Of a DNA stretch of 64,000 nucleotides, positions 1-64,000 are shown in pieces. Positions within the stretch are counted from its first letter, which is position 1. Each line of letters begins with the position of its first letter. Both the position numbers and the translations under genes were made by a program. The notes below the pieces were generated by a model, which ran no database searches, was not told where the DNA came from, and saw nothing but the letters and a program-made list of their open reading frames with translations. This DNA comes from Laetmonice hystrix (taxonomy: Eukaryota), in NCBI GenBank assembly GCA_965235115.1, contig OZ249438.1, positions 40,238,001 to 40,302,000 on the forward strand, in the 5' to 3' direction.

Positions 1-531
1 TTTGAGAATTGTGGAATGACGCCAGGCAGTGACGTTTGTATAGATTTCACGACCAAGGAACTGAGGACGTCAATCTACAGGGGTCATTATATTTTATATC
101 AGGACGCTGTCTTAACATCACTTCGTGAAGATACAATCCTTCAAAGTATTTTATGTAGCAAGTGTCAAGTCGGCTGAGACGACACTGAATATTGTTATAA
201 CAGTATTTGTTGTAAGTGTTGGCATGACAGAAAGTGTATGAATTATGTATCTACATCTCAGTGCTGTGATACTCTGAAGAGTGCCAGACGCACAGGGTCA
301 GGTTAAGGGTGATGAAAATCTTGGCAAGCCATCAGAGTTTCGTCATGGAGGACTAGTAGAAATACTTGAAAATGACAAAAAGCTTCAGTGAAGTCGTGAT
401 AAAACCATGGATGGACAGGTTTTGTTAGACAGTGGACAGTGTCATCGAGCGCAGTGATGTGAGTATTAGGATGGTGTGATTCAGGGGCGAATCAAGGTTC
501 TCAGTGTCATCGAGGACAGGGATGTGAGTAT

Positions 532-928
532 AGGGAGCCGAAGTCTCGTGACACAGTTACGGATTTTCTGGATAGGAGGTACAAATGGAGCGTCAATGTT
601 GACACCCAAATGTTACGTCACAAATTTCCCCATTGGTTTAACATAGGATGAAGAGACATCGTTCCAAAGATCGGCCTAGTCTTGAAGATTTTTGTGTTGT
701 TATGTATAAAAATTATCTATTCAAGCATAAAACAGATTGATACAAATATCTGGGAAGGTTTTATTACTAAGGGCAGCATAATTACAGAGAAATCACAAGT
801 TGAAGTTGACAGTCGCCGTTCCCTATGGCCGGCGCAATGCTAAACAAGCGTGAGCGATAATGACGTGTCAACAAAATCGATGTTTATCGCGTTGTAACGC
901 AACATCTCGTAACCTACTTCGGCTCCCT
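532..928. mobile_element. Non-autonomous TIR element (MITE, ~400 bp) inserted in a unit of the 65-bp minisatellite
   Basis: 530-544 atagggagccgaagt is the exact reverse complement of 916-930 acttcggctccctat. Removing 532-930 restores the normal unit text gagtattaggatgg, implying a 2-bp AT duplication. Confidence 0.8.
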
Positions 929-930
929 AT

Positions 931-2195
931 TAGGATGGTGTGATTCAGGGGCGAATCAAGGCTCTCAGTGTCATCGAGCGCAGTGATGTGAGTATTAGGA
1001 TGGTGTGATTCAGGGGCGAATCAAGGTTCTCAGTGTCATCGAGTGCAGTGATGTGAGTATTAGGATGGTGTGATTCAGGGGCGACTCAAGGTTCTCAGTG
1101 TCATCAAGGGCAGTGATGTGAGTATTAGGATGGTGTGATTCAGGGGTGAATCAAGGTTCTCAGTGTCATCGAGCGCAGTGATGTGAGTATTAGGATGGTG
1201 TGATTCAGGGGCGAATCAAGGTTCTCAGTGTCATCAAGGTTCTCAGTGTCATCGAGCGCAGTGATGTGAGTATTAGGATGGTGTGATTCAGGGGCGAATC
1301 AAGGTTCTCAGTGTCATCAAGGGCAGTGATGTGAGTATTAGGATGGTGTGATTCAGGGGCGAATCAAGGTTCTCAGTGTCATCGAGCGCAGTGATGTGAG
1401 TATTAGGATGGTGTGATTCAGGGGCGAATCAAGGTTCTCAGTGTCATCGAGGGCAGGGATGTGAGTATTAGGATGGTGTGATTCAGGGGCGAATCAAGGT
1501 TCTCAGTGTCATCGAGCGCAGTGATGTGAGTATTAGGATGGTGTGATTCAGGGGCGAATCAAGGTTCTCAGTGTCATCGAGCGCAGTGATGTGAGTATTA
1601 GGATGGTGTGATTCAGGGGTGAGTATTAGGATGGTGTGATTCAGGGGTGAATCAAGGTTCTCAGTGTCATCGAGCGCAGTGATGTGAGTATTAGGATGGT
1701 GTGATTCAGGGGCGAATCAAGGTTCTCAGTGTCATCGAGCGCAGTGATGTGAGTATTAGGATGGTGTGATTCAGGGGCGACTCAAGGTTCTCGGTGTCAT
1801 CGAGCGCAGTGATGTGAGTATTAGGATGGTGTGATTCAGGGGCGACTCAAGGTTCTCAGTGTCATGGAGCGCAGTGATGTGAGTATTAGGATGGTGTGAT
1901 TCAGGGGCGAATCAAGGTTCTCAGTGTCATCGAGAGCAATGATGTGAGTATTAGGATGGTGTGATTCAGGGGCGAATCAAGGTTCTCAGTGTCATCGAGC
2001 GCAGTGATGTGAGTATTAGGATGGTGTGATTCAGGGGTGAGTATTAGGATGGTGTGATTCAGGGGTGAATCAAGGTTCTCAGTGTCATCGAGCGCAGTGA
2101 TGTGAGTATTAGGATGGTGTGATTCAGGGGCGAATCAAGGTTCTCAGTGTCATCGAGCGCAGTGATGTGAGTATTAGGATGGTGTGATTCAGGGC
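931..2195. repeat. 65-bp minisatellite, ~19 units, plus one unit at ~441-530 left of the MITE
   Basis: Unit gtgatgtgagtattaggatggtgtgattcaggggcgaatcaaggttctcagtgtcatcgagcgca; period 65 (1261 to 1326); a few truncated units. Confidence 0.95.
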
Positions 2196-2584
2196 CGAAT
2201 CCAGGCGCAATATGTGACCAGTTCATACCAGCCAAGACGTTTTATGCATTCGGCCCTTTCCACATTAAATAATTTTCTACATGTAGGCCTAAAAATTGTT
2301 TTTTAAACCCTAGATGCCTGACTGGTTCACGTGAAGCAGTGTGAACCTGGATGCTGTGATTGACCGTGAATCCAGTAATCAGAGTCAAGGAATGCGTGGA
2401 ATGTGATGATGACTCAGGAATACGAACTCTGTGGGGGGAGTGTGTGTGGGGGGGGGGGGGGCGGTATCCGAGTGATCTCACGTTAGTTTGGATTGAAATG
2501 TAAAACTATTGAAGTGAAGTGAGGGTAGTTTAAAAGGACAAACAGGAAGACTTGCGTGATGCCCGCCAAGGTCGTCTACATATA

Positions 2585-2670
2585 CAGTCAAACCTCCGTA
2601 TAGTGAACACTTTTGGGACTGAGAAAAAGTGTTCACTAATCCCAGGTGTTCACTACCGGAGGTTTTACTG
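2585..2670. mobile_element. Short Tc1/mariner (pogo/Tigger-type) MITE
   Basis: TA|cagtcaaacctcc...ggaggttttactg|TA, with an inner inverted pair agtgaacac/gtgttcact. CAGT termini with TA flanks are typical of pogo-like elements. Confidence 0.7.
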
Positions 2671-2754
2671 TACTAGGTACGGGTCACTAACGGAGGTTTT
2701 ACTGTACTAGGTACGGGTCACTAACGGAGGTTTTACTGTACTAGGTACGGGTCA
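2657..2754. repeat. 34-bp tandem repeat x~3 (MITE right end plus flank)
   Basis: cggaggttttactgtactaggtacgggtcactaa at 2657, 2691 and 2725. Confidence 0.9.
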
Positions 2755-2929
2755 GCACAGTCTTGTATGCAGATTTAACTGTTGTGTCGCTGACAGAATA
2801 AATTGTGGCAGTAATATTGAAGTTCTTGCAGACTACTGAGGGCTCAAACAGTGATGGCGAACATAGAAATTGGAGCCCCAGGAGGGAAACATGGCGGGGT
2901 CGACGGTTAAAATACATCTGGGGGTTCCG

Positions 2930-3022
2930 TGTGTGGGTGTGTTTGGTGTGGGTGCGTGCGGTGTTGGTATGTGCGGTGTGGGTGTGTGCGGTGTGGGTGT
3001 GTGCGGTGTGGGTGTGTGCGTG
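2930..3022. repeat. GT-rich low-complexity repeat
   Basis: gtgtgggtgtgtgcg-type units. Confidence 0.85.
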
Positions 3023-4020
3023 CAATGTTCTTGTTATAATTTCCAATATCCCTTCAATGTACTTTACATAGATACAGGATAGCAAAGGATACGGTGTTGA
3101 GGATATGAAAATACTGCGTCCAAGAACTGAGGGATTCGTTTTGCTGGCTGCAGTGACAGCGGTTTCTGGCATGTTATTTTTTTCCCCTCTTTCTTTTTGT
3201 TGGTTGCTGTTTGGTTTATTTTTAAAGAATAATGTCTAATCTTATAATAACTTATTAAAAACTAAGTGTTATAATAAAGAACAAGCCAAGCGTATCACGG
3301 ATGTGAAGATGTCTGTATTTCTTTTAGGTCGGAGCAGAACTCTGAGAAGTTCTATAGAAAAACCACATATTGATCTCATGTATTGATCTTTTATGAATTT
3401 ATGTTTTTGTGGTGCTAAATCGTTTTACGTATAAGTGACATTGACACTGTCATTGATGCAGATGTTTATTTCAATCGATACTGTAAAAGCATAAAAAAAT
3501 CATTTCTTGTTTTTTTAAAAGTCATTGTTTGTTTGTAGTCCATGATCAAATAGATCATGTATTGGGTGATATTTGGCAAGTTATGTAGTACTATCCTTAG
3601 TAAGATCACAATGTGTTTACAGGCATATCTGTGTAAATAAGAAGGGTTAGAATAGATCGCCTCAAAATTAATGTCGAATATAAATGTACCAATAATGATG
3701 AATTGGGTATAAAATTAAATTTTTTGAAACACAACACTTCAAAATACTGCACTTAAAATACTTAACCATAATGCTCTAGAATAAAGCAGACTGTCAGGTG
3801 TGCTAGAGAGATATCCCTCAAACCATGGCCAGAAACAACGCTTGAAAGAGTAGATAAAATAATTATATCGTTGCTGTACGTCGTCTGTAGCACGCGTTTC
3901 TAGAAGGAATTGGTACTCCAACTCCTAACAGGATATTTCCCGAAGTTAAATCTTGCAGTACATTCTGTAGTGGTCGTGTCGACCTTTCAATGTGTGTAGA
4001 GGCGGGACTCTCTGTGCCTT

Positions 4021-4101
4021 CTCGACAATAAGTGTAGTAGACGATGATGGTTCCGTGAAATCTCGACAATAAGTGTAGTAGAAGATGATGGTTCCGTGAA
4101 A
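4021..4101. repeat. 41-bp direct duplication
   Basis: ctcgacaataagtgtagtag...ttccgtgaaa at 4021 and 4062. Confidence 0.85.
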
Positions 4102-4406
4102 TACAAAAGTTGTCCTTAGAACCTCGGCTTGCGGTACACTGTCATAATCTTTGTAAAAGATCGAAATTATTTGAAAACGACCTCATTTCGTTCTGTTTGA
4201 GTCACTGTTACCTCATGTGTCATGAGACTGAGGAGGGAGGGGTAGATACAGACACCCTTCCCCACCCCTCACGGGTACATTGCTAATGGTATACCCTCAT
4301 TGTTCACTAGTCTGTTGTACATTTCGTTGTAGAATAAATTATGAAGTTATACCGACCTCAGTAAAACGTCTTGCAGCGTTTATCTCACACGGGTTGTATG
4401 GCAGGA

Positions 4407-4637
4407 TTGGTGTGTTTGATTTAGCGATTTGACTGGTGTTCTAAGTGAGTTCGGTATGGTACCATATTGGTGCGTTTGATTTAGCGATTTGACTGGTATT
4501 CTAAGTGAGTTCGGTATGGTACCATATTGGTGCGTTTGATTTAGCGATTTGACTGGTATTCTAAGTGAGTTCGGTATGGTACCATATTGGTACGTTTGAT
4601 TTAGCGATTTGACTTGTATTCTAAGTGAGTTCGGTAC
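4407..4637. repeat. 60-bp tandem repeat x~4
   Basis: ctaagtgagttcggtatggtaccatattgg... recurs at 4441, 4501 and 4561. Confidence 0.9.
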
Positions 4638-5385
4638 TGTATTGCCCGTTTATCGAACCCACCTAACAGCCTGGTTATGACGTAGTTGGGTATGGGGTCT
4701 GCTTTCAGAATATTTAGGAAATTTCCGACGTTCTTTGATAGAGGTTATGCAGGTGACGTAATTTGGGGGGGGGGGGGGAATCAAATCGAGTTACATTTGT
4801 AAACAGGCGATAGAAACCAGTGAACCGTGTCCCGTCTCCTTTAATGCACATAAACAAACCATGCTGTTTCCCTCCAAATGACGTCACTGCATAAACCTCC
4901 GTACTGTCCCTGGTAAAAATGAAACTAGGTTTCCCCAGTGCTTTATCGTACGTAGTGATGGTTTTCAAAAGCAACTCGGCCCACCTCTAGTTGGAGAAAA
5001 AAATGATGTTACTCGATCCAATAACTGGATCTCTGAAGGTGTCCCTTGCTAAACGGGAGGAGGGGGGAGAGTAGCGTCCGCACATAAGTAACCCATCAGT
5101 GAGCATCTGCTAGTAGCGTCAGATGTGTGGTTTGGTGACGGTCTGTTTCACAGACCCGCTACCATTGAGGACAGAGGACGTAGTCGTGTGTCTGGTAGGA
5201 ACCGGCTATGGACACGAGGTACGTCTCTCATCTTATTCTCCTGTCAATCGTACGGGCGCATTTTGTTTGTCACGATTAGACAACAGTGGGCGATCCAGGG
5301 GGACCAAGATTTTGATAAGGAGGGCACCTAAATCTAAATTTGATTGTTAGTTTGAGAGTCTTCACACATGAAGTAGTCCAAAGAC

Positions 5386-5860
5386 TAATGCCCCTGATCC
5401 ACCGGTAGCGACTGCTTCGCAACTGACTAGCCTAAATAATCAAAGTTGCGAATCAGTCACAGAGAAAACTTTGCAAATGATTCGCAACTTTGATAACAAG
5501 TTGCGAATCAGTCGCGAAAGCTGATCCACCGGAAAATACAGTTGCCAAGTTCCAGTCGCCAGTGGGCGAAATCAAACATGTTTGATTTTGCCAAGGGAGG
5601 TTGCGAACAGGTTGCAAAGTAATTATGCCCCTGATCCACCGCTGGCAACTTGGCCTTGCGACCTGTTGGCAACCTATTGGCAACCTATTCGCAACTCGGG
5701 AAAGTCCTACAGTTGACATCCCAGTCGCGAACACGACACGAACACTATTTTGGTGGATCACCTGTCATGAGGGGTTTGCAACTGGCTCTGCGACTCACCT
5801 GGCTTTGCAACCTGTTCGCAACCTCCCTTGGCAAAATCAAATCAAACGCTAGGCGACGCG
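5386..5860. mobile_element. Inverted-repeat-rich non-autonomous element fragment
   Basis: tttgattttgccaagggaggttgcgaacaggttgcaaag (~5581-5619) has its reverse complement at ~5803-5841; ctgatccacc motif repeated; absent from the equivalent position of paralog units 2 and 3. Confidence 0.55.
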
Positions 5861-5895
5861 TACGCCTAGTGTGTTTGGTCATATTGAAATTACAT

Positions 5896-6258
5896 TGGGA
5901 ATACGCCAACGAATTCAATGTATCATTCAATGCCAAAAAGACTATGTGTGTATGTATAAGCGGTGGTGGTCAGCTGCCCAAACGCAGTGTCAAGTTATAC
6001 GGATCCCCTCTGACTTGGACCGATAAAGTCAAGTATTTGGGCAACATTATTAACAACAGCCTTAACGACTCTGATGATATGAGGATGAAAAAAGGTGTTT
6101 TTATCTCGCAGGTTAATAAACTAAACAACAAGTTTTCTTTTGTCTCAAATAATGTAAAGGGCAGTCTTCTACAAACCTATTGTAGTTCTTGGTATGGATG
6201 TCAAAATTGGGATTTGGAAAGTAAGCTTTCCAACAAGATGGACACGGAATGGAATAAA
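5896..6258 (+). mobile_element. Non-LTR retrotransposon (LINE, CR1/L2-group-like) ORF2 fragment, C-terminal to the RT core, truncated
   Basis: Translation EYANEFNVSFNAKKTMCV...VKYLG...LLQTYCSSWYGCQNW matches remembered FNxxKT, KYLG and YCxSxYGxxxW motifs. No YADD or endonuclease domain is present, and the 3' end is cut by a hairpin element. Confidence 0.75.
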
Positions 6259-6506
6259 GGCCTGTACCCACTAGCGCGTTTTACCGCTGCGGTCCACGCT
6301 GAGCGACAAAACGCGCTAGAGGGTTCAGTCCTTACGGCAAGCACAACCGCCTTCAGGAGATATGTGGACATTTCCGAATTACGTGGGAGTCCAAATTTTA
6401 TCACGATCAATACAACAATAATAGCTAAAGGCCTGAACCCACTAGCGCGTTTTGTCGCTCAGCGTGGCCCGCAGCGGTAAAACGCGCTAGTGGGTACAGG
6501 CCTTTA
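6257..6506. mobile_element. Nested-palindrome MITE (aaggcctgtacccactag...ctagtgggtacaggcctt)
   Basis: The left arm (6257-6333) and right arm (6427-6506) are near reverse complements, and each arm is itself a hairpin; flanks are TTAA-like. Confidence 0.7.
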
Positions 6507-7027
6507 CTTCTAATAAAAACGCTCGCGTCGCTCGCGTCCAGTGAGGATACAGCTTGAGCTGTATCCCCACGCTTGCGGCGCGTGCGGCGCGTGCGATGCG
6601 TGCGACGCGATCTTTTTTCTATCTTCACCAGATGCGCGTGATACGTCTGCGTATAGGCTACGGGCCTGGGAACATATAGGTATTTACATTATGCGCGTCT
6701 ATCAATTGCGGGTCCAGGATATCACTAAAGCCTAAAGGGGGAGGGGGCACAGGAAAGCAATTCATAATTGTTTGCATTACGAATTAAAGCTCATGCTCTT
6801 GTTCAAGGTCGTAGATCTCACTTCTGATTAGTCAAGATGTCTTTTGTCTCGCGCACGCGTCCAGTGAGGATACAGCTTGAGGATACAGCTTCAGACCTAA
6901 TCATTGCCGTAGGAAAGGGGAGGGGTATTCCCCCCCCCCCCAATTAAAGGGTAAGAGTGATGGAAGCATATTCCTATCATGTTAATCTGACTGACCCCCC
7001 CCCCCCCAACACACACACACCATACAT

Positions 7028-9258
7028 AGCTTCCTCTGCCTCTGTTAATTACGATTACTTAGTCAGAATCTCCCAATTCTGAGAGAGCTTCCTCCGCCTG
7101 TGTTAATTACATCATGATTACTTAGTCAGAATCTCCCAATTCTGAGAGAGCTTAGGATCTCCCAATTCTGAGAGAGCTTCCTCCGCCTGTGTTAATTACA
7201 TCATGATTACTTAGTCAGAATCTCCCAATTCTGAGAGAGCTTAGGATCTCCCAATTCTGAGAGAGCTTCCTCCGCCTGTGTTAATTACATCACGATGACT
7301 TAGTCAGAATCTCCCAATTCTGAGAGAGCTTTCTCCGCCTGTGTTAATTACATCACGATTACTTAGTCAGAATCTCCCAATTCTGAGAGAGCTAATACTG
7401 CTGACTGGGCGTTAAACACCAACTACTCACTCACTCTGAGAGAGCTTCCTCCGCCTGTGTTAATTACATCACGATGACTTAGTCAGAATCTCCCAATTCT
7501 GAGAGAGCTTTCTCCGCCTGTGTTAATTACATCACGATGACTTAGTCAGAATCTCCCAATTCTGAGAGAGCTTCCTCAGCCTGTGTTAATTACATCACGA
7601 TGACTTAGTCAGAATCTCCCAATTCTGAGAGAGCTTTCTCCGCCTGTGTTAATTACATCACGATGACTTAGTCAGAATCTCCCAATTCTGAGAGAGCTTC
7701 CTCAGCCTGTGTTAATTACATCGCGATGACTTAGTCAGAATCTCCCAATTCTGAGAGAGCTTCCTCCGCCTGTGTTAACTACATCGCGATTACTTAGTCA
7801 GAATCTCCCAATTCTGAGATAGCTTCCTCCGCCTGTGTTAATTACATCATGATTACTTAGTCAGAATCTCCCAATTCTGAGAGAGCTTCCTCCGCCTGTG
7901 TTAATTACATCCCGATGACTTAGTCAGAATCTCCCAATTCTGAGAGAGCTTCCTCCGCCTGTGTTAATTACATCGCGATTACTTAGTCAGAATCTCCCAA
8001 TTCTGAGAGAGCTTCCTCCGCCTGTGTTAACTACATCGCGATTACTTAGTCAGAATCTCCCAATTCTGAGATAGCTTTCTCCGCCTGTGTTAATTACATC
8101 ACGATGACTTAGTCAGAATCTCCCAATTCTGAGAGAGCTTTCTCCGCCTGTGTTAATTACATCACGATTACTTAGTCAGAATCTCCCAATTCTGAGAGAG
8201 CTAATACTGCTGACTGGGCGTTAAACACCAACTACTCACTCACTCTGAGAGAGCTTCCTCCGCCTGTGTTAATTACATCACGATGACTTAGTCAGAATCT
8301 CCCAATTCTGAGAGAGCTTTCTCCGCCTGTGTTAATTACATCACGATGACTTAGTCAGAATCTCCCAATTCTGAGAGAGCTTTCTCCGCCTGTGTTAATT
8401 ACATCACGATGACTTAGTCAGAATCTCCCAATTCTGAGAGAGCTTTCTCCGCCTGTGTTTATTACATCACGATGACTTAGTCAGAATCTCCCAATTCTGA
8501 GAGAGCTTCCTCAGCCTGTGTTAATTACATCGCGATGACTTAGTCAGAATCTCCCAATTCTGAGAGAGCTTCCTCCGCCTGTGTTAACTACATCGCGATT
8601 ACTTAGTCAGAATCTCCCAATTCTGAGATAGCTTCCTCCGCCTGTGTTAATTACATCATGATTACTTAGTCAGAATCTCCCAATTCTGAGAGAGCTTCCT
8701 CCGCCTGTGTTAATTACATCCCGATGACTTAGTCAGAATCTCCCAATTCTGAGAGAGCTTCCTCCGCCTGTGTTAATTACATCGCGATTACTTAGTCAGA
8801 ATCTCCCAATTCTGAGAGAGCTTCCTCCGCCTGTGTTAACTACATCGCGATTACTTAGTCAGAATCTCCCAATTCTGAGATAGCTTTCTCCGCCTGTGTT
8901 AATTACATCACGATGACTTAGTCAGAATCTCCCAATTCTGAGAGAGCTTCCTCCGCCTGTGTTAATTACATCGCGATGACTTAGTCAGAATCTCCCAATT
9001 CTGAGAGAGCTTCCTCCGCCTGTGTTAATTACATCGCGATTACTTAGTCAGAATCTCCCAATTCTGAGATAGCTTCCTCCGCCTGTGTTAATTACATCAT
9101 GATTACTTAGTCAGAATCTCACAATTCTGAGATAGCTTCCTCCGCCTGTGTTAATTACATCGCGATTACTTAGTCAGAATCTCCCAATTCTGAGAGAGCT
9201 TCCTCCGCCTGTGTTAATTACATCGCGATTACTTAGTCAGAATCTCACAATTCTGAGA
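7028..9258. repeat. 63-bp satellite, ~35 units, upstream of paralog 1
   Basis: Unit agcttcctccgcctgtgttaattacatcacgatgacttagtcagaatctcccaattctgagag; period 63 (8281 to 8344). A single homologous unit sits at ~18740-18800 and ~29386-29450. Confidence 0.95.
7393..7435 (+). mobile_element. 43-bp 5'-truncated retroposon (SINE/LINE) 3' tail with a 10-bp TSD; second copy at 8202-8244
   Basis: taatactgctgactgggcgttaaacaccaactactcactcact is flanked by ctgagagagc on both sides and ends in an (ACTC)n tail. It resembles the ggcgttaaac-type tails of invertebrate SINEs (from memory). Confidence 0.55.
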
Positions 9259-9556
9259 AAAACGCAGATCAGATCTTGCTATGGCCTGACCCCTGCTAAA
9301 TGACCGGAACCGGCATAGTCTGACCTGTTCTAGGCATAGTCTCAGCTGTTCTAGGCATAGTCTATTTCTGTTACCGAATACCTCGCCATAGACAGGTCTA
9401 TAAAGAAACACTGGGACCATTATAATTCCTGCATAAATCTTTTAGAAAAAATCATTCATTCATTTATTCATTCATTTATTCATTCAATTATGTAGGTACA
9501 TTTGTGTATTTATTTCAGTGTACACGGCAACTACTCCATAAATTCCCGCTGCCAAG

Positions 9557-12500
9557 ATGGAGCGTTCTCAGGGCCCAGATTACGTGAACACCAGAGACAA
9601 CGTCTATCACGACATCAAATCACCAGAGTCAGTGTCGGAATATGAAGGATATCTTCAAATCCAGCCTGAACTACCCCCTGGCCGCGAACGCACACCTCCA
9701 AATCATGTCACAGGCCTCGTTGTGGCAGAGACGGAGCGTTCCGTGACGTCACGTGGGAGGCGGGCGCCGTGGTGGGCCGTCACGCTCATCGTGATTGGTG
9801 TACTGTTACTTGCTGCCCTCATCGTCATCATCATCCTTATCGTCGGTGAGACATCCTGACAATGTCGATCACTTGTTTCTGGTCAGGGAATGCTTGACGT
9901 GAAGGGAATGTTGCCTTGATGTTTGGTTGAAGGTCATACTCGGTCTATGTTAACGGAAGGGAATGGGTCAGCCTTTAGACCGTTTATTATGTCATTAAAG
10001 GACCAGTGCAGGCCTATTCCTTTGAATGCTGTGTTGGCCCGTGCTGTAAGTCTACATCCGCACAAAACATAGATCCCCACATCAATTACGTGCATTTTTA
10101 ATGTGATATCAATATGGCTACAGGTGAGCCGGCTTGGGCCGGATATCCAGGGGGCGCCACCCTCTTCGACACGAATACACTGGTCCTTTAAACGAGCCCA
10201 ACAGTCTTTAAGGAATGGAGAAATAAACAAGCTTAGAGGAGATCACTAAATAAAAGCCTACGCAATGTTTGCTGTTTAAGTGTAGGCGTAATTTACTCGG
10301 GCACTGTGACTGGACGAACAAACCAACATTAATGAAGTGTTTTCCCTTCCACCCGGTGTCTGTTTAAAGATGGACCCCTGTCGAAGACAGAGAGGCCGAC
10401 CACACATAGGCCTACAGGTAAGGTCGCATCTATAGACCGAGAGTTAGTTTACTTCAGAAGGGTTTGGGTGGAACCCCGTACCCCCTGGATATGATGCCGT
10501 TGTAGGGCTACATAAAGTCTCCACCCTGAAATGATGTTGATCTATAGGCCTACATGTCTCCACCCTGATATGATGTAGATCTATAGGTCTACATGTCTCC
10601 ACCCTGATATGATGTTGATCTATAGGTCTACATGTCTCCGACCTGATATGATGTTGATCTATAGGTCTACATATCTCCACCCTGATATGATGTTGATCTA
10701 TAGGTCTGCATGTCTCCACCCTGATATGATGTTGATCTATAGGTCTACATATCTCCACCCTGATATGATATTGATCTATAGGTCTACATGTCTCCACCCT
10801 GATATGATGTTGATCTATAGGCATATACATGTCTCCACCCTGATATGATGTTGATGTGTACATGTCTCCACCCTGATATGATGTTGATTCACTCCAGGCC
10901 TCACCGAGGATGATGTTCACAAGGGGGTGACTACCCCCAGTTTACAGCCGTCCGCACCCCCCGAGGCCGACTATAACTGTAAGTGTCAATCTGGACCCCC
11001 AAAATATTTTTTTACTGCACTTGATCCTCCCGAAGAAATAAAGTGGATTCTACGAAGTTACTTCCCCACATTAGATGCGTGTTTGTGGTAAAACCCGTTA
11101 AGTCACAGGCCAAACCTGTCAAACTACTCTGATGTAAAACTAAAGTTTGGACTTTGCAAACCCACCATCCCACGCCAGACTCTGACATCCGTATGGCTTG
11201 TGTGTGTGTGGTCGAAATTGTCGATATCTTCAACACTTCAAAACAACTTCCGACATAGTGCTACAATGTCATACATGTTGACTATTTTAGCGACCGAGAC
11301 CTTCAGTGACCATTTCACCATGACGTCGGGAACGGGAACTAATGGATTAACTAACGTCCAAGTCTCGGCCCAAACTGCTGACGCCTGTAAAAAACGATGC
11401 GTTCTCAACGACCAGTTCTGTTACGGAGTCGACTTTAACCAAAACGCCTTAAAGTGTTGGTTGATCATGATACCCAACTACCGTGTACGGCCAATAGGTA
11501 GCGCCCCTTCCTTCACCAACTATAGACGCAGTTTGGCCGTCAGAGATGGTAAGTGTGGCGGCTACAATCATGACAAAAATACTTGATTTCACGATAGAGT
11601 GGAATTAGTCATTCAGAAATTCTTACAATTGAGATCATCCCAAAGATGTGTATGAGTCATGCAGCCAGCGTTCCGCCAGAGGGTAAAATGGGTAAAATTC
11701 CGTACCCTACGATTTTTCCAGGGTACGGATCCGTGCCCTCTAAACCGTCGGGTAACCATTTTTCCATGAAGTGATAAAAACCTCCTGATGATGCCTTGAG
11801 CAACTTGAAGGAATCAAATATAATGCAGTACAGTATATGCAGGCTTTCTTTGGTTAATTCACATATTTGTAACAGCAGTTAGGGTTAGGCTAACCCTAAC
11901 CCTAACCCCTCCTCTGGTCCGTACCCTAAATTTTGTTTCTGGCGGAAACCATGGCAGCCTATAAAATAACGGGGGGGGGGGGGGGGTTACAGCATATTCG
12001 TCAAAGATTGCCGGCCAATGGGTGAGCTCTGCGGCCACCAATGGTTTGACCACAGGCAGCCAGCTACCGGCCACTGTCACTGAACCTATACACACTGATT
12101 TGAATGATGGGCCCCTTATTATCCAGTATTGAGTCACACTTTCATAGATGTAGTTATTATTAATCTACATGTTAAGCCCCCTTTACTCACGCGATACTCT
12201 GGTTTAGTCACACTTTTATAGATGTAGTTATTATTAATCTACATGTATAGCCCCCTTTACTCACGCGATACTCTGGTTTAGTCACACTTTTATACATGTA
12301 GTTATTATTAATCTACATGTATAGCCCTCTTTACTCACGCGATACTCTGGTCTAAGTTTCATGTCGTGTAGAGCTGCTGACTGTACCTGGAAAACGAATT
12401 ATTGGAGACCACGTGACGATACGATCAGCGGTCAACACGCCGGAGCAATGTTCCAATCTCTGTCTCGGTGACCGTGGGGATGGCGTGGTCGGACCTGGAC

Positions 12501-15500
12501 GGTTCTGTTCGGCAGTGCTCTTCATACCGAGTAATGCGACAAATAGTAAACAGTGCCATATTAGCACTAGCCAGTACTACCTTACATCAAGAACGAACAG
12601 ACAAGATATTAGATTTCAAGAATTGCGCTTAGTTTGCAGTAAATCGTCATACCCGGGTAAGTAGTAGTCTATACAAACATTATAATTATATGTCCTGCTT
12701 CAGAGATAGTCCGGACAAGCGTTTCTTTCATGAGCAGATTCTCCTATCAGTTTCTGGTATGGAGTCTTCACGATCCCTTTATTGCCTGATCCCCTCAACG
12801 TCATATAGCCAGAGAGTGTACTAAACCAGCGGCTTCCGCCGCCTATGTAAACTCTCTGATATAGCCAATGCCGAAACCGGAAATAACAAGATGGACTACT
12901 TCCGCTTTGTGAATGCAATATCGCAGTCACAACAAGCGAACAAACTTGAACTAGTCATAGATCATAATCCATCCATAAATCTCAAGCAAAACACATTCTC
13001 TTGTTGGAGTTACATGTGGGTAAATGTATTAGGGTGGCATATTACCATTTCAGGATGTAGGTACCCATTTCAGAGGCGAGCCAAATATAGGATGCGTGAA
13101 AGATCCGCGGGACTAAAAAAGGAGGACGTCCCTGGTCAGACGGTTGGCGCATGCGCAGAGCGCTGTATTGGTCGTGACCCGTCTTACAAAACGCAATGTC
13201 GTGTCTTCGAATTCAACAGATCAAACAGGACATGTACTATATACATGAACACAGCGGAAAGAGCAAGACTAAGGGTTTCAGAAACTCCACTCATCGACAT
13301 CTACGAACTACCGGAAACATCTATAGACTGCAGTAAGCGTTTGAGACTGTCAAATGGGGGATTTTACTCGAATCTGATTGGTTAAGATGTATTTCAAGTC
13401 AATTAAATTTGATGTGGCTTCTGAATCGGTTCAAGACGCACCCCTGCTGTCTCAGGGACAAGCTCTATTTAAGCAATCACTGTTGATCGGCGCACGGAGA
13501 TTTTGTGAACATACAAATATATTACAAATAAATCTGTCGGGTATTCACCTACGTGAATATGACCAGTGACCTTATAACTATCTCTTCTTGCCGTCGAAAG
13601 GTAAAAAATGCCAAGAACAGGCAGGTGTGTATCAGTACCTAACCTTAAGAATTAAATGTATTCATTTACTTCACTTATTGGATGTCCCTTTCCTCCTTCT
13701 GTAGGTCCATGTATGGACCACTACAAGGCGTGGTATGACGCCAGGAGTGTGGGCAGAAGAAAACTGCAAGGGAAGTTTGTCTCCGAGTCCTGCAAACGGC
13801 GCTGTGTCAGGTATAAAGGTCGCTCTGACCGTCCAAGGGTAAAAGTTGACGAGATGTTAGATCTCTTCGGGCGAGTCCGCCGAGCGACTCTCAACTTTAC
13901 TGCCATTGCTCAGAGTTTGGTCAATGAGACGGTTGGAAGATGTTTCGGGTATGATATCACCCCGGACGGAGAATGTTACTTCAAAACTGAGGCCAGTTAC
14001 ACGTTAGAGAACGCTGTCGGCAACATGCACTTCAGTCGGCAGCCGCTCTGTGGTGGTGAGATGTTTGGGGGTTTTATGGGGTTGTTCTATTTCTACTTTG
14101 TGTGGTCGCAGGTTTGTAACTGACAGAGAGACAGAGAGCACAGCCTCTAACGGTAGAGGGACCGAACCCAGAATTTCATAAAGCAAGGGATAGGGAGGGA
14201 TAGATGACGCAGAGGTCAAGTTATTAAAGAAATTGGTACAAACCAAAGATATAAGAACTGCATGGCCCTAAAAGGGGAGAACCTGTGTTTATTTACATAA
14301 TAATGTGTGTTTTCTGTACAGAGACAGTTACCGTAGCTAGACAGCAATAGGTCCCGTACCTAACCATATAATATCGCCGTAAAGATGACCTTATACATGC
14401 CGACACAGCGGAAAGCCACACTCACACTCTCACTGTTCCTGTACAGGTTGTGGCGACCAGACCCAGTACACATCCACGGTCAACACTTGGCCCCCTGGCG
14501 GTGTAACTTTCTCTAGTAACCAGACCAGTTCCGTCTTCATGTGCGCGTCCCTCTGCCAGGGGGCGCTCGTTACGTTTACGTCGGCGCCGTGCTACGGGTT
14601 CGCCTACGACACACGACGGGGGACGTGTACTTTGTACCGGTCCTTCAGCTACGAACTGGGCCCCGTGGGGAGGGCCCCGTATGTCAACCACTACCGCCGC
14701 ATGTATACATGCCGTGAGTCTCATACTGTCTCACTAGGGTTCGGAGGAAGGGGAGGGAGAGGTATGACTCTAAAGGGGCAACAGGGGCGGATTTAGGGGG
14801 AGGCCGAGGGGGCCGCCTCCCTTCCGTCAGGGTACCAATCAGACAAAAGGCAAAATTTGTTGTCCACAACTGTAAAAGCAAACATTTTGCTTTCTCAGAA
14901 TGCAGGAAATGCCATTTCAGAGACGCTAGATGTTCAAAATTGTCTGAGGGCATGCCCCCAGACCCCGCTAGCAGGGCTCGGGCTTCGCCCTCAGGCGACC
15001 CCCCCCCCCCTCCCTTTCCAAAATTCTGGATCCGCCCCTGGGCAATAAACATCTCTTTGAGGTTAGGCTTTGTCCCCAAGAATTGAGGGTTGACATGGCT
15101 TCTGTCCATCTGACTGAATCTGGTGAGAAAAGTATAACTTTATCACTGCACTATATTACTATCGCATTTTAAAAGTAATATTGCCAATGGGGGACGAACT
15201 CCTAACCTCCAAAAATATTATTGTCATTCAGTGCATAGTGTGTGAACGGATCCCAACGGGCACGGGCAGAGCTGTTTGGATGCAGAGCATGGATTCATTG
15301 ACGTCCTTTTTCTCTGTGTTTATGTGACAGCTTCGGCAAGGTGTCTGGAGAGCTTCACAGTGACACGGAACATGAGGGGACAGGGCCGAGTCCCGCTACC
15401 AGTTGATATCGACACGATCGACAAGTGTAAGGACCAATGTCTCGGTTACCACATCGCCACGTTTGGGGGCGCCACCTGCTATGGATTCTCCTTCGACAAC

Positions 15501-15647
15501 CAGCGGACCCGTTGCCATGTCTACGTGGACAGACAGAATTCTTTGCCAACGCGAAGAGTACCAGATGTTGATACCTATCAGAGGAATATGCGCTGCTCTG
15601 AACTCACAACAACTGTTAGAGATGGAATGGATGACAAATTATTATAA
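9557..15647 (+). CDS. Paralog 1: type II transmembrane protein, Tyr-motif cytoplasmic tail + 6 PAN/Apple domains, 686 aa; join(9557..9845,11291..11548,12357..12656,13054..13332,13705..14055,14447..14713,15331..15647)
   Basis: All introns are GT-AG and phase 1; the total is 2061 nt, in frame, ending TAA. Kozak gccaagATGG with an in-frame stop 18 nt upstream. TM WWAVTLIVIGVLLLAALIVIIILIV follows RGRR. Each downstream exon has the PAN pattern C-x3-C...C-x-G/A/V-F-x-F/Y...C. The exon 3 acceptor could alternatively be 12372. Confidence 0.88.
10517..10890. repeat. 39-bp minisatellite in intron 1, ~9-10 units
   Basis: Unit tctccaccctgatatgatgttgatctataggtctacatg; present in all three paralogs. Confidence 0.95.
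11666..11953. mobile_element. CAG...-type MITE with 5-bp TSD (GCAGC), hAT5-like; shared with paralog 2 (21846-22126), absent in paralog 3
   Basis: gcagc|cagcgttccgccaga...tctggcggaaaccatg|gcagc; the empty site tcatgcagcctataaa is seen at ~32658. Confidence 0.8.
12133..12354. repeat. 74-bp x3 tandem repeat directly upstream of the exon 3 acceptor, paralog 1 only
   Basis: gtcacactt... at 12133, 12207 and 12281; single copy in paralog 2 (~22357-22430). Confidence 0.9.
14782..15040. mobile_element. CAG...CTG MITE with 5-bp TSD (GGCAA) in intron 6; also at 25356-25613 and 35574-35831
   Basis: ggcaa|caggggcggattt...ggatccgcccctg|ggcaa; present in all three paralogs, so it predates the triplication. 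Confidence 0.8.
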
Positions 15648-18042
15648 TCGTATGAGATGTTTTAATGGCGAGGCTGTCGTATGTTAGAACATGCTCCCAG
15701 CCACCTAGTGTCGTATTTAATAACTAAGACTGTCCTATGTTAAAGCAGAGCCCAGTGTCCGTCAGATGGACCATCTGATCGCTTAACGCTTAACGAAATA
15801 AAAAAAAGAATTTCATAAAAGGCTCATGTTTTTGAGAATTTTCCAGTTCCATCTGTTGGTGTTGGGAGGGGGCGTGAATGGGTTGATGGTCGGGAACTTG
15901 TGACGAGGTATTTGGAATATGTTTCTACATTTGCAACATGTAGGCCTAAAGAGAGCGCTGTACATTTCCTCCATTATATACGAGTAATGCTATAGGCTAG
16001 CCTGGAGTGGCTCTATAGGGCTAACACTATGCCTCATGTTACGGTCACCATTGATTTAGAAAAGAAATACAAACTATTGATTGACCCGATGCTCCCAGGT
16101 AGGCCTAGACATCTATAGCCTGCATAATGGGCCTACATCTAGTCACGATAGGTGTCACCTACGGGGGAGGTGGCGCCCCCTGTGGGCAATACAAAATCGC
16201 GCTTTGTCAGACTGGTTCTCGATCCCGTCGCTAGGTGGCTAGAATATTTAGACACCTAGCGACTGGATCGGGAACTACTCTCTGTGGTCTCAAAACTGAT
16301 CATTCGGGATTCCCTCGGGCATATGACGTCATTTCTGCATATACCCTCGGGTGACTTGGGCGCCATTATGGCAACAGATAGGCCTACATGGCGAAATCGA
16401 CCTGTGTAGCGAGGCACTGAGTGAACCGTCATATCCCATCGAGCCAGAAAGTAGTGCATTATTGAAACCTGCTCCTTGGCATCGTATGTGCAAATATCGG
16501 CCTAAATTTGTGGTATGAAGGGGAACGTTTGAAGAAGAAAAAGAATCACCTAGCTAATTTAGGAACAACAACGCTGCTTCTGATTGGCTGTTTCTAGGTC
16601 ATATCCGGAGGCGAAAGAGGCCACGGATCTATGAAGCGGCCATTTCCCCAAGATTTGCGGAAAATCCAGTGAAGTGGCATCGCGCATGAACACAGCAGTA
16701 AATAGGCCTAACAAGGGTGTAGCCAGGAGGGGGGGGGGGGGTCCAGGTTGCCTCCCCCCAAATAATTAATAGCTAATTAAATAACTAAATAGATCTAAAT
16801 AAATTACTAATATTATGGTTGGGAATCCCCCCCGCCATCTCAGTTGGAACTGATGTGGTAACTGATCGCTAGAAGTCCATTGCTGGTCGAGAAAGAACAT
16901 AACCATTGACCCTATTTCAGCCACTAAAAATTGCCTAGGGGGCCTACTTGGCTTCCGAGTCCCAGCAGTTGTTTTTCGTATTCCTCCAAGTTATGGTTTT
17001 TGTAATTTTTTTTTCTCAGGGATCATTTCACAGCTGTCAACCCTTAGAATGTGCTAACAGGGCCAAGAGAAAAAACATTTAGTGTTTATAACAGTGTTTA
17101 TAACTAGACCTAGGCCTATATATTTAGTTTAATATAATAACGGTGGCGCAGACAGTCCATAGGGAGCTAAGAATGCCCTTTTACTGAGAGGCGGCGGGGA
17201 TCACTGAATCATGCTTTATTGGGATCAGATTTGAAAAGTTCTCAGTTTTTCTCAGGCCGCCTCGTCGGCCTATACTGGTTTCACGACACTACTGACCTCT
17301 GGTGGTGAAATCTAGACCTGAGTTGAGACTCTCTCCGCCACCTAGTGTGGTAAACGTGAAACTGGGTGTGTTTCTCAGTCACTTAGCTTGATGTCGGCAG
17401 TGGGTCATGGGTCCCGGGAAAATACTCTGAGAAGTCAAGGTTCTTAGGCAGGGGTGGGTCCAGGGGGTCCGGACCCCCTGCTCCCAGAGAGCATTGATTT
17501 TTTTCTAAGCATTCCCGCCGTTTTGAACCCGTTGAGCTATTTTTTTCTAAGCATTCCCTCTGAAGGTGTCCCTTGCTAAACGGGGGGGGGGGGGGGGCAC
17601 AGTAGCGTCCGCACAAGAAATAAGTAACCCAGTGAGCATCTGCTAGTAGCGTCAGATGTGTAGGTGTTTGCGTGACGGTCTATTTCACAGACCCGCTACC
17701 ATTGAGGACAGAGGAACGGGCCATGGAGACGACTGCCAGGTACGTCTGTCAGCTTGCTCTCCTGTCAATCGTACGGGCGCAGTTTGTTTGTCACTATTAG
17801 ACAACAGTGGGCGATCCAGGGGGCGGGGGCAAGATTTTGATAATGGAGGGGGGGGGGGGACCAGGATTTTGATAAGGAGGGCACCTAAATCTAAATTTGA
17901 TTGTTAGTTTGAGTGTCCTCACACATGAAGTAGTCCAACTGAAGACTAAGTCAAGCGAGACGCTTGTATAACAGAATCGTGATATTGTCGCCACGGTCGG
18001 TGATGTCTTTGCGTTCACTGCGCGCGTAGAACATCTGGTTAA

Positions 18043-18570
18043 AGGGGCATACTATGAAACACGTTTTTGAGGATTTCCGGCAATTATCCAAAATGACCGT
18101 GTACTAGGGATCCAAGTAAATAATCCTACCACAGCATTTTGTCCTCCGACGTGTTTTCGCTGCGTATGCAGCACCAGTAGGTTCTATACGACCAAACCTA
18201 TAGATTTCTCCTGATAGCACATCTCCCGCCATAATTTGGCGGACAACCTCCCATCAACCCGTGTAATTGCATACTGTGTCACATCCTGTGTGTGCACTCT
18301 CTGCATGTGCTTAGTCACGTGCTTTGCTTAGTCGTAAACAATTCAGCAGTGGCACTCGATCGCCCGGCATCAGAATGCCACCCAAAAAATATTTTACGAA
18401 ATCGGCAGAGAAGCGGGCAAGGGAGCTTAATAAACTTCGATTTCTCACGCAAAATGAAACTGATAAGTCTGTCTTTGTTTACCAAGCAATTTTAATGAAG
18501 GATCTCTTTATGAAAACAGCAAAAGTTCTATGAAATACCGATTTTTAACGTTTCCTCATAATATGCCCCT
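18043..18570. mobile_element. Kolobok-like non-autonomous element (528 bp), TTAA TSD
   Basis: TTAA|aggggcatactatga...tcataatatgcccct|TTAA; 14/15 TIR match; AG...CT termini. Confidence 0.8.
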
Positions 18571-19443
18571 TTAAAAGTGGAGTATTAGACCTAATCATTG
18601 CCATAGGAAAGGGGAAGGGGATGCCCCCCCCCCCAATTAAAGGGTAAGATTGATGGAAGCATATTCCTATCCTGTTAGTCTGACTCACTCACCCCCCCCC
18701 CCCCACACACCCCTACATACACCCACACACACCCCAGATAGCTTCCTCTGCCTGTGTTAATTACATCACGATTACTTAATCAGAATCTCCCAATCCTGAG
18801 AAAAACGCTACACTTCTCGTCAAATCGCGCATTGTAACGGTGACTTTGACGCTTTTTGGTAAAGTCAAGAACGGCCGCTTTGATAGTGTTACTAGATCTA
18901 TAGTCTTCCCTCTCAGGAAGGCTCGTCTAGGGTTAGATCTACCATGGCTGCCCCCCCCCCCCTCCCCGAACTTGATAGGCCAAAGTCTCAAAGCCGGTGT
19001 AACAGGTTTCCGTCGTCCCCCTGGGATAGGCCTACAGGTGATGGAACTGCAGTCTCCGAAATAAAGGTCCGACGGACCTGTAGGCCTATTTCTATAGGGA
19101 CTAAAGTCAGTCATAGACTATTGTACTATTTTATTTCCATAATCCTAACAGAAATCCTCACCTTGACCCTAATCCATATGAAGGCCCTATTTTCTTAATT
19201 ATATTTTCTTTGGCCTAGACTCATTCCAGCGGACTTAGATCTAGGTACATTCCTTTTCACCTGTTCTTGGCATAGTCTATTTCTGTTACCGAATACCTCG
19301 CCTATAGGAAGGCCTATAAAGGAACACTAGGACCATTATAATTCCTGCCTACACCTTTTAAAAAATTCATTCATTCATGTACATTTGTGTAGATATCTAT
19401 TTATTTAAGGGTGGCAACTACTCCATAAATTCCCGCTGCCAAG

Positions 19444-22400
19444 ATGGAGCGTTCTCAGAGCCCAGATTACGTGAACAGCAGAGACAACGTGTATGACGAC
19501 ATCAAATCACCAGAGTCACCAGTGTCGGAATATGAAGGATATCTTCAACTCCAACCTGAACTACCCCCTGGCCGCGAACGCACACTTCCAAATCATGTCA
19601 CTGACGACGACACGAAGCGGGAGAAGGGATATCAAGGCCTCGTTGTGGCAGAGACGGAGCGTTCCGTGACGTCACGTGGGAGGCGGGCGCCGTGGTGGGC
19701 CGTCACGCTCATCGTGATTGGTGTACTGTTACTTGCTGCCCTCATCGTCATCATCATCCTTATCGTCGGTGAGACATCCTGACAATGTCGATCACTTGTT
19801 TCTGGTCAGGGAATGCTTGACGTGTAAGGGAATGTTGCCTTGATGTTTGGTTGAGGGTCATACTCGGTCTATGTTAACGGAAGGGAATAGGTCAGCCTTT
19901 AGATCGTTTATTATGTCATTAAAGGACCAGTGCAGGCCTATTCCTTTGAATGCTGTGTTGGCCCGTGCTGTTGTGTACATCCGTACACAACATAGCTCCC
20001 CACATCAATTACGTGCATTTTTAATGTGATATCAATATGGCTATAGGTGAGCCGACTTGGGCCGGATATCCAGGGGGCGCCACCCTCTTCGACACGAATA
20101 CACTGGTCCTTTAAAGGGAGGGAAACCCCACACAGCAAATAAGGTTTCGTAGACCAAATGAAACACCAGCGTCACACATCGGGTGGTTACACGTTAATTA
20201 CTTCATTCAAACAACGTAATTGTGGCATTTATTGCCCTGGTGTAAATGCTGGTGTTTCATTTGGTCTACGAAACCTTATTTGCCGTGTGGGTTGTCCATC
20301 CCTATAAACGAGCCCAACAGTCTATAAGGAATGGAGAAATAAACAAGCTTAGCGGAGATCACTAGATAAAGGCGTATACCAATCTACGCATATGAAATGT
20401 TAGCTGGTTATGTGTAGGCGTAATTTACTCGGGCACTGTGACTGGACGAACAAATCAACAATAATGAAGTGTTTTCCCTTCCACCCGGTGTCTGTTTAAA
20501 GGTGGACCCCTGTCCAGGACGGAACCGGAGAGTCAGACCACACATAGGCCTACAGGTAAGGTCGCATCTATAGACCGAGATGGTGAGTTTACTTCATAAG
20601 GGTTTGTGTGCAACCCAGTAACACCCTGGATATGATGCCGTTGTAGGGCTACATAAAGTCTCCACCCTGAAATGATGTTGATCTATAGGTCTACATGTCT
20701 CCACCCTGATATGATGTTGATCTATAGGTCTACATGTCTCCGCCCTGATATGATGTTGATCTATATGTGTACATATCTCCACCCTGATATGATGTTGATC
20801 TATAGGTCTACATGTCTCCGACCTGATATGATGTTGATCTATAGGTCTACATATCTCCACCCTGATATGATGTTGATCTATAGGTCTGCATGTCTCCACC
20901 CTGATATGATGTTGATCTATAGGTCTACATATCTCCACCCTGATATGATATTGATCTATAGGTCTACATGTCTCCACCCTGATATGATGTTGATCTATAG
21001 GCATATACATGTCTCCACCCTGATATGATGTTGATGTGTACATGTCTCCACCCTGATATGATGTTGATTCACTCCAGGCCTCACCGAGGATGATGTTCAC
21101 AAGGGGGTGACTACCCCCAGTTTACAGCCGTCCGCACCCCCCGAGGCCGACTATAACTGTAAGTATCAATCTGGACCCCCAAAATATTTTTTTACTGCAC
21201 TTGATCCTCCCGAAGAAATAAAGTGGATTCTACGAAGTTACTTCCCCACATTAGATGCGTGTTTGTGGTAAAAACCGTTAAGTCACAGGCCAAACCTGTC
21301 AAACTACTCTGATGTAAAACTAAAGTTTGGACATTGCAAACCCACCATCCCACGCCAGACTCTGACATCCGTATGGCTTGTGTGTGTGTGGTCGAAATTG
21401 TCGATATCTTCAACACTTCAAAACAACTTCCGACATAGTGCTACAATGTCATACATGTTGACTATTTTAGCGACCGAGACCTTCAGTGACCATTTCACCA
21501 TGACGTCGGGAACGGGAACTAATGGATTAACTAACGTCCAAGTCTCGGCCCGAACTGCTGACGCCTGTAAAAAACGATGCGTTCTCAACGACCAGTTCTG
21601 TTACGGAGTCGACTTTAACCAAAACACCTTAAAGTGTTGGTTGATCCTGATACCCAACTACCGTGTACGGCCAATAGGTAGCGCCCCTTCCTTCACCAAC
21701 TATAGACGCAGTTTGGCTGTCAGAGATGGTAAGTGTGGCGGCTACATGACAAAAATACTTGATTTCACGATAGAGTGGATGGGATTAGTCATTCAGAAAT
21801 TCTTACAATTGAGATCATCCCAAAGATGTGTATGAGTCATGCCGCCAGGGTTCCGCCAGAGGGTAAAGTGGGTAAAATTCCGTACCCTAAATTTTTTCTA
21901 GGGTACGGATCCGTGCCCTCTAATCCGTTGGGTAACCATTTTTCCATGAAGTGATAAAAACCTCCTGATGATGCCTTGAGCAACTTGAAGGAATCAAATA
22001 TAATGCAGTACAGTATATGCAGGCTTTCTTTGGTTAATTCACATATTTGTAACAGCAGTTAGGGTTAGGCTAACCCTAACCCCTCCTCTGGTCCGTGCCC
22101 TAAATTTTTTTCTGGCGGAAACCCTGGCAGCCTAGAAATATATTCGTCAATATTCGTCAACGATTGCCGTGACCACAGGCAGCCAGCTGCCGGCCACTGT
22201 CACTGAACCTATACACACTGATTTGAATGACGGGCCCCTCATTGGCCAGTATTGAGCCAACCCCCACCGCTAACGGGACCCCGCCCCGGGCTGACGTAAA
22301 CGCGGACAGACTGTGAAAGGTCACTCAGATACAGTGCAATCACCACCCCCTATTCAGAGTCACACTTTTATACATGTAGTTATTATTAATCTACATGTAT

Positions 22401-25400
22401 ATCCCCCTTTACTCACGAGATATTCTGGTTTAAGTTTCATGTCGTGTAGAGCTGCTGACTGTACCTGGAAAACGAATTATTGGAGACCACGTGACGATAC
22501 GATCAGCGGTCAACACGCCGGAGCAATGTTCTAATCTCTGTCTCGGTGACCGTGGGGATGGCGTGGTCGGACCTGGACGGTTCTGTTCGGCAATGGTCTT
22601 CGTACCGAGTAATGGGACAAATAGTAGACAGTGCCATATCAGCACTAGCCAGTACTACAGCACAGCGAGAACAAACAGACGAGATATTAGATTTCAAGAA
22701 TTGCGCTTAGTTTGCAGTAAATCGTCATACCCGGGTAAGTAGTCGTCTATACAAACATTATAATTATATGCTCTGCTTCAGAGATAGTCCGGACAAGCGT
22801 TTCTTTCATGAGCAGATTCTCCTATCAGTTTCTGGTATGGAGTCTTCACGATCCCTTTATTGCCTGATCCCCTCAACGTCATATAGCCAGAGAGTGTACT
22901 AAACCAGCGGCGGCGGAACAGATAATATATTGGGGGGGGGGGGCACTTCCGCCGCCTATGTAAACTCTCTGATATAGCCAATGCCGAAACCGGAAATAAG
23001 ATGGACTACTTCCGCTTTGTGAATGCAATGTCTCAGTCACAAAAAGTGAACAAACTTGAACTAGTCATAGATCATAATCCATTCATAAATCTCAAGCACA
23101 ACACATTTTGTTGTTAGAGTTACACGTGGGCCAAATGTATTACAGTGGTATATCACAATTTCAGGATGTAGGTACCCATTTCAGAGGCGAACCATGCATA
23201 GGATGAGTGATAGATCCGTGAGACTAAAAAAGGAGGACGTCCCTGTTGAGACGGTTGGCGCATGCGCAGAGCGCTGTATCGGTCGTGACCCGTCTTACAA
23301 AACGCAATGTCGTGTCTTCGAATTCAACAGATCAAACAGGACATGTACTATATACATGGCCACAGCGGAAAAAGCCACTCCAAGACCAGGGGTTTCAAAA
23401 ACTCCACTCAACATCGACATCTACATACTACCGAAAACATCTATAGACTGCAGTAAGCGTTTGAGACTGTCAAATGGGGGATTTTACTCGAATCTGATTG
23501 GTTAAGATGTATTTCAAGTCAATTAAATTTGACGTGGCTTCTGAATCGGTCCAAGACGCACCCCTGCTGTCTCAGGGACAAGCTCTATTTAAGCAATCAA
23601 TGTTGATCGGCGCACGGAGATTTTGTGAACATAAAAATATATTACAAATAAATCTGTCGGGTATTCATATATATGACCAGAATATGACCAGTGACCTTAT
23701 ATCTATCTCTTCTTGCCGTAGAAAGGTAAAAAATGCCAAGAACAGGCAGGTGTGTATACCTAACCTTAAGAATCGCTGTGCCGAATTACAACCTTTAAAG
23801 GCAGGGTAAACACCCACGGCAAATAAGGTTTCGTAGGCCAAATGAAACATCAGCATTTACCTCAGGGCAATAAATGCCACAATTACGCTGTCTGAATGAA
23901 GTAATTAACGTGTAACCGCCCGATGTATGACGCCGCTGGTTCTTACCTTGACCTTCTTGTGTGTTCATCACAACCGAATGCTGCACACCGCAGCCTATTG
24001 TGTAACATTACGTGTTACTCTGTTCACAGACCTTGTCTACACGATGTTTGGAGTCCTAACGTTTGTAAACGTCCGAGGTGTTGAACACTAAAAGCAGAAC
24101 CAGTTGCATCACACATCGGGCAGTTACACATTAATTACTTCATTCAGACAACGTAATTGTGTCATTTATTGTCCTGGCGTTTCATTTGGCCTACGAAACC
24201 TTACTTGCCGTGGGTGTTTACCCTGCCTTTAAATGTATTCATTTCCTTCACTTATTGGATGTCCCTTTCCTCCTTCTGTAGGTCCATGTATGGACCACTA
24301 CAAGGCGTGGTATGACGCCAGGAGTGTGGGCAGAAGAAAACTACAAGGGCGGTTGGTCTCGAGGAGCTGCAAACGGCGCTGTGCCTGGTATAACGGTCGC
24401 TCTGACCGTCCAAGGGTGAACGTTGACGACATCTTAGACCTCTTCGGGCGAGTCCGCCGAGCGACTGTCAACTTTACTACCATTGCTCGGAGTTTGGTCA
24501 ATGAGACGGTTGGAAGATGTTTCGGGTATGATATCACCCCGGACGGAGAATGTTACATCAAAACTGAGGCCAGTTACACGTTAGAGAACGCTGTCGGCAA
24601 CATGCACTTCAGTAGGCAGCCGCTCTGTGGTGGTGAGATGTTTGGGGGTTTTATGGGGTTGTTCTATTTCTACTTTGTGTGGTCGCAGGTTTCTAACTGA
24701 CAGAGAGACAGAGAGCACAGCCTCTAACGGTAGAGGGACCGAACCCAGAATTTCATAAAGCAAGGTCCGAGAGGGATAGATGACGCAGAGTTTAAGTTAT
24801 TAAAGGAATTGGTAGAAACCAAAGATATAAGAAATGCATGGCCCTAAAATGGGAGAACCTGTGTTTATTTACATAATAATGTGTGTTTTCTGTACAGAGA
24901 CAGTTACCGTAGCTAGACATCAATAGGTCCCGTACCTAACCATGTAATATCGCCGTAAAGATGACCTTATACATGGCGACACAGCGGAAAGCCACACTCA
25001 CTCACTCACTGTTCCTGTACAGGTTGTGGCGACCAGACCCAGTACACATCCACGGTCAACACTTGGCCCCCTGGCGGTGTAACGTTCTCTAGTAACCAGA
25101 CCAGTTCCGTCTTCATGTGCGCGTCCCTCTGCCAGGGGGCGCTCGTTACGTTTACGTCGGCGCCGTGCTACGGGTTCGCCTACGACACACGACGGGGGAC
25201 GTGTACTTTGTACAGGTCCTTCAGCTACGAACTGGGCCCCGTGGGGAGGGCCCCGTATGTCAACCACTACCGCCGCATGTATACATGTCGTGAGTCTCAT
25301 ACTGTCTCTCTAGGGGTCGGAGGGGGGAGGGAGAAATATGACTCTAAAGGGGCAACAGGGGCGGATTTAGGGGGGAGGCCGAGGGGGCCGCCCCCCTTTC

Positions 25401-26212
25401 GTCAGGGTACCAATCAGACAAAAGGCAAAATTTGTTGTCCACAACTGTAAAAGCAAGCATTTTGCTTTCTCAGAATGCAGGAAATGCCATTTCAGAGACG
25501 CTAGATGTTCAAAATTGTCTGAGGGCATGCCCCAGACCCCGCTAGCAGGGCTCGGGCTTCACCCTCGGGCGACCGCCCCCTCCCCCCTTTCAAAAATCCT
25601 GGATCCGCCCTTGGGCAATGAAAATCTCTTTGAGGTTAGGCTTTGTCCCCAAGAATTGAGGGTTGACATGGCTTCTGTCCATCTGACTGAATCTGGTGAG
25701 AAAAGTATAACTTTATCACTGCACTATATTACTATCGCATTTTGAAGTAATATTGCCAATGGGGGACGAACTCCTAACCTCCAAGAATATTATTGTCATT
25801 CAGTGCATAGTGTGTGAACTGATCCCAACGGGCACGGGCAGAGCTGTTCTCTCATGGATTCATTGACGTCCTTTTTCTCTGTGTTTATGTGACAGCTTCG
25901 GCAAGGTGTCTGGAGAGCTTCACAGTGACACGGAACATGAGGGGACAGGGCCGAGTCCCGCTACCAGTTGATATCGACACGATCGACAAGTGTAAGGACC
26001 AATGTCTCGGTTACCACATCGCCACGTTTGGGGGCGCCACCTGCTATGGATTCTCCTTCGACAACCAGCGGACCCGTTGCCATGTCTACATGGACAGACA
26101 GAATTCTTTGCCAACGCGAAGAGTGCCAGATGTTGATACCTATCAGCGGAATATGCGCTGCACTGAACTCACAACGACTGTTAGAGATGGAATGGATGAC
26201 AAATTATTATAA
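19444..26212 (+). CDS. Paralog 2: type II TM protein with 6 PAN/Apple domains, 701 aa; join(19444..19768,21471..21728,22435..22734,23165..23452,24282..24632,25023..25289,25896..26212)
   Basis: Same exon structure as paralog 1; phase-1 GT-AG introns; 2106 nt in frame with no premature stop. Confidence 0.88.
20115..20303. mobile_element. Kolobok-like hairpin MITE (189 bp), paralog 2 intron 1 only
   Basis: TTAA|agggaggg...aataaggtttcgtagaccaaatgaaacaccagc...gctggtgtttcatttggtctacgaaaccttatt...catccct|ATAA; empty site cctttaaacgagc at ~10186. Confidence 0.8.
20658..21070. repeat. 39-bp intron-1 minisatellite, paralog 2, ~10-11 units
   Basis: Same unit as 10517-10890 with a nearly identical variant order. 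Confidence 0.95.
23799..24228. mobile_element. Kolobok-like MITE (430 bp), same family as 20115-20303, paralog 2 intron 4 only
   Basis: TTAA|aggcagggtaaacacccacggcaaataaggtttcgtaggccaaatgaaac...tttcatttggcctacgaaaccttacttgccgtgggtgtttaccctgcct|TTAA; empty site caacttttaaatgtattc at ~34465. Confidence 0.85.
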
Positions 26213-26891
26213 TCGTATGAGATGTTTTAATGGCGAGGCTGTCGTATGTTAGAACATGGTCCCTGCCACCTAGTGTCGTATTTAATAACTAAGACTGTCC
26301 TATGTTAAAGCAGAGCCCAGTGTCCGTCAGGTGGACCATCTGATCGCTTAACGCTTAACGAAATAAGAAAAAAGAATTTCATAAAAGGCTCATGCTTTTG
26401 AGAATTGTCCAGTTCCAATCTGATCCACCTATTGGTGTTGGGGGGGGGGACGAGAATGGGTTGACGGTCGAGAACTTGTGACGAGGTATTTGGAATATGT
26501 TTCTACATTTGCAACATGTAAAGAGAGCGCTGTACATGTATAATGTTTCCTCCATTATATACGAGTAATGCTATAGGCTAGCCTAGATAGGCTCTATAAG
26601 GCTAACACTATGCCTTATGTCACGGTCACCATTTATTTAGAAAAGAAATACAAACTATTGATTGACCCGATGCTCCCCGGTAGGCCTAGACATCTATAGC
26701 CTGCATAATGGGCCTACATCTAGTCACGATAGGTGTTACCTGGCGTGATGGGGGAGGTGGCGCCCCCTGTGGGCAATACAAAATCTCGCAATACTTCGCT
26801 TTGTCAGACAGGTTCTCGATCCCGTCGCTAAGTGGCTAGAATATTTAGCCCGGTTTTGGCAAGGTTAGCATGATCTTAACTTAAGCTCTGC

Positions 26892-26970
26892 TTAGCCTTT
26901 TAGGACCCCTGATTGGCTGGTTGAAGCTGAGCAGCAGAGGAGCAGCCAATCAGGGGTCCTAAAAGGCTAA
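26892..26970. repeat. Perfect 28-bp inverted repeat with a 23-nt loop, probably the core of a MITE
   Basis: ttagccttttaggacccctgattggctg (26892-26919) and cagccaatcaggggtcctaaaaggctaa (26943-26970). Confidence 0.85.
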
Positions 26971-28171
26971 TGGCGTCTCAGAGCTTCTAATTTAAAAAAA
27001 ATCCTGAGACCTCCCCCCTGCTGAAAATTCTGGACACACGCCTCAGTGTTAGGGTTCGTTCCCCTTTGTTGGTAGGCCCTATAGGGTCCTATTATTTTCA
27101 GCTGTAATGGATCTAGATCTGCGCTTAATTGATAAGATCTCAAAGAAAGGGCTCCGACAAGTTACGTTATCATCAAGGATGGAGTGCAGTTTGGTCTCTC
27201 AACCATTAGTTAGAGCCATCACGACATAGCACAGCTCCCCGGACTTACATTATTAGTATTAGTGATCTTGTTGTACGCAAGTACCCAACAATATAACAAC
27301 GATACCTCGACATTGTGTGGAGATGTAGGCCTATTCAGGGCCTAGTTCGTAAAAACATAAAGCAATCAGCGAGTATCTCTCATTTCAATGACTCCAAAAT
27401 GCAGACATGGGATGTTAGGTTAGAAAAGGCCTCACACTACATAATTCAATAAATGTTCACCCACAGAAATAAAGAAATCTAATGAAATTCAACATTCCCG
27501 TTGACGCCATGAAGCGAACAGCTCATGGCTGGTTGTTGACCAGGCATTGACTTGAACAGCCAATGAAATTCATCGGTTCTTCGCCTGATTAACGCTTCTG
27601 ATTGGCTGGTCAGAGAGGACCAGCCAATCCAACGCATATAGCGTCTCAACAGAAATAGATCTAGGCCTAGTTCAGCAAGCGGTGTCCTCGTTACCCATAC
27701 GCCCCTGCGGCTTACCCAGGACCCCGTGCAGGATCTCTAAGCAGTCATTTCAGCAAATGGGCGCGATCTGCGTTCCAATATCTATGAGCGTTCATTTCAG
27801 CAAATGGGCGCGATCGTTAGCGTGACCCGAGTCTAGATCTATCCATTATTATTTATGGGCTACCACTTCCAGTATTCATGCAGCTTTTCTGAATTTGTGA
27901 CGTCATAGCTCCATGACGTTATACGTCATATGAACTTATTAGTCATAGGCAGATTAGGGAAGGTGAAAATACACCCATGCATCACAATTTCCCATTAACC
28001 CAGTTGGGATAACTAGGCCCACCTCTAGTTTAAAAAAGATTGATGTCACTCGATCCAACAACTGTGGGTCTCTGAAGGCGCTCGTTGCCAAAACGGGTGG
28101 GCGGGGGCAAAGTAGCCGTCGCGCAAGGAAGTAGGCCTACATGTCATCCAAGGAACATCTGCCAGTAGCAT

Positions 28172-28742
28172 CAGATGTGTAGGTGGTTGTGTAGATGTGT
28201 AGGTGCCAGTCTGTCACACAGACCTGCCACAGTTAGGCCTACAGTGAGGACGTGGTCCTGTGTCTGGTAGATGTGTAGGTGGTTGCGTGCCAGTCTGTCA
28301 CACAGACCTGCCACAGTTACAGTGAGGACGTGGTCCTGGGTCTGGTAGATGTGTAGGTGGTTGTGTGCCAGTCTGTCACACAGACCTGCCACAGTTACAG
28401 TGAGGACGTGGTCCTGTGTCTGGTAGATGTGTAGGTGGTTGCGTGCCAGTCTGTCACACAGACCTGCCACAGTTACAGTGAGGACGTGGTCCTGTGTCTG
28501 GTAGATGTGTAGGTGGTTGCGTGCCAGTCTGTCACACAGACCTGCCACAGTTACAGTGAGGACGTGCTGGTCCTGGGTCTGGTAGATGTGTAGGTGGTTG
28601 TGTGCCAGTCTGTCACACAGACCTGCCACAGTTACAGTGAGGACGTGCTGGTCCTGGGTCTGGTAGATGTGTAGGTGGTTGCGTGCCAGTCTGTCACACA
28701 GACCTGCCACAGTTACAGTGAGGACGTGGTCCTGGGTCTGGT
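28172..28742. repeat. 78-bp (some 81-bp) minisatellite, ~7 units, upstream of paralog 3
   Basis: gtctggtagatgtgtagg... at 28262, 28340 and 28418; single diverged homologs at ~5120-5200 and ~17655-17720. Confidence 0.93.
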
Positions 28743-29758
28743 GGGACCTTCGCCCGACTATGGAGACGACTGGCACTTGAACAGGTACGTCTCTCAGCTT
28801 GCTCTCTTGTGGATCGTGGGGCGCTGGATGTTGGCGATCTTTTTAGGAGGTTTTGTTTTGCACGATTAGATACACAAGGTAGTATACTGCATTCAGGTAT
28901 AACTGATTTTAAGTTAATACATTATAATTATTATGTAAAATTCGTGCCACTCAGATAAACCTATATCTATTAATCAACGGGTTGATTTATGTGCACACAT
29001 ACTCATGGCTTCGACAAAAATATAAAAGAGAAAGTTTTTTTGTGACAGAACTTTGTTTGGACAGTTCGTGTCCGGGTTGATTCATGCCAGTGCAGTGTTA
29101 ATGCGCTAGCTCGGAGGGAGACTGATTCCTCACACATGAAGTAGGCCTAGTCCGAGGACTTAGTCAACCGAGACGCTTGTATAACAGAATCGTGATGTTG
29201 TCGCCACGGTCGGTGATGTTATTACTTTCGTATACCATTAACTGGGCGCGTAGAGGCATGTTAAATGGAGTATTAACCAGAGGCGTAGTAAGAGGGGATG
29301 ACCCCCTCAATACAAAGGAGGGTAAGATTAATGTAAGCATATTCTTATCCTGTTAGTCGGACTGATGTGCCCCCCAACTGAAGATAGCTTCCTGTGTTAA
29401 TTATAGGCCTACATCACGATTACTTAGTCAGGATCTCCTAGTTCTGAGAAAGGCAGATCATATCCTGCTATGGCCTGACGTCTGGTTGAATCTGTCTGTT
29501 TGACACCGAGTTCACCAATACAAACTTGACGCTAATCTTCCATCAATCTCGTTTAAAACACTGCTCAACAAGTTCATCTCAGCAGTGGCATAGCTACCGG
29601 GGGCGGCAGACTGCCCCCTGGAAGTATTTTGGTCGGGAAACTGAACCGGGAAAAAGAAGCCTTATTGCATATCGCCTTCATTCACTAGGTTTTACTCTAA
29701 TGCGATAGAATTGCTTCTAATCAGTGTGGCAACAACTCTATAAATTCCCGCTGCCAAG

Positions 29759-32700
29759 ATGGAGCGTTCTCAGGCCCGAAATGACGTGAACAGCAAAGAG
29801 AACGTTTATGAGGATATCAAATCACCAGAACCACCCGTGTCGGAATATGAAAGATATCTTCAACTCGAGCCAGAGCATGCCTACCACAACGCTTCACCTA
29901 AACTTCCCCCTGCCCGCGAACGCACACTTCCAAATTATGTCACTGACGACGACACGAAGCGGGAGAAGGGATATCAAGACCTCGTTGTGGCAGAGACGCA
30001 GCGTTCCGTGACGTCACTTAGGAGGCGGGCGCCGTGGTGGGCCGTCACGCTCATCGTGATTGGTGTACTGTTACTTGCTGCCCTCATCGTCATCATCATC
30101 CTTATCGTCGGTGAGACATCCTGACAATGTCGATCACTCGTTTCTGGTCAGAGAATGCTTGACGTCTAAGGGAATGTTGCCTTGATGTTTGGTTGAGGGT
30201 CATACGTAAACGGAAGGGAATGGGTCAGCCTTTAGATCCTTTATTATGTCATTAAACCAGCCCAACATTAAGGAACGGAGAAATAAACAAGCTTAGAGGA
30301 GATCACTAGATAAAGGCCTATGCCATATAGGCCTACGCATATGAAATGTTTGCTGTTTAGGTGTAGGCGTAAGTTAATCGGGCACTGTGACGAAGAAATC
30401 AACGAAGAAATCAACAATAATGAAGTGTTTTCCCTTCCACCCGGTGTCTGTTTAAAGGTGGACCCCTGTCCAGGACGGAACCGGAGAGTCAGACCACACA
30501 TAGGCCTACAGGTAAGGTCGCATCTGTAGACCGAGATGGTGAGTTTACTTCATAAAGGTGTGTGTGCAACCCCGTAACACCCTGGATATGATGCCGTTGT
30601 AGGGCTACATAAAGTCTTCACTCTGAAATGATGTTGATCTATAGGTCTACATGTCTCCACCCTGATATGATGTTGATCTATAGGTGTACATGTCTCCACC
30701 CTGATATGATGTTGATCTATAGGTGTACATGTCTCCACCCTGATATGATGTTGATCTATAGGTGTACATGTCTCCACCCTGATATGATGTTGATCTATAG
30801 GTGTACATGTCTCCACCCTGATATGATGTTGATCTATAGGTGTACATGTCTTCGCCCTGATATGATGTTGATCTATAGGTCTACATGTCTCCGCCCTGAT
30901 ATGATGTTGATCTATAGATCTACATGTCTCCACCCTGATATGATGTTGATCTATAGGTCTACATGTCTCCGCCCTGATATGATGTTGATCTATAGGTCTA
31001 CATGTCTCCACCCTGATATGATGTTGATCTATAAGTGTACATATCTCCACCCTGATATGATGTTGATCTATAGGTCTAGGCCTACATGTCTCCACCCTGA
31101 TATGATGTTGATCTATAGATCTACATGTCTCCGCCCTGATATGATGTTGATCTATAGGTCTACATGTCTCCACCCTGATATGATGTTGATCTATACGTCT
31201 ACATGTCGCCACCCTGATATGATGTTGATTCACTCCAGGCCTCACCGTGGACGATGTTCACAAGGGGGTGACTACCCCCAGTTTTCAGCCGCCCGCACCC
31301 CCCGAGGCGGACTCGTCTGTCTATAACTGTTAGTATCAATCTGGACCCCCCCCCCCCCCCAAAAAAAAAGAAGTGGATTCTACGAAGTTACTTCCCTATA
31401 TTAGATGCGTGTTTGTGGTAAAACTAGTTAAGTCACAGGCCAAACCTGTTAAACTTGTCAGTGTGCTCTTTACAAGCCCACCATCCCACGCCAGAATGTA
31501 CACTCTAACGCTGGTATGGTTGGTACTTGTGTGTGTTCTGAGAGGTAAAACTAAAGTTTAGACTTTACAAGCCCACCATCCCACGCCAGAATGTAGACTC
31601 TAACGCTGGTATGGCTGGTACTTGTGTGTGTTCTGAGAGGTAAAACTAAAGTTTAGACTTTACAAGCCCACCATCCCACGCCAGAATGCACACTCTAACG
31701 CTGGTATGGTTGGTACTTGTGTGTGTTCTGAGAGGTACAACTAAAGTTTAGACTTTACAAGCCCACCATCCCACGCCAGAATGTAGACTCTAACGCTGGT
31801 ATGGCTGGTACTTGTGTGTGTTCTGGGAGGTAAAACTAAAGTTTAGACTTTACAAGCCCACCATCCCACGCCAGAATGTAGACTCTAACGCTGGTATGGC
31901 TGGTACTTGTGTGTGTTCTGAGAGGTAAAACTAAAGTTTAGACTTTACAAGCCCACCATCCCACGCCAGAATGTACACTCTAACGCTGGTATGGCTGGTA
32001 CTTGTGTGTGTTCTGAGAGGTAAAACTAAAGTTTAGACTTTACAAGCCCACCATCCCACGCCAGAATGTAGACTCTAACGCTGGTATGGCTGGTACTTGT
32101 GTGTGTTCTGAGAGGTAAAACTAAAGTTTAGACTTTACAAGCCCACCATCCCACGCCAGAATGTACACTCTAACGCTGGTATGGCTGGTACTTGTGTGTG
32201 TTCTGAGAAGCGGTGAAATTTTCACATATTCAGCCACTTTGGGTTGAAAGATCAAAAATTGCCGATACACTTCAAAACAACTTCCCACATAGTGCTAAAT
32301 GTTGATTATTTTAGTGACCGAGACCTTCAGTGACCATTTCACCATGACGTCTGGAACCAGGACACTGCGAGTACCTAACGTCCAAGTCTCGGCCCAAACT
32401 GTTGACGTCTGTAAGAAACGCTGCATTCTCAATGACCAGTTCTGTTACGGGGTCGACTTCAACAATAAGACTGGAAAGTGTCGGCTAATCATTACACCTA
32501 ACTACCGCGTACGGCTAATAGGTAGCGCCCTTTTTTTCGACAATTACAGACGAAGTTTGGCCGTCAGAGAAGGTAAGTGTGGCAGCTACATGAGAAAAAA
32601 AGAGTGGAATTGGTCATTCAGAAATGCATACAATTGAGATCATCTCAAGGATATGTATGAGTCATGCAGCCTATAAAATAAAGTGTGTGGGGGCTTTATG

Positions 32701-35700
32701 AGCATTCCAGTCAAAGATCGGGTATATACCGTAACTCCCTGTCTGAGAAAGGTCACTCAGAGACAGTGTAGTCACCGCCCCCTATTCTAATTCATAGTCA
32801 CACTGTTACATTTGTAGTTATTATTCATATCTACAGTGTAGTCACCGCCCCCTATTCTAATTCATAGTCACACTGTTACATTTGTAGTTATTATTCATAT
32901 CTACATGTTATTGTAGCCCCTTTACTCACGCGATACTCTGGTTTAAGTTTCCTGTCGTGTAGAGCTGCTGACTGTACCTGGAAAACGAATTATTGGAGAC
33001 CACGTGACGATACGATCAGCGGTCAACACGCCGGAGCAATGTTCCAATCTCTGTCTCGGTGACCGTGGGGATGGCGTGGTCGGACCTCGACAGTTCTGTT
33101 CGGCAGTGGTCTTCATACCGAATAGAAATAGTAAACGGTGCCTTATCAGCACTCGCCAGTACTACAGCACATCGAGAACAAACAGACAAGATATTAGATT
33201 TCAAGAATTGCGCTTAGTTTGCAGTAAATCGTCATACCCGGGTAAGTAGTCGTCTATACAAACATTATATGTTCTGCTTCAGAGATAGTCCGGGCAAGAT
33301 TTTCTTTCATGAGCAGATTCTCCATCAAATTAATGGACAAAATGTTAGCCTCTCCAAAAATGGGAACGTGTCCTATTTTGGGACACTTAGCATACTTGAA
33401 TTAAATAGGCCTAATCAGTCTGTGGTATGGAGTCTTCACGATCCCTTTATGTCTATTGCCTGATCCCCTCGACGTCATATAGCCAGAGTTTAGGCCTACT
33501 ACACTCTCTGATATAGCCATGCCAAAAACAAGTAACAAGATGGACTACTTCCGCTTTGTGAATGCAATGTCGCAGTCACAAAAAGCGAACAAACTTGAAC
33601 CAGTCATAGATCTTACAGAAAACACCCAATCCATAAATCTCAAGCACAACACATTTTCTCACAATTTGTTAGAGTTACACGTGGGCCAAATGTATTACAG
33701 TGGCATATCACAATTTCAGGATGTAGGTACCCATTTCAGAGGCGAGCCAAATATAGGATGAGTGATAGATCCGTGGGACTAAAAAAGGAAGACGTCCCTG
33801 TTGAGACGGTTGGCGCATGCGCAGAGCGCTGTATCGGTCGTGACCCGTCTTACAAAACGCAATGTCGTGTCTTCGAATTCAACAGATCAAACAGGACATG
33901 TACTATATACATGAACACAGCGGAAAAAGCCACTCCAAGACTAAGGGTTTCAAAAACTCCACTCAACATCGACATCTACGAACTACCGAAAACATCTATA
34001 GACTGCAGTAAGCGTTTGAAACTGTCAAATGGGGGATTTTACTCGAATCTGATTGGTTAAAATGTATTGCAAGTCTATAGCGCTAATCAGCAGAGGCTAA
34101 AATTACTAAAAAATAGTACAAAGTAGGACAGACAGTACAGGTGAATAAATAGTGTTTGTCCCACCGATGACGTCTTCACTGACAAAATATGTTATTAAAT
34201 TTGACATGACTTTGCTTGTCAATCGGTTCAAGACGCAGCCCTGCTGTCTCAGGAACAAGCTCTATTTAAGCAATCAATGTTGATCGGCGCACGGAGATTT
34301 TGTGAACATACAAATATATTACAAATAAATCTGTCGGGTATTCACCTACGAGAATATGACCAGTGACCTTATAACTATCTCTTCTTGCCGTCGAAAGGTA
34401 AAAAATGCCAAGAACAGGCAGGTGTGTATCAGTACCTAACCTTAAGAATCGCTGTGCCGAAATACAACTTTTAAATGTATTCATTTCCTTCACTTATTGG
34501 ATGTCCCTTTCCTCCTCCTGTAGGTCCATGTATAGACCACTACAAGGCGTGGTATGACGCCAGGAGTGTGGGCAGAAGAAAACTACAAGGGAAATTGGTC
34601 TCCGAGACCTGCAAACGGCGCTGTGCCCGGTATAAAGGTCGCTCTGACCGTCCAAGGGTGAACGTTGACGAGATGTTAGATCTCTTCGGGCGAGTCCGCC
34701 GAGCGACTCTCAACTTTACTGCCATTGCTCAGAGTTTGGTCAATGAGACGGTTGGAAGATGTTTCGGGTATGATATCACCCCGGACGGAGAATGTTACAT
34801 CAAAACTGAGGCCAGTTACACGTTAGAGAACGCTGTCGGCAACATGCACTTCAGTCGGCAGCCGCTCTGTGGTGGTGAGATGTTTGGGGTTTTATGGGGT
34901 TGTGGTCGCAGGTTTCTAACTGACAGAGAGACAGAGAGCACAGCCTCTAACGGTAGAGGGACCGAACCCAGAATTTCATAAAGCAAGGTCCGAGAGGGAT
35001 AGATGACGCAGAGTTTAAGTTATTAAAGGAATTGGTAGAAACCAAAGATATAAAAAATACATGGCCCTAAAGGGGAGATCCTGTGTTTATTTACATAATA
35101 ATGTGTGTTTTCTGTACAGAGACAGTTACCGTAGCTAGACAGCAATAGGTCCCGTACCTAACCATGTAATATCGCCGTAAAGATGACCTTATACATGGCG
35201 ACACAGCGGAAAGCCACACTCACTCACTGTTCCTGTACAGGTTGTGGCGACCAGACCCAGTACACATCCACGGTCAACACTTGGCCCCCTGGCGGTGTAA
35301 CGTTCTCTAGTAACCAGACCAGTTCCGTCTTCATGTGCGCGTCCCTCTGCCAGGGGGCGCTCGTTACGTTTACCTCGGCGCCGTGCTACGGGTTCGCCTA
35401 CGACACACGACGGGGGACGTGTACTTTGTACAGGTCCTTCAGCTACGAACTGGGCCCCGTGGGGAGGGCCCCGTATGTCAACCACTACCGCCGCATGTAT
35501 ACATGTCGTGAGTCTCATACTGTCTCTCTAGGGGTCGGAGGGGGGAGGGAGAAATATGACTCTAAAGGGGCAACAGGGGCGGATTTAGGGGGGAGGCCGA
35601 GCGGGCCGCCCCCCTTTCGTCAGGGTACCAATCAGACAAAAGGCAAAATTTGTTGTCCACAAATGTAAAAGCAAGCATTTTGCTTTCTCAGAATGCAGGA

Positions 35701-36430
35701 AATGCAATTTCAGAGACGCTAGATGTTCAAAATTGTCTGAGGGCATGCCCCAGACCCCGCTAGCAGGGCTCGGGCTTCACCCTCGGGCGACCGCCCCCTC
35801 CCCCCTTTCAAAAATCCTGGATCCGCCCTTGGGCAATGAAAATCTCTTTGAGGTTAGGCTTTGTCCCCAAGAATTGAGGGTTGACATGGCTTCTGTCCAT
35901 CTGACTGAATCTGGTGAGAAAAGTATAACTTTATCACTGCACTATATTACTATCGCATTTTGAAGTAATATTGCCAATGGGGGACGAACTCCTAACCTCC
36001 AAAAATATTATTGTCATTCAGTGCATAGTGTGTGAACGGATCCCAACGGGCACGGGCAGAGCTGTTCTCTCATGGATTCATTGACGTCCTTTTTCTCTGT
36101 GTTTATGTGACAGCTTCGGCAAGGTGTCTGGAGAGCTTCACAGTGACACGGAACATGAGGGGACAGGGCCGAGTCCCGCTACCAGTTGATATCGACACGA
36201 TCGACAAGTGTAAGGACCAATGTCTCGGTTACCACATCGCCACGTTTGGGGGCGCCACCTGCTATGGATTCTCCTTCGACAACCAGCGGACCCGTTGCCA
36301 TGTCTACATGGACAGACAGAATTCTTTGCCAACGCGAAGAGTGCCAGATGTTGATACCTATCAGAGGAATATGCGCTGCACTGAACTCACAACGACTGTT
36401 AGAGATGGAAGGGATGACAAATTATTATAA
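29759..36430 (+). CDS. Paralog 3: type II TM protein with 6 PAN/Apple domains, 708 aa; join(29759..30110,32315..32572,32948..33241,33720..34007,34524..34874,35241..35507,36114..36430)
   Basis: Same exon structure; phase-1 GT-AG introns; 2127 nt in frame; coding indels versus paralogs 1 and 2 are all multiples of 3. Confidence 0.88.
30614..31230. repeat. 39-bp intron-1 minisatellite, paralog 3, ~16 units
   Basis: Same 39-bp unit, longer array. Confidence 0.95.
31468..32208. repeat. 95-bp minisatellite, ~8 units, intron 1 of paralog 3 only
   Basis: gactttacaagcccaccatcccacgccaga... at 31561, 31656 and 31751; single diverged seed at ~11135-11210 and ~21315-21390. Confidence 0.93.
32764..32905. 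repeat. 70-bp direct duplication in intron 2 of paralog 3
   Basis: cagtgtagtcaccgccccc... at 32764 and 32834. Confidence 0.85.
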
Positions 36431-39259
36431 TCGTATGAGATGTTTTAATGGCGAGGCTGTCGTATGTTATAACATGCTCCCAGCCACCTAGTGTCGTATT
36501 TAATAACTAAGACTGTCCTATGTTAAAGCAGAGCCCAGTGTCCGTCAGGTGGACCATCTGATCGCTTAACGCTTAACGAAATAAGAAAAAAGAATTTCAT
36601 AAAAGGCTCATGTTTTTGAGAATTTTCCAGTTCCAATCTGATCCACCTATTGGTGTTGGGGGGGGGGGGACGAGAATGTGTTGACGGTCGAGAACTTGTG
36701 ACGAGGTATTTGGAATATGTTTCTACATTTGCAACATGTAAAGAGAGCGCTGTACATGTATAATATTTCCTCCATTATATACGAGTAATGCTATAGGCTA
36801 GCCTAGATAGGCTCTAAAGGGCTAACACTATGTCTCATGTCACGGTCACCATTTATTTAGAAAAGAAATACAAACTTTTGATTGACCCGATGCTCCCAGG
36901 TAGGCCTAGACATCTTAGCCTGCATAATGGACCTACATTTAGTCACGACAGGTGTCACCTGGCGTGACGGGGGAGGTGGCGCCCCCTGTGGGCAATACAA
37001 AATCTCGCAATACTTCGCTTTGTCAGACAGGTTCTCGATCTCGCCGCTAGGTGGCTAGAATATTTAGGCACCTAGCGACGGGATCGGGAACTACTGTGTT
37101 GGGAGGGGACGAGGGTCTGGATGATCGAGATTGGACGAAAATGGGCAGTGGGTCATGGGTCCCGGGAAAATACTCTGAGAATTCAACGTTCTTAGGATTC
37201 ATTCCCCTTTGTTGGTAGGCCCTATAGGGCCCTATTATTTTCAGCTGTAATGGACCTAGATCTGTGCTTAATTGATAAGATCTCTAGACTTCTGTGTCAC
37301 AGTATTTGACATAAAGATCGTGTACAGTTTTCTGTGTTACTAATAGGCCCTAATAATCATGCATTCGGGAACTTGAAAATCTGTATTGTTAATATTGACA
37401 TGTTGCATGAAGACGCAGCGATTCCCTTAACATAATTTAAGCCATTATTTATTTTCCTGCTGCTTCTAATTCCTTATTAACGCTACAGGGATCTACACAT
37501 CTTGAGGCCTATTAATTACCCTATTAACGTTAATCAGCCCCGTGACATTGAAACTCATGTTCATGATCAGGAGAATTTGTAAGGGGAGAAACTGCGTCTT
37601 TTGTCTTTGGCCGTACGAGCCTGGTCCGTGTTAATGTTTCCCATACAAACACCAGGCCCACCATGGTCGCCTGCCCGCTGCTCACCAGGGGGCGACACCT
37701 GCATGCTCGTTAGTACGATTCGGTTATTTCCGTCGTTAGTTTTATTGCCCGCCAGTGGGTGGCGCTGTCTCGTGCTCATCACGTGACTCGTCCCGTGGAC
37801 ACCCTGTGCGTTCCATCCTGCGTCATTAGGCGAGTCGTTTCACCTCCCTAGTCCTGTTTGAGTGACTCAAGGACAACAGACTCTACAGCATCTCATGTTG
37901 GGGAGGGAGGAATCCACCCCAAAGAAAGGGGTCCAACAAGTTATACGTTGAACTTGTTTCAAAGTCCGGGGGGGGGGATGTGTAATCGGAAGCTGGGTTC
38001 AACATATCCCCCTTCCCCATTTTCAGGTTAACAACCCCCCCCCCCTCACATATCCAAATGAACTACGATCGTAAAGACAAGAATGACCTAATTGACTTAA
38101 TTACGTTAGGTAAGATTCACCAGACTGTAGAGATTTTATGGAGTAGTAAAGTAAAATTGGAAATTGTAGGGGCCTACATTTATTTGTATAAAAATTAATA
38201 CATTGGTCACGGCCCTTGAATCTAGAAAAATGCTTCAGTGATGGAAAATGTTCATTTTGCATAATGTATGCTACATGGACCATTTTACATAAAATAAAAT
38301 CAAGGCACTAAATCAGTACCAAGTGGAACTGATGAAAGATATTATCCATTCTTGTACATGAATTGCGAAGTGAATTCATTAGTCCATGCGCCCTGATCAC
38401 AAGCGATGCGATGCCTGTCTCTTTGATCTTCAATTCGACATTGCTCCTCGAGTTCGTTGATTAACATGTCGTACCTAGCTCTGCCACCAGGTGGTGCTCG
38501 ACGCCCGCCCAGCTGGCTTGTCTCACGTAAGCACATTGTGACCGTTGCGCAGCATTAAGCTAAATCTAAGCTGATTTCACGTCTGACTGCTGCGTTGGTT
38601 GTTAAGGACTGACGTCTTACGACACGACGTCAGTAAGTGCGTGACCCCGCCATGGTTTATGGCGTCCCGTTGGGGAGACGCCCATGGTATCATCAGGGAC
38701 CGTGGCTGACCTGAACGGGGACAGCCACGGCCGGGCCTGTCACTGACAACGGGCGTCAAAACGCCGGGAATCGCAACAGAATGACGCTTCATTTCAAGAT
38801 GAATAAATTAATGGCCTCCGCTGACAATAATGCAACATCCACTGCATAGTTAGATCAGTATATCTGGTGTTTTCTTCATCTAGGTCTAAGGATAATCAAG
38901 ATGTCGCTCACAGGCCATGTAAGAATATGAAACCATATCCCCCTCAGAGAATTTTGATGAAAAGTTTTCTCAAAAATGGTATTAAGAGATCATAAACGTT
39001 ATATAAACCTCTATAATGTTTTTTCTATTATTAGTCGGTCGCATAGTGTATCGCAAGCCCATGGGCTCAGTCTATGGAGTTAATGTTCCCAATTTTAGAT
39101 TTTATTAGGTCAATATCTATCTTTTCAGGGCACAATAGGATTAGATCAAGCCACATAGTTTTTTCCAAAGCCCTTTCCATGCCCAACTGACGACGATTCA
39201 TGAGAAGCTACCATAATCTTTAGGGGAAGTGGGGATATATAAGGGTAAGTAATTGTAAA

Positions 39260-39521
39260 CAGTGGCGGATCCAGGATTTCAGAAGGGGGGGGGGAACCTT
39301 TTGGTGGATAATCAGTGGCCCATTTTCGGGGGGTCTGGGGGCCCTCCCCCGATTTTCCTTTTCAGGAACGTCGGAGATGTATTTTCTGAACATGTATAGT
39401 AGAAATTTCTACCAAATCTTTCAACGAAATTCCATTATTTTTACGCATGAAACATAGAAAATAGGCAAGAGTTTGGAAAAGTCAGGGGGGAGGGTACCGC
39501 CCCCCCTCGAATCCGCTACTT
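39260..39521. mobile_element. CAG-terminal MITE with 5-bp TSD (GTAAA)
   Basis: gtaaa|cagtggcggatcc...gaatccgctactt|gtaaa; the right terminus is slightly degenerate. Confidence 0.7.
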
Positions 39522-41822
39522 GTAAAGGAGATCGCGGGAGGCAAAATGAGTGACTTGCGAGAGTGAATTGATACTCTGTTCGTTGATCTTTGAGCTCTTA
39601 GCGTCCTTGTCATGTTAGATTGAGGGATGCGGTTGTTGGGGGTGGGGTGGGGTGGCGTGGCGTGGCGTGGGGGTGGGAAGCTTCTGCCATGCTTTTGATA
39701 ATCTGAGTTAGTATGTGAAAACGAGGCTCTCAGGTCGTCTTGGAATGTTTATACTGTTGATGTGGTCACATCGGTTGTCATGACAACACGATATACACAC
39801 ATGCTTAGCTGAGATCATGAATGTGTTGGCGCAGACGATATTTTCTCAGCGAGAATATCTTTTTCCACGAGTGCAGGGAAAAGTACCACTTGAAGTATTG
39901 TGCTATTTCAGTGAGGCGCAGGTTGTCATGTGTTGTCAGACGCCTTGAAGTCTGATTGAGTTTAAACAAACACTTGATTACCGCTCTCAACCACCTAATC
40001 AAACTGAGTGGGTGGAGACATAACGTGGCGACCCTTTATGAACTCACAATGTCTCCGTCCTCGTGATTGGCTAAACGTGAACACCTTCGTCCAGGTACCC
40101 ACTAACCATCTGGTGACAATCCCATACATCTATTACCTGTCCATAAAACGGTAGACATTAATAACTGGGTAACTGGGCCCACACCTTGGTCGACCATTCA
40201 AGGGCCGTTTGGGGGAGCGAATGGTCCATTTAGAGGTTTACTTTGAAGTTGCTCATTGTTGTCTATAGATGGAGGACTTTGGTGTTGGAATGGTGTAACA
40301 ATAGCCAACCTCCCCCTTAGTTCCGCTGTCTGCAGGCGGCACGTGTTCTGGCATAGAGACCTACCGCATACTCTCCACATTAAGTCCTATCTCCTCTAAA
40401 CAGGGCTCGACTCAGCTCTATTATTCTCCCGTCTGTGTGCAGGTTGTGAGTAATCAGGAGTCAAACAAAGTGCAGAGGGCCAATAAACTGACTCGTCAGT
40501 GACCTTATCAGACGCGTCAAGAAAACATATCAATTTAAAGTTATATATTCGACATAATTCACTTATTATAAAGAGTCCTACCTTGAGGATTCTTTTGCAT
40601 GTTGCAACCAGTGGTGCAAATACCCACAGATGCATTCGTTCACTCTATTTACTTGTTATATCCTGTAAAGCCATTAAAAAGGTAAAAAAAAGTAACGAAA
40701 AGAAACGGTTGTCTGTTAATTGTATCAATATGGATTTCACTTTTTTTATGTCGTCAAACCCCAAACCTCACAGGGCGACATGAAAGCGGACAGCCCCTAA
40801 TTTAATGGCTACAATAGCAATATTGATCATTTGCATTTTCAATTCCAATGAAAGACCCAGGTTATGGATGCCACAGAGAAACAAACGGTCGCCATGGAAA
40901 CAGAATGTGGGTAACGAATCCTAGAATTCTTGATAGAAAATGGAATCTTTTCTGTAGGTCCCGAAACGCCTTCATTAAGGGTGAAACGATATGTAACGTT
41001 AAAATGTCTACATAGGCCTGACATGGTAGGCTGCGCCTATATCTAAAAATTAGTGTCAGTATAGTTCTTTCCAACCCTATTTGATAAACTTACGCATGAC
41101 TCGAAGGCCTCCATTATACTAGACATGTCGGCCTACATGTATGCTCTGACGGAACGTTTTATTGAGTTGTTGGGAACGTTACCGTACTCTTTGTCCATTC
41201 AGTTCAGTTGACCGTCACAGACGAGGCACGCGCCCAGTTGCCCGCTATTTTAACGTTCCGGTTCATCCAACCAAACCACATGTGTTTTTCTCAGCTACGT
41301 TTATAAACTCGCGACTTATTTTCTTTGACGTAGGCGGTCGGGCACGCGCACAGCTGAACACATGGCGAGGCGTGGAGTGCGCGTGCGCGGGGACGTGCCG
41401 GGGACGGACACGCCAGCATGTCACGAGGCGACCTAACGACACAATGTCCCTTTATGTGGGTCGGACGGTGGACCCGTTCTAATTGCTCGGACAGTGACCG
41501 CTACTGTCCGCGGACATTGTTCAGTGACCACTGAGGCTGTGACCGGCCGGCCGGCCCGGACAGTGGTCTGGGTGGACACAGATGTTGAGGATCCCCCGAC
41601 ACCTTTCACAACCAGAATAATCACTATATCGTGTTCATGTCCACCGTCAAACCACACGTTGACACACACGTTGACACCTTTGATCAGGGCGGAAAGTCTA
41701 ATCATTCACCCCAGTATGATTATAAGGCACACTACTCGTACCATTCTATTAAATATCACAAACATGTTATGTTTTGAGTCTGGCGAGAGGAGTCAAGTTG
41801 TTCACACGTTCCTGTACGCCAT

Positions 41823-41870
41823 GAGGGCCAGGCTCTGGGCCAGGCTCTGGGCCAGGCTCTGGGCCAGGCT
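41823..41870. repeat. 12-bp repeat gggccaggctct x~4, followed by a ccctaa-rich tract
   Basis: Read directly from the sequence. Confidence 0.8.
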
Positions 41871-42529
41871 GATCGGTATACATCGCCCGCGTGATAACTT
41901 AACCCCAACGAAAGTAAAGATCCCTATCCCTGACCTTATCCCTAACCCCTAACCCCGGTCCCTACACCTCCCAAAACATATCCCTATCCTATCCCTGATC
42001 TTAACCCGAACCCCTGCCAACAATTTTGTGGGGAAGTTACCATGGGGGAATAACCCTAATTGCAAGAGGCACATACAGTTGTCGGTGTAGCCCGCCTCAA
42101 ATTCCCTTTTCATAGACTACTTACGGTGTCTCGGTCCGTCAGCCCTCGGCACTCACCACGATACGCTCAGTTTACTCAACTTTACCAACATAGATTTTCT
42201 GTCGTACGCTAGAGGTCTAAGAGTGTTACAATACTAACAGATCCACATACTATGTGGGATTGTATAGTGGCGCTACATAGGCTACATGTGTACATGGCAT
42301 CTAGCTGTGGACACTTACAAGACAAGCCAACGTCTCTCAATCCGCAGTCATAACCTGCATGTATCAAGTGTATGTGTTTCTAAGGTAACCTAACCTCACG
42401 GCGAGTATTTCACGCCAGGTGGTTCAACCTTGCCCAAACTCAAGTAGTGCGCATGCGTCGAACCCACATGCCACCCATATGTCACAGTTCAGGCGCACGT
42501 GCTGCACTCTGCCGTACGCATGCGTCGCA

Positions 42530-42690
42530 CAATGAATCCAGTATCATGACGTACTTCTAGAAGAACACTACCGGTTCGCTCGAGTCACTCGGATCAGGAG
42601 CCATTTAGACAATGAATCCAGTATCATGACGTACTTCTAGAAGAACACTACCGGTTCGCTTGAGTCACTCGGATCAGGAGCCATTTAGAC
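42530..42690. repeat. 80-bp direct duplication
   Basis: caatgaatccagtatcatgacg... at 42530 and 42610. Confidence 0.9.
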
Positions 42691-43366
42691 ATTTAAAGTG
42701 TCGGTTAGGGTTTAGCCTATGTCAACTGTCGAATTTAATTTGTATTTCATATCTTTATCAAATTTCAACGTTAACATCGTATAAATCTCCGGGAGGAAGA
42801 AAAATTGAAGGTAACAGTCACACAGACTGCCAACAAAAAGTGGGAGATTGGAAGTGACGATAAATTATTGACATTCTCTGGGCCATAGTTCCGGCAACTT
42901 TCAGCACGCACTGAGCAGTTCGGTCGCCAGGCCTGCCAGCAATCCATCATGGAGTCAGGTCAGGGATTGAGGACAATCAATCCTATACGTCACACAATTA
43001 ATTGTCTCTGTCACATCTCTGTCAAACCCAAAGGGAGCGCTGGTTTCGGGCATTAATTGTCGACATCTTCGCATGGTGATGTGTACCATTATATCCCCCA
43101 GGGACACTCAGTCATTTCACTGTCCGGGACTTTTCAAACAGGCCCTGAAAGCAATTTAGTTATATGCCTGTAGGAAAGACCTCAATTAGCAATGTTGTTC
43201 ATAGTAATGGGAAGAGTATGCCGAACTCTGGCTGCAGAACTTGGGTGCAGGCCAAGGGCAGAGGTTGGTATATATAATGTCCGCAGATTTCTTCCCTCTA
43301 TGAGACGATGACCCCTAAGGTTTGCCCTAAGGTCAACACAATCCTGACCAGCCCTTCATCCAATAG

Positions 43367-43606
43367 CTGGCGGTGTATGACGAGCTGGAAGGTTCACAGC
43401 GACGTTATCAGCCGCAGTATCTCCTACTTTCTGACACAGCCTTCCACTGGCGGTGTATGACGAGCTGGAAGGTTCACAGCGACACTATCAGCCGCAGTAT
43501 TTCCTACTTTCTGACACAGCCTTCCACTGGCGGTGTATGACGAGCTGGAAGGTTCACAGCGACGTTATCAGCCGCAGTATCTCCTACTTTCTGACACAGC
43601 CTTCCA
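43367..43606. repeat. 80-bp tandem repeat x3
   Basis: ctggcggtgtatgacgagctgg... at 43367, 43447 and 43527. Confidence 0.9.
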
Positions 43607-43972
43607 CTTTCGACCGTCGAGCGATATAGAATTTGTACACCAGTTTGAGGTGAATTATAAGAGTTATACCTGCGACGAACGGGAGGTTCTACAGAACCCA
43701 CTTTCATGCCAATATGCTATGCGGCCAAGGTCTGTGCATAACTTCATACTTGTGTTAAATTGGCCTTGGCATTTATGAATATGCCTCATGAATGCGGGAT
43801 GTGGCTTATGTAAGGATATACAATGTATGTTTAAAAGTCGATCCATGGTTGGATTGATGGATGAGCAAATGTTGTTATGAGAAACAATAAGTTCCAAAGT
43901 GTCCCCTCCAACAGGAGATGAAGACGGCTATAAGCGATTGGACGCGCCGGCAGGTTGTTGCTGGACGCTGCA

Positions 43973-44149
43973 GACTCTGCTGTCCGTGCCCTGTTTGTGT
44001 TCTAAGATCTCATCGAGAACCGTGTGAAGTGTATAGTCGTAGCTTACAAACAGTCCGTCGCCAGGAGACTCTGCTGTCCGTGCCCTGTTTGTGTCCTAAG
44101 ATCTCATCGAGAACCGTGTGGAGTGTAGTCGTAGCTTACAAACAGTCCG
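43973..44149. repeat. ~94-bp direct duplication
   Basis: gactctgctgtccgtgccctg... at 43973 and 44067. Confidence 0.8.
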
Positions 44150-45699
44150 TGTCGTTCTATTACGATGTTTCCAGTCCGCTTCGTTCGTTCCCAGTCTGCC
44201 TGGCTCCCTGGCAGGGAGACTGTCACCCCCCATCAATGTTTGCACCATCGATTGCCCTGTCCACCATGTCAGCAATACACGCTAATTAATATGCAGGTTT
44301 AATCATTTGATTTGTACGAAACAATTTGTTCGTTAATTTTACAAGAGTAAACAGTGAGCGTTCTGGAGGGGGTATCAAGGTTCAATAGTTTGTCCAGGTT
44401 TTCCCCAGGGTCGATGGCCTCTCAGCCCGTGTTGATGGCTACAAGCACCAGAATCGGGTCAAGGCGGCGGGGTGCATAATTTCCAGAAACCTAACAGTTT
44501 ACTGTGTACAACCCAAGAACGTATCTGAACTTATAGACAACGTTTAAACCTAGCCTAGTGGTTCTCTATTACTGCTGGGTCGAAAGTGTGACATTCTTTT
44601 TGAATGCTAGAATTACGGTCATGAAAAAGAACTTTTGTCAAGGCACTGCAATCAGTATCTAATAGTGATAAAATATATGAAGCAAAAATTAGAAGAAAAA
44701 GCCTTATGTTCAGTTACAGAATATGTTTTCCAGCTTGCATGATTTTCACGAATAATTCAATGGGTCAGAATGAAGGTTTCCGCCACACGGCAGTTTGTTT
44801 GGTCACATGCTTCCACAGATACCCATTCTGTTGTCAACCCACGACAGCGGGAGGGGGTGCAGGGTAGACTGACTCCCATTTACCCCTAAAAGGCCCGGAT
44901 CCAGAATGCTGCTCTCCGTACCCCCACCCCCTCCTAGCTCCAGTACATCTATCCTCGGCTTCCCGTCTCGGCCGTGTACATAGGCCCATAATTCAGAAGT
45001 GTATACGACCAACCCTGACGTGTCGTTTAGCGTTTACCATTCTGAATTAACCACTAGTATCTGTTGAACAACAGTCTTATCAGGGGAGATGGGTGTCAGC
45101 TGGTCGGTAGACAGGGACAGGACCTGTGGCGCCCTCTATGTGACACGAGACAAACGACGGCCAGCCCGCCTCAGTCCTGATGCCGTGATGGTGGCGTTCT
45201 ACGATGTGATTTACGGGAAGTGACGCGACAACAGCGCCACCTCCCGGGCCGAGATCTTTCAACGCTCTTCGCCAACACCGTCAGCCTCGTCCTCATATAT
45301 TGCCGCTAATTTATCGAAGACAAAATGTGAGGTCTCCCCGCTTTCACGAATCCCATGAGTGTTGATAGGTGAACAATTGACATTGTACGGGAAACTGGAT
45401 TTGATATTCAGGCAGTTACTCTATATCTGATCTATGTGATGCATACCATCGATGAAAAAGAGTAGGCCTAATGTCCGAATGGGCAATTACTAGAGAGATT
45501 TCACAAGCGCACGGATATGGTTACGAGAACGGATACGAAATCGTTTTCGTATTCCTCATTCGCGAGGCATTTTTTCGGTTTCGCATCAATTGACGCACGG
45601 TTATACAGTGATTGCAAACTGGAGGTCTGTCTCTTTAAATCGCTAACGGCAGTGAGGGGGTGATTCACTGGCCATCTATTCCAAAGTATACAACTTCGT

Positions 45700-45854
45700 N
45701 NNNNNNNNNNNNNNNNNNNNNNNNNNNNNNNNNNNNNNNNNNNNNNNNNNNNNNNNNNNNNNNNNNNNNNNNNNNNNNNNNNNNNNNNNNNNNNNNNNNN
45801 NNNNNNNNNNNNNNNNNNNNNNNNNNNNNNNNNNNNNNNNNNNNNNNNNNNNNN
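45700..45854. other. Assembly gap (155 N)
   Basis: Run of n characters. Confidence 0.99.
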
Positions 45855-46347
45855 TGCCTTTCTTCGTTATAAAGGGTCTGCCACACTGCGATCTCAGTCC
45901 GTTACGTAAGGGTCAGTGAAACGCCGCGTCGTCCGGCGCCGACAGACAGTGACCTGGTCGCGTGCTGCAGGTAGTACACGACCCGCCACGTGTGTCTGTT
46001 TGCCCACACAGGGCCATCGAAACGCCCCGCTTCCCGCCACCTGCACCACCACCACCACCAACTCCTGGACGCATGCGCGCCCCGAAATATGAATAATTCA
46101 TGAGGTGCTATGATGGTTCTTCATGCATGTTGGAGCGAACAATCAGAAGCGTAGTGTCGGTGCACGGGTGTGGAGAGATGCCTTGCAGGACCCCACAAAC
46201 ATGAGAAGATCGGAGCAGGATTTTGTCTGAAAGTTTTCCACTGATTTCTACCACTCACCTGTAGTCTCAGTGGCAACCACTGCACTGGATACACAGTGCC
46301 ATCAGTTATAGAAACTTGACCGGCTGGATTCTAAGTTAGCCTTGTTC

Positions 46348-46698
46348 ATGGATACCCACGTGGGTTGGGTTATGTTGGTGCTAATCATCCTTGGGATATG
46401 TTCATTAAGGACGACAAACGCTGATGGGAAGTTTGAGATTGAGATCGTGAGTGTGACCAACCCCAAGTCTAACCTGGCAGACGGTGGGTGTTGTGGGGGC
46501 GGTCTGCCCGACCGAACCAACGGTTCGTGTCCCCATCAGTGCCATACAGCCACTCACGTGTGTCTGAAGGAGTTCCAGCCCACACCCCGGCCCTATGGTC
46601 GGTGTACATTCGGCCAGCACTGGGCCCAGCACCTCGGCCCAAGTACCTTCGTCACCGACAACGCCCTCTTCGTCGTCCCCTTCAACTTCTCCTGGAAC
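46348..46698 (+). CDS. JAG1-like: Notch ligand (DSL family, Serrate/Jagged-like), first coding exon: signal peptide + N-terminal MNNL/C2 domain; partial gene
   Basis: MDTHVGWVMLVLIILGICSLRTTNA signal peptide, then GKFEIEI...N...L.G.CCGG...C...C.T...CLKEFQ...C.FG...G..TF...PFNFSW. This matches the Jagged pattern GQFELEI/CCGG/CLKEYQ/CSFG/PFSFAW better than Delta. Phase-0 donor aac|GTGAGT one residue after W, as I recall for vertebrate JAG1 exon 2. Confidence 0.85.
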
Positions 46699-47069
46699 GT
46701 GAGTACCTCCATCTCAACATTTGTTTATTGTAATCTTTGTTGTCATTATTTGTAAATGCCTACCACATTTGTTTATATATTGTTTAGTATATGTTAACCA
46801 AGTGATGCGTGCAAGCACACCTGTCTGTGTGGCCGCCTGGAAGGCAGACTCCATGGTGTCGTCTCCCCTCCAGCCTCCCTTCAGGCCTGTGGTAATGTTG
46901 GCTGTGTGTTACACCAGGTATAACTACTACAACAAGGCCCCAAGTCTTTTATTGCGCTCGCGGTTTTCCAGCCCATATGTAAAGGTATAGCCTCTTAGGT
47001 AAAAGGATGCGGCGGAATAAATTCAATCCATGCAGCACGAAGTGAAATAATCGGATTTGTTGGAATTCT

Positions 47070-47152
47070 ACTGACTGACTGGCTGACTGGCTGACTGACT
47101 GACTGGCTGACTGGCTGACTGACTGAATTAATGACTGACTGACTGACTGACC
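47070..47152. repeat. (CTGA/CTGG)n microsatellite
   Basis: Read directly from the sequence. Confidence 0.95.
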
Positions 47153-47313
47153 GTCAGCGGAGTTTGATCCGCTTCACCTGGGATACTGCGTGCTTACATA
47201 AACACTTCGGAAACCGCGCGGTGCCACATGTCGGATGGTCTTTGACATGGAAAGGATGAGAAGGAAGGTTTCTGGCAGTCAGTGGTGGAGCCGGAGCATG
47301 GTCTGCCTGCCCC

Positions 47314-47368
47314 CACCGGCCGACCCACCGGCCGACCCACCGGCCCACCGACCGACCCACCGGCCCAC
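47314..47368. repeat. ccgacccaccgg 12-bp short tandem repeat
   Basis: Read directly from the sequence. Confidence 0.8.
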
Positions 47369-48989
47369 CTTCAAACGGTGGTTCCTCAGGCGGTGGGTTG
47401 CGTACGTTTGGCGGGCTGACGCCTAAAGGAAGACCGACTTCATGGGGCTTGGCGGTATGCATTGCGGTTGGGGAAGTGGCCCTATATAGCTCAGACCTAA
47501 CGGCAATGGGCGCTTTATTGTGCCTTTCGACTGCCAATTATACTTCACATTGTACACTTGGTGAACACTTATACTGGTTGGCGGAAGGGGCAAGACGGGC
47601 GCAGGTCAACCACAGCTAAACCAATTGCCACCGTGGAATGCAGTTCATACTCCGCCGTGCTTTTACTTGATGTTCCTGTTGAGATGATATGGCGAGTGCC
47701 AGTCTGTGTATTCCAATGCTGTACGCATGTAGAGCCCTGCTTCCGTCTTAGTGAAAACAGGATCATTTAACATCTTCAAAGGCTACGTGACCGTGTTTAA
47801 CATCCACAGTGAAAAGAGTGAAGTTTGAGCACGTGTGCGGCTCGCCATGTGTGTAACGTCCCGGTGAGGTTGTAGAGCCAGTTTATGTACGGCAGTGGTT
47901 GGGTCCAGCCGGTATCCGGACTGACCACACTCACGGCGGCGGGAGGGGCGAACTCAAATGCCCTCTTGCCCCCTTTTACCCCAGTGTGCGTGCACTGGGT
48001 ATAGCTTAACCATGGTATCTGGTTTGACAGTTTAAATCATGCGTAAAACATGCATCTTTTCAATGTCGGTGCGTGACATACCGATAGGTTACCGAACAGG
48101 GCCGCTCGACACACCTGGCTTCCTAGTTCCAATGACGGACGCTCGTGTCGCTGATGCCGTCCGGCCCTGGTGTTGATCCAGCGTTCGTTCTCAAACAGAC
48201 GCTTGATTGAAACGTAATGATATACGTTTGTATATACATTACCCAATCTTACACGGCATCATAATTGTTACTGATCGCGTATGAAGACATTCATTCAAGT
48301 TCCGTATAGAATTCTGCAGAATGGCACATTAAACAACATGAAGTATAACCCTCACTAACAGCTATAATACATAGAGACTTTAATCTTAATGCATCAGTGC
48401 CCAAATAAGTCGGTCGCGTGCCCTAGCTTTTCACCTGCCTCAAGAGGGAGGTACACCTCTATAGATCTATCCCTGAGTGCCACCATTCTGCCAGATTCCG
48501 ACCTCAGTGTTGGCAGAAGTTTGTCCGATCCGTGCACACCATCACACTTTGATTGTTCGCCCGTTTGTAGCCGTTGTGCCGTTATCTCTGTGTACATGCA
48601 GGCAAACAGGAACTCCCCCACACGTACATGTTCGTGCATAGATGTGTAGTGAGACTACACATCTATGGTTCGTGTTCTGTAGGCCAACTATACTTTTATA
48701 GGAATTCCGACCAAAAGAGTCCAGATAGAGCCGTGTGTTTGCTGGACACATTGGTAAAAAGCTGAGGTCACGTGACAGCCAGACGTCGAGGACGTTGGAA
48801 CAATCGGCTGGTTCTACAAGCTTCAAAGCTGACCGTTCATTGTACAGGACTGCTGGGGCAAAGGGACGGTAGCGTGCACGTGGCTAGACTTGGCCACCAC
48901 CACACCACCTTGACAATCTAACCATACCAGGAAAATACCCGGCCTCAGCACGACAGGCTGCTGCTGGTCAGACAGGAAGTGTGCGGTTA

Positions 48990-50104
48990 AAAACGGTAGG
49001 CATGTCCGCACAGTCTGCCCACTCTCCAACCTTGAGATCCGAGGGAAAACAGAGTCATTGTCAGCAATGAAACGGTAGGCATGTCCGCACAGTCTGCCCA
49101 CCTTCCAACCTTGAGATCCGAGGGAAACCAAGTCATTGTCAGCAATGAAACGGTAGGCATGTCCGCACAGTCTGCCCACCTTCCAACCTTGAGATCCGAG
49201 GGAAACCAAGTCATTGTCAGCAATGAAACGGTAGGCATGTCTGCACAGTCTGCCCACCCTCCAACCTTGAGATCCGAGGGGAAACCAAGTCATTGTCAGC
49301 AATGAAACGGTAGGCATGTCCGCACAGTCTGCCCACTCTCCAACCTTGAGATCCGAAGGGAAACCAAGTCATTGTCAGCAATGAAACGGTAGGCATGTCC
49401 GCACAGTCAGCCCACCCTCCAACCTTGAGATCCGAGGGAAACCAAGTCATTGTCAGCAATGAAACGGTAGGCATGTCCGCGCAGTCTGCCCACCTTCCAA
49501 CCTTGAGATCCGAGGGAAACCAAGTCATTGTCAGCAATGAAACGGTAGGCATGTCCACACAGTCTGCCCACCCTCCAACCTTGAGAACCGAGGGGAAACC
49601 AAGTCATTGTCAGCAATGAAACGGTAGGCATGTCCGCACAGTCTGCCCACCTTCCAACCTTGAGATCCGAGGGAAACCAAGTCATTGTCAGCAATGAAAC
49701 GGTAGGCATGTCCGCACAGTCTGCCCACCCTCCAACCTTGAGATCCGAGGGAAACCAAGTCATTGTCAGCAATGAAACGGAAGGCATGTCCGCACAGTCT
49801 CCCCACCCGCCACAGGCGCGTGTCCAGGATTTTCAGCAGGGGGGGGGGGGGGGTTCAGGAAATTTTTAAAAATTAGAAGCTCTGAGACGCGATTCCCCGC
49901 CATTTAGGGGCCATTTTAGGGCATTATATTTTGTGGATTCATCGCTCAACGGGTTCAAAACTGCGGGATTGCTTGGAAAAAACTATGCTCTGCATGTGGG
50001 AGCAGAGGGGGGTCCGGACCTCCTGGACCCCCCCCCCTCCCCCCGGACACGCGCCTGCTCCAACCTTGAGATCCGAGGGAAACCAAGTCATTGTCAGCAA
50101 TGAA
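48990..50104. repeat. 78/79-bp minisatellite, ~11 units, interrupted by a MITE
   Basis: atgtccgcacagtctgccc... at 49081 and 49159, continuing; resumes after 50057. Confidence 0.95.
49813..50057. mobile_element. CAG...CTG MITE with 5-bp TSD inside the 78-bp array
   Basis: cgcca|caggcgcgtgtcc...ggacacgcgcctg|ctcca; 13-bp TIR; the uninterrupted unit reads cccaccctccaacc. Confidence 0.8.
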
Positions 50105-50198
50105 ATGTGCGAACACGAGTGGGGGGATGTTTGTATTGCAAACAAAGGCGATACAACACACTCGGTTTCAGGGGCATTGTCAATAAAACAAAAACATG

Positions 50199-50509
50199 GC
50201 GAGCAGATGGGTGACTATGGTCTTGTTTTGCGAGGAGATGGGTGACTATGGTTTTGTTTCGCGAGGAGATGGGTGACTATGGTTTTGTTTCACGAGCAGA
50301 TGGGTGACTATGGTCTTGTTTCACGAGCAGATGGGTGACTATGGTCTAGTTTCGCGAGGAGATGGGTGACTATGGTTTTGTTTCGCGAGGAGATGGGTGA
50401 CTATGGTTTTGTTTCGCGAGGAGATGGGTGACTATGGTTTTGTTTCGCGAGGAGATGGGTGACTATGGTCTTGTTTTCCGAGGAGATGGGTGACTATGGT
50501 TTTGTTTCG
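50199..50509. repeat. 31-bp minisatellite, ~10 units
   Basis: gcgaggagatgggtgactatggttttgtttc; period 31. Confidence 0.95.
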
Positions 50510-51519
50510 GTTTTACTGTATCTTGCTCACAGGCTACTCTTCCCATCTAAAGTAATGCACTCGACAGATTGCAGAGAGATGCTTGTGGAATGATTTCCTC
50601 TAATTTTCATGTAAATTACAAGATTGAACAACTCTCAATAGGTAAGAGGGCGCTCTACAACCACTTTCGATTGGTGGAAAATCGCTATTCATTACCATAA
50701 CCAACACTTAACGCGAACTCTTGAAGCTTGGATACTAGAGCCCAAGAGCCGCCATCGACGGGGAAGGCGTTGCCGCTATCAAGAGTAAGGAGGTCAAGGA
50801 CACTTCAAGGTGTAACGTGGATGCCAGCCTACTGCTGCTGCATGGTGCTCAATCAGAGCCGCTCACTGTGAAAGCACGGTAGGATTACATCTGTAAGTTT
50901 GATGATGAGAACGTCAGGGATATAGTTCCGTGTAATATTACATGAGTTCACTGTGACCGGCGACTCGCACGTGGCGACGATTTGTGCCATATTGGTGCCG
51001 AGACGGTAGCTCTCAAAGACAAGTGTTGGTGTCGTGTGCACCAGTCGGCACCACCTGACACACACACTTCTTCCGTCCAATCGTCGATGACGTTTCAACA
51101 CCACCCCTGCCCAGACACGTGTCTATTGTTTACGCCGGATTAGACGGTAATTAATGCTAATCCCTGTTAACAGTACCCTAAATCCAATTAGAGTGGGAGG
51201 GAAGGTGGTGGGCGTGGCGGACGGCTCGTCTGACGCCGGTCCCCGTCAGTGTCCAGTCAGGACGGACGCTCAAGTCAGGCGTTCGTCTGGCTTCATTAAA
51301 ACGGACGTTTGGGGGAGGATGCCATAAAGTTTGGACATTAGTTTGTGCATTCTGAGCTGTCACCGTGAAAATCTAGGAGAATCTCAGTAATCTCCTGCAA
51401 GGTTGTTCTTTCCCTTGTCCAGAAAAAGAGCGAGTTCTTTGGATTCAATTCAATTTAAATGATCCTTAGCCCCATTGAACAGCACGTGATTCATCAGGGA
51501 AGAGATTGACTAATCTGAC

Positions 51520-51855
51520 TGTCTCCACACGGCTGGCCAGTAGTCGCACTAGTGAGGTCTTGTCTCCACACGGCTGGCCAGGTAGTCGCACTAGTGAGGT
51601 CTTGTCTCCACACGGCTGGCCAGGTAGTCGCACTAGTGAGGTCTTGTCTCCACACGGCTGGCCAGGTAGTCGCACTAGTGAGGTCTTGTCTCCACACGGC
51701 TGGCCAGGTAGTCCCACTAGTGAGGTCTTGTCTCCACACGGCTGGCCAGGTAGTCGCACTAGTGAGGTCTTGTCTCCACACGGCTGGCCAGGTAGTCGCA
51801 CTAGTGAGGTCTTGTCTCCACACGGCTGGCCAGGTAGTCGCACTCGTGAGGTCTT
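51520..51855. repeat. 42-bp minisatellite, ~8 units
   Basis: tgtctccacacggctggccaggtagtcgcactagtgaggtct. Confidence 0.95.
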
Positions 51856-53406
51856 AGCTGTGAACCTCCTTCGACAAGGAGTTCTGTCAGTCTAGAGCTT
51901 GCCACGCGCCAACATGATTTAAGTAGCCGGTATCAGTATTCAGGCAGGGAAGTAGGTGTTGATATGGGAGGGCCCTCACCTTTAATACACGCTTTAGTCG
52001 GTTGGTGGCGCCTTGTGAGGTGGAGTGAGCGGTGCCTTTCAGTGCCAAGATAAAAGCCTTCCGTAAGAGGATTAACTGTACATGGGTGGCCAACCGAGAC
52101 GGGTTGAAACTTTCAATCAACGAGTAATGATACGACTGTGTTAGGATAATCACAGAACTTTGATTTTATAATTACCCTCTTACCCTGTGAGGTTAATTTG
52201 TGGCAGTTTTCAACTGTTAATGGAACAGTAAATTCTCAAATTATGGGATAGCCCATTGTGTAAATTAGTGCGATATGCGATACGGTGAACAAGTTTGTAT
52301 AGTTCAATCAAGGACTTATCAAATAACTACATCTGTGATGCACCATATGACACATGTAGGCATAATCTAACCAAGTTAACGAGGTCCCGAAATAAATAAT
52401 CTAACCAAGTTAAGGAGGTCCCGAAATAAATAAGAATGTCTCTCGACAAAAGTAATAATCCTGTAGTTTTTCTGTTATGATGACGGCAGTACATTGAGTT
52501 TATGTGACAGCCCCTAAATAACTGAATAAAGGGAAATTTTAGCATTCCCAGATCTGTTTGACTGGACCATAATGTTAACCATACTACACTTGCTGTAACA
52601 GGCAAAAAAAATAGTTTCTGACTTCCTCCGCTCTTGTTGTCGACCATGACAATCGAATGAGCGTTTGATAGATGTTCCCTGGAGACTGACTTGATCAGCG
52701 CTGTGCTCGTCAGGTACCCGGATACCACACTCTCCAGACAGAGCTGTCACTACCGGCGGCCCCGACACATGCCCCTGGCATTAGATCCCGTTTAGTTTGA
52801 CATTAAACCTGGCCATATCTGTGGTGGACGGCTGGTGGTCGCCTTCTGTCACCGTCAGTGGTAACAGTTGCTGTCAGAGCTGACCAAGGTCCGGTCACAA
52901 GGTCCCCTCCCCGGGGGAGATGGACTTTCCCCTCCCCAGGGGAGATGGACTTTAGAAACACTCCCATTAAACTAAACCCGACACCTTGACTTCAATGGAA
53001 ACTTTTTTGTTGCGAATGGACATCCCTTATTTTGGGTAATTGGATTATTAGATGTTCCGCATCATGGACACTTCTTTTGTTCATGAGTGCGACTTTTTGT
53101 TCAGACATACAGGACCAAACCTTACTAGTACACTTTATTTCACCTCTCGTTTTCTAAAATTGGTATTAAATAATGCAAGCTCTAATTTAGAAGACTTTCT
53201 AACAATGCGGCTGTAATCAGTTTATGATTAATGACAAACAGGAGTATAGCAATATGTAAACTGTCTGCGGTCCATGCCCTAGTTAAGTCTGGAGCCAATT
53301 CGTCCAAGGTTAGGCTTGGCAGAGTTCCCTATATACAACCGGAAGTACATGTATATCGGCCTCGTAGTATTTTCTCAATGAGAATATCTCTGAGCAAGGT
53401 GTATAC

Positions 53407-53490
53407 GATTCTACCACATTCCCCGTCAGTTTAGATTCTACCACATTCCCCGTCAGTTTAGATTCTACCCCACTCCCCGTCAGTTTAGAT
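53407..53490. repeat. 27-bp tandem repeat x3
   Basis: gattctaccacattccccgtcagttta at 53407, 53434 and 53461. Confidence 0.9.
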
Positions 53491-55092
53491 TTACTTTAGG
53501 AAATTCATCTGCGACATTGCATGAACTTTACGTGCTTAATGCCTGAAATAATGTTTCATTTGGGTTGTAATTTGATTAAATGTCAACTTCCCTTTTTAGG
53601 TGTATACTTTGCGGATTGATTGTTTAAAACCGTATCCATTGGAGGTCCGAGCCTTGCTCTTCATCTGATGTTATCTTGTGACCCGGGGAAAAGATCAGGA
53701 TCAGTGAAGGGCAGTGCTGACCTCCGGCCGACCAGCCAGGGACCTAATTATTATAGGGACAATACGGTCAAGGTGACCTTGGGTCACTAGAGATGACACC
53801 ACCCGATAACCTTGAGATAAAATGGCCTTCGCTGGCATTTAAACGGTCTAAATCGATACCATCCGGGTCGTCTATTGGAATCCCGGACTCGATTTCAGTC
53901 TGGATTTGAAGAAAGCGAAAACTTCCGTTATAAACCTATTTGAAAATAGAACATTTCAGTGCATGAAATTGTTGAATCACCAGGAATCGTGTTTAGACAT
54001 GTTAACAACAAGTCACACTTCCGGTAGCCATCACTCATACAGCAGGCGAATCACGTGACATATATGGCAAGTGTTCATACTGTACCCCTCCCTGCGGTGG
54101 GCAAGCCAAGCCTCACGCTGCGCCACCTCTTGGCAGGCACCTGTCAGCCCCCTCAGCTTGGACAATGCCAGTTACTATCAGCCTTGAATCCGAACTGGCC
54201 AAGCCAATGGCGGCTTTTTCAGGGCTCCATTCCACAGCGGCACACGCCAGTGACTGCAGTGTCGGCTGTCCCAGCAACACCCACACCGCGACGTTCGTAA
54301 ACTCGGCCAATTTGTGCGACAACTTTCATTGTGACGGACGCTGGTGCCTCAGGCAGACGATATTTTGCAGAGAGGCCAACGCCATGCGCCCCTTTCATTA
54401 ACAACGCCAAATAAGCGCAAACGACGACGAACATTCTATTTCAGCCGTTCCCGGCGGAGACAAAAGCCGTCGAGTGGCTCTGGTGGCACAATAGGAATGC
54501 TAAAAAGCTTGGTTAAACACGTAAAAAGAGGCGACAAGAGGAGAAGTGTAATTACACTGTTTTAACATTACCCTCGTCCTTGTGAACTGAAAATGTCCTT
54601 ATAGCACCGGGTCAACGTAAACCGATACATAAAATTGGTAGACAGTAACAAAACCATTTCAGAAGCGAGTTCCTTCTTTTGTATAAGTTAAGTGGCTTTC
54701 TTCCTTTGAAGGATCATGACAACGTGATTGTTGACACGTGGCCAGTTCACGAACACACAACAGTGAGCATTGAGAAGCCCTCATATACACGTATCATTGT
54801 CGGAGATGACGGGGGTGTAATGTTATGAAATGTTATGTGGGGGTGACGCTTGACGTGTTCTGATCAGACAAGTTAATTCATGAAATCTTCCCGATCAAGG
54901 TCCCTTGTTCTGCATACAATATGAAACTAGGGCCTCTGTCTGTGCCTCTGTCTGTTCACTGGAAAAGATTAGCCTAATATGGCACGTGATTGTATCATGT
55001 TAGCGACATGGTTTAATAGCAGGCATGCATGCCGGTTGTCCAGGCACTGCGGCCAGTGACGCCTGTATGGGCTGACGCTTATAACAGCCGGG

Positions 55093-55144
55093 CACCTGCT
55101 GACCTGCGATTCCGGGAGCTGACAGGTGCGGCTGTCGACAGCTG
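55093..55144. promoter_or_regulatory. Putative bHLH E-box cluster (candidate intronic enhancer of the Notch ligand)
   Basis: GCACCTGC (E-box at 55093), ACAGGTGC (55123) and ACAGCTG (55139) lie within 52 bp. Function is inferred only. Confidence 0.3.
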
Positions 55145-55523
55145 ATCATGATCCCACAATCTGATGATCACTGCCGAGTCAGGTCTGATCAGTGTGTACG
55201 TCGTCACTGGGGTGTGAAACAACCCCCACCCTACCCCACCCTACCCCACCCTACCTCACCCTACCCCACCCACCCGAATCAGGGTCCTTAGTAATTAATC
55301 TATACTTGTAATCACATGATATCTGGTCTCTCCTTTACTTTAAAAACGACAAAATAAGTTAAAGAACGAAATCCTGTCACCTGCTTGAGTCAGTGTTAAT
55401 TAAAACGGCCATTAACCATTAGTGACATGTCGCTTTTTGGGCACATTCCTTGTTCACGTTTGCAATATATCGTATATTCTGACACATAGAAAGGTAGGCT
55501 TAATGTTATCGAATGTTACACTG

Positions 55524-58500
55524 AAGAACTAACGGCTTGATATCCTTTAGTGACATGCAGTCGATGTGAACATGAAGAGCCAGTTCAAGCCGTAATTCAT
55601 ACAAGAACTAACGGTGGCTTGATATCCTTTAGTGACATACAGTCGATGTGAACATGAAGAGCCAGTTCAAGCCGTAATTCATACAAGAACTAACGGTGGC
55701 TTGATATCCTTTAGTGACATGCAGTCGATGTGAACATGAAGAGCCAGTTCAAGTCGTAATTCATACAAGAACTAACGGTGGCTTGATATCCTTTAGTGAC
55801 ATACAGTCGATGTGAACATGAAGAGCCAGTTCAAGCCGTAATTCATACAAGAACTAACGGTGGCTTGATATCCTTTAGTGACATGCAGTCGATGTGAACA
55901 TGAAGAGCCAGTTCAAGCCGTAATTCATACAAGAACTAACGGCGGCTTGATATCCTTTAGTGACATGCAGTCGATGTGAACATGAAGAGCCAGTTCAAGC
56001 CGTAATTCATACAAGAACTAACGGCGGCTTGATATCCTTTAGTGACATACAGTCGATGTGAATATGAAGAGCCAGTTCAAGCCGTAATTCATACAAGAAC
56101 TAACGGTGGCTTGATATCCTTTAGTGACATGCAGTCGATGTGAACATGAAGAGCCAGTTCAAGTCGTAATTCATACAAAAACTAACGGCTTGATATCCTT
56201 TAGTGACATACAGTCGATGTGAACATGAAGAACCAGTTCAAGCCGTAATTCATACAAGAACTAACGGTGGCTTGATATCCTTTAGTGACATGCAGTCGAT
56301 GTGAACATGAAGAGCCAGTTCAAGCCGTAATTCATACAAGAACTAACGGTGGCTTGATATCCTTTAGTGACATGCAGTCGATGTGAACATGAAGAGCCAG
56401 TTCAAGCCGTAATTCATACAAGAACTAACGGTGGCTTGATATCCTTTAGTGACATACAGTCGATGTGAACATGAAGAGCCAGTTCAAGCCGTAATTCATA
56501 CAAGAACTAACGGTGGCTTGATATCCTTTAGTGACATACAGTCGATGTGAGTATGAAGAGCCAGTTCAAGTCGTAATTCATACAAGAACTAACGGTGGCT
56601 TGATATCCTTTAGTGACATGCAGTCGATGTGAACATGAAGAGCCAGTTCAAGTCGTAATTCATACAACTAACGGCGGCTTGATATCCTTTAGTGACATAC
56701 AGTCGATGTGAACATGAAGCAGTTCAAGCCGTAATTCATACAAGAACTAACGGTGGCTTGATATCCTTTAGTGACATGCAGTCGATGTGAATATGAAGAG
56801 CCAGTTCAAGCCGTAATTCATACAAGAACTAACGGTGGCTTGATATCCTTTAGTGACATGCAGTCGATGTGAACATGAAAAGCCAGTTCAAGCCGTAATT
56901 CATACAACTAACGGTGGCTTGATATCCTTTAGTGACATGCAGTCAATGTGAACATGAAGCAGTTCAAGCCGTAATTCATACAAGAACTAACGGTGGCTTG
57001 ATATCCTTTAGTGACATACAGTCGATGTGAACATGAAGAGCCAGTTCAAGCCGTAATTCATACAAGAACTAACGGTGGCTTGATATCCTTTAGTGACATA
57101 CAGTCGATGTGAGTATGAAGAGCCAGTTCAAGTCGTAATTCATACAAGAACTAACGGCGGCTTGATATCCTTTAGTGACATGCAGTCGATGTGAATATGA
57201 AGAGCCAGTTCAAGCCGTAATTCATACAAGAACTAACGGTGGCTTGATATCCTTTAGTGACATGCAGTCGATGTGAATATGAAGAGCCAGTTCAAGCCGT
57301 AATTCATACACTGAAGAACTAACGGTGGCTTGATATCCTTTAGTGACATGCAGTCGATGTGAACATGAAGAGCCAGTTCAAGCCGTAATTCATACAAGAA
57401 CTAACGGTGGCTTGATATCCTTTAGTGACATGCAGTCGATGTGAGTATGAAGAGCCAGTTCAAGCCGTAATTCATACAAGAACTAACGGTGGCTTGATAT
57501 CCTTTAGTGACATGCAGTCGATGTGAACATGAAGAGCCAGTTCAAGCCGTAATTCATACAAGAACTAACGGCGGCTTGATATCCTTTAGTGACATGCAGT
57601 CGATGTGAATATGAAGAGCCAGTTCAAGCCGTAATTCATACACTGAAGAACTAACGGTGGCTTGATATCCTTTAGTGACATGCAGTCGATGTGAATATGA
57701 AGAGCCAGTTCAAGCCGTAATTCATACAAGAACTAACGGTGGCTTGATATCCTTTAGTGACATGCAGTCGATGTGAATATGAAGAGCCAGTTCAAGCCGT
57801 AATTCATACAAGAACTAACGGTGGCTTGATATCCTTTAGTGACATACAGTCGATGTGAACATGAAGAGCCAGTTCAAGTCGTAATTCATACAACTAACGG
57901 CGGCTTGATATCCTTTAGTGACATGCAGTCGATGTGAACATGAAGAGCCAGTTCAAGCCGTAATTCATACAAGAACTAACGGTGGCTTGATATCCTTTAG
58001 TGACATGCAGTCGATGTGAATATGAAGAGCCAGTTCAAGCCGTAATTCATACACTGAAGAACTAACGGTGGCTTGATATCCTTTAGTGACATGCAGTCGA
58101 TGTGAACATGAAGAGCCAGTTCAAGCCGTAATTCATACAAGAACTAACGGTGGCTTGATATCCTTTAGTGACATGCAGTCGATGTGAGTATGAAGAGCCA
58201 GTTCAAGCCGTAATTCATACAAGAACTAACGGTGGCTTGATATCCTTTAGTGACATGCAGTCGATGTGAACATAAAGAGCCAGTTCAAGCCGTAATTCAT
58301 ACAAGAACTAACGGCGGCTTGATATCCTTTAGTGACATGCAGTCGATGTGAATATGAAGAGCCAGTTCAAGCCGTAATTCATACACTGAAGAACTAACGG
58401 TGGCTTGATATCCTTTAGTGACATGCAGTCGATGTGAATATGAAGAGCCAGTTCAAGCCGTAATTCATACAAGAACTAACGGTGGCTTGATATCCTTTAG

Positions 58501-58630
58501 TGACATGCAGTCGATGTGAATATGAAGAGCCAGTTCAAGCCGTAATTCATACAAGAACTAACGGTGGCTTGATATCCTTTAGTGACATGCAGTCGATGTG
58601 AACATGAAGAGCCAGTTCAAGTCGTAATTC
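55524..58630. repeat. 82-bp satellite, ~38 units, with a 743-bp higher-order duplication
   Basis: aagaactaacggtggcttgatatcctttagtgacatgcagtcgatgtgaacatgaagagccagttcaagccgtaattcatac; period 82 (55603 to 55685). Confidence 0.96.
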
Positions 58631-61497
58631 ACTCCCTGAGTTCAATTACTCAGATGGATGCAATCAACCAGCCTTGAAATGAGTTAATTTTTGCGGATAC
58701 CCGAAGGGTGTTTCAGTGTGTAGAGCAGTGAACCCGTTGTAGGACAGGCCTGGGAGGGAGGGGCGGGGGATGTGGGGGTAGGAGGTGCGAAACTAGCGGC
58801 AGGTAAACCGAGTTGTGTGGTTGTATCCTCCTGATGTAGGGCTGTGATCTCTGCGGAATGTGTTACCGGCACTTGTGCGCATGCGTCAGTTGATGCTGGG
58901 GGTAAAAGGGGTTTGAATGGGGCGGACAATTAAAACGCTCTGAAAACGTTCAATGTATATTTGTCTTTGACATCAGTACACTTACTCTGGTACTTTCCCG
59001 GATTCTGTTTTTAATTGAATCCTATATTGTATGGATATTGTACCACTCCATTCACAGTATGTTTTTAAAGTAGTTCATCTCTCTCCGTTAATGATTTGTT
59101 TTATACATGTACATGTATTTAAAAAATTGCTGAGATTGATCGATTCATTGATCCAGCGATTCATCAAATTGATTGATTAATTGACGACTGTACTAATCAA
59201 TACGGCAGGGAACCACCACCTCAAGGGTACGCTCTTCCGTCCTATCGTTTTTTCTCAAACACATGTGTACTTGCGGCAAAGTACACTTAGCTTCTCTATT
59301 AGACAGTATCGTCAAGTGTCCTTGACTCGTCCTTGAACGTCAGTGTGGTGGGCCGTGCGTCCGACCGTCAAACGTCAGCACGGTACGGCATGCAGCCATG
59401 CGTGACGTCACGGGTTACGGCGTTTGTACGGGCACCTGTTCACAGAGAACCCTTTTAACTACAGTTTTCACTTCAATAAAAACACGCCCCAAGCTCCGCC
59501 ATTAGTAATTGTCCTCAGCAAAAAGAGAGCGGTCATGACCGTCGAGATGAGGATAATGCGGAAAGCGGCCCGCCAGATGGGGGCTACACCCCGGCCACTG
59601 CCTGCTAATGTCTTTTGTGCCACCATTCATATCGGGCAGGCCTTGGAGGAAGATGTCTTGTTTTTCAGTTAATAAAATTTTACGGGAGGCTTTGTGCACG
59701 TGAAGTAAGGTGTTAGACCAAGGATTAAGGATTTGTCACATGCTGTAATCGGTCATGTTAGTGTTATGTTAGATTAACGGGATAATTCTCGTTTGGAAAC
59801 GTAAAATCGTACTTTATATAAACTTTTGACGTTTCCATATTTTATTTGCTTTAATTTAGACCTCGGCAATTTCTTCTGAAGAAACGGCTTACAGAAATAC
59901 CGAAATGAAAATGTACGTCCGCTAGATGGAAACAGAATGCTATAATAAATCCATCCTTCACTATATTCCAAGTGGAAACACACAATAATCCAATGTTTGT
60001 GTACGATCTTGAGCTTGGCCTTTTGATCCCAGAGTAAACCCTGCAGGCTAAGGTCGTCCTAATATATTTAGTTGTTGCGGGAGGTTCATTTCACCGGGGC
60101 CAACCCGGGCAACAAGGGCGCTAACCTTAGTGACCTACGCAATGGACCTTATGCTGCTAACCCGGAAGCAGATGCTGCGAGAGTCAAGCGGATTATCATT
60201 GACCGTTCGGATGGCCCCGGGCCATGGGTAGCGCCCTCTGGTGGCGGCCGGGGCAGTGATGCGACCGGGGTAATCGAGCGAGAGGTGCTCCTCGCGCCGA
60301 CAGGTGTAAACGAGGCCAAATGGACAGTGTTAACGGGCCGTAGCCACCTCGTGATCGCTGAGGCATTTTGACACATGTAATTCAAGTGATAAAACATCTG
60401 TCCACGTCATAAAGTCTCAGCACACAAACCGCAAATAACGCATGCCGTTTGTCTGGCATGAGAGAAATTTGACATGAGAAAGTGTTTTTGTTTTCTTGAA
60501 GGTTAGAACGACGTACGACTTGCCTGTTAATCCTGCCAAAAGTGTTTATATATGTTACATCTTTGTAAGCCCAAAAATCGAGGTGGATTCGACGGATCAA
60601 ACCTCTGGGGATCAGGCCAGAGTGTATGGCTTGAAATGCATGTACAACTGTATAGGCCTATTTCTTGATCTCAAAATGATAGGATTCTGAGCGACAATTA
60701 GGTCAAATTTGGATGACATTGAATTTTTTTGGGTAAAAATACAGATAGCTATGAGCGAGTAGATGTATTAGTGCAAACATTGAAAGTGTTGATTCTTTCA
60801 CTACCAGCTTTTTACTACGGTAATATAAAGGTGAAGACTACAGGAAGTCTGAGAAATAACAATAGAAGGACAATGGGAATTGAAAAAAGTGTTTTGTGAA
60901 ATTCCTTAATGGAAAGAGCAGATCAAAAAGTCGTTCAAGGCACGCCGTGACGTCACGGCACGCCGTGACGTCACGGCACGCCGAGAGTTCATATAGTATC
61001 TTTCATGATCACATAGAAGTTTATTAGGCCTAAACCGCATGAAATAATCCATTCCCCATACTGTCTTCGAGACCACCACTACAGGAGAGGCTGCGCCAAG
61101 CACCATATAACAAGCCTACAAAGAAACCCGTCCCGTTTCACACATATGAGAAACACCGCCAGAAAGAGGAAAACATTATAAACAGGAATCTAAACATCCC
61201 TACATGGTGACGTTCTGACAACATTGACACGAGCGTTTACGTGATGGTTGATTATTAGATTAGGCATTGTTAGATTAATACAGGCATGCCAAGTTGTTTA
61301 AATATTTGCACCAACGTGCCTAGAAACTGACCTGGTTCCGAGGCAGAAGGGAAAACATCCAAGGCTGGGGAGCAAAGGCCAGATGGTGCCATTTGTGGTA
61401 CTTGAGAAAGCGCCACCTAGCGGGAGTCTATAAGGGTTCAGGAGGTTGCCAAGGGTTTTTGATCTGCGAGTCATGTCATTTGTTTGATAAAAATAGG

Positions 61498-61625
61498 TGA
61501 GCAGATGTGAGATAACCCAGTGATTTGGTTATGGTGTCTGAGACCAGGCACTTCCACCTAACGTGAGCAGATGTAAGATAACCCAGTGATTTGGTTATGG
61601 TGTCTGAGACCAGGCACTTCTACCT
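61498..61625. repeat. ~65-bp direct duplication
   Basis: gtgagcagatgt(g/a)agataacccagtg... occurs twice. Confidence 0.85.
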
Positions 61626-61786
61626 AAATGTTAAATTAGGCCTATATATGATCTTACAAACGTAGTGTAGTTATTTGTGATAGAAACAGGATTAAACCAT
61701 GTGAGCGGTCAGCGAAGGAATCGTAACTGAATGAAAAAGGTAATGGTGCGTGCCCGGTGGCTGCAGACTCGACCCGGCCGGACGCT

Positions 61787-61801
61787 CAGAGTAGTAGCAG
61801 A

Positions 61802-61840
<39 letters not shown>
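61787..61840. repeat. (GTA)n microsatellite
   Basis: Read directly from the sequence. Confidence 0.95.
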
Positions 61841-61841
<1 letters not shown>

Positions 61842-63656
61842 TCGCCGCTTACGGCCAGTGGATCTGTAACCCCTGGCGTCTACAGTGACATCTGGTGAGA
61901 GTATGCCGCCACACACAACCCACGGCTTACCTCTCCATCTGATCTCTGACCTTCAATACACGAATTGAATTAGGTCGCCTGCTCCACTGTTTAAATCTTT
62001 ATTCTGACCTCCATTTTGTTAATCGAACACGTTTCATATCAGCATGAACTGGTGAGTGAAATAAGGCGCAGGTATTCAGGTTTCTGATTGTGTTGGATTA
62101 TATAGCTAAATCCTTTAGTTCAAACGAAAATAAAAAATCGTAAGATGAAATCGCCTACAGGCGGGGAACGTATGGATTAGCCACTGATCCTGTTTAAATC
62201 CACTGAACTGAGGTTAATCTATTCCTACAGTTGAAGGTGCCTCTTCCCGTTAGGCGGAGGCCTAAATGTACGCAACATTTCGGCATGCGTATAAATATCA
62301 CTGAATATGCCTTATAATCAGGAAAACTAATGCCATTATCGTTGAGTGCAATTTTTAACAAATGTATTCCTTTTTTTAATCCAAGTACCTGTAACCACAG
62401 CCGTGAATTCTGCAGCATCAGGGCGAAAAGTGGTGACAGCGGGGGGCCCTGGGATGCAGGGGTGTAGGGCAACGCCGAGAAAAAAATACCCGTTACCATA
62501 GGGACCATTAGGAAAAGATTCCTTTTTAGAAAATTGCAGCATCAATTATCTGAACTATAATTTTCCGATGATGAGGGGAAACATGTGGTTCCATATCTAG
62601 GCCCGTCATAAAAATGTCGGAGAGATGGTGCGAGACGGGGTATGAGAGGTGTTCTTGATGTAGGTTAATTATAGATCGACTAATAACGGTCTAGATGTAA
62701 ACCTAAAGAATCTTGATCAACAAAAGTATAAAAGTCAGAGGAATTCTCTACGCGGTTATCATTCCTGTGATCTTGTGTTCGGTGTTCGGTACTATTTCTT
62801 GTTGAATATGCTCGAGTGGGCTCTTGACTGTAGAAGTGGCGGCTGGCTTGCTTACCTAAAGTAGCGACATCGATAGCACTAATATTGACAAGATATTAAT
62901 TACAATGATTATAGAGGTGCCATTTTCATCATGACGTGGAAATCATGCGAAGGCAAACTGATTTAAATGATCACCTAGGGGGTCCAATATTTGCGTCCGG
63001 TCTCCGGCCCGCCGAGAACGTCAGCGGCGTCTGTGAGACCCGGCCGTCGTCACGCATGCGCAGAGCCGTCACGCATGCGCAGAGCGGCCATCACGCAGCG
63101 CCCTCACGCGGGCGGTGGGGACCCCCCGCAGAGCACCTACCAGGAGGACATTGAAAACTGTCACACGAGATACATCAAGGTGCTTTCTCTGCCAACTGTC
63201 GCTGATAATCTAACACGGAGAGACGAGCTGGCCACTGACCCCTCCACAGACTCAACACACCCGGGATCAACAAGGGGAGGGGGCTGTATCGAGGGGTGAG
63301 GGAGGGGAGGGGGGTCAGGCAGTCTCCTGGGGTGCTTCATACCCAGACTGGTGCAGAATGGATTTACCAGTCCGTTATGATATAGGCATACAGGACTGTA
63401 TTATGTTCGAAATATATCCTGTCTTTCACGCGCCAGGAATCGGAATCGATATTTTAAATTATTATTTTAGGCCTATTTTAAATAGGTAAGCCCTCAGCCA
63501 TCGTAAGAGGCTACTCACTCGGATAAATGTAATGACATTATTAAAACGAGGGACTTTGATCAATGTGCATCAATCTGATCAATATAGTGATAGATTAGTC
63601 CAATCCCAGATCTAGGCCTATTATTATCAGCCTAGGCCTATGGACATATAGAAGAT

Positions 63657-64000
63657 CTACATGAGCCTTTGTGGAGACAGCTATAGGGCCAGGCCTACTG
63701 CGGCCGGCGCTGCTGTCTACATGAGCCTTTGTGGAGACAGCAGGGCCAGGCCTAGGCCTACATGAGCCTTTGTGGAGACAGCAGGGCCAGGCCTATGCCT
63801 ACATGAGCCTTTGTGGATACAGCTAGGGCCAGGCCTACTGCGACCGGCGCTGCTGGTTAGGCCTACATGAGCCTTTGTGGAGACAGCTAGGGCCAGGCCT
63901 AGGCCTACATGAGCCTTTGTGAAGAGAGCTAGGGCCAGGCCTAGGCCTACATGAGCCTTTGTGGATACAGCTAGGGCCAGGCCTAGGCCTATATGAGCCT
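63657..64000. repeat. ~42-bp composite minisatellite running off the window end
   Basis: ctacatgagcctttgtggagacagctagggccaggcctaggc with variant insertions. Confidence 0.9.

Follow-up and report, generated by a model that had tools for sequence, protein, structure and literature searches.

A tandem family of putative type II membrane receptors with six PAN/Apple domains and an ITAM-like tail in Laetmonice hystrix

Gene structure and splicing

The window analysed here, a 64-kb stretch of Laetmonice hystrix DNA (contig OZ249438.1), contains three tandem gene copies, g1, g2 and g3, which lie approximately 10 kb apart and share 88–97% DNA identity; beyond these, no additional copies or stray exons were found in the window. 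The first-pass annotation had described a tandem family of three intact 7-exon genes, of which the family, the number of genes and the intact frames stand, but the exon count does not, since assembled contigs of run X4 add two stalk exons and bring the coding exons to nine. The features are given below, with coordinates for g1, g2 and g3 in that order and Pfam scores for the g1 exons.

9557–15647, forward strand: g1, nine coding exons, 729 aa; open frame, GT-AG sites, phase 1
19444–26212, forward strand: g2, nine coding exons, 746 aa; intact frame, junctions transferred from g1 with 0–2 mismatches
29759–36430, forward strand: g3, nine coding exons, 756 aa; intact frame
9557–9845, 19444–19768, 29759–30110, forward strand: exon 1, predicted cytoplasmic tail and signal-anchor helix
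10370–10417 (48 nt), 20502–20555 and 30458–30511 (54 nt each), forward strand: stalk exon 1b
10517–10888, 20658–21068, 30614–31229, no strand assigned: intronic 39-nt tandem repeat between the stalk exons, with 9.6, 10.6 and 15.6 copies (Tandem Repeats Finder)
10898–10978 (81 nt), 21078–21158, 31239–31328 (90 nt), forward strand: stalk exon 1c, Pro/Thr/Ser-rich
11291–11548, 21471–21728, 32315–32572, forward strand: PAN1 exon, four-cysteine type (Pfam PAN_1, E 1.4e-5, 25.3 bits)
12357–12656, 22435–22734, 32948–33241, forward strand: PAN2 exon (PAN_1, 26.3 bits; acceptor from the joint 11548>12357)
13054–13332, 23165–23452, 33720–34007, forward strand: PAN3 exon (PAN_1, 30.3 bits)
13705–14055, 24282–24632, 34524–34874, forward strand: PAN4 exon, with an insert of ~31 residues between the third and fourth cysteines
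14447–14713, 25023–25289, 35241–35507, forward strand: PAN5 exon (PAN_1, 23.4 bits)
15331–15647, 25896–26212, 36114–36430, forward strand: PAN6 exon, membrane-distal domain, with the stop codon (PAN_1, 30.5 bits)

The reading frame is open in each of the 27 exons, the splice sites are canonical GT-AG in phase 1, and the copies differ from one another in tail indels and in the number of intronic repeats. Long repetitive open reading frames over the 39-nt repeat were dismissed as artefacts of the repeat. The ATG of g1 exon 1 follows an in-frame stop 15 nt upstream, the frame being open from 9542; position 9519 is a probable acceptor for the 5'UTR, and the exon ends in the phase 1 donor G|gtgaga.

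Splicing was assessed with the X4 contigs, which derive from the same sample and from a run whose record is not labelled RNA. Spliced transcripts are seen among them, with RNA-type joints in g1 at 10417>10898, 10978>11291, 11548>12357, 14055>14447 and 14713>15331. Together the contigs connect exon 1 to PAN1 and PAN2 through the stalk exons and, separately, PAN4 to PAN5 and PAN6; their cover at 97% likeness leaves out the PAN2–PAN3 and PAN3–PAN4 joints. Two outcomes that the first-pass annotation had named as counting against it, a lack of spliced transcripts and an exon 1 unconnected with the PAN exons, are not borne out. The two added exons are in frame, 1b (phase 1-1) being joined to both exon 1 and 1c, and a contig spanning 10895–10978 is joined on both sides of 1c. 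The contigs also place the PAN2 acceptor 15 nt further upstream than first annotated, at 12357, 22435 and 32948 in g1, g2 and g3, respectively. As to which copies are represented, the contig joining exon 1 to the stalk carries 23 letters unique to g2 and g3, and a 1192-nt spliced contig over PAN4–PAN5–PAN6 agrees with g3 at 7/7 diagnostic sites. At least g3 and one g1/g2-type copy are transcribed.

Membrane topology and the PAN/Apple ectodomain

The first 19 residues of the three proteins are hydrophilic (Kyte-Doolittle −1.7 to −1.85), no hydrophobic segment being present at the N-terminus, and the region ahead of the helix runs to 71, 83 or 92 residues with 4–6 tyrosines. It ends in a basic stretch, SRGRRAP or SLRRRAP, immediately before the helix.

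9770–9844 (g1 residues 72–96), 19693–19767, 30035–30109, forward strand: predicted transmembrane helix of 25 uncharged residues

Only at this helix does the Kyte-Doolittle profile rise above 1.6, peaking at 3.7. All 34 cysteines lie C-terminal of it, as against none before, and seven N-glycosylation sequons follow it, as against 0–1 in the tail (in g1 and g2 all seven follow the helix). The positive-inside bias is modest, with four basic residues before the helix and 2–3 after. On these grounds we strongly infer that the products of g1–g3 are type II single-pass membrane proteins. The absence of a signal peptide, the Tyr-rich N-terminal region, the basic residues ahead of an uncharged 25-aa helix and the type II layout had all been proposed in the first-pass annotation, and each agrees with what the sequence predicts. 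A Pfam match of exon 1 to PRIMA1 was rejected, as it scored 20 bits against a cut-off of 38.6 and reflected helix similarity only.

PAN/Apple domains bind glycans or proteins, and their fold consists of a hairpin loop and one helix on a beta-sheet, with four core cysteines and an outer pair in the Apple type. Six such exons had been proposed per gene, and this is borne out. With the g1 exons as queries, PAN1, 2, 3, 5 and 6 exceed the cut-off for PF00024 PAN_1 (23.4–30.5 vs 21.4 bits), and the fourth, which had no Pfam match, is recognised from its cysteine register and modelled fold. PAN4 aligns to a PAN profile with an hhalign E of 1.8e-5. Four core cysteines are invariant across 23 sequences (alignment A1), six are invariant in an alignment that includes PAN4 (A2), and a subfamily signature, [DN]-x-Y-[RK]-R, stands ahead of the last cysteine. 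The PAN4 model has a core pLDDT of 85–96 and an insert below 50, and its nearest solved folds are all PAN/Apple (HGF N domain, plasminogen, FXI apple), all at E >0.07; on this combined sequence and model evidence PAN4 is assigned as a PAN domain with an insert of ~31 residues. The PAN6 model (pLDDT 82, pTM 0.72) found essentially only PAN/Apple structures among its best 50 PDB matches, including plasminogen and FXI. It matched the HGF N domain at E 8.6e-4 and had its best TM-score with leech anti-platelet protein (TM 0.57/0.65).

The domains vary unevenly among the copies. Overall dN/dS among g1–g3 is 0.5–0.7, PAN5 has zero amino-acid differences among the three copies, and dN over PAN5–6 is ~0. 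In PAN2–3 the ratio is near 2, based on 2–5 synonymous changes, and positive selection is not established because these counts are too small; the earlier description of the family as diversifying is not sustained. The best explanation of g1–g3 is that they are recently duplicated genes for single-pass type II membrane glycoproteins, and we regard it as highly probable that the family is real and consists of type II membrane proteins with six PAN domains.

The tyrosine motif and its relatives in the genome

The predicted cytoplasmic segments were searched with the ITAM consensus Yxx[LI]-x6-12-Yxx[LI], which is matched by g1, g2, g3 and two relatives elsewhere in the genome, gP (twice) and gQ. 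The spacing in g1–g3 is x11 or x12, as follows.

9605–9661, forward strand: g1, YHDI-x11-YLQI, residues 17–35 (regex match)
19492–19551, forward strand: g2, YDDI-x12-YLQL (regex match)
29807–29866, forward strand: g3, YEDI-x12-YLQL (regex match)

Shuffled tails match the consensus by chance in 0.4–0.9% of cases per tail (P 0.004–0.009). The tyrosine pair sits in acidic contexts, and the motifs lie 36–70 residues from the membrane. Because Yxx[LI] is also YxxPhi, the sorting signal read by AP-2, the same residues fit an endocytic reading.

The paralogue gP lies on the same chromosome, 18 Mb away, and is 36–37% identical, with the same exon 1 and six collinear PAN exons; its tail motifs are YDDI-x11-YTAI and YTAI-x9-YEHI. 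In gQ, which lies on another chromosome, C13, a related tail and helix exon with the same phase 1 donor (G|gtgag) is followed by five SRCR exons, and the tail motif is YTKI-x7-YETI. Smith-Waterman scores for exon 1 exceeded those of all 1000 shuffles in which tail and helix composition were preserved separately, and tails compared without the helix show weak similarity (P ~0.05 for two pairs). In a MAFFT alignment of the five tails the invariant positions are only M1, E2, two tyrosines and one threonine. The second invariant tyrosine of g1–g3 is that of YE[GR]Y and not of a YxxL, the consensus pair taking the next tyrosine, three residues further on. The ITAM-like tail of the earlier description can be upheld at the sequence level, given its rarity in shuffles and its retention in the two deeply diverged relatives, with conservation of the motif resting on in-genome paralogues. 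A sixth tail-like match, on C2, was rejected; it looks type I because the basic residues follow the helix.

Shark is the known ITAM reader of invertebrates. At C10:15.734–15.742 Mb the genome carries a gene that encodes SH2, ankyrin, SH2 and tyrosine kinase domains in that order, with FLVR in both SH2 domains, and that on predicted domain content is a Shark-type kinase; matches of a kinase exon to PDB sequences do not separate kinase subfamilies. A second SH2-plus-kinase locus, resembling a twin of this gene, lies at C10:11.25 Mb. The best tandem-SH2 locus, at C1:49.03 Mb, was considered as Syk and rejected as Csk with a duplicated SH2 exon, and at three other tandem-SH2 loci no kinase was found within 25–30 kb.

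Comparison with known receptors and possible function

The vertebrate Syk-coupled C-type lectin-like receptors Dectin-1 and CLEC-2 resemble g1–g3 in being type II and single-pass, in having a stalk before the recognition domain, in occurring as tandem clusters and in having, in a short N-terminal cytoplasmic tail, a tyrosine activation motif of their own with acidic surroundings. They differ in having one C-type lectin-like domain rather than six PAN/Apple domains, and a single hemITAM rather than a two-tyrosine ITAM consensus. The sequences are unrelated, and Syk-type coupling of g1–g3 is a proposal. No ectodomain exon of g1–g3 has a Pfam lectin match, all being PAN or stalk, so that the family is not of the Dectin-1 type and would work alike at most.

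Draper/CED-1/MEGF10 offers the invertebrate comparison. Like g1–g3 with their putative motif, it has its own ITAM and further non-ITAM tail tyrosines, and a Shark-type SH2-ankyrin-SH2 kinase is encoded in the same genome. It differs in its type I layout, with the tail at the C-terminus, and in its EMI/EGF repeats, and is not homologous. Drosophila Draper binds Shark directly through Y934/Y949, which lie 15 residues apart (PMC6219719), a long spacing found also in g1 Y17/Y32 and gP Y7/Y22. The class A scavenger receptors (SR-A, MARCO, SCARA5) share with g1–g3 a type II layout, an N-terminal cytoplasmic tail and C-terminal cysteine-rich recognition domains, and share SRCR domains with gQ. They differ in their collagenous or coiled-coil region, which is absent in g1–g3, and in having no ITAM; g1–g3 and gP have neither SRCR nor collagen repeats, which sets these genes outside class A.

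The fold and cysteine pattern of the ectodomain are those of other PAN/Apple proteins, e.g., the N domains of HGF and plasminogen, the apple domains of factor XI and prekallikrein, leech anti-platelet protein, MIC4, SML-2 and the plant S-receptor kinases, and tandem strings are found in factor XI, with four domains, and MIC4, with six. Among these proteins, those from animals and apicomplexans are all either secreted or type I and the plant receptors combine a type I layout with a kinase domain, whereas g1–g3 are predicted to be type II. In protein and literature searches no relative sharing the type II, tyrosine-tail and PAN architecture was found, and the earlier impression that it has no well-known matching family holds. 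HMMER with PAN6 against the whole protein library gave 10 matches at E ≤0.001, none with the layout of g1–g3, and 8/10 of them were single-exon fragments of 78–149 aa at ≤43% identity. Two weak PAN6 matches were set aside for their different layouts: a 1,721-aa protein whose start resembles a signal peptide and which has long VTVTIGDNGKVEVPYKQKETP repeats and a membrane anchor at its C-terminus, and a 774-aa string of PAN-like repeats. Exon 1 of g3 and that of gP, used as queries in word-indexed searches, returned zero matches, a search of the ESM Atlas for relatives gave no usable match, and in ENA ERZ25767047, from another organism, two contigs carry PAN exons with no tail/helix exon found within 10 kb. 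One of these contigs is a giant PAN array. To our knowledge there is no described type II PAN protein with a tyrosine-motif tail, and the searches agree. In our assessment g1–g3 are a real, expressed and lineage-restricted putative receptor family, in which a known receptor logic appears in a new variant.

How such a receptor might work can be proposed as follows. The 71–92 N-terminal residues would be cytoplasmic and the 25-residue helix would act as anchor, with the Pro/Thr-rich stalk presenting six disulphide-bonded PAN/Apple domains outside. The PAN string may recognise a multivalent ligand, either glycan or protein, carried by a microbe, by a dying cell or by matrix. Receptor clustering would then allow a Src-family kinase to phosphorylate the two tail tyrosines in their acidic, ITAM-consensus context, and the doubly phosphorylated motif could draw in the Shark/Syk-type kinase encoded by this genome through its tandem SH2 domains, and the kinase would drive engulfment or cell activation. 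Taken whole, from ligand binding by PAN through the Src-family kinase and Shark to engulfment or activation, we give this mechanism slightly less than an even chance. Phosphorylation, Shark binding, a ligand and an immune role are all presumed for g1–g3, which might conceivably act in pattern recognition or phagocytosis.

The tail tyrosines could instead serve mainly as YxxPhi signals for AP-2 and clathrin, making the proteins endocytic or scavenger uptake receptors in which the PAN string captures ligands and no kinase signalling takes place. Every conserved motif (YHDI, YLQI, YTAI, YEHI, YTKI, YETI) is also YxxPhi, and the five SRCR domains behind the related tail/helix exon of gQ recall the class A scavenger receptors, a type II and endocytic group. 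However, one YxxPhi suffices for sorting, and these genes have kept a pair spaced like an ITAM, with strongly acidic surroundings of the kind usual in kinase substrates. The motifs also lie 36–70 residues from the membrane. Uptake is also compatible with signalling, as Dectin-1 and Draper both signal and internalise, and uptake by itself seems to us an improbable account. Less probable again is a role in structural adhesion or anchoring, with the six PAN domains fastening the cell surface to matrix such as collagen or cuticle and the tyrosines serving as links to the cytoskeleton or to adhesion turnover and not in immune signalling. The likeness of PAN6 to leech anti-platelet protein, a collagen-binding annelid PAN protein, points in this direction, as does the near invariance of PAN5–6 among copies, which would suit a fixed endogenous partner. 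Yet the PAN proteins known from matrix, whether secreted or type I, have ZP or VWA partner domains, neither of which is present in g1–g3; a passive anchor is not expected to conserve an ITAM-spaced tyrosine pair, and recognition receptors are the more usual setting for genes duplicated in tandem whose membrane-proximal domains vary.

That the copies are non-functional, through assembly duplication, pseudogenisation or an exon 1 belonging to another transcript, is largely refuted and very improbable. Identity between copies of up to 97% and the lack of any run labelled RNA would fit it, but 27/27 exons are open with canonical splice sites, and tail indels and repeat numbers distinguish the copies. 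In addition, spliced contigs with copy-specific letters tie exon 1 to exons further downstream, the overall dN/dS is less than 1 with dN ~0 in PAN5–6, and the 37%-identical paralogue gP retains the whole architecture.

Vertebrate cellular immunity is centred on receptors with an ITAM of their own; few such receptors are known in protostomes, with Draper as the main case. A broader reading of the proposed signalling mechanism is that the lineage has its own self-signalling type II immune receptors, in which one ITAM tail and anchor exon was combined with differing ectodomains by phase 1 exon shuffling (four genes with six PAN domains each and a fifth gene with five SRCR domains) and the output runs through a Shark-type kinase. 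We hold this to be rather unlikely as it stands, but if true, a protostome lineage would have arrived on its own at the logic of Dectin-1, and PAN/Apple domains would be seen in such a receptor role for the first time. It would offer a clean case of a signalling cassette moved by exon shuffling and place the PAN fold in a membrane-receptor setting that is new for it. The g1–g3 family and gQ would be concrete candidates for comparative immunology, and may bear on how the phagocytes of lophotrochozoans recognise their targets.

Structure, transcription and divergence of the gene cluster

Self-comparison of the window revealed three head-to-tail copies (g1, g2 and g3) with a period of approximately 10 kb and an identity of 88–97%, and no sequence related to them in the window outside the cluster. 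Each copy has an ATG-initiated exon encoding the tail and helix (exon 1) followed by six open exons (PAN1 to PAN6, membrane-proximal to membrane-distal). The initial 7-exon models, for which GT-AG sites were picked to preserve phase 1, were intact in all three copies (681, 696 and 703 aa).

Features in and around the cluster (window positions)
5650–6480, + strand: 276-aa ORF, by eye like a retroelement fragment, no Pfam match
9000–9258: tandem repeat, 63-nt unit, intergenic or intronic, within the cluster
9557–15647, + strand: g1
10517–10888: 39-nt tandem repeat, 9.6 copies, g1 intron between stalk exons
12132–12351: tandem repeat, 74-nt unit, intergenic or intronic, within the cluster
19444–26212, + strand: g2
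20658–21068: 39-nt tandem repeat, 10.6 copies, g2 intron between stalk exons
28188–28742: tandem repeat, 78-nt unit, intergenic or intronic, within the cluster
29759–36430, + strand: g3
30614–31229: 39-nt tandem repeat, 15.6 copies, g3 intron between stalk exons
31468–32208: tandem repeat, 95-nt unit, g3-specific, third intron of g3
45700–45854: assembly gap (N), directly upstream of the following ORF
46342–46752, + strand: first exon of a Delta/Serrate-type gene that lies downstream of the cluster; its ORF begins like a signal peptide and encodes the N-terminal MNNL domain of Notch ligands (Pfam E 3e-21)

Long ORFs on both strands over the 39-nt repeat were rejected as spurious products of the repeat. 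Short 'GGGG/PPPP'-containing elements like the 276-aa ORF recur in introns across the window.

Window DNA was present in four public sequencing runs (X1–X4) from a single sample, and no public run was labelled as RNA. Introns were covered and splice joints absent in X1–X3. X4, the smallest of the four, contained six joints. Four of them have GT..AG boundaries as printed; in the other two a few letters stand between the sides, and these letters match g2/g3 at the predicted exon ends. A 1192-nt X4 contig comprises PAN4-PAN5-PAN6 with both introns gone, and has the g3 letter at 7/7 copy-distinguishing sites; in a second contig the end of exon 1 is joined to 23 letters exclusive to g2 and g3. X4 joint coverage leaves out PAN2-to-PAN3 and PAN3-to-PAN4. 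Spliced contigs of the family are present, therefore, and their joints link exon 1 via stalk exons to PAN1, so that the union of exon 1 with the PAN exons proposed in the first-pass annotation holds. The six-PAN family is transcribed.

Because of these joints the gene models were revised. Between exon 1 and PAN1 lie two extra exons, the first of 48/54 nt and the second of 81/90 nt, which code for a Pro/Thr/Ser-rich stalk. The PAN2 acceptor moves 15 nt upstream from the site initially picked, which adds the first cysteine of PAN2. The earlier description of three intact multi-exon genes stands, with frames open throughout (729, 746 and 756 aa for g1, g2 and g3), and its seven exons are replaced by nine coding exons.

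The copies are young (dS 0.05–0.10), with an overall dN/dS of 0.5–0.7. Amino-acid change is almost nil in PAN5 and PAN6, the membrane-distal domains under a type II topology; PAN2–4 and the tail are more variable, with dN/dS values near 2 in PAN2–3. The family had been called diversifying, which is not demonstrated because the values near 2 come from a handful of substitutions. PAN1 of g3 (32315–32572) differs from g1/g2 at dS 0.41–0.44, vs 0.17 or less for any other exon; this points to a mosaic history, or to gene conversion that affected the remaining exons.

PAN/Apple domains and membrane topology

Five of the six large exons passed the Pfam PAN_1 cut-off and the PAN4 exon had no Pfam match. 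In the alignment each of the six PAN4 cysteines falls into register, with an insert of approximately 31 residues after the helix, and the exon matches a profile of the other PAN exons (E 1.8e-5). Its predicted model has a confident core and a low-confidence insert, and the nearest solved structures, at E > 0.07, are all PAN/Apple. These results bear out the count of six PAN domains per gene. The PAN6 model (pLDDT 82) matched the HGF N domain (E 8.6e-4), leech anti-platelet protein (TM 0.57/0.65), plasminogen, factor XI apple domains and apicomplexan lectins, and the ectodomain fold belongs to the PAN/Apple superfamily.

A 20 kb contig from another organism (ENA ERZ25767047) contains many single-PAN exons in a long array, nearly identical to one another, whose last cysteine is preceded by the [DN]-x-Y-[RK]-R signature of the g1–3 PAN subfamily; this subfamily has therefore been amplified in at least two species.

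The N-terminus is strongly hydrophilic, and the single hydrophobic peak is a helix of 25 uncharged residues immediately preceded by basic residues, whose excess on the N-terminal side is modest. All 34 cysteines and seven N-glycosylation sequons follow the helix, vs at most one sequon in the tail. PAN domains are disulphide-bonded extracellular modules and here they follow the helix, so a cytoplasmic N-terminus is the only sensible reading of these sequence features, in agreement with the type II topology first proposed. The frame is closed by a stop codon 15 nt before the ATG and after a good acceptor at 9519, which speaks against a hidden signal-peptide exon further upstream, and the M-E start is common to g1–3 and distant relatives.

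The tail motif, its relatives and a candidate kinase

Each g1–3 tail matches Yxx[LI]-x11/12-Yxx[LI], with acidic residues preceding the tyrosines, a consensus that arises in 0.4–0.9% of shuffles of each tail. The g1 tyrosines are 15 residues apart, as are Y934 and Y949 of Draper, a pair that Shark, a tandem-SH2 kinase, needs in order to bind Draper directly (PMC6219719). The tails also have copy-specific segments (coding regions 19600–19630 and 29880–29970): g2 and g3 share an extra stretch with an acidic triplet then YQ[GD]L, which is hemITAM-like, g3 alone has an additional 9-residue insert with a YxN site, and a YVN near the N-terminus of g1 and g2 is lost from g3.

Loci elsewhere in the genome (chromosome:positions)
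C3:21957500–21965073, − strand: gP, a six-PAN paralogue
C13:13892500–13900020, − strand: gQ, with a related exon 1 and SRCR exons
C10:15733900–15742200, + strand: SH2, ankyrin repeats, SH2 and tyrosine kinase, in that order
Near C10:11252300–11254800, − strand: second SH2-plus-kinase locus
C1:49029435–49034063, + strand: Csk-like gene, two similar SH2 exons side by side

Searching the genome with exon 1 gave one distant match, gP (E 1e-5), 18 Mb off on the same chromosome. It has six PAN exons behind exon 1, collinear with g1–3, an overall protein identity of 36–37%, a PAN4 without the insert and a tail with two overlapping ITAM-consensus pairs. The gP exon 1 in turn weakly matched gQ on another chromosome (E 0.09), whose exon 1 has an M-E-D start, four tyrosines in acidic contexts (including YTKI-x7-YETI), a similar helix and an identical phase-1 G|gtgag donor. 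Behind it come five exons, every one of which passes Pfam SRCR (E 1e-19 to 1e-24). From its sequence, gQ looks like a type II SRCR receptor with a shared signalling cassette. With tail and helix shuffled apart from each other, none of 1000 shuffles reached the whole-exon alignment scores among g3, gP and gQ; the similarity of the tails by themselves is weak, and the invariant tail positions in the five-sequence alignment are M1, E2, two tyrosines and one threonine. A profile search for further tail-exon members found none beyond these five genes. In our reading, receptors with differing ectodomains probably have a single tail and anchor exon in common; the weakest link in this reading is whether gQ is homologous. 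At the sequence level the ITAM-like tail is upheld by its presence in all three copies, its rarity in shuffles and its retention in gP and gQ.

An ITAM reader was sought by searching the genome with SH2 and tyrosine-kinase profiles and then inspecting the loci. The first C10 locus, with FLVR in both SH2 domains, has the architecture of Shark, and the second may be its duplicate. The top tandem-SH2 locus was rejected, being Csk with a duplicated SH2 exon (the two exons may be spliced as mutually exclusive alternatives, or may reflect a tandem duplication), as were three more tandem-SH2 loci without a nearby kinase. The Shark-type gene makes the pathway possible, and does not imply its use.

Comparison with known receptors

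In function, g1–3 come closest to the Syk-coupled type II C-type lectin-like receptors and to Draper/Shark. The three genes are members of neither the lectin nor the scavenger-receptor family, because the defining domains of each are absent. The same architecture was found neither when PAN6 was run by HMMER against all 1.8 billion representatives, nor in word-indexed searches with exon 1, nor in the ESM Atlas, searches in which spliced eukaryotic proteins are under-represented, and full-text literature searches yielded no description of it. The suspected novelty of the architecture is thus sustained across these single-exon queries.

Signalling is the best-supported mechanism, held tentatively and at somewhat less than an even chance: the ITAM consensus and the Shark-type kinase gene are consistent with it, and roles in endocytic sorting or matrix adhesion are live rivals. 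The cluster encodes type II membrane proteins with six PAN domains and a conserved ITAM-consensus tail; the family is real, transcribed and lineage-restricted, and g1–3 are a new variant on known receptor logic.

Follow-up and report, generated by a model that had tools for sequence, protein, structure and literature searches.

Paired YxxL/I motifs in the predicted cytoplasmic tails of a type II PAN/Apple receptor family in Laetmonice hystrix suggest a putative phosphotyrosine signaling route

Results

Three tandem receptor genes

We analyzed a 64,000-nucleotide stretch of the Laetmonice hystrix genome (the window; all positions are counted from its first letter). Three intact genes lie in tandem at 9557-36430, each with eight coding exons, and their products are 702, 719 and 726 amino acids long. 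The model of copy 2 was obtained from splice-site analysis and an RNA-like run (X4), and the models of copies 1 and 3 were mapped from copy 2.

9557-15647, + strand: gene copy 1, 702 aa; coding exons 9557-9845, 10370-10417, 11291-11548, 12357-12656, 13054-13332, 13705-14055, 14447-14713, 15331-15647
19444-26212, + strand: gene copy 2, 719 aa; coding exons 19444-19768, 20502-20555, 21471-21728, 22435-22734, 23165-23452, 24282-24632, 25023-25289, 25896-26212
29759-36430, + strand: gene copy 3, 726 aa; coding exons 29759-30110, 30458-30511, 32315-32572, 32948-33241, 33720-34007, 34524-34874, 35241-35507, 36114-36430
20502-20555, + strand: stalk mini-exon of copy 2 (54 nt), defined by X4 joints, for the extracellular stalk directly after the transmembrane (TM) helix
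10370-10417 (copy 1, 48 nt) and 30458-30511 (copy 3), + strand: counterparts of the stalk mini-exon, with AG/GT sites conserved in all copies

The splice sites of copies 1 and 3 are all AG/GT and both frames are open; the introns of copy 1 are all in phase 1. We took X4 to be a transcriptome from its behavior (exons only, GT..AG joints), as no run is recorded as RNA. On copy 2 it gave GT..AG joints at 19768|20502, 20555|21471 and 24632|25023, with an additional loose end running from 25289 into 25896. X4, whose contigs had 0 mismatches to copy 2 at 19429-19767, shows that the tail exon of copy 2 is expressed.

Protein architecture and topology

Each copy is predicted to be a type II membrane protein in which an N-terminal tail and a single TM helix are followed by six extracellular PAN/Apple modules. 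No signal peptide is present at the N-terminus, the residues RGRRAP directly precede the only hydrophobic segment, and all cysteines (34/34) and all 6 N-glycosylation sequons are found C-terminal to it. For these reasons we placed the tail in the cytoplasm; the cytoplasmic N-terminus on which a preliminary description of the locus had depended is supported by this in silico topology. The tails are 71-92 residues long and predicted to be disordered, and their acidic motif region has a D/E count of 11-17 per tail. AlphaFold2 modeled the TM helix at residues 73-95 (pLDDT 81-94).

9770-9844 (copy 1), 19693-19767 (copy 2) and 30035-30109 (copy 3), + strand: TM helix, DNA identical in all three

As the preliminary description had noted, the TM-encoding DNA does not differ among the copies (76 nt, 0 mismatches). 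Its flanks are nearly identical as well, over 58 nt before it and 107 nt of the intron after it.

In copy 2, PAN_1 (Pfam PF00024) matched all but one of the six exons that encode the ectodomain; three matches exceeded the cut-off of 21.4 bits, and the other two fell short of it, at 20.6 and 16.1 bits. The exception, the fifth coding exon, had PAN-like cysteine spacing with an insert and no Pfam match. The PAN_1 matches and the cysteine pattern place the ectodomain in the PAN/Apple class; it also weakly resembles the HGF N domain.

Tyrosine motifs in the three tails

All three tails contain the arrangement Y[HDE]DI-x11/12-YLQ[IL], together with other tyrosines that differ among the copies.

9557-9845 (copy 1), 19444-19768 (copy 2) and 29759-30110 (copy 3), + strand: tail exons
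9605-9661, + strand: ITAM-like pair of copy 1, Y17HDI (9605-9616), 11-residue spacer, Y32LQI (9650-9661); shuffle P = 0.004
19492-19551, + strand: ITAM-like pair of copy 2, Y17DDI (19492-19503), 12-residue spacer, Y33LQL (19540-19551); shuffle P = 0.007
29807-29866, + strand: ITAM-like pair of copy 3, Y17EDI, 12-residue spacer, Y33LQL; shuffle P = 0.010
9581-9589 (copy 1) and 19468-19476 (copy 2), + strand: Y9VN (YxN), from sequence comparison
19602-19634 (copy 2) and 29944-29976 (copy 3), + strand: 33-nt in-frame segment holding most of the third YxxL motif
19630-19641 (copy 2, Y63QGL) and 29972-29983 (copy 3, Y72QDL), + strand: third YxxL motif
within 29870-29902, + strand: 27-nt in-frame extra segment of copy 3, placement ambiguous by 6 nt, holding Y42HN (29882-29890)
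29936-29938, + strand: additional tyrosine of copy 3 (Tyr60, codon TAT); copies 1 and 2 encode His (CAT) here

The motif pairs, their spacers of 11, 12 and 12 residues and their acidic context agreed letter for letter with the preliminary description. Its account of what the copies lack was also borne out. Copy 3 has no YVN motif, since position 9 is Asp (GAC at 29783-29785, TAC in copies 1 and 2), and it has the extra tyrosine at 29936-29938. Copy 1 has no YQGL/YQDL motif through a clean in-frame indel: exactly 33 nt are missing at junction 9711/9712 in the alignment, and copy 1 DNA contigs aligned to copy 2 skip 19602-19634. Copy 1 is also shorter by a single codon (3 nt, P26). The 33 bp were probably lost in copy 1, given that the segment occurs in both copy 2 and copy 3 although the closest pair is copies 1 and 2. 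The 27-bp YHN segment of copy 3 is real, but it may not be new as described: a MAFFT alignment sets a similar P-Q-H-A stretch of a distant paralog (paralog A, below) at the same place, and the segment may be ancestral instead.

The window tails carry two to three YxxL/I motifs, and the N-terminal two fit the broad ITAM pattern YxxL/I-x6-12-YxxL/I. Canonical ITAMs have a spacer of 6-8 residues, and the spacers of copies 1-3 (11 or 12) are outside that range. In 100,000 composition-preserving shuffles per tail, Yxx[LI]-x6-12-Yxx[LI] arose with P = 0.004-0.010 for copies 1-3, and their YxxL/I counts were reached with P = 0.002-0.02. As recent duplicates, the three copies count as one observation rather than three.

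Weight of conservation among the copies

Divergence among copies 1-3 is low (dS 0.05-0.15), and the tail is nearly neutral (dN/dS 0.54-0.92), with three in-frame indels within a dS of about 0.15. Between 17 and 20 of about 75 tail codons have changed, so the probability that four key residues are all spared by chance is about one in three. With so little synonymous divergence and so little constraint, conservation of the motif among these copies carries almost no weight, and its retention in all three, which the preliminary description had put forward as an argument, is a weak one. Judged from the sequences, the stronger support for the motif is in two distant paralogs, not in the agreement among copies 1-3.

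Distant paralogs A and B

The receptor family has only five members in this genome: copies 1-3, paralog A (C3:21.96 Mb) and paralog B (C7:13.83 Mb). In both distant paralogs the exon for the tail and TM helix is in phase 1, as in the window copies, and six PAN exons follow it in collinear order; the tails of these paralogs are statistically unalignable with the window tails (z = 0.6-2.2). The tail of A reads YDDI-x11-YTAI-x9-YEHI, with the middle motif in the context DED-P-YTAI. That of B has RDN-x-YTSL and then YQRL-x9-YLHL, and also contains the ITIM-consensus sequence VNYQRL and RPLPAPP, a class I SH3 ligand. The broad ITAM spacing is therefore found twice in A (x11 and x9) and once in B (x9). 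Taking the window copies, A and B as three independent lineages, shuffles gave P = 0.004-0.02 per tail for the ITAM pattern and P = 0.001-0.02 per tail for YxxL/I enrichment. L or I stood at +3 of 10 of the 19 tail tyrosines of copy 2, A and B (counted by eye), and F, M or V at none.

Tyrosines in the ITAM pattern are kept in 5/5 family members of this single species, at shifting positions. In B, the two motifs that align best with the window pair are separated by 27 residues, so motif positions are fluid. One-to-one homology of the tail tyrosines was rejected, as a MAFFT alignment of the five tails disagreed with pairwise global alignments.

Homologue search and SH2 genes

A phmmer search with the tail/TM exon of copy 2 against 1.84 billion representative proteins found no true homologue among the matches inspected. 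Three of the four matches (E 2e-6 to 5e-5) were inspected and were TPR or low-complexity repeats of the GNVYDDLG type; the best match, P0001 (4,292 aa, E 1.9e-6), was outside these three.

A Shark-type gene with the domain order SH2-Ank-SH2-PK_Tyr was found at C10:15.73 Mb, and C10:11.25 Mb holds a further, nearly identical copy of it. This order was confined to the C10 loci among the SH2 loci examined. The best tandem-SH2 locus, C1:49.03 Mb, was rejected as a canonical Syk candidate; it has two SH2 exons and we take it to be Csk-like. No canonical Syk was found among the tandem-SH2 loci inspected in the genome. Judging by eye against human sequences, as for C1:49.03 Mb, we assume that C30:0.57 Mb is SHP2-like, C7:12.94 and 14.5 Mb PLC-gamma-like, C8:14.13 Mb Abl-like, and other loci Shc-, RasGAP- or SH2B-like.

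Discussion

A possible signaling route

We hold with middling confidence an overall reading in which copies 1-3 are young tandem duplicates of one type II single-pass surface receptor gene. Whether the family is a lineage-restricted one that signals by phosphotyrosine along an ITAM- or hemITAM-like route, which is the core of that reading, is in our judgment evenly balanced. Ligand binding would cluster the PAN receptor, and a predicted Src-family kinase would phosphorylate the tail tyrosines. The first motif, Y[DE]DI, follows a valine (position -1), lies among acidic residues and resembles pYEEI, the class preferred by Src-family SH2 domains. The doubly phosphorylated pair would then recruit a tandem-SH2 kinase, for which the Shark-type SH2-ankyrin-SH2-kinase of this genome is the candidate. 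The remaining tyrosines (YxN, YQGL/YQDL) may serve accessory adaptors or internalization. The proposal that the copies share a Syk/Shark output and differ in adaptors (Grb2 binding YxN and further adaptors binding YQGL/YQDL) could hold, and drift in a nearly neutral tail could equally explain the differences.

Comparison with known receptors

The Draper ITAM has the pattern YxxI/L-x6-12-YxxI/L (PMC6219719), includes tyrosine Y949 and binds the tandem SH2 domains of Shark (PMC6219719; PMC4503800). Like the Draper-Src42A-Shark axis, the worm family combines a long-spacer ITAM pattern in the receptor's own tail with additional non-ITAM tyrosines, and a gene for the same type of reader, an SH2-ankyrin-SH2 kinase, is present in the genome. 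Draper (CED-1/MEGF10) is a type I protein with EMI/NIM/EGF repeats, NPxY and a C-terminal ITAM, whereas the worm proteins are type II, have PAN/Apple modules and carry the motif near the N-terminus. No family tail contains NPxY, and the family falls outside the Draper/CED-1/MEGF10 class. The term "Draper-type" in the preliminary description fits the spacer only, not the proteins, which are not Draper homologues and share a likeness of motif without sequence homology.

The hemITAM, DED-G-YxxL, consists of one YxxL whose positions -4 to -2 are all acidic (PMC3576117). Its vertebrate receptors in the Dectin-1 cluster (CLEC-2, Dectin-1, CLEC9A) resemble the worm family in being type II, in having a short N-terminal tail and tandem-duplicated gene clusters, and in placing acidic residues and a small -1 residue before YxxL. 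The corresponding sequences here are E-Y-E-G-YLQL in the window copies, at the second motif, and D-E-D-P-YTAI in paralog A. D-E-D at -4 to -2 occurs only in A among the family members; the window copies have E, Y and E at these positions and a second YxxI upstream. The hemITAM receptors have a C-type lectin-like ectodomain and one YxxL, in contrast to the PAN_1 ectodomain and two or more motifs of the worm proteins. In the oyster, also a lophotrochozoan, the tail of the surface receptor CgIgR itself bears an ITAM, and this receptor was shown to bind the Syk-family kinase CgSyk (PMC6994640). CgIgR is type I, has five Ig domains and carries an ITAM of the classical form, unlike the type II PAN proteins with their putative long-spacer ITAM.

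That a Dectin-1-like design, type II with an acidic tyrosine motif at the N-terminus and encoded in a tandem cluster, was assembled independently on a PAN/Apple recognition scaffold in a lineage-restricted family of worm immunoreceptors, with a long-spacer ITAM to Shark-type kinases and young copies diverging in their YxN and YQxL docking sites, is a more specific proposal that we consider rather doubtful.

Other explanations for the motifs

The consensus for sorting by AP-2 is YxxL/I as well. The motifs might be YxxPhi signals that act unphosphorylated through AP-2 mu2, so that a PAN receptor of scavenger or lectin-like type is endocytosed constitutively or in response to ligand, a reading that we regard as unlikely yet the strongest competitor. 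Sorting signals would produce YxxL/I enrichment equally well, and a function that needs one motif would tolerate the fluid positions among paralogs. The type II receptor ASGR1, like CLEC10A, carries its tyrosine motif near the N-terminus, and its endocytosis signal, YQDL (PMC7404283), has exactly the sequence of the third YxxL motif in copy 3. ASGR1 and CLEC10A differ in having a single endocytic motif, a C-type lectin ectodomain and no paired YxxL/I. AP-2 needs only one motif, but every worm family member has two to four, with at least one pair at ITAM spacing, and the +3 residue is L or I in 10/10 motifs and never F, M or V. The strongly acidic surround of the motifs, and also DED-x-YxxI in paralog A, resemble kinase-substrate and hemITAM contexts (PMC3576117). 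Sorting and signaling are in any case mutually compatible functions.

Phosphotyrosine signaling could also proceed without a tandem-SH2 Syk/Shark kinase, the tyrosines being independent docking sites for single SH2 domains (a Src-family kinase at Y[DE]DI, Grb2 at YxN, SHP2, Shc or PLC-gamma at YxxL) and the ITAM spacing incidental. The spacers are long and variable (9, 11, 12, 14), extra tyrosines are present, Y[DE]DI is like the pYEEI class, paralog B has VNYQRL and RPLPAPP, and the genome has SHP2-, PLC-gamma-, Shc- and RasGAP-like SH2 genes. We nevertheless think this improbable, as the pairing recurs in three lineages at low shuffle probability, a Shark-type reader gene is present, and the 11-residue spacer of Draper works with Shark.

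Least probable, in our view, is that the motifs are functionless products of chance and shared ancestry in a weakly constrained spacer tail: the nearly neutral dN/dS, the three in-frame indels and the phmmer search, which found no homologous tail beyond this genome among the matches inspected, would fit, but enrichment and pairs persist in A and B despite randomized tails (shuffle-probability product about 1e-6) and the tail exon of copy 2 is expressed.

Significance

To our knowledge, very few receptors are known to connect an ITAM to Syk or Shark outside vertebrates, these being Draper in flies and one oyster Ig receptor. If the motifs are merely endocytic, the family would be an ordinary, rapidly duplicating group of lectin-like surface receptors. 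If the signaling reading is correct, the type II PAN/Apple family would provide the ITAM pathway in annelids with a new receptor scaffold and would be convergent with the vertebrate Dectin-1 cluster, and the three receptors and the Shark-type kinase would be candidates for target recognition by immune or phagocytic cells of the worm.

Gene models and expression of the three copies

The region between 9.4 and 37 kb of the window (C3:40238001-40302000), in a source genome of 627 Mb, is made up of three repeat units in tandem, each about 10 kb long; they are mutually 90-97% identical, introns included. Each of the three units contains one intact gene:

9557-15647, + strand, copy 1
19444-26212, + strand, copy 2
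29759-36430, + strand, copy 3

First models were drawn from open frames and GT-AG sites common to all three copies, and were then refined with contigs from X4, a sequencing run with no RNA label that we treated as a transcriptome from its behaviour. X4 coverage coincided with exons and left introns bare away from repeats, GT..AG joints fell exactly at 19768/20502, 20555/21471 and 24632/25023, and a single contig of 1,192 nt spanned the last three coding exons. These data brought in a 54-nt mini-exon and shifted one acceptor site by 15 nt. In the final models each gene has eight coding exons and only phase-1 introns, and the encoded proteins are 702, 719 and 726 aa long (copies 1, 2 and 3). X4 contigs matched the tail exon of copy 2 (19429-19767) with no mismatches, and therefore the copy 2 tail is expressed in this RNA-like run. 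The PAN3 exon of copy 2 (23165-23452) had zero X4 coverage, in contrast to all other coding exons compared. Because all exons are in phase 1, skipping it would preserve the frame; the gap may reflect alternative splicing or merely thin coverage.

A 39-nt tandem repeat, variable in copy number among the genes, occupies the intron just after the mini-exon in all three copies (10400-10972, 20541-21152 and 30497-31270); long ORFs on both strands over it were rejected as artefacts of the repeat. Minisatellites in the window were as follows:

825-2303, 65-nt unit
7243-9412, 63-nt unit, about 30 copies, directly upstream of copy 1
31373-32337, 95-nt unit
48913-49839, 78-nt unit
55524-58700, 82-nt unit

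A 276-aa open frame at 5650-6480 resembles the C-terminal portion of a LINE-type reverse transcriptase and probably represents a retroelement remnant. An open frame at 46342-46755 has a signal-peptide-like start followed by a cysteine pattern resembling that of the N-terminal (MNNL) domain of Delta/Serrate-type Notch ligands, and is probably exon 1 of an adjacent gene.

Domain architecture and topology

The N-terminus, encoded by the first coding exon, is hydrophilic and has no signal peptide; the ATG has a Kozak-like context and, read from the alignment, an in-frame stop six codons upstream. The only hydrophobic segment (TM) is preceded by RGRRAP and followed by a short stalk and six cysteine-rich modules, five of which match Pfam PAN_1; the remaining module had no PAN_1 match and has PAN-like cysteine spacing with an insert. 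All 34 cysteines and all six N-glycosylation sequons lie C-terminal to the TM, with no cysteine in the tail. AlphaFold2, run on a five-member alignment, gave a confident TM helix (pLDDT 81-94) and left residues 1-70 unstructured (pLDDT about 50). Given the missing signal peptide, the RGRRAP before a single TM, the placement of cysteines and sequons and the predicted helix, we read the proteins in silico as type II, with the N-terminus inside and the PAN modules outside.

Tail motifs and divergence among the copies

The alignment bore out every sequence item listed in the preliminary description. All three copies carry the pair Y[HDE]DI-x11/12-YLQ[IL]. Copy 1 is missing a 33-nt segment and with it YQGL, residue 9 of copy 3 changes from TAC to GAC, and copy 3 also has a 27-nt extra segment bearing YHN and an additional tyrosine in NYVT. 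The DNA encoding the TM is the same in every copy. Near-identity extends beyond coding DNA, with just 1-5 differing positions in the 107 nt of intron that follow the TM, which points to local gene conversion or recent origin rather than to selection on the TM only. Divergence within the tail exon is greatest in the N-terminal two thirds of the tail, with 4.5-13.5% nucleotide differences and three indels, all in frame.

The copies are young, with dS of 0.05-0.15 (Nei-Gojobori) and dN/dS of 0.54-0.92 in the tail and 0.44-0.72 in the ectodomain. In a family of such recent origin, chance alone would be expected to leave four key residues unchanged in about one case in three, and the argument that conservation across the three copies implies function thus means very little. 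By the same token, drift may simply account for the tyrosine motifs that individual paralogs have gained or lost, and the proposed rewiring of adaptors between copies is speculation. Copies 1 and 2 are the closest pair, yet copies 2 and 3 share the 33-nt segment; a deletion in copy 1 is therefore most likely. The last two PAN modules (14447-15647, 25023-26212 and 35241-36430) differ by 0-2 residues among copies, whereas PAN1-4 have many differing sites. This pattern suggests that the 3' half has undergone gene conversion, or that the membrane-proximal (N-terminal) modules have diversified.

The ITAM-like pair in distant paralogs

Genome-wide six-frame searches, first using the tail/TM exon as query and then its profile, found only five members, the three window copies and two distant paralogs:

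C3, 21.96 Mb, minus strand, paralog A
C7, 13.83 Mb, paralog B

Both share the exon design of the window genes, with an acceptor immediately before the ATG and a phase-1 donor right after the TM, and both have six collinear PAN exons downstream, with 25-50% identity to the window proteins. Their tails, TM excluded, align with the window tails no better than shuffled sequences do (z = 0.6-2.2). The paralog A tail reads MEDSHQ-YDDI-x11-YTAI-x9-YEHI, with D-E-D-P before the middle motif, and that of paralog B ...RDN-R-YTSL-x14-YQRL-x9-YLHL.

Shuffle tests of tail motifs (P for the ITAM pattern; P for the observed YxxL/I number)
Window copies: 0.004-0.010; 0.002-0.02
Paralog A: 0.010; 0.005
Paralog B: 0.021; 0.0014

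Persistence of a motif in otherwise unalignable disordered tails usually marks a functional short linear motif. Mainly because the motif type persists in this way in A and B, we accept the ITAM-like pair as what appears, from these comparisons, to be a real and family-wide feature. Its exact positions are fluid, and one-to-one homology of individual tyrosines is therefore not claimed. A query of 1.84 billion representative proteins with the tail/TM exon found no sequence resembling the tail (three of the four matches were inspected). The paralog B tail (C7:13827483-13827869) also contains RPLPAPP, a class I SH3-ligand consensus, and VNYQRL, an ITIM consensus.

Candidate reader proteins

We searched the genome with Pfam SH2 and tyrosine-kinase scans, followed by inspection of loci. 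A gene at C10:15.73 Mb has, in order, an SH2 domain, ankyrin repeats, a second SH2 domain and a tyrosine-kinase domain, which is the Shark architecture, and there is a near-identical inverted second copy at C10:11.25 Mb. The two loci (C10:15733001-15743000 and C10:11249001-11266000) lie 4.5 Mb apart. Protein identity over the compared exons is mostly 97-100%, with two ankyrin/SH2 pieces at 82-90%; either the gene duplicated very recently or the second locus is a duplicate introduced by the assembly. The scans and the inspected loci yielded no canonical Syk lacking ankyrin repeats, and one may still be present. By eye, against human sequences, we recognised SHP2-like, PLC-gamma-like, Csk-like, Abl-like, Shc-like and RasGAP-like genes. 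The Csk-like gene has two similar neighbouring SH2 exons about 400 bp apart (C1:49029435-49030260; positions 1450-1650 and 2108-2260 of the extracted piece L030), upstream of a single kinase domain, that may be duplicated or mutually exclusive.

Comparison with known receptors, and signalling versus sorting

Draper's own spacer is 11 residues (Y934, Y949). The pattern in the Draper literature is YxxI/L-x6-12-YxxI/L (PMC6219719), and the Draper ITAM is phosphorylated by Src42A and then bound by the tandem SH2 domains of Shark (PMC6219719; PMC4503800). Since the tails match this pattern and a Shark-type gene is present, the analogy drawn earlier is fair for the motif and its reader kinase. It does not extend to protein homology; the worm proteins are unrelated to Draper, being type II rather than type I, with PAN modules in place of EGF-type repeats, and without NPxY. 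An oyster Ig receptor with an ITAM likewise binds CgSyk (PMC6994640). In topology and local context, the nearest analogues are vertebrate hemITAM receptors, which are type II, have an N-terminal tail with DED-G-YxxL, and occur in tandem clusters (PMC3576117). DED-P-YTAI of paralog A and E-Y-E-G-YLQL of the window copies recall that motif, although the worm ectodomain differs and each worm tail has more than one YxxL/I.

The main alternative is that the YxxL/I motifs are AP-2 sorting signals, whose consensus is also YxxL/I; the two functions may coexist. ASGR1, a type II endocytic lectin, uses YQDL near its N-terminus (PMC7404283), the same tetrapeptide as the third motif of copy 3. However, pairs at ITAM spacing recur, the surround is acidic and kinase-substrate-like, and the +3 position of the YxxL/I motifs is exclusively L or I (in copy 2, A and B, L or I at 10 of 19 tail tyrosines, and F, M or V at none). 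These three features tilt us modestly toward phosphotyrosine signalling over sorting.

The preliminary interpretation is partly supported, by the pair and by the presence of a Shark-type gene, and is weak where it relied on three-copy conservation. By its predicted function, the family would put a signalling motif of a known type on a new receptor scaffold.
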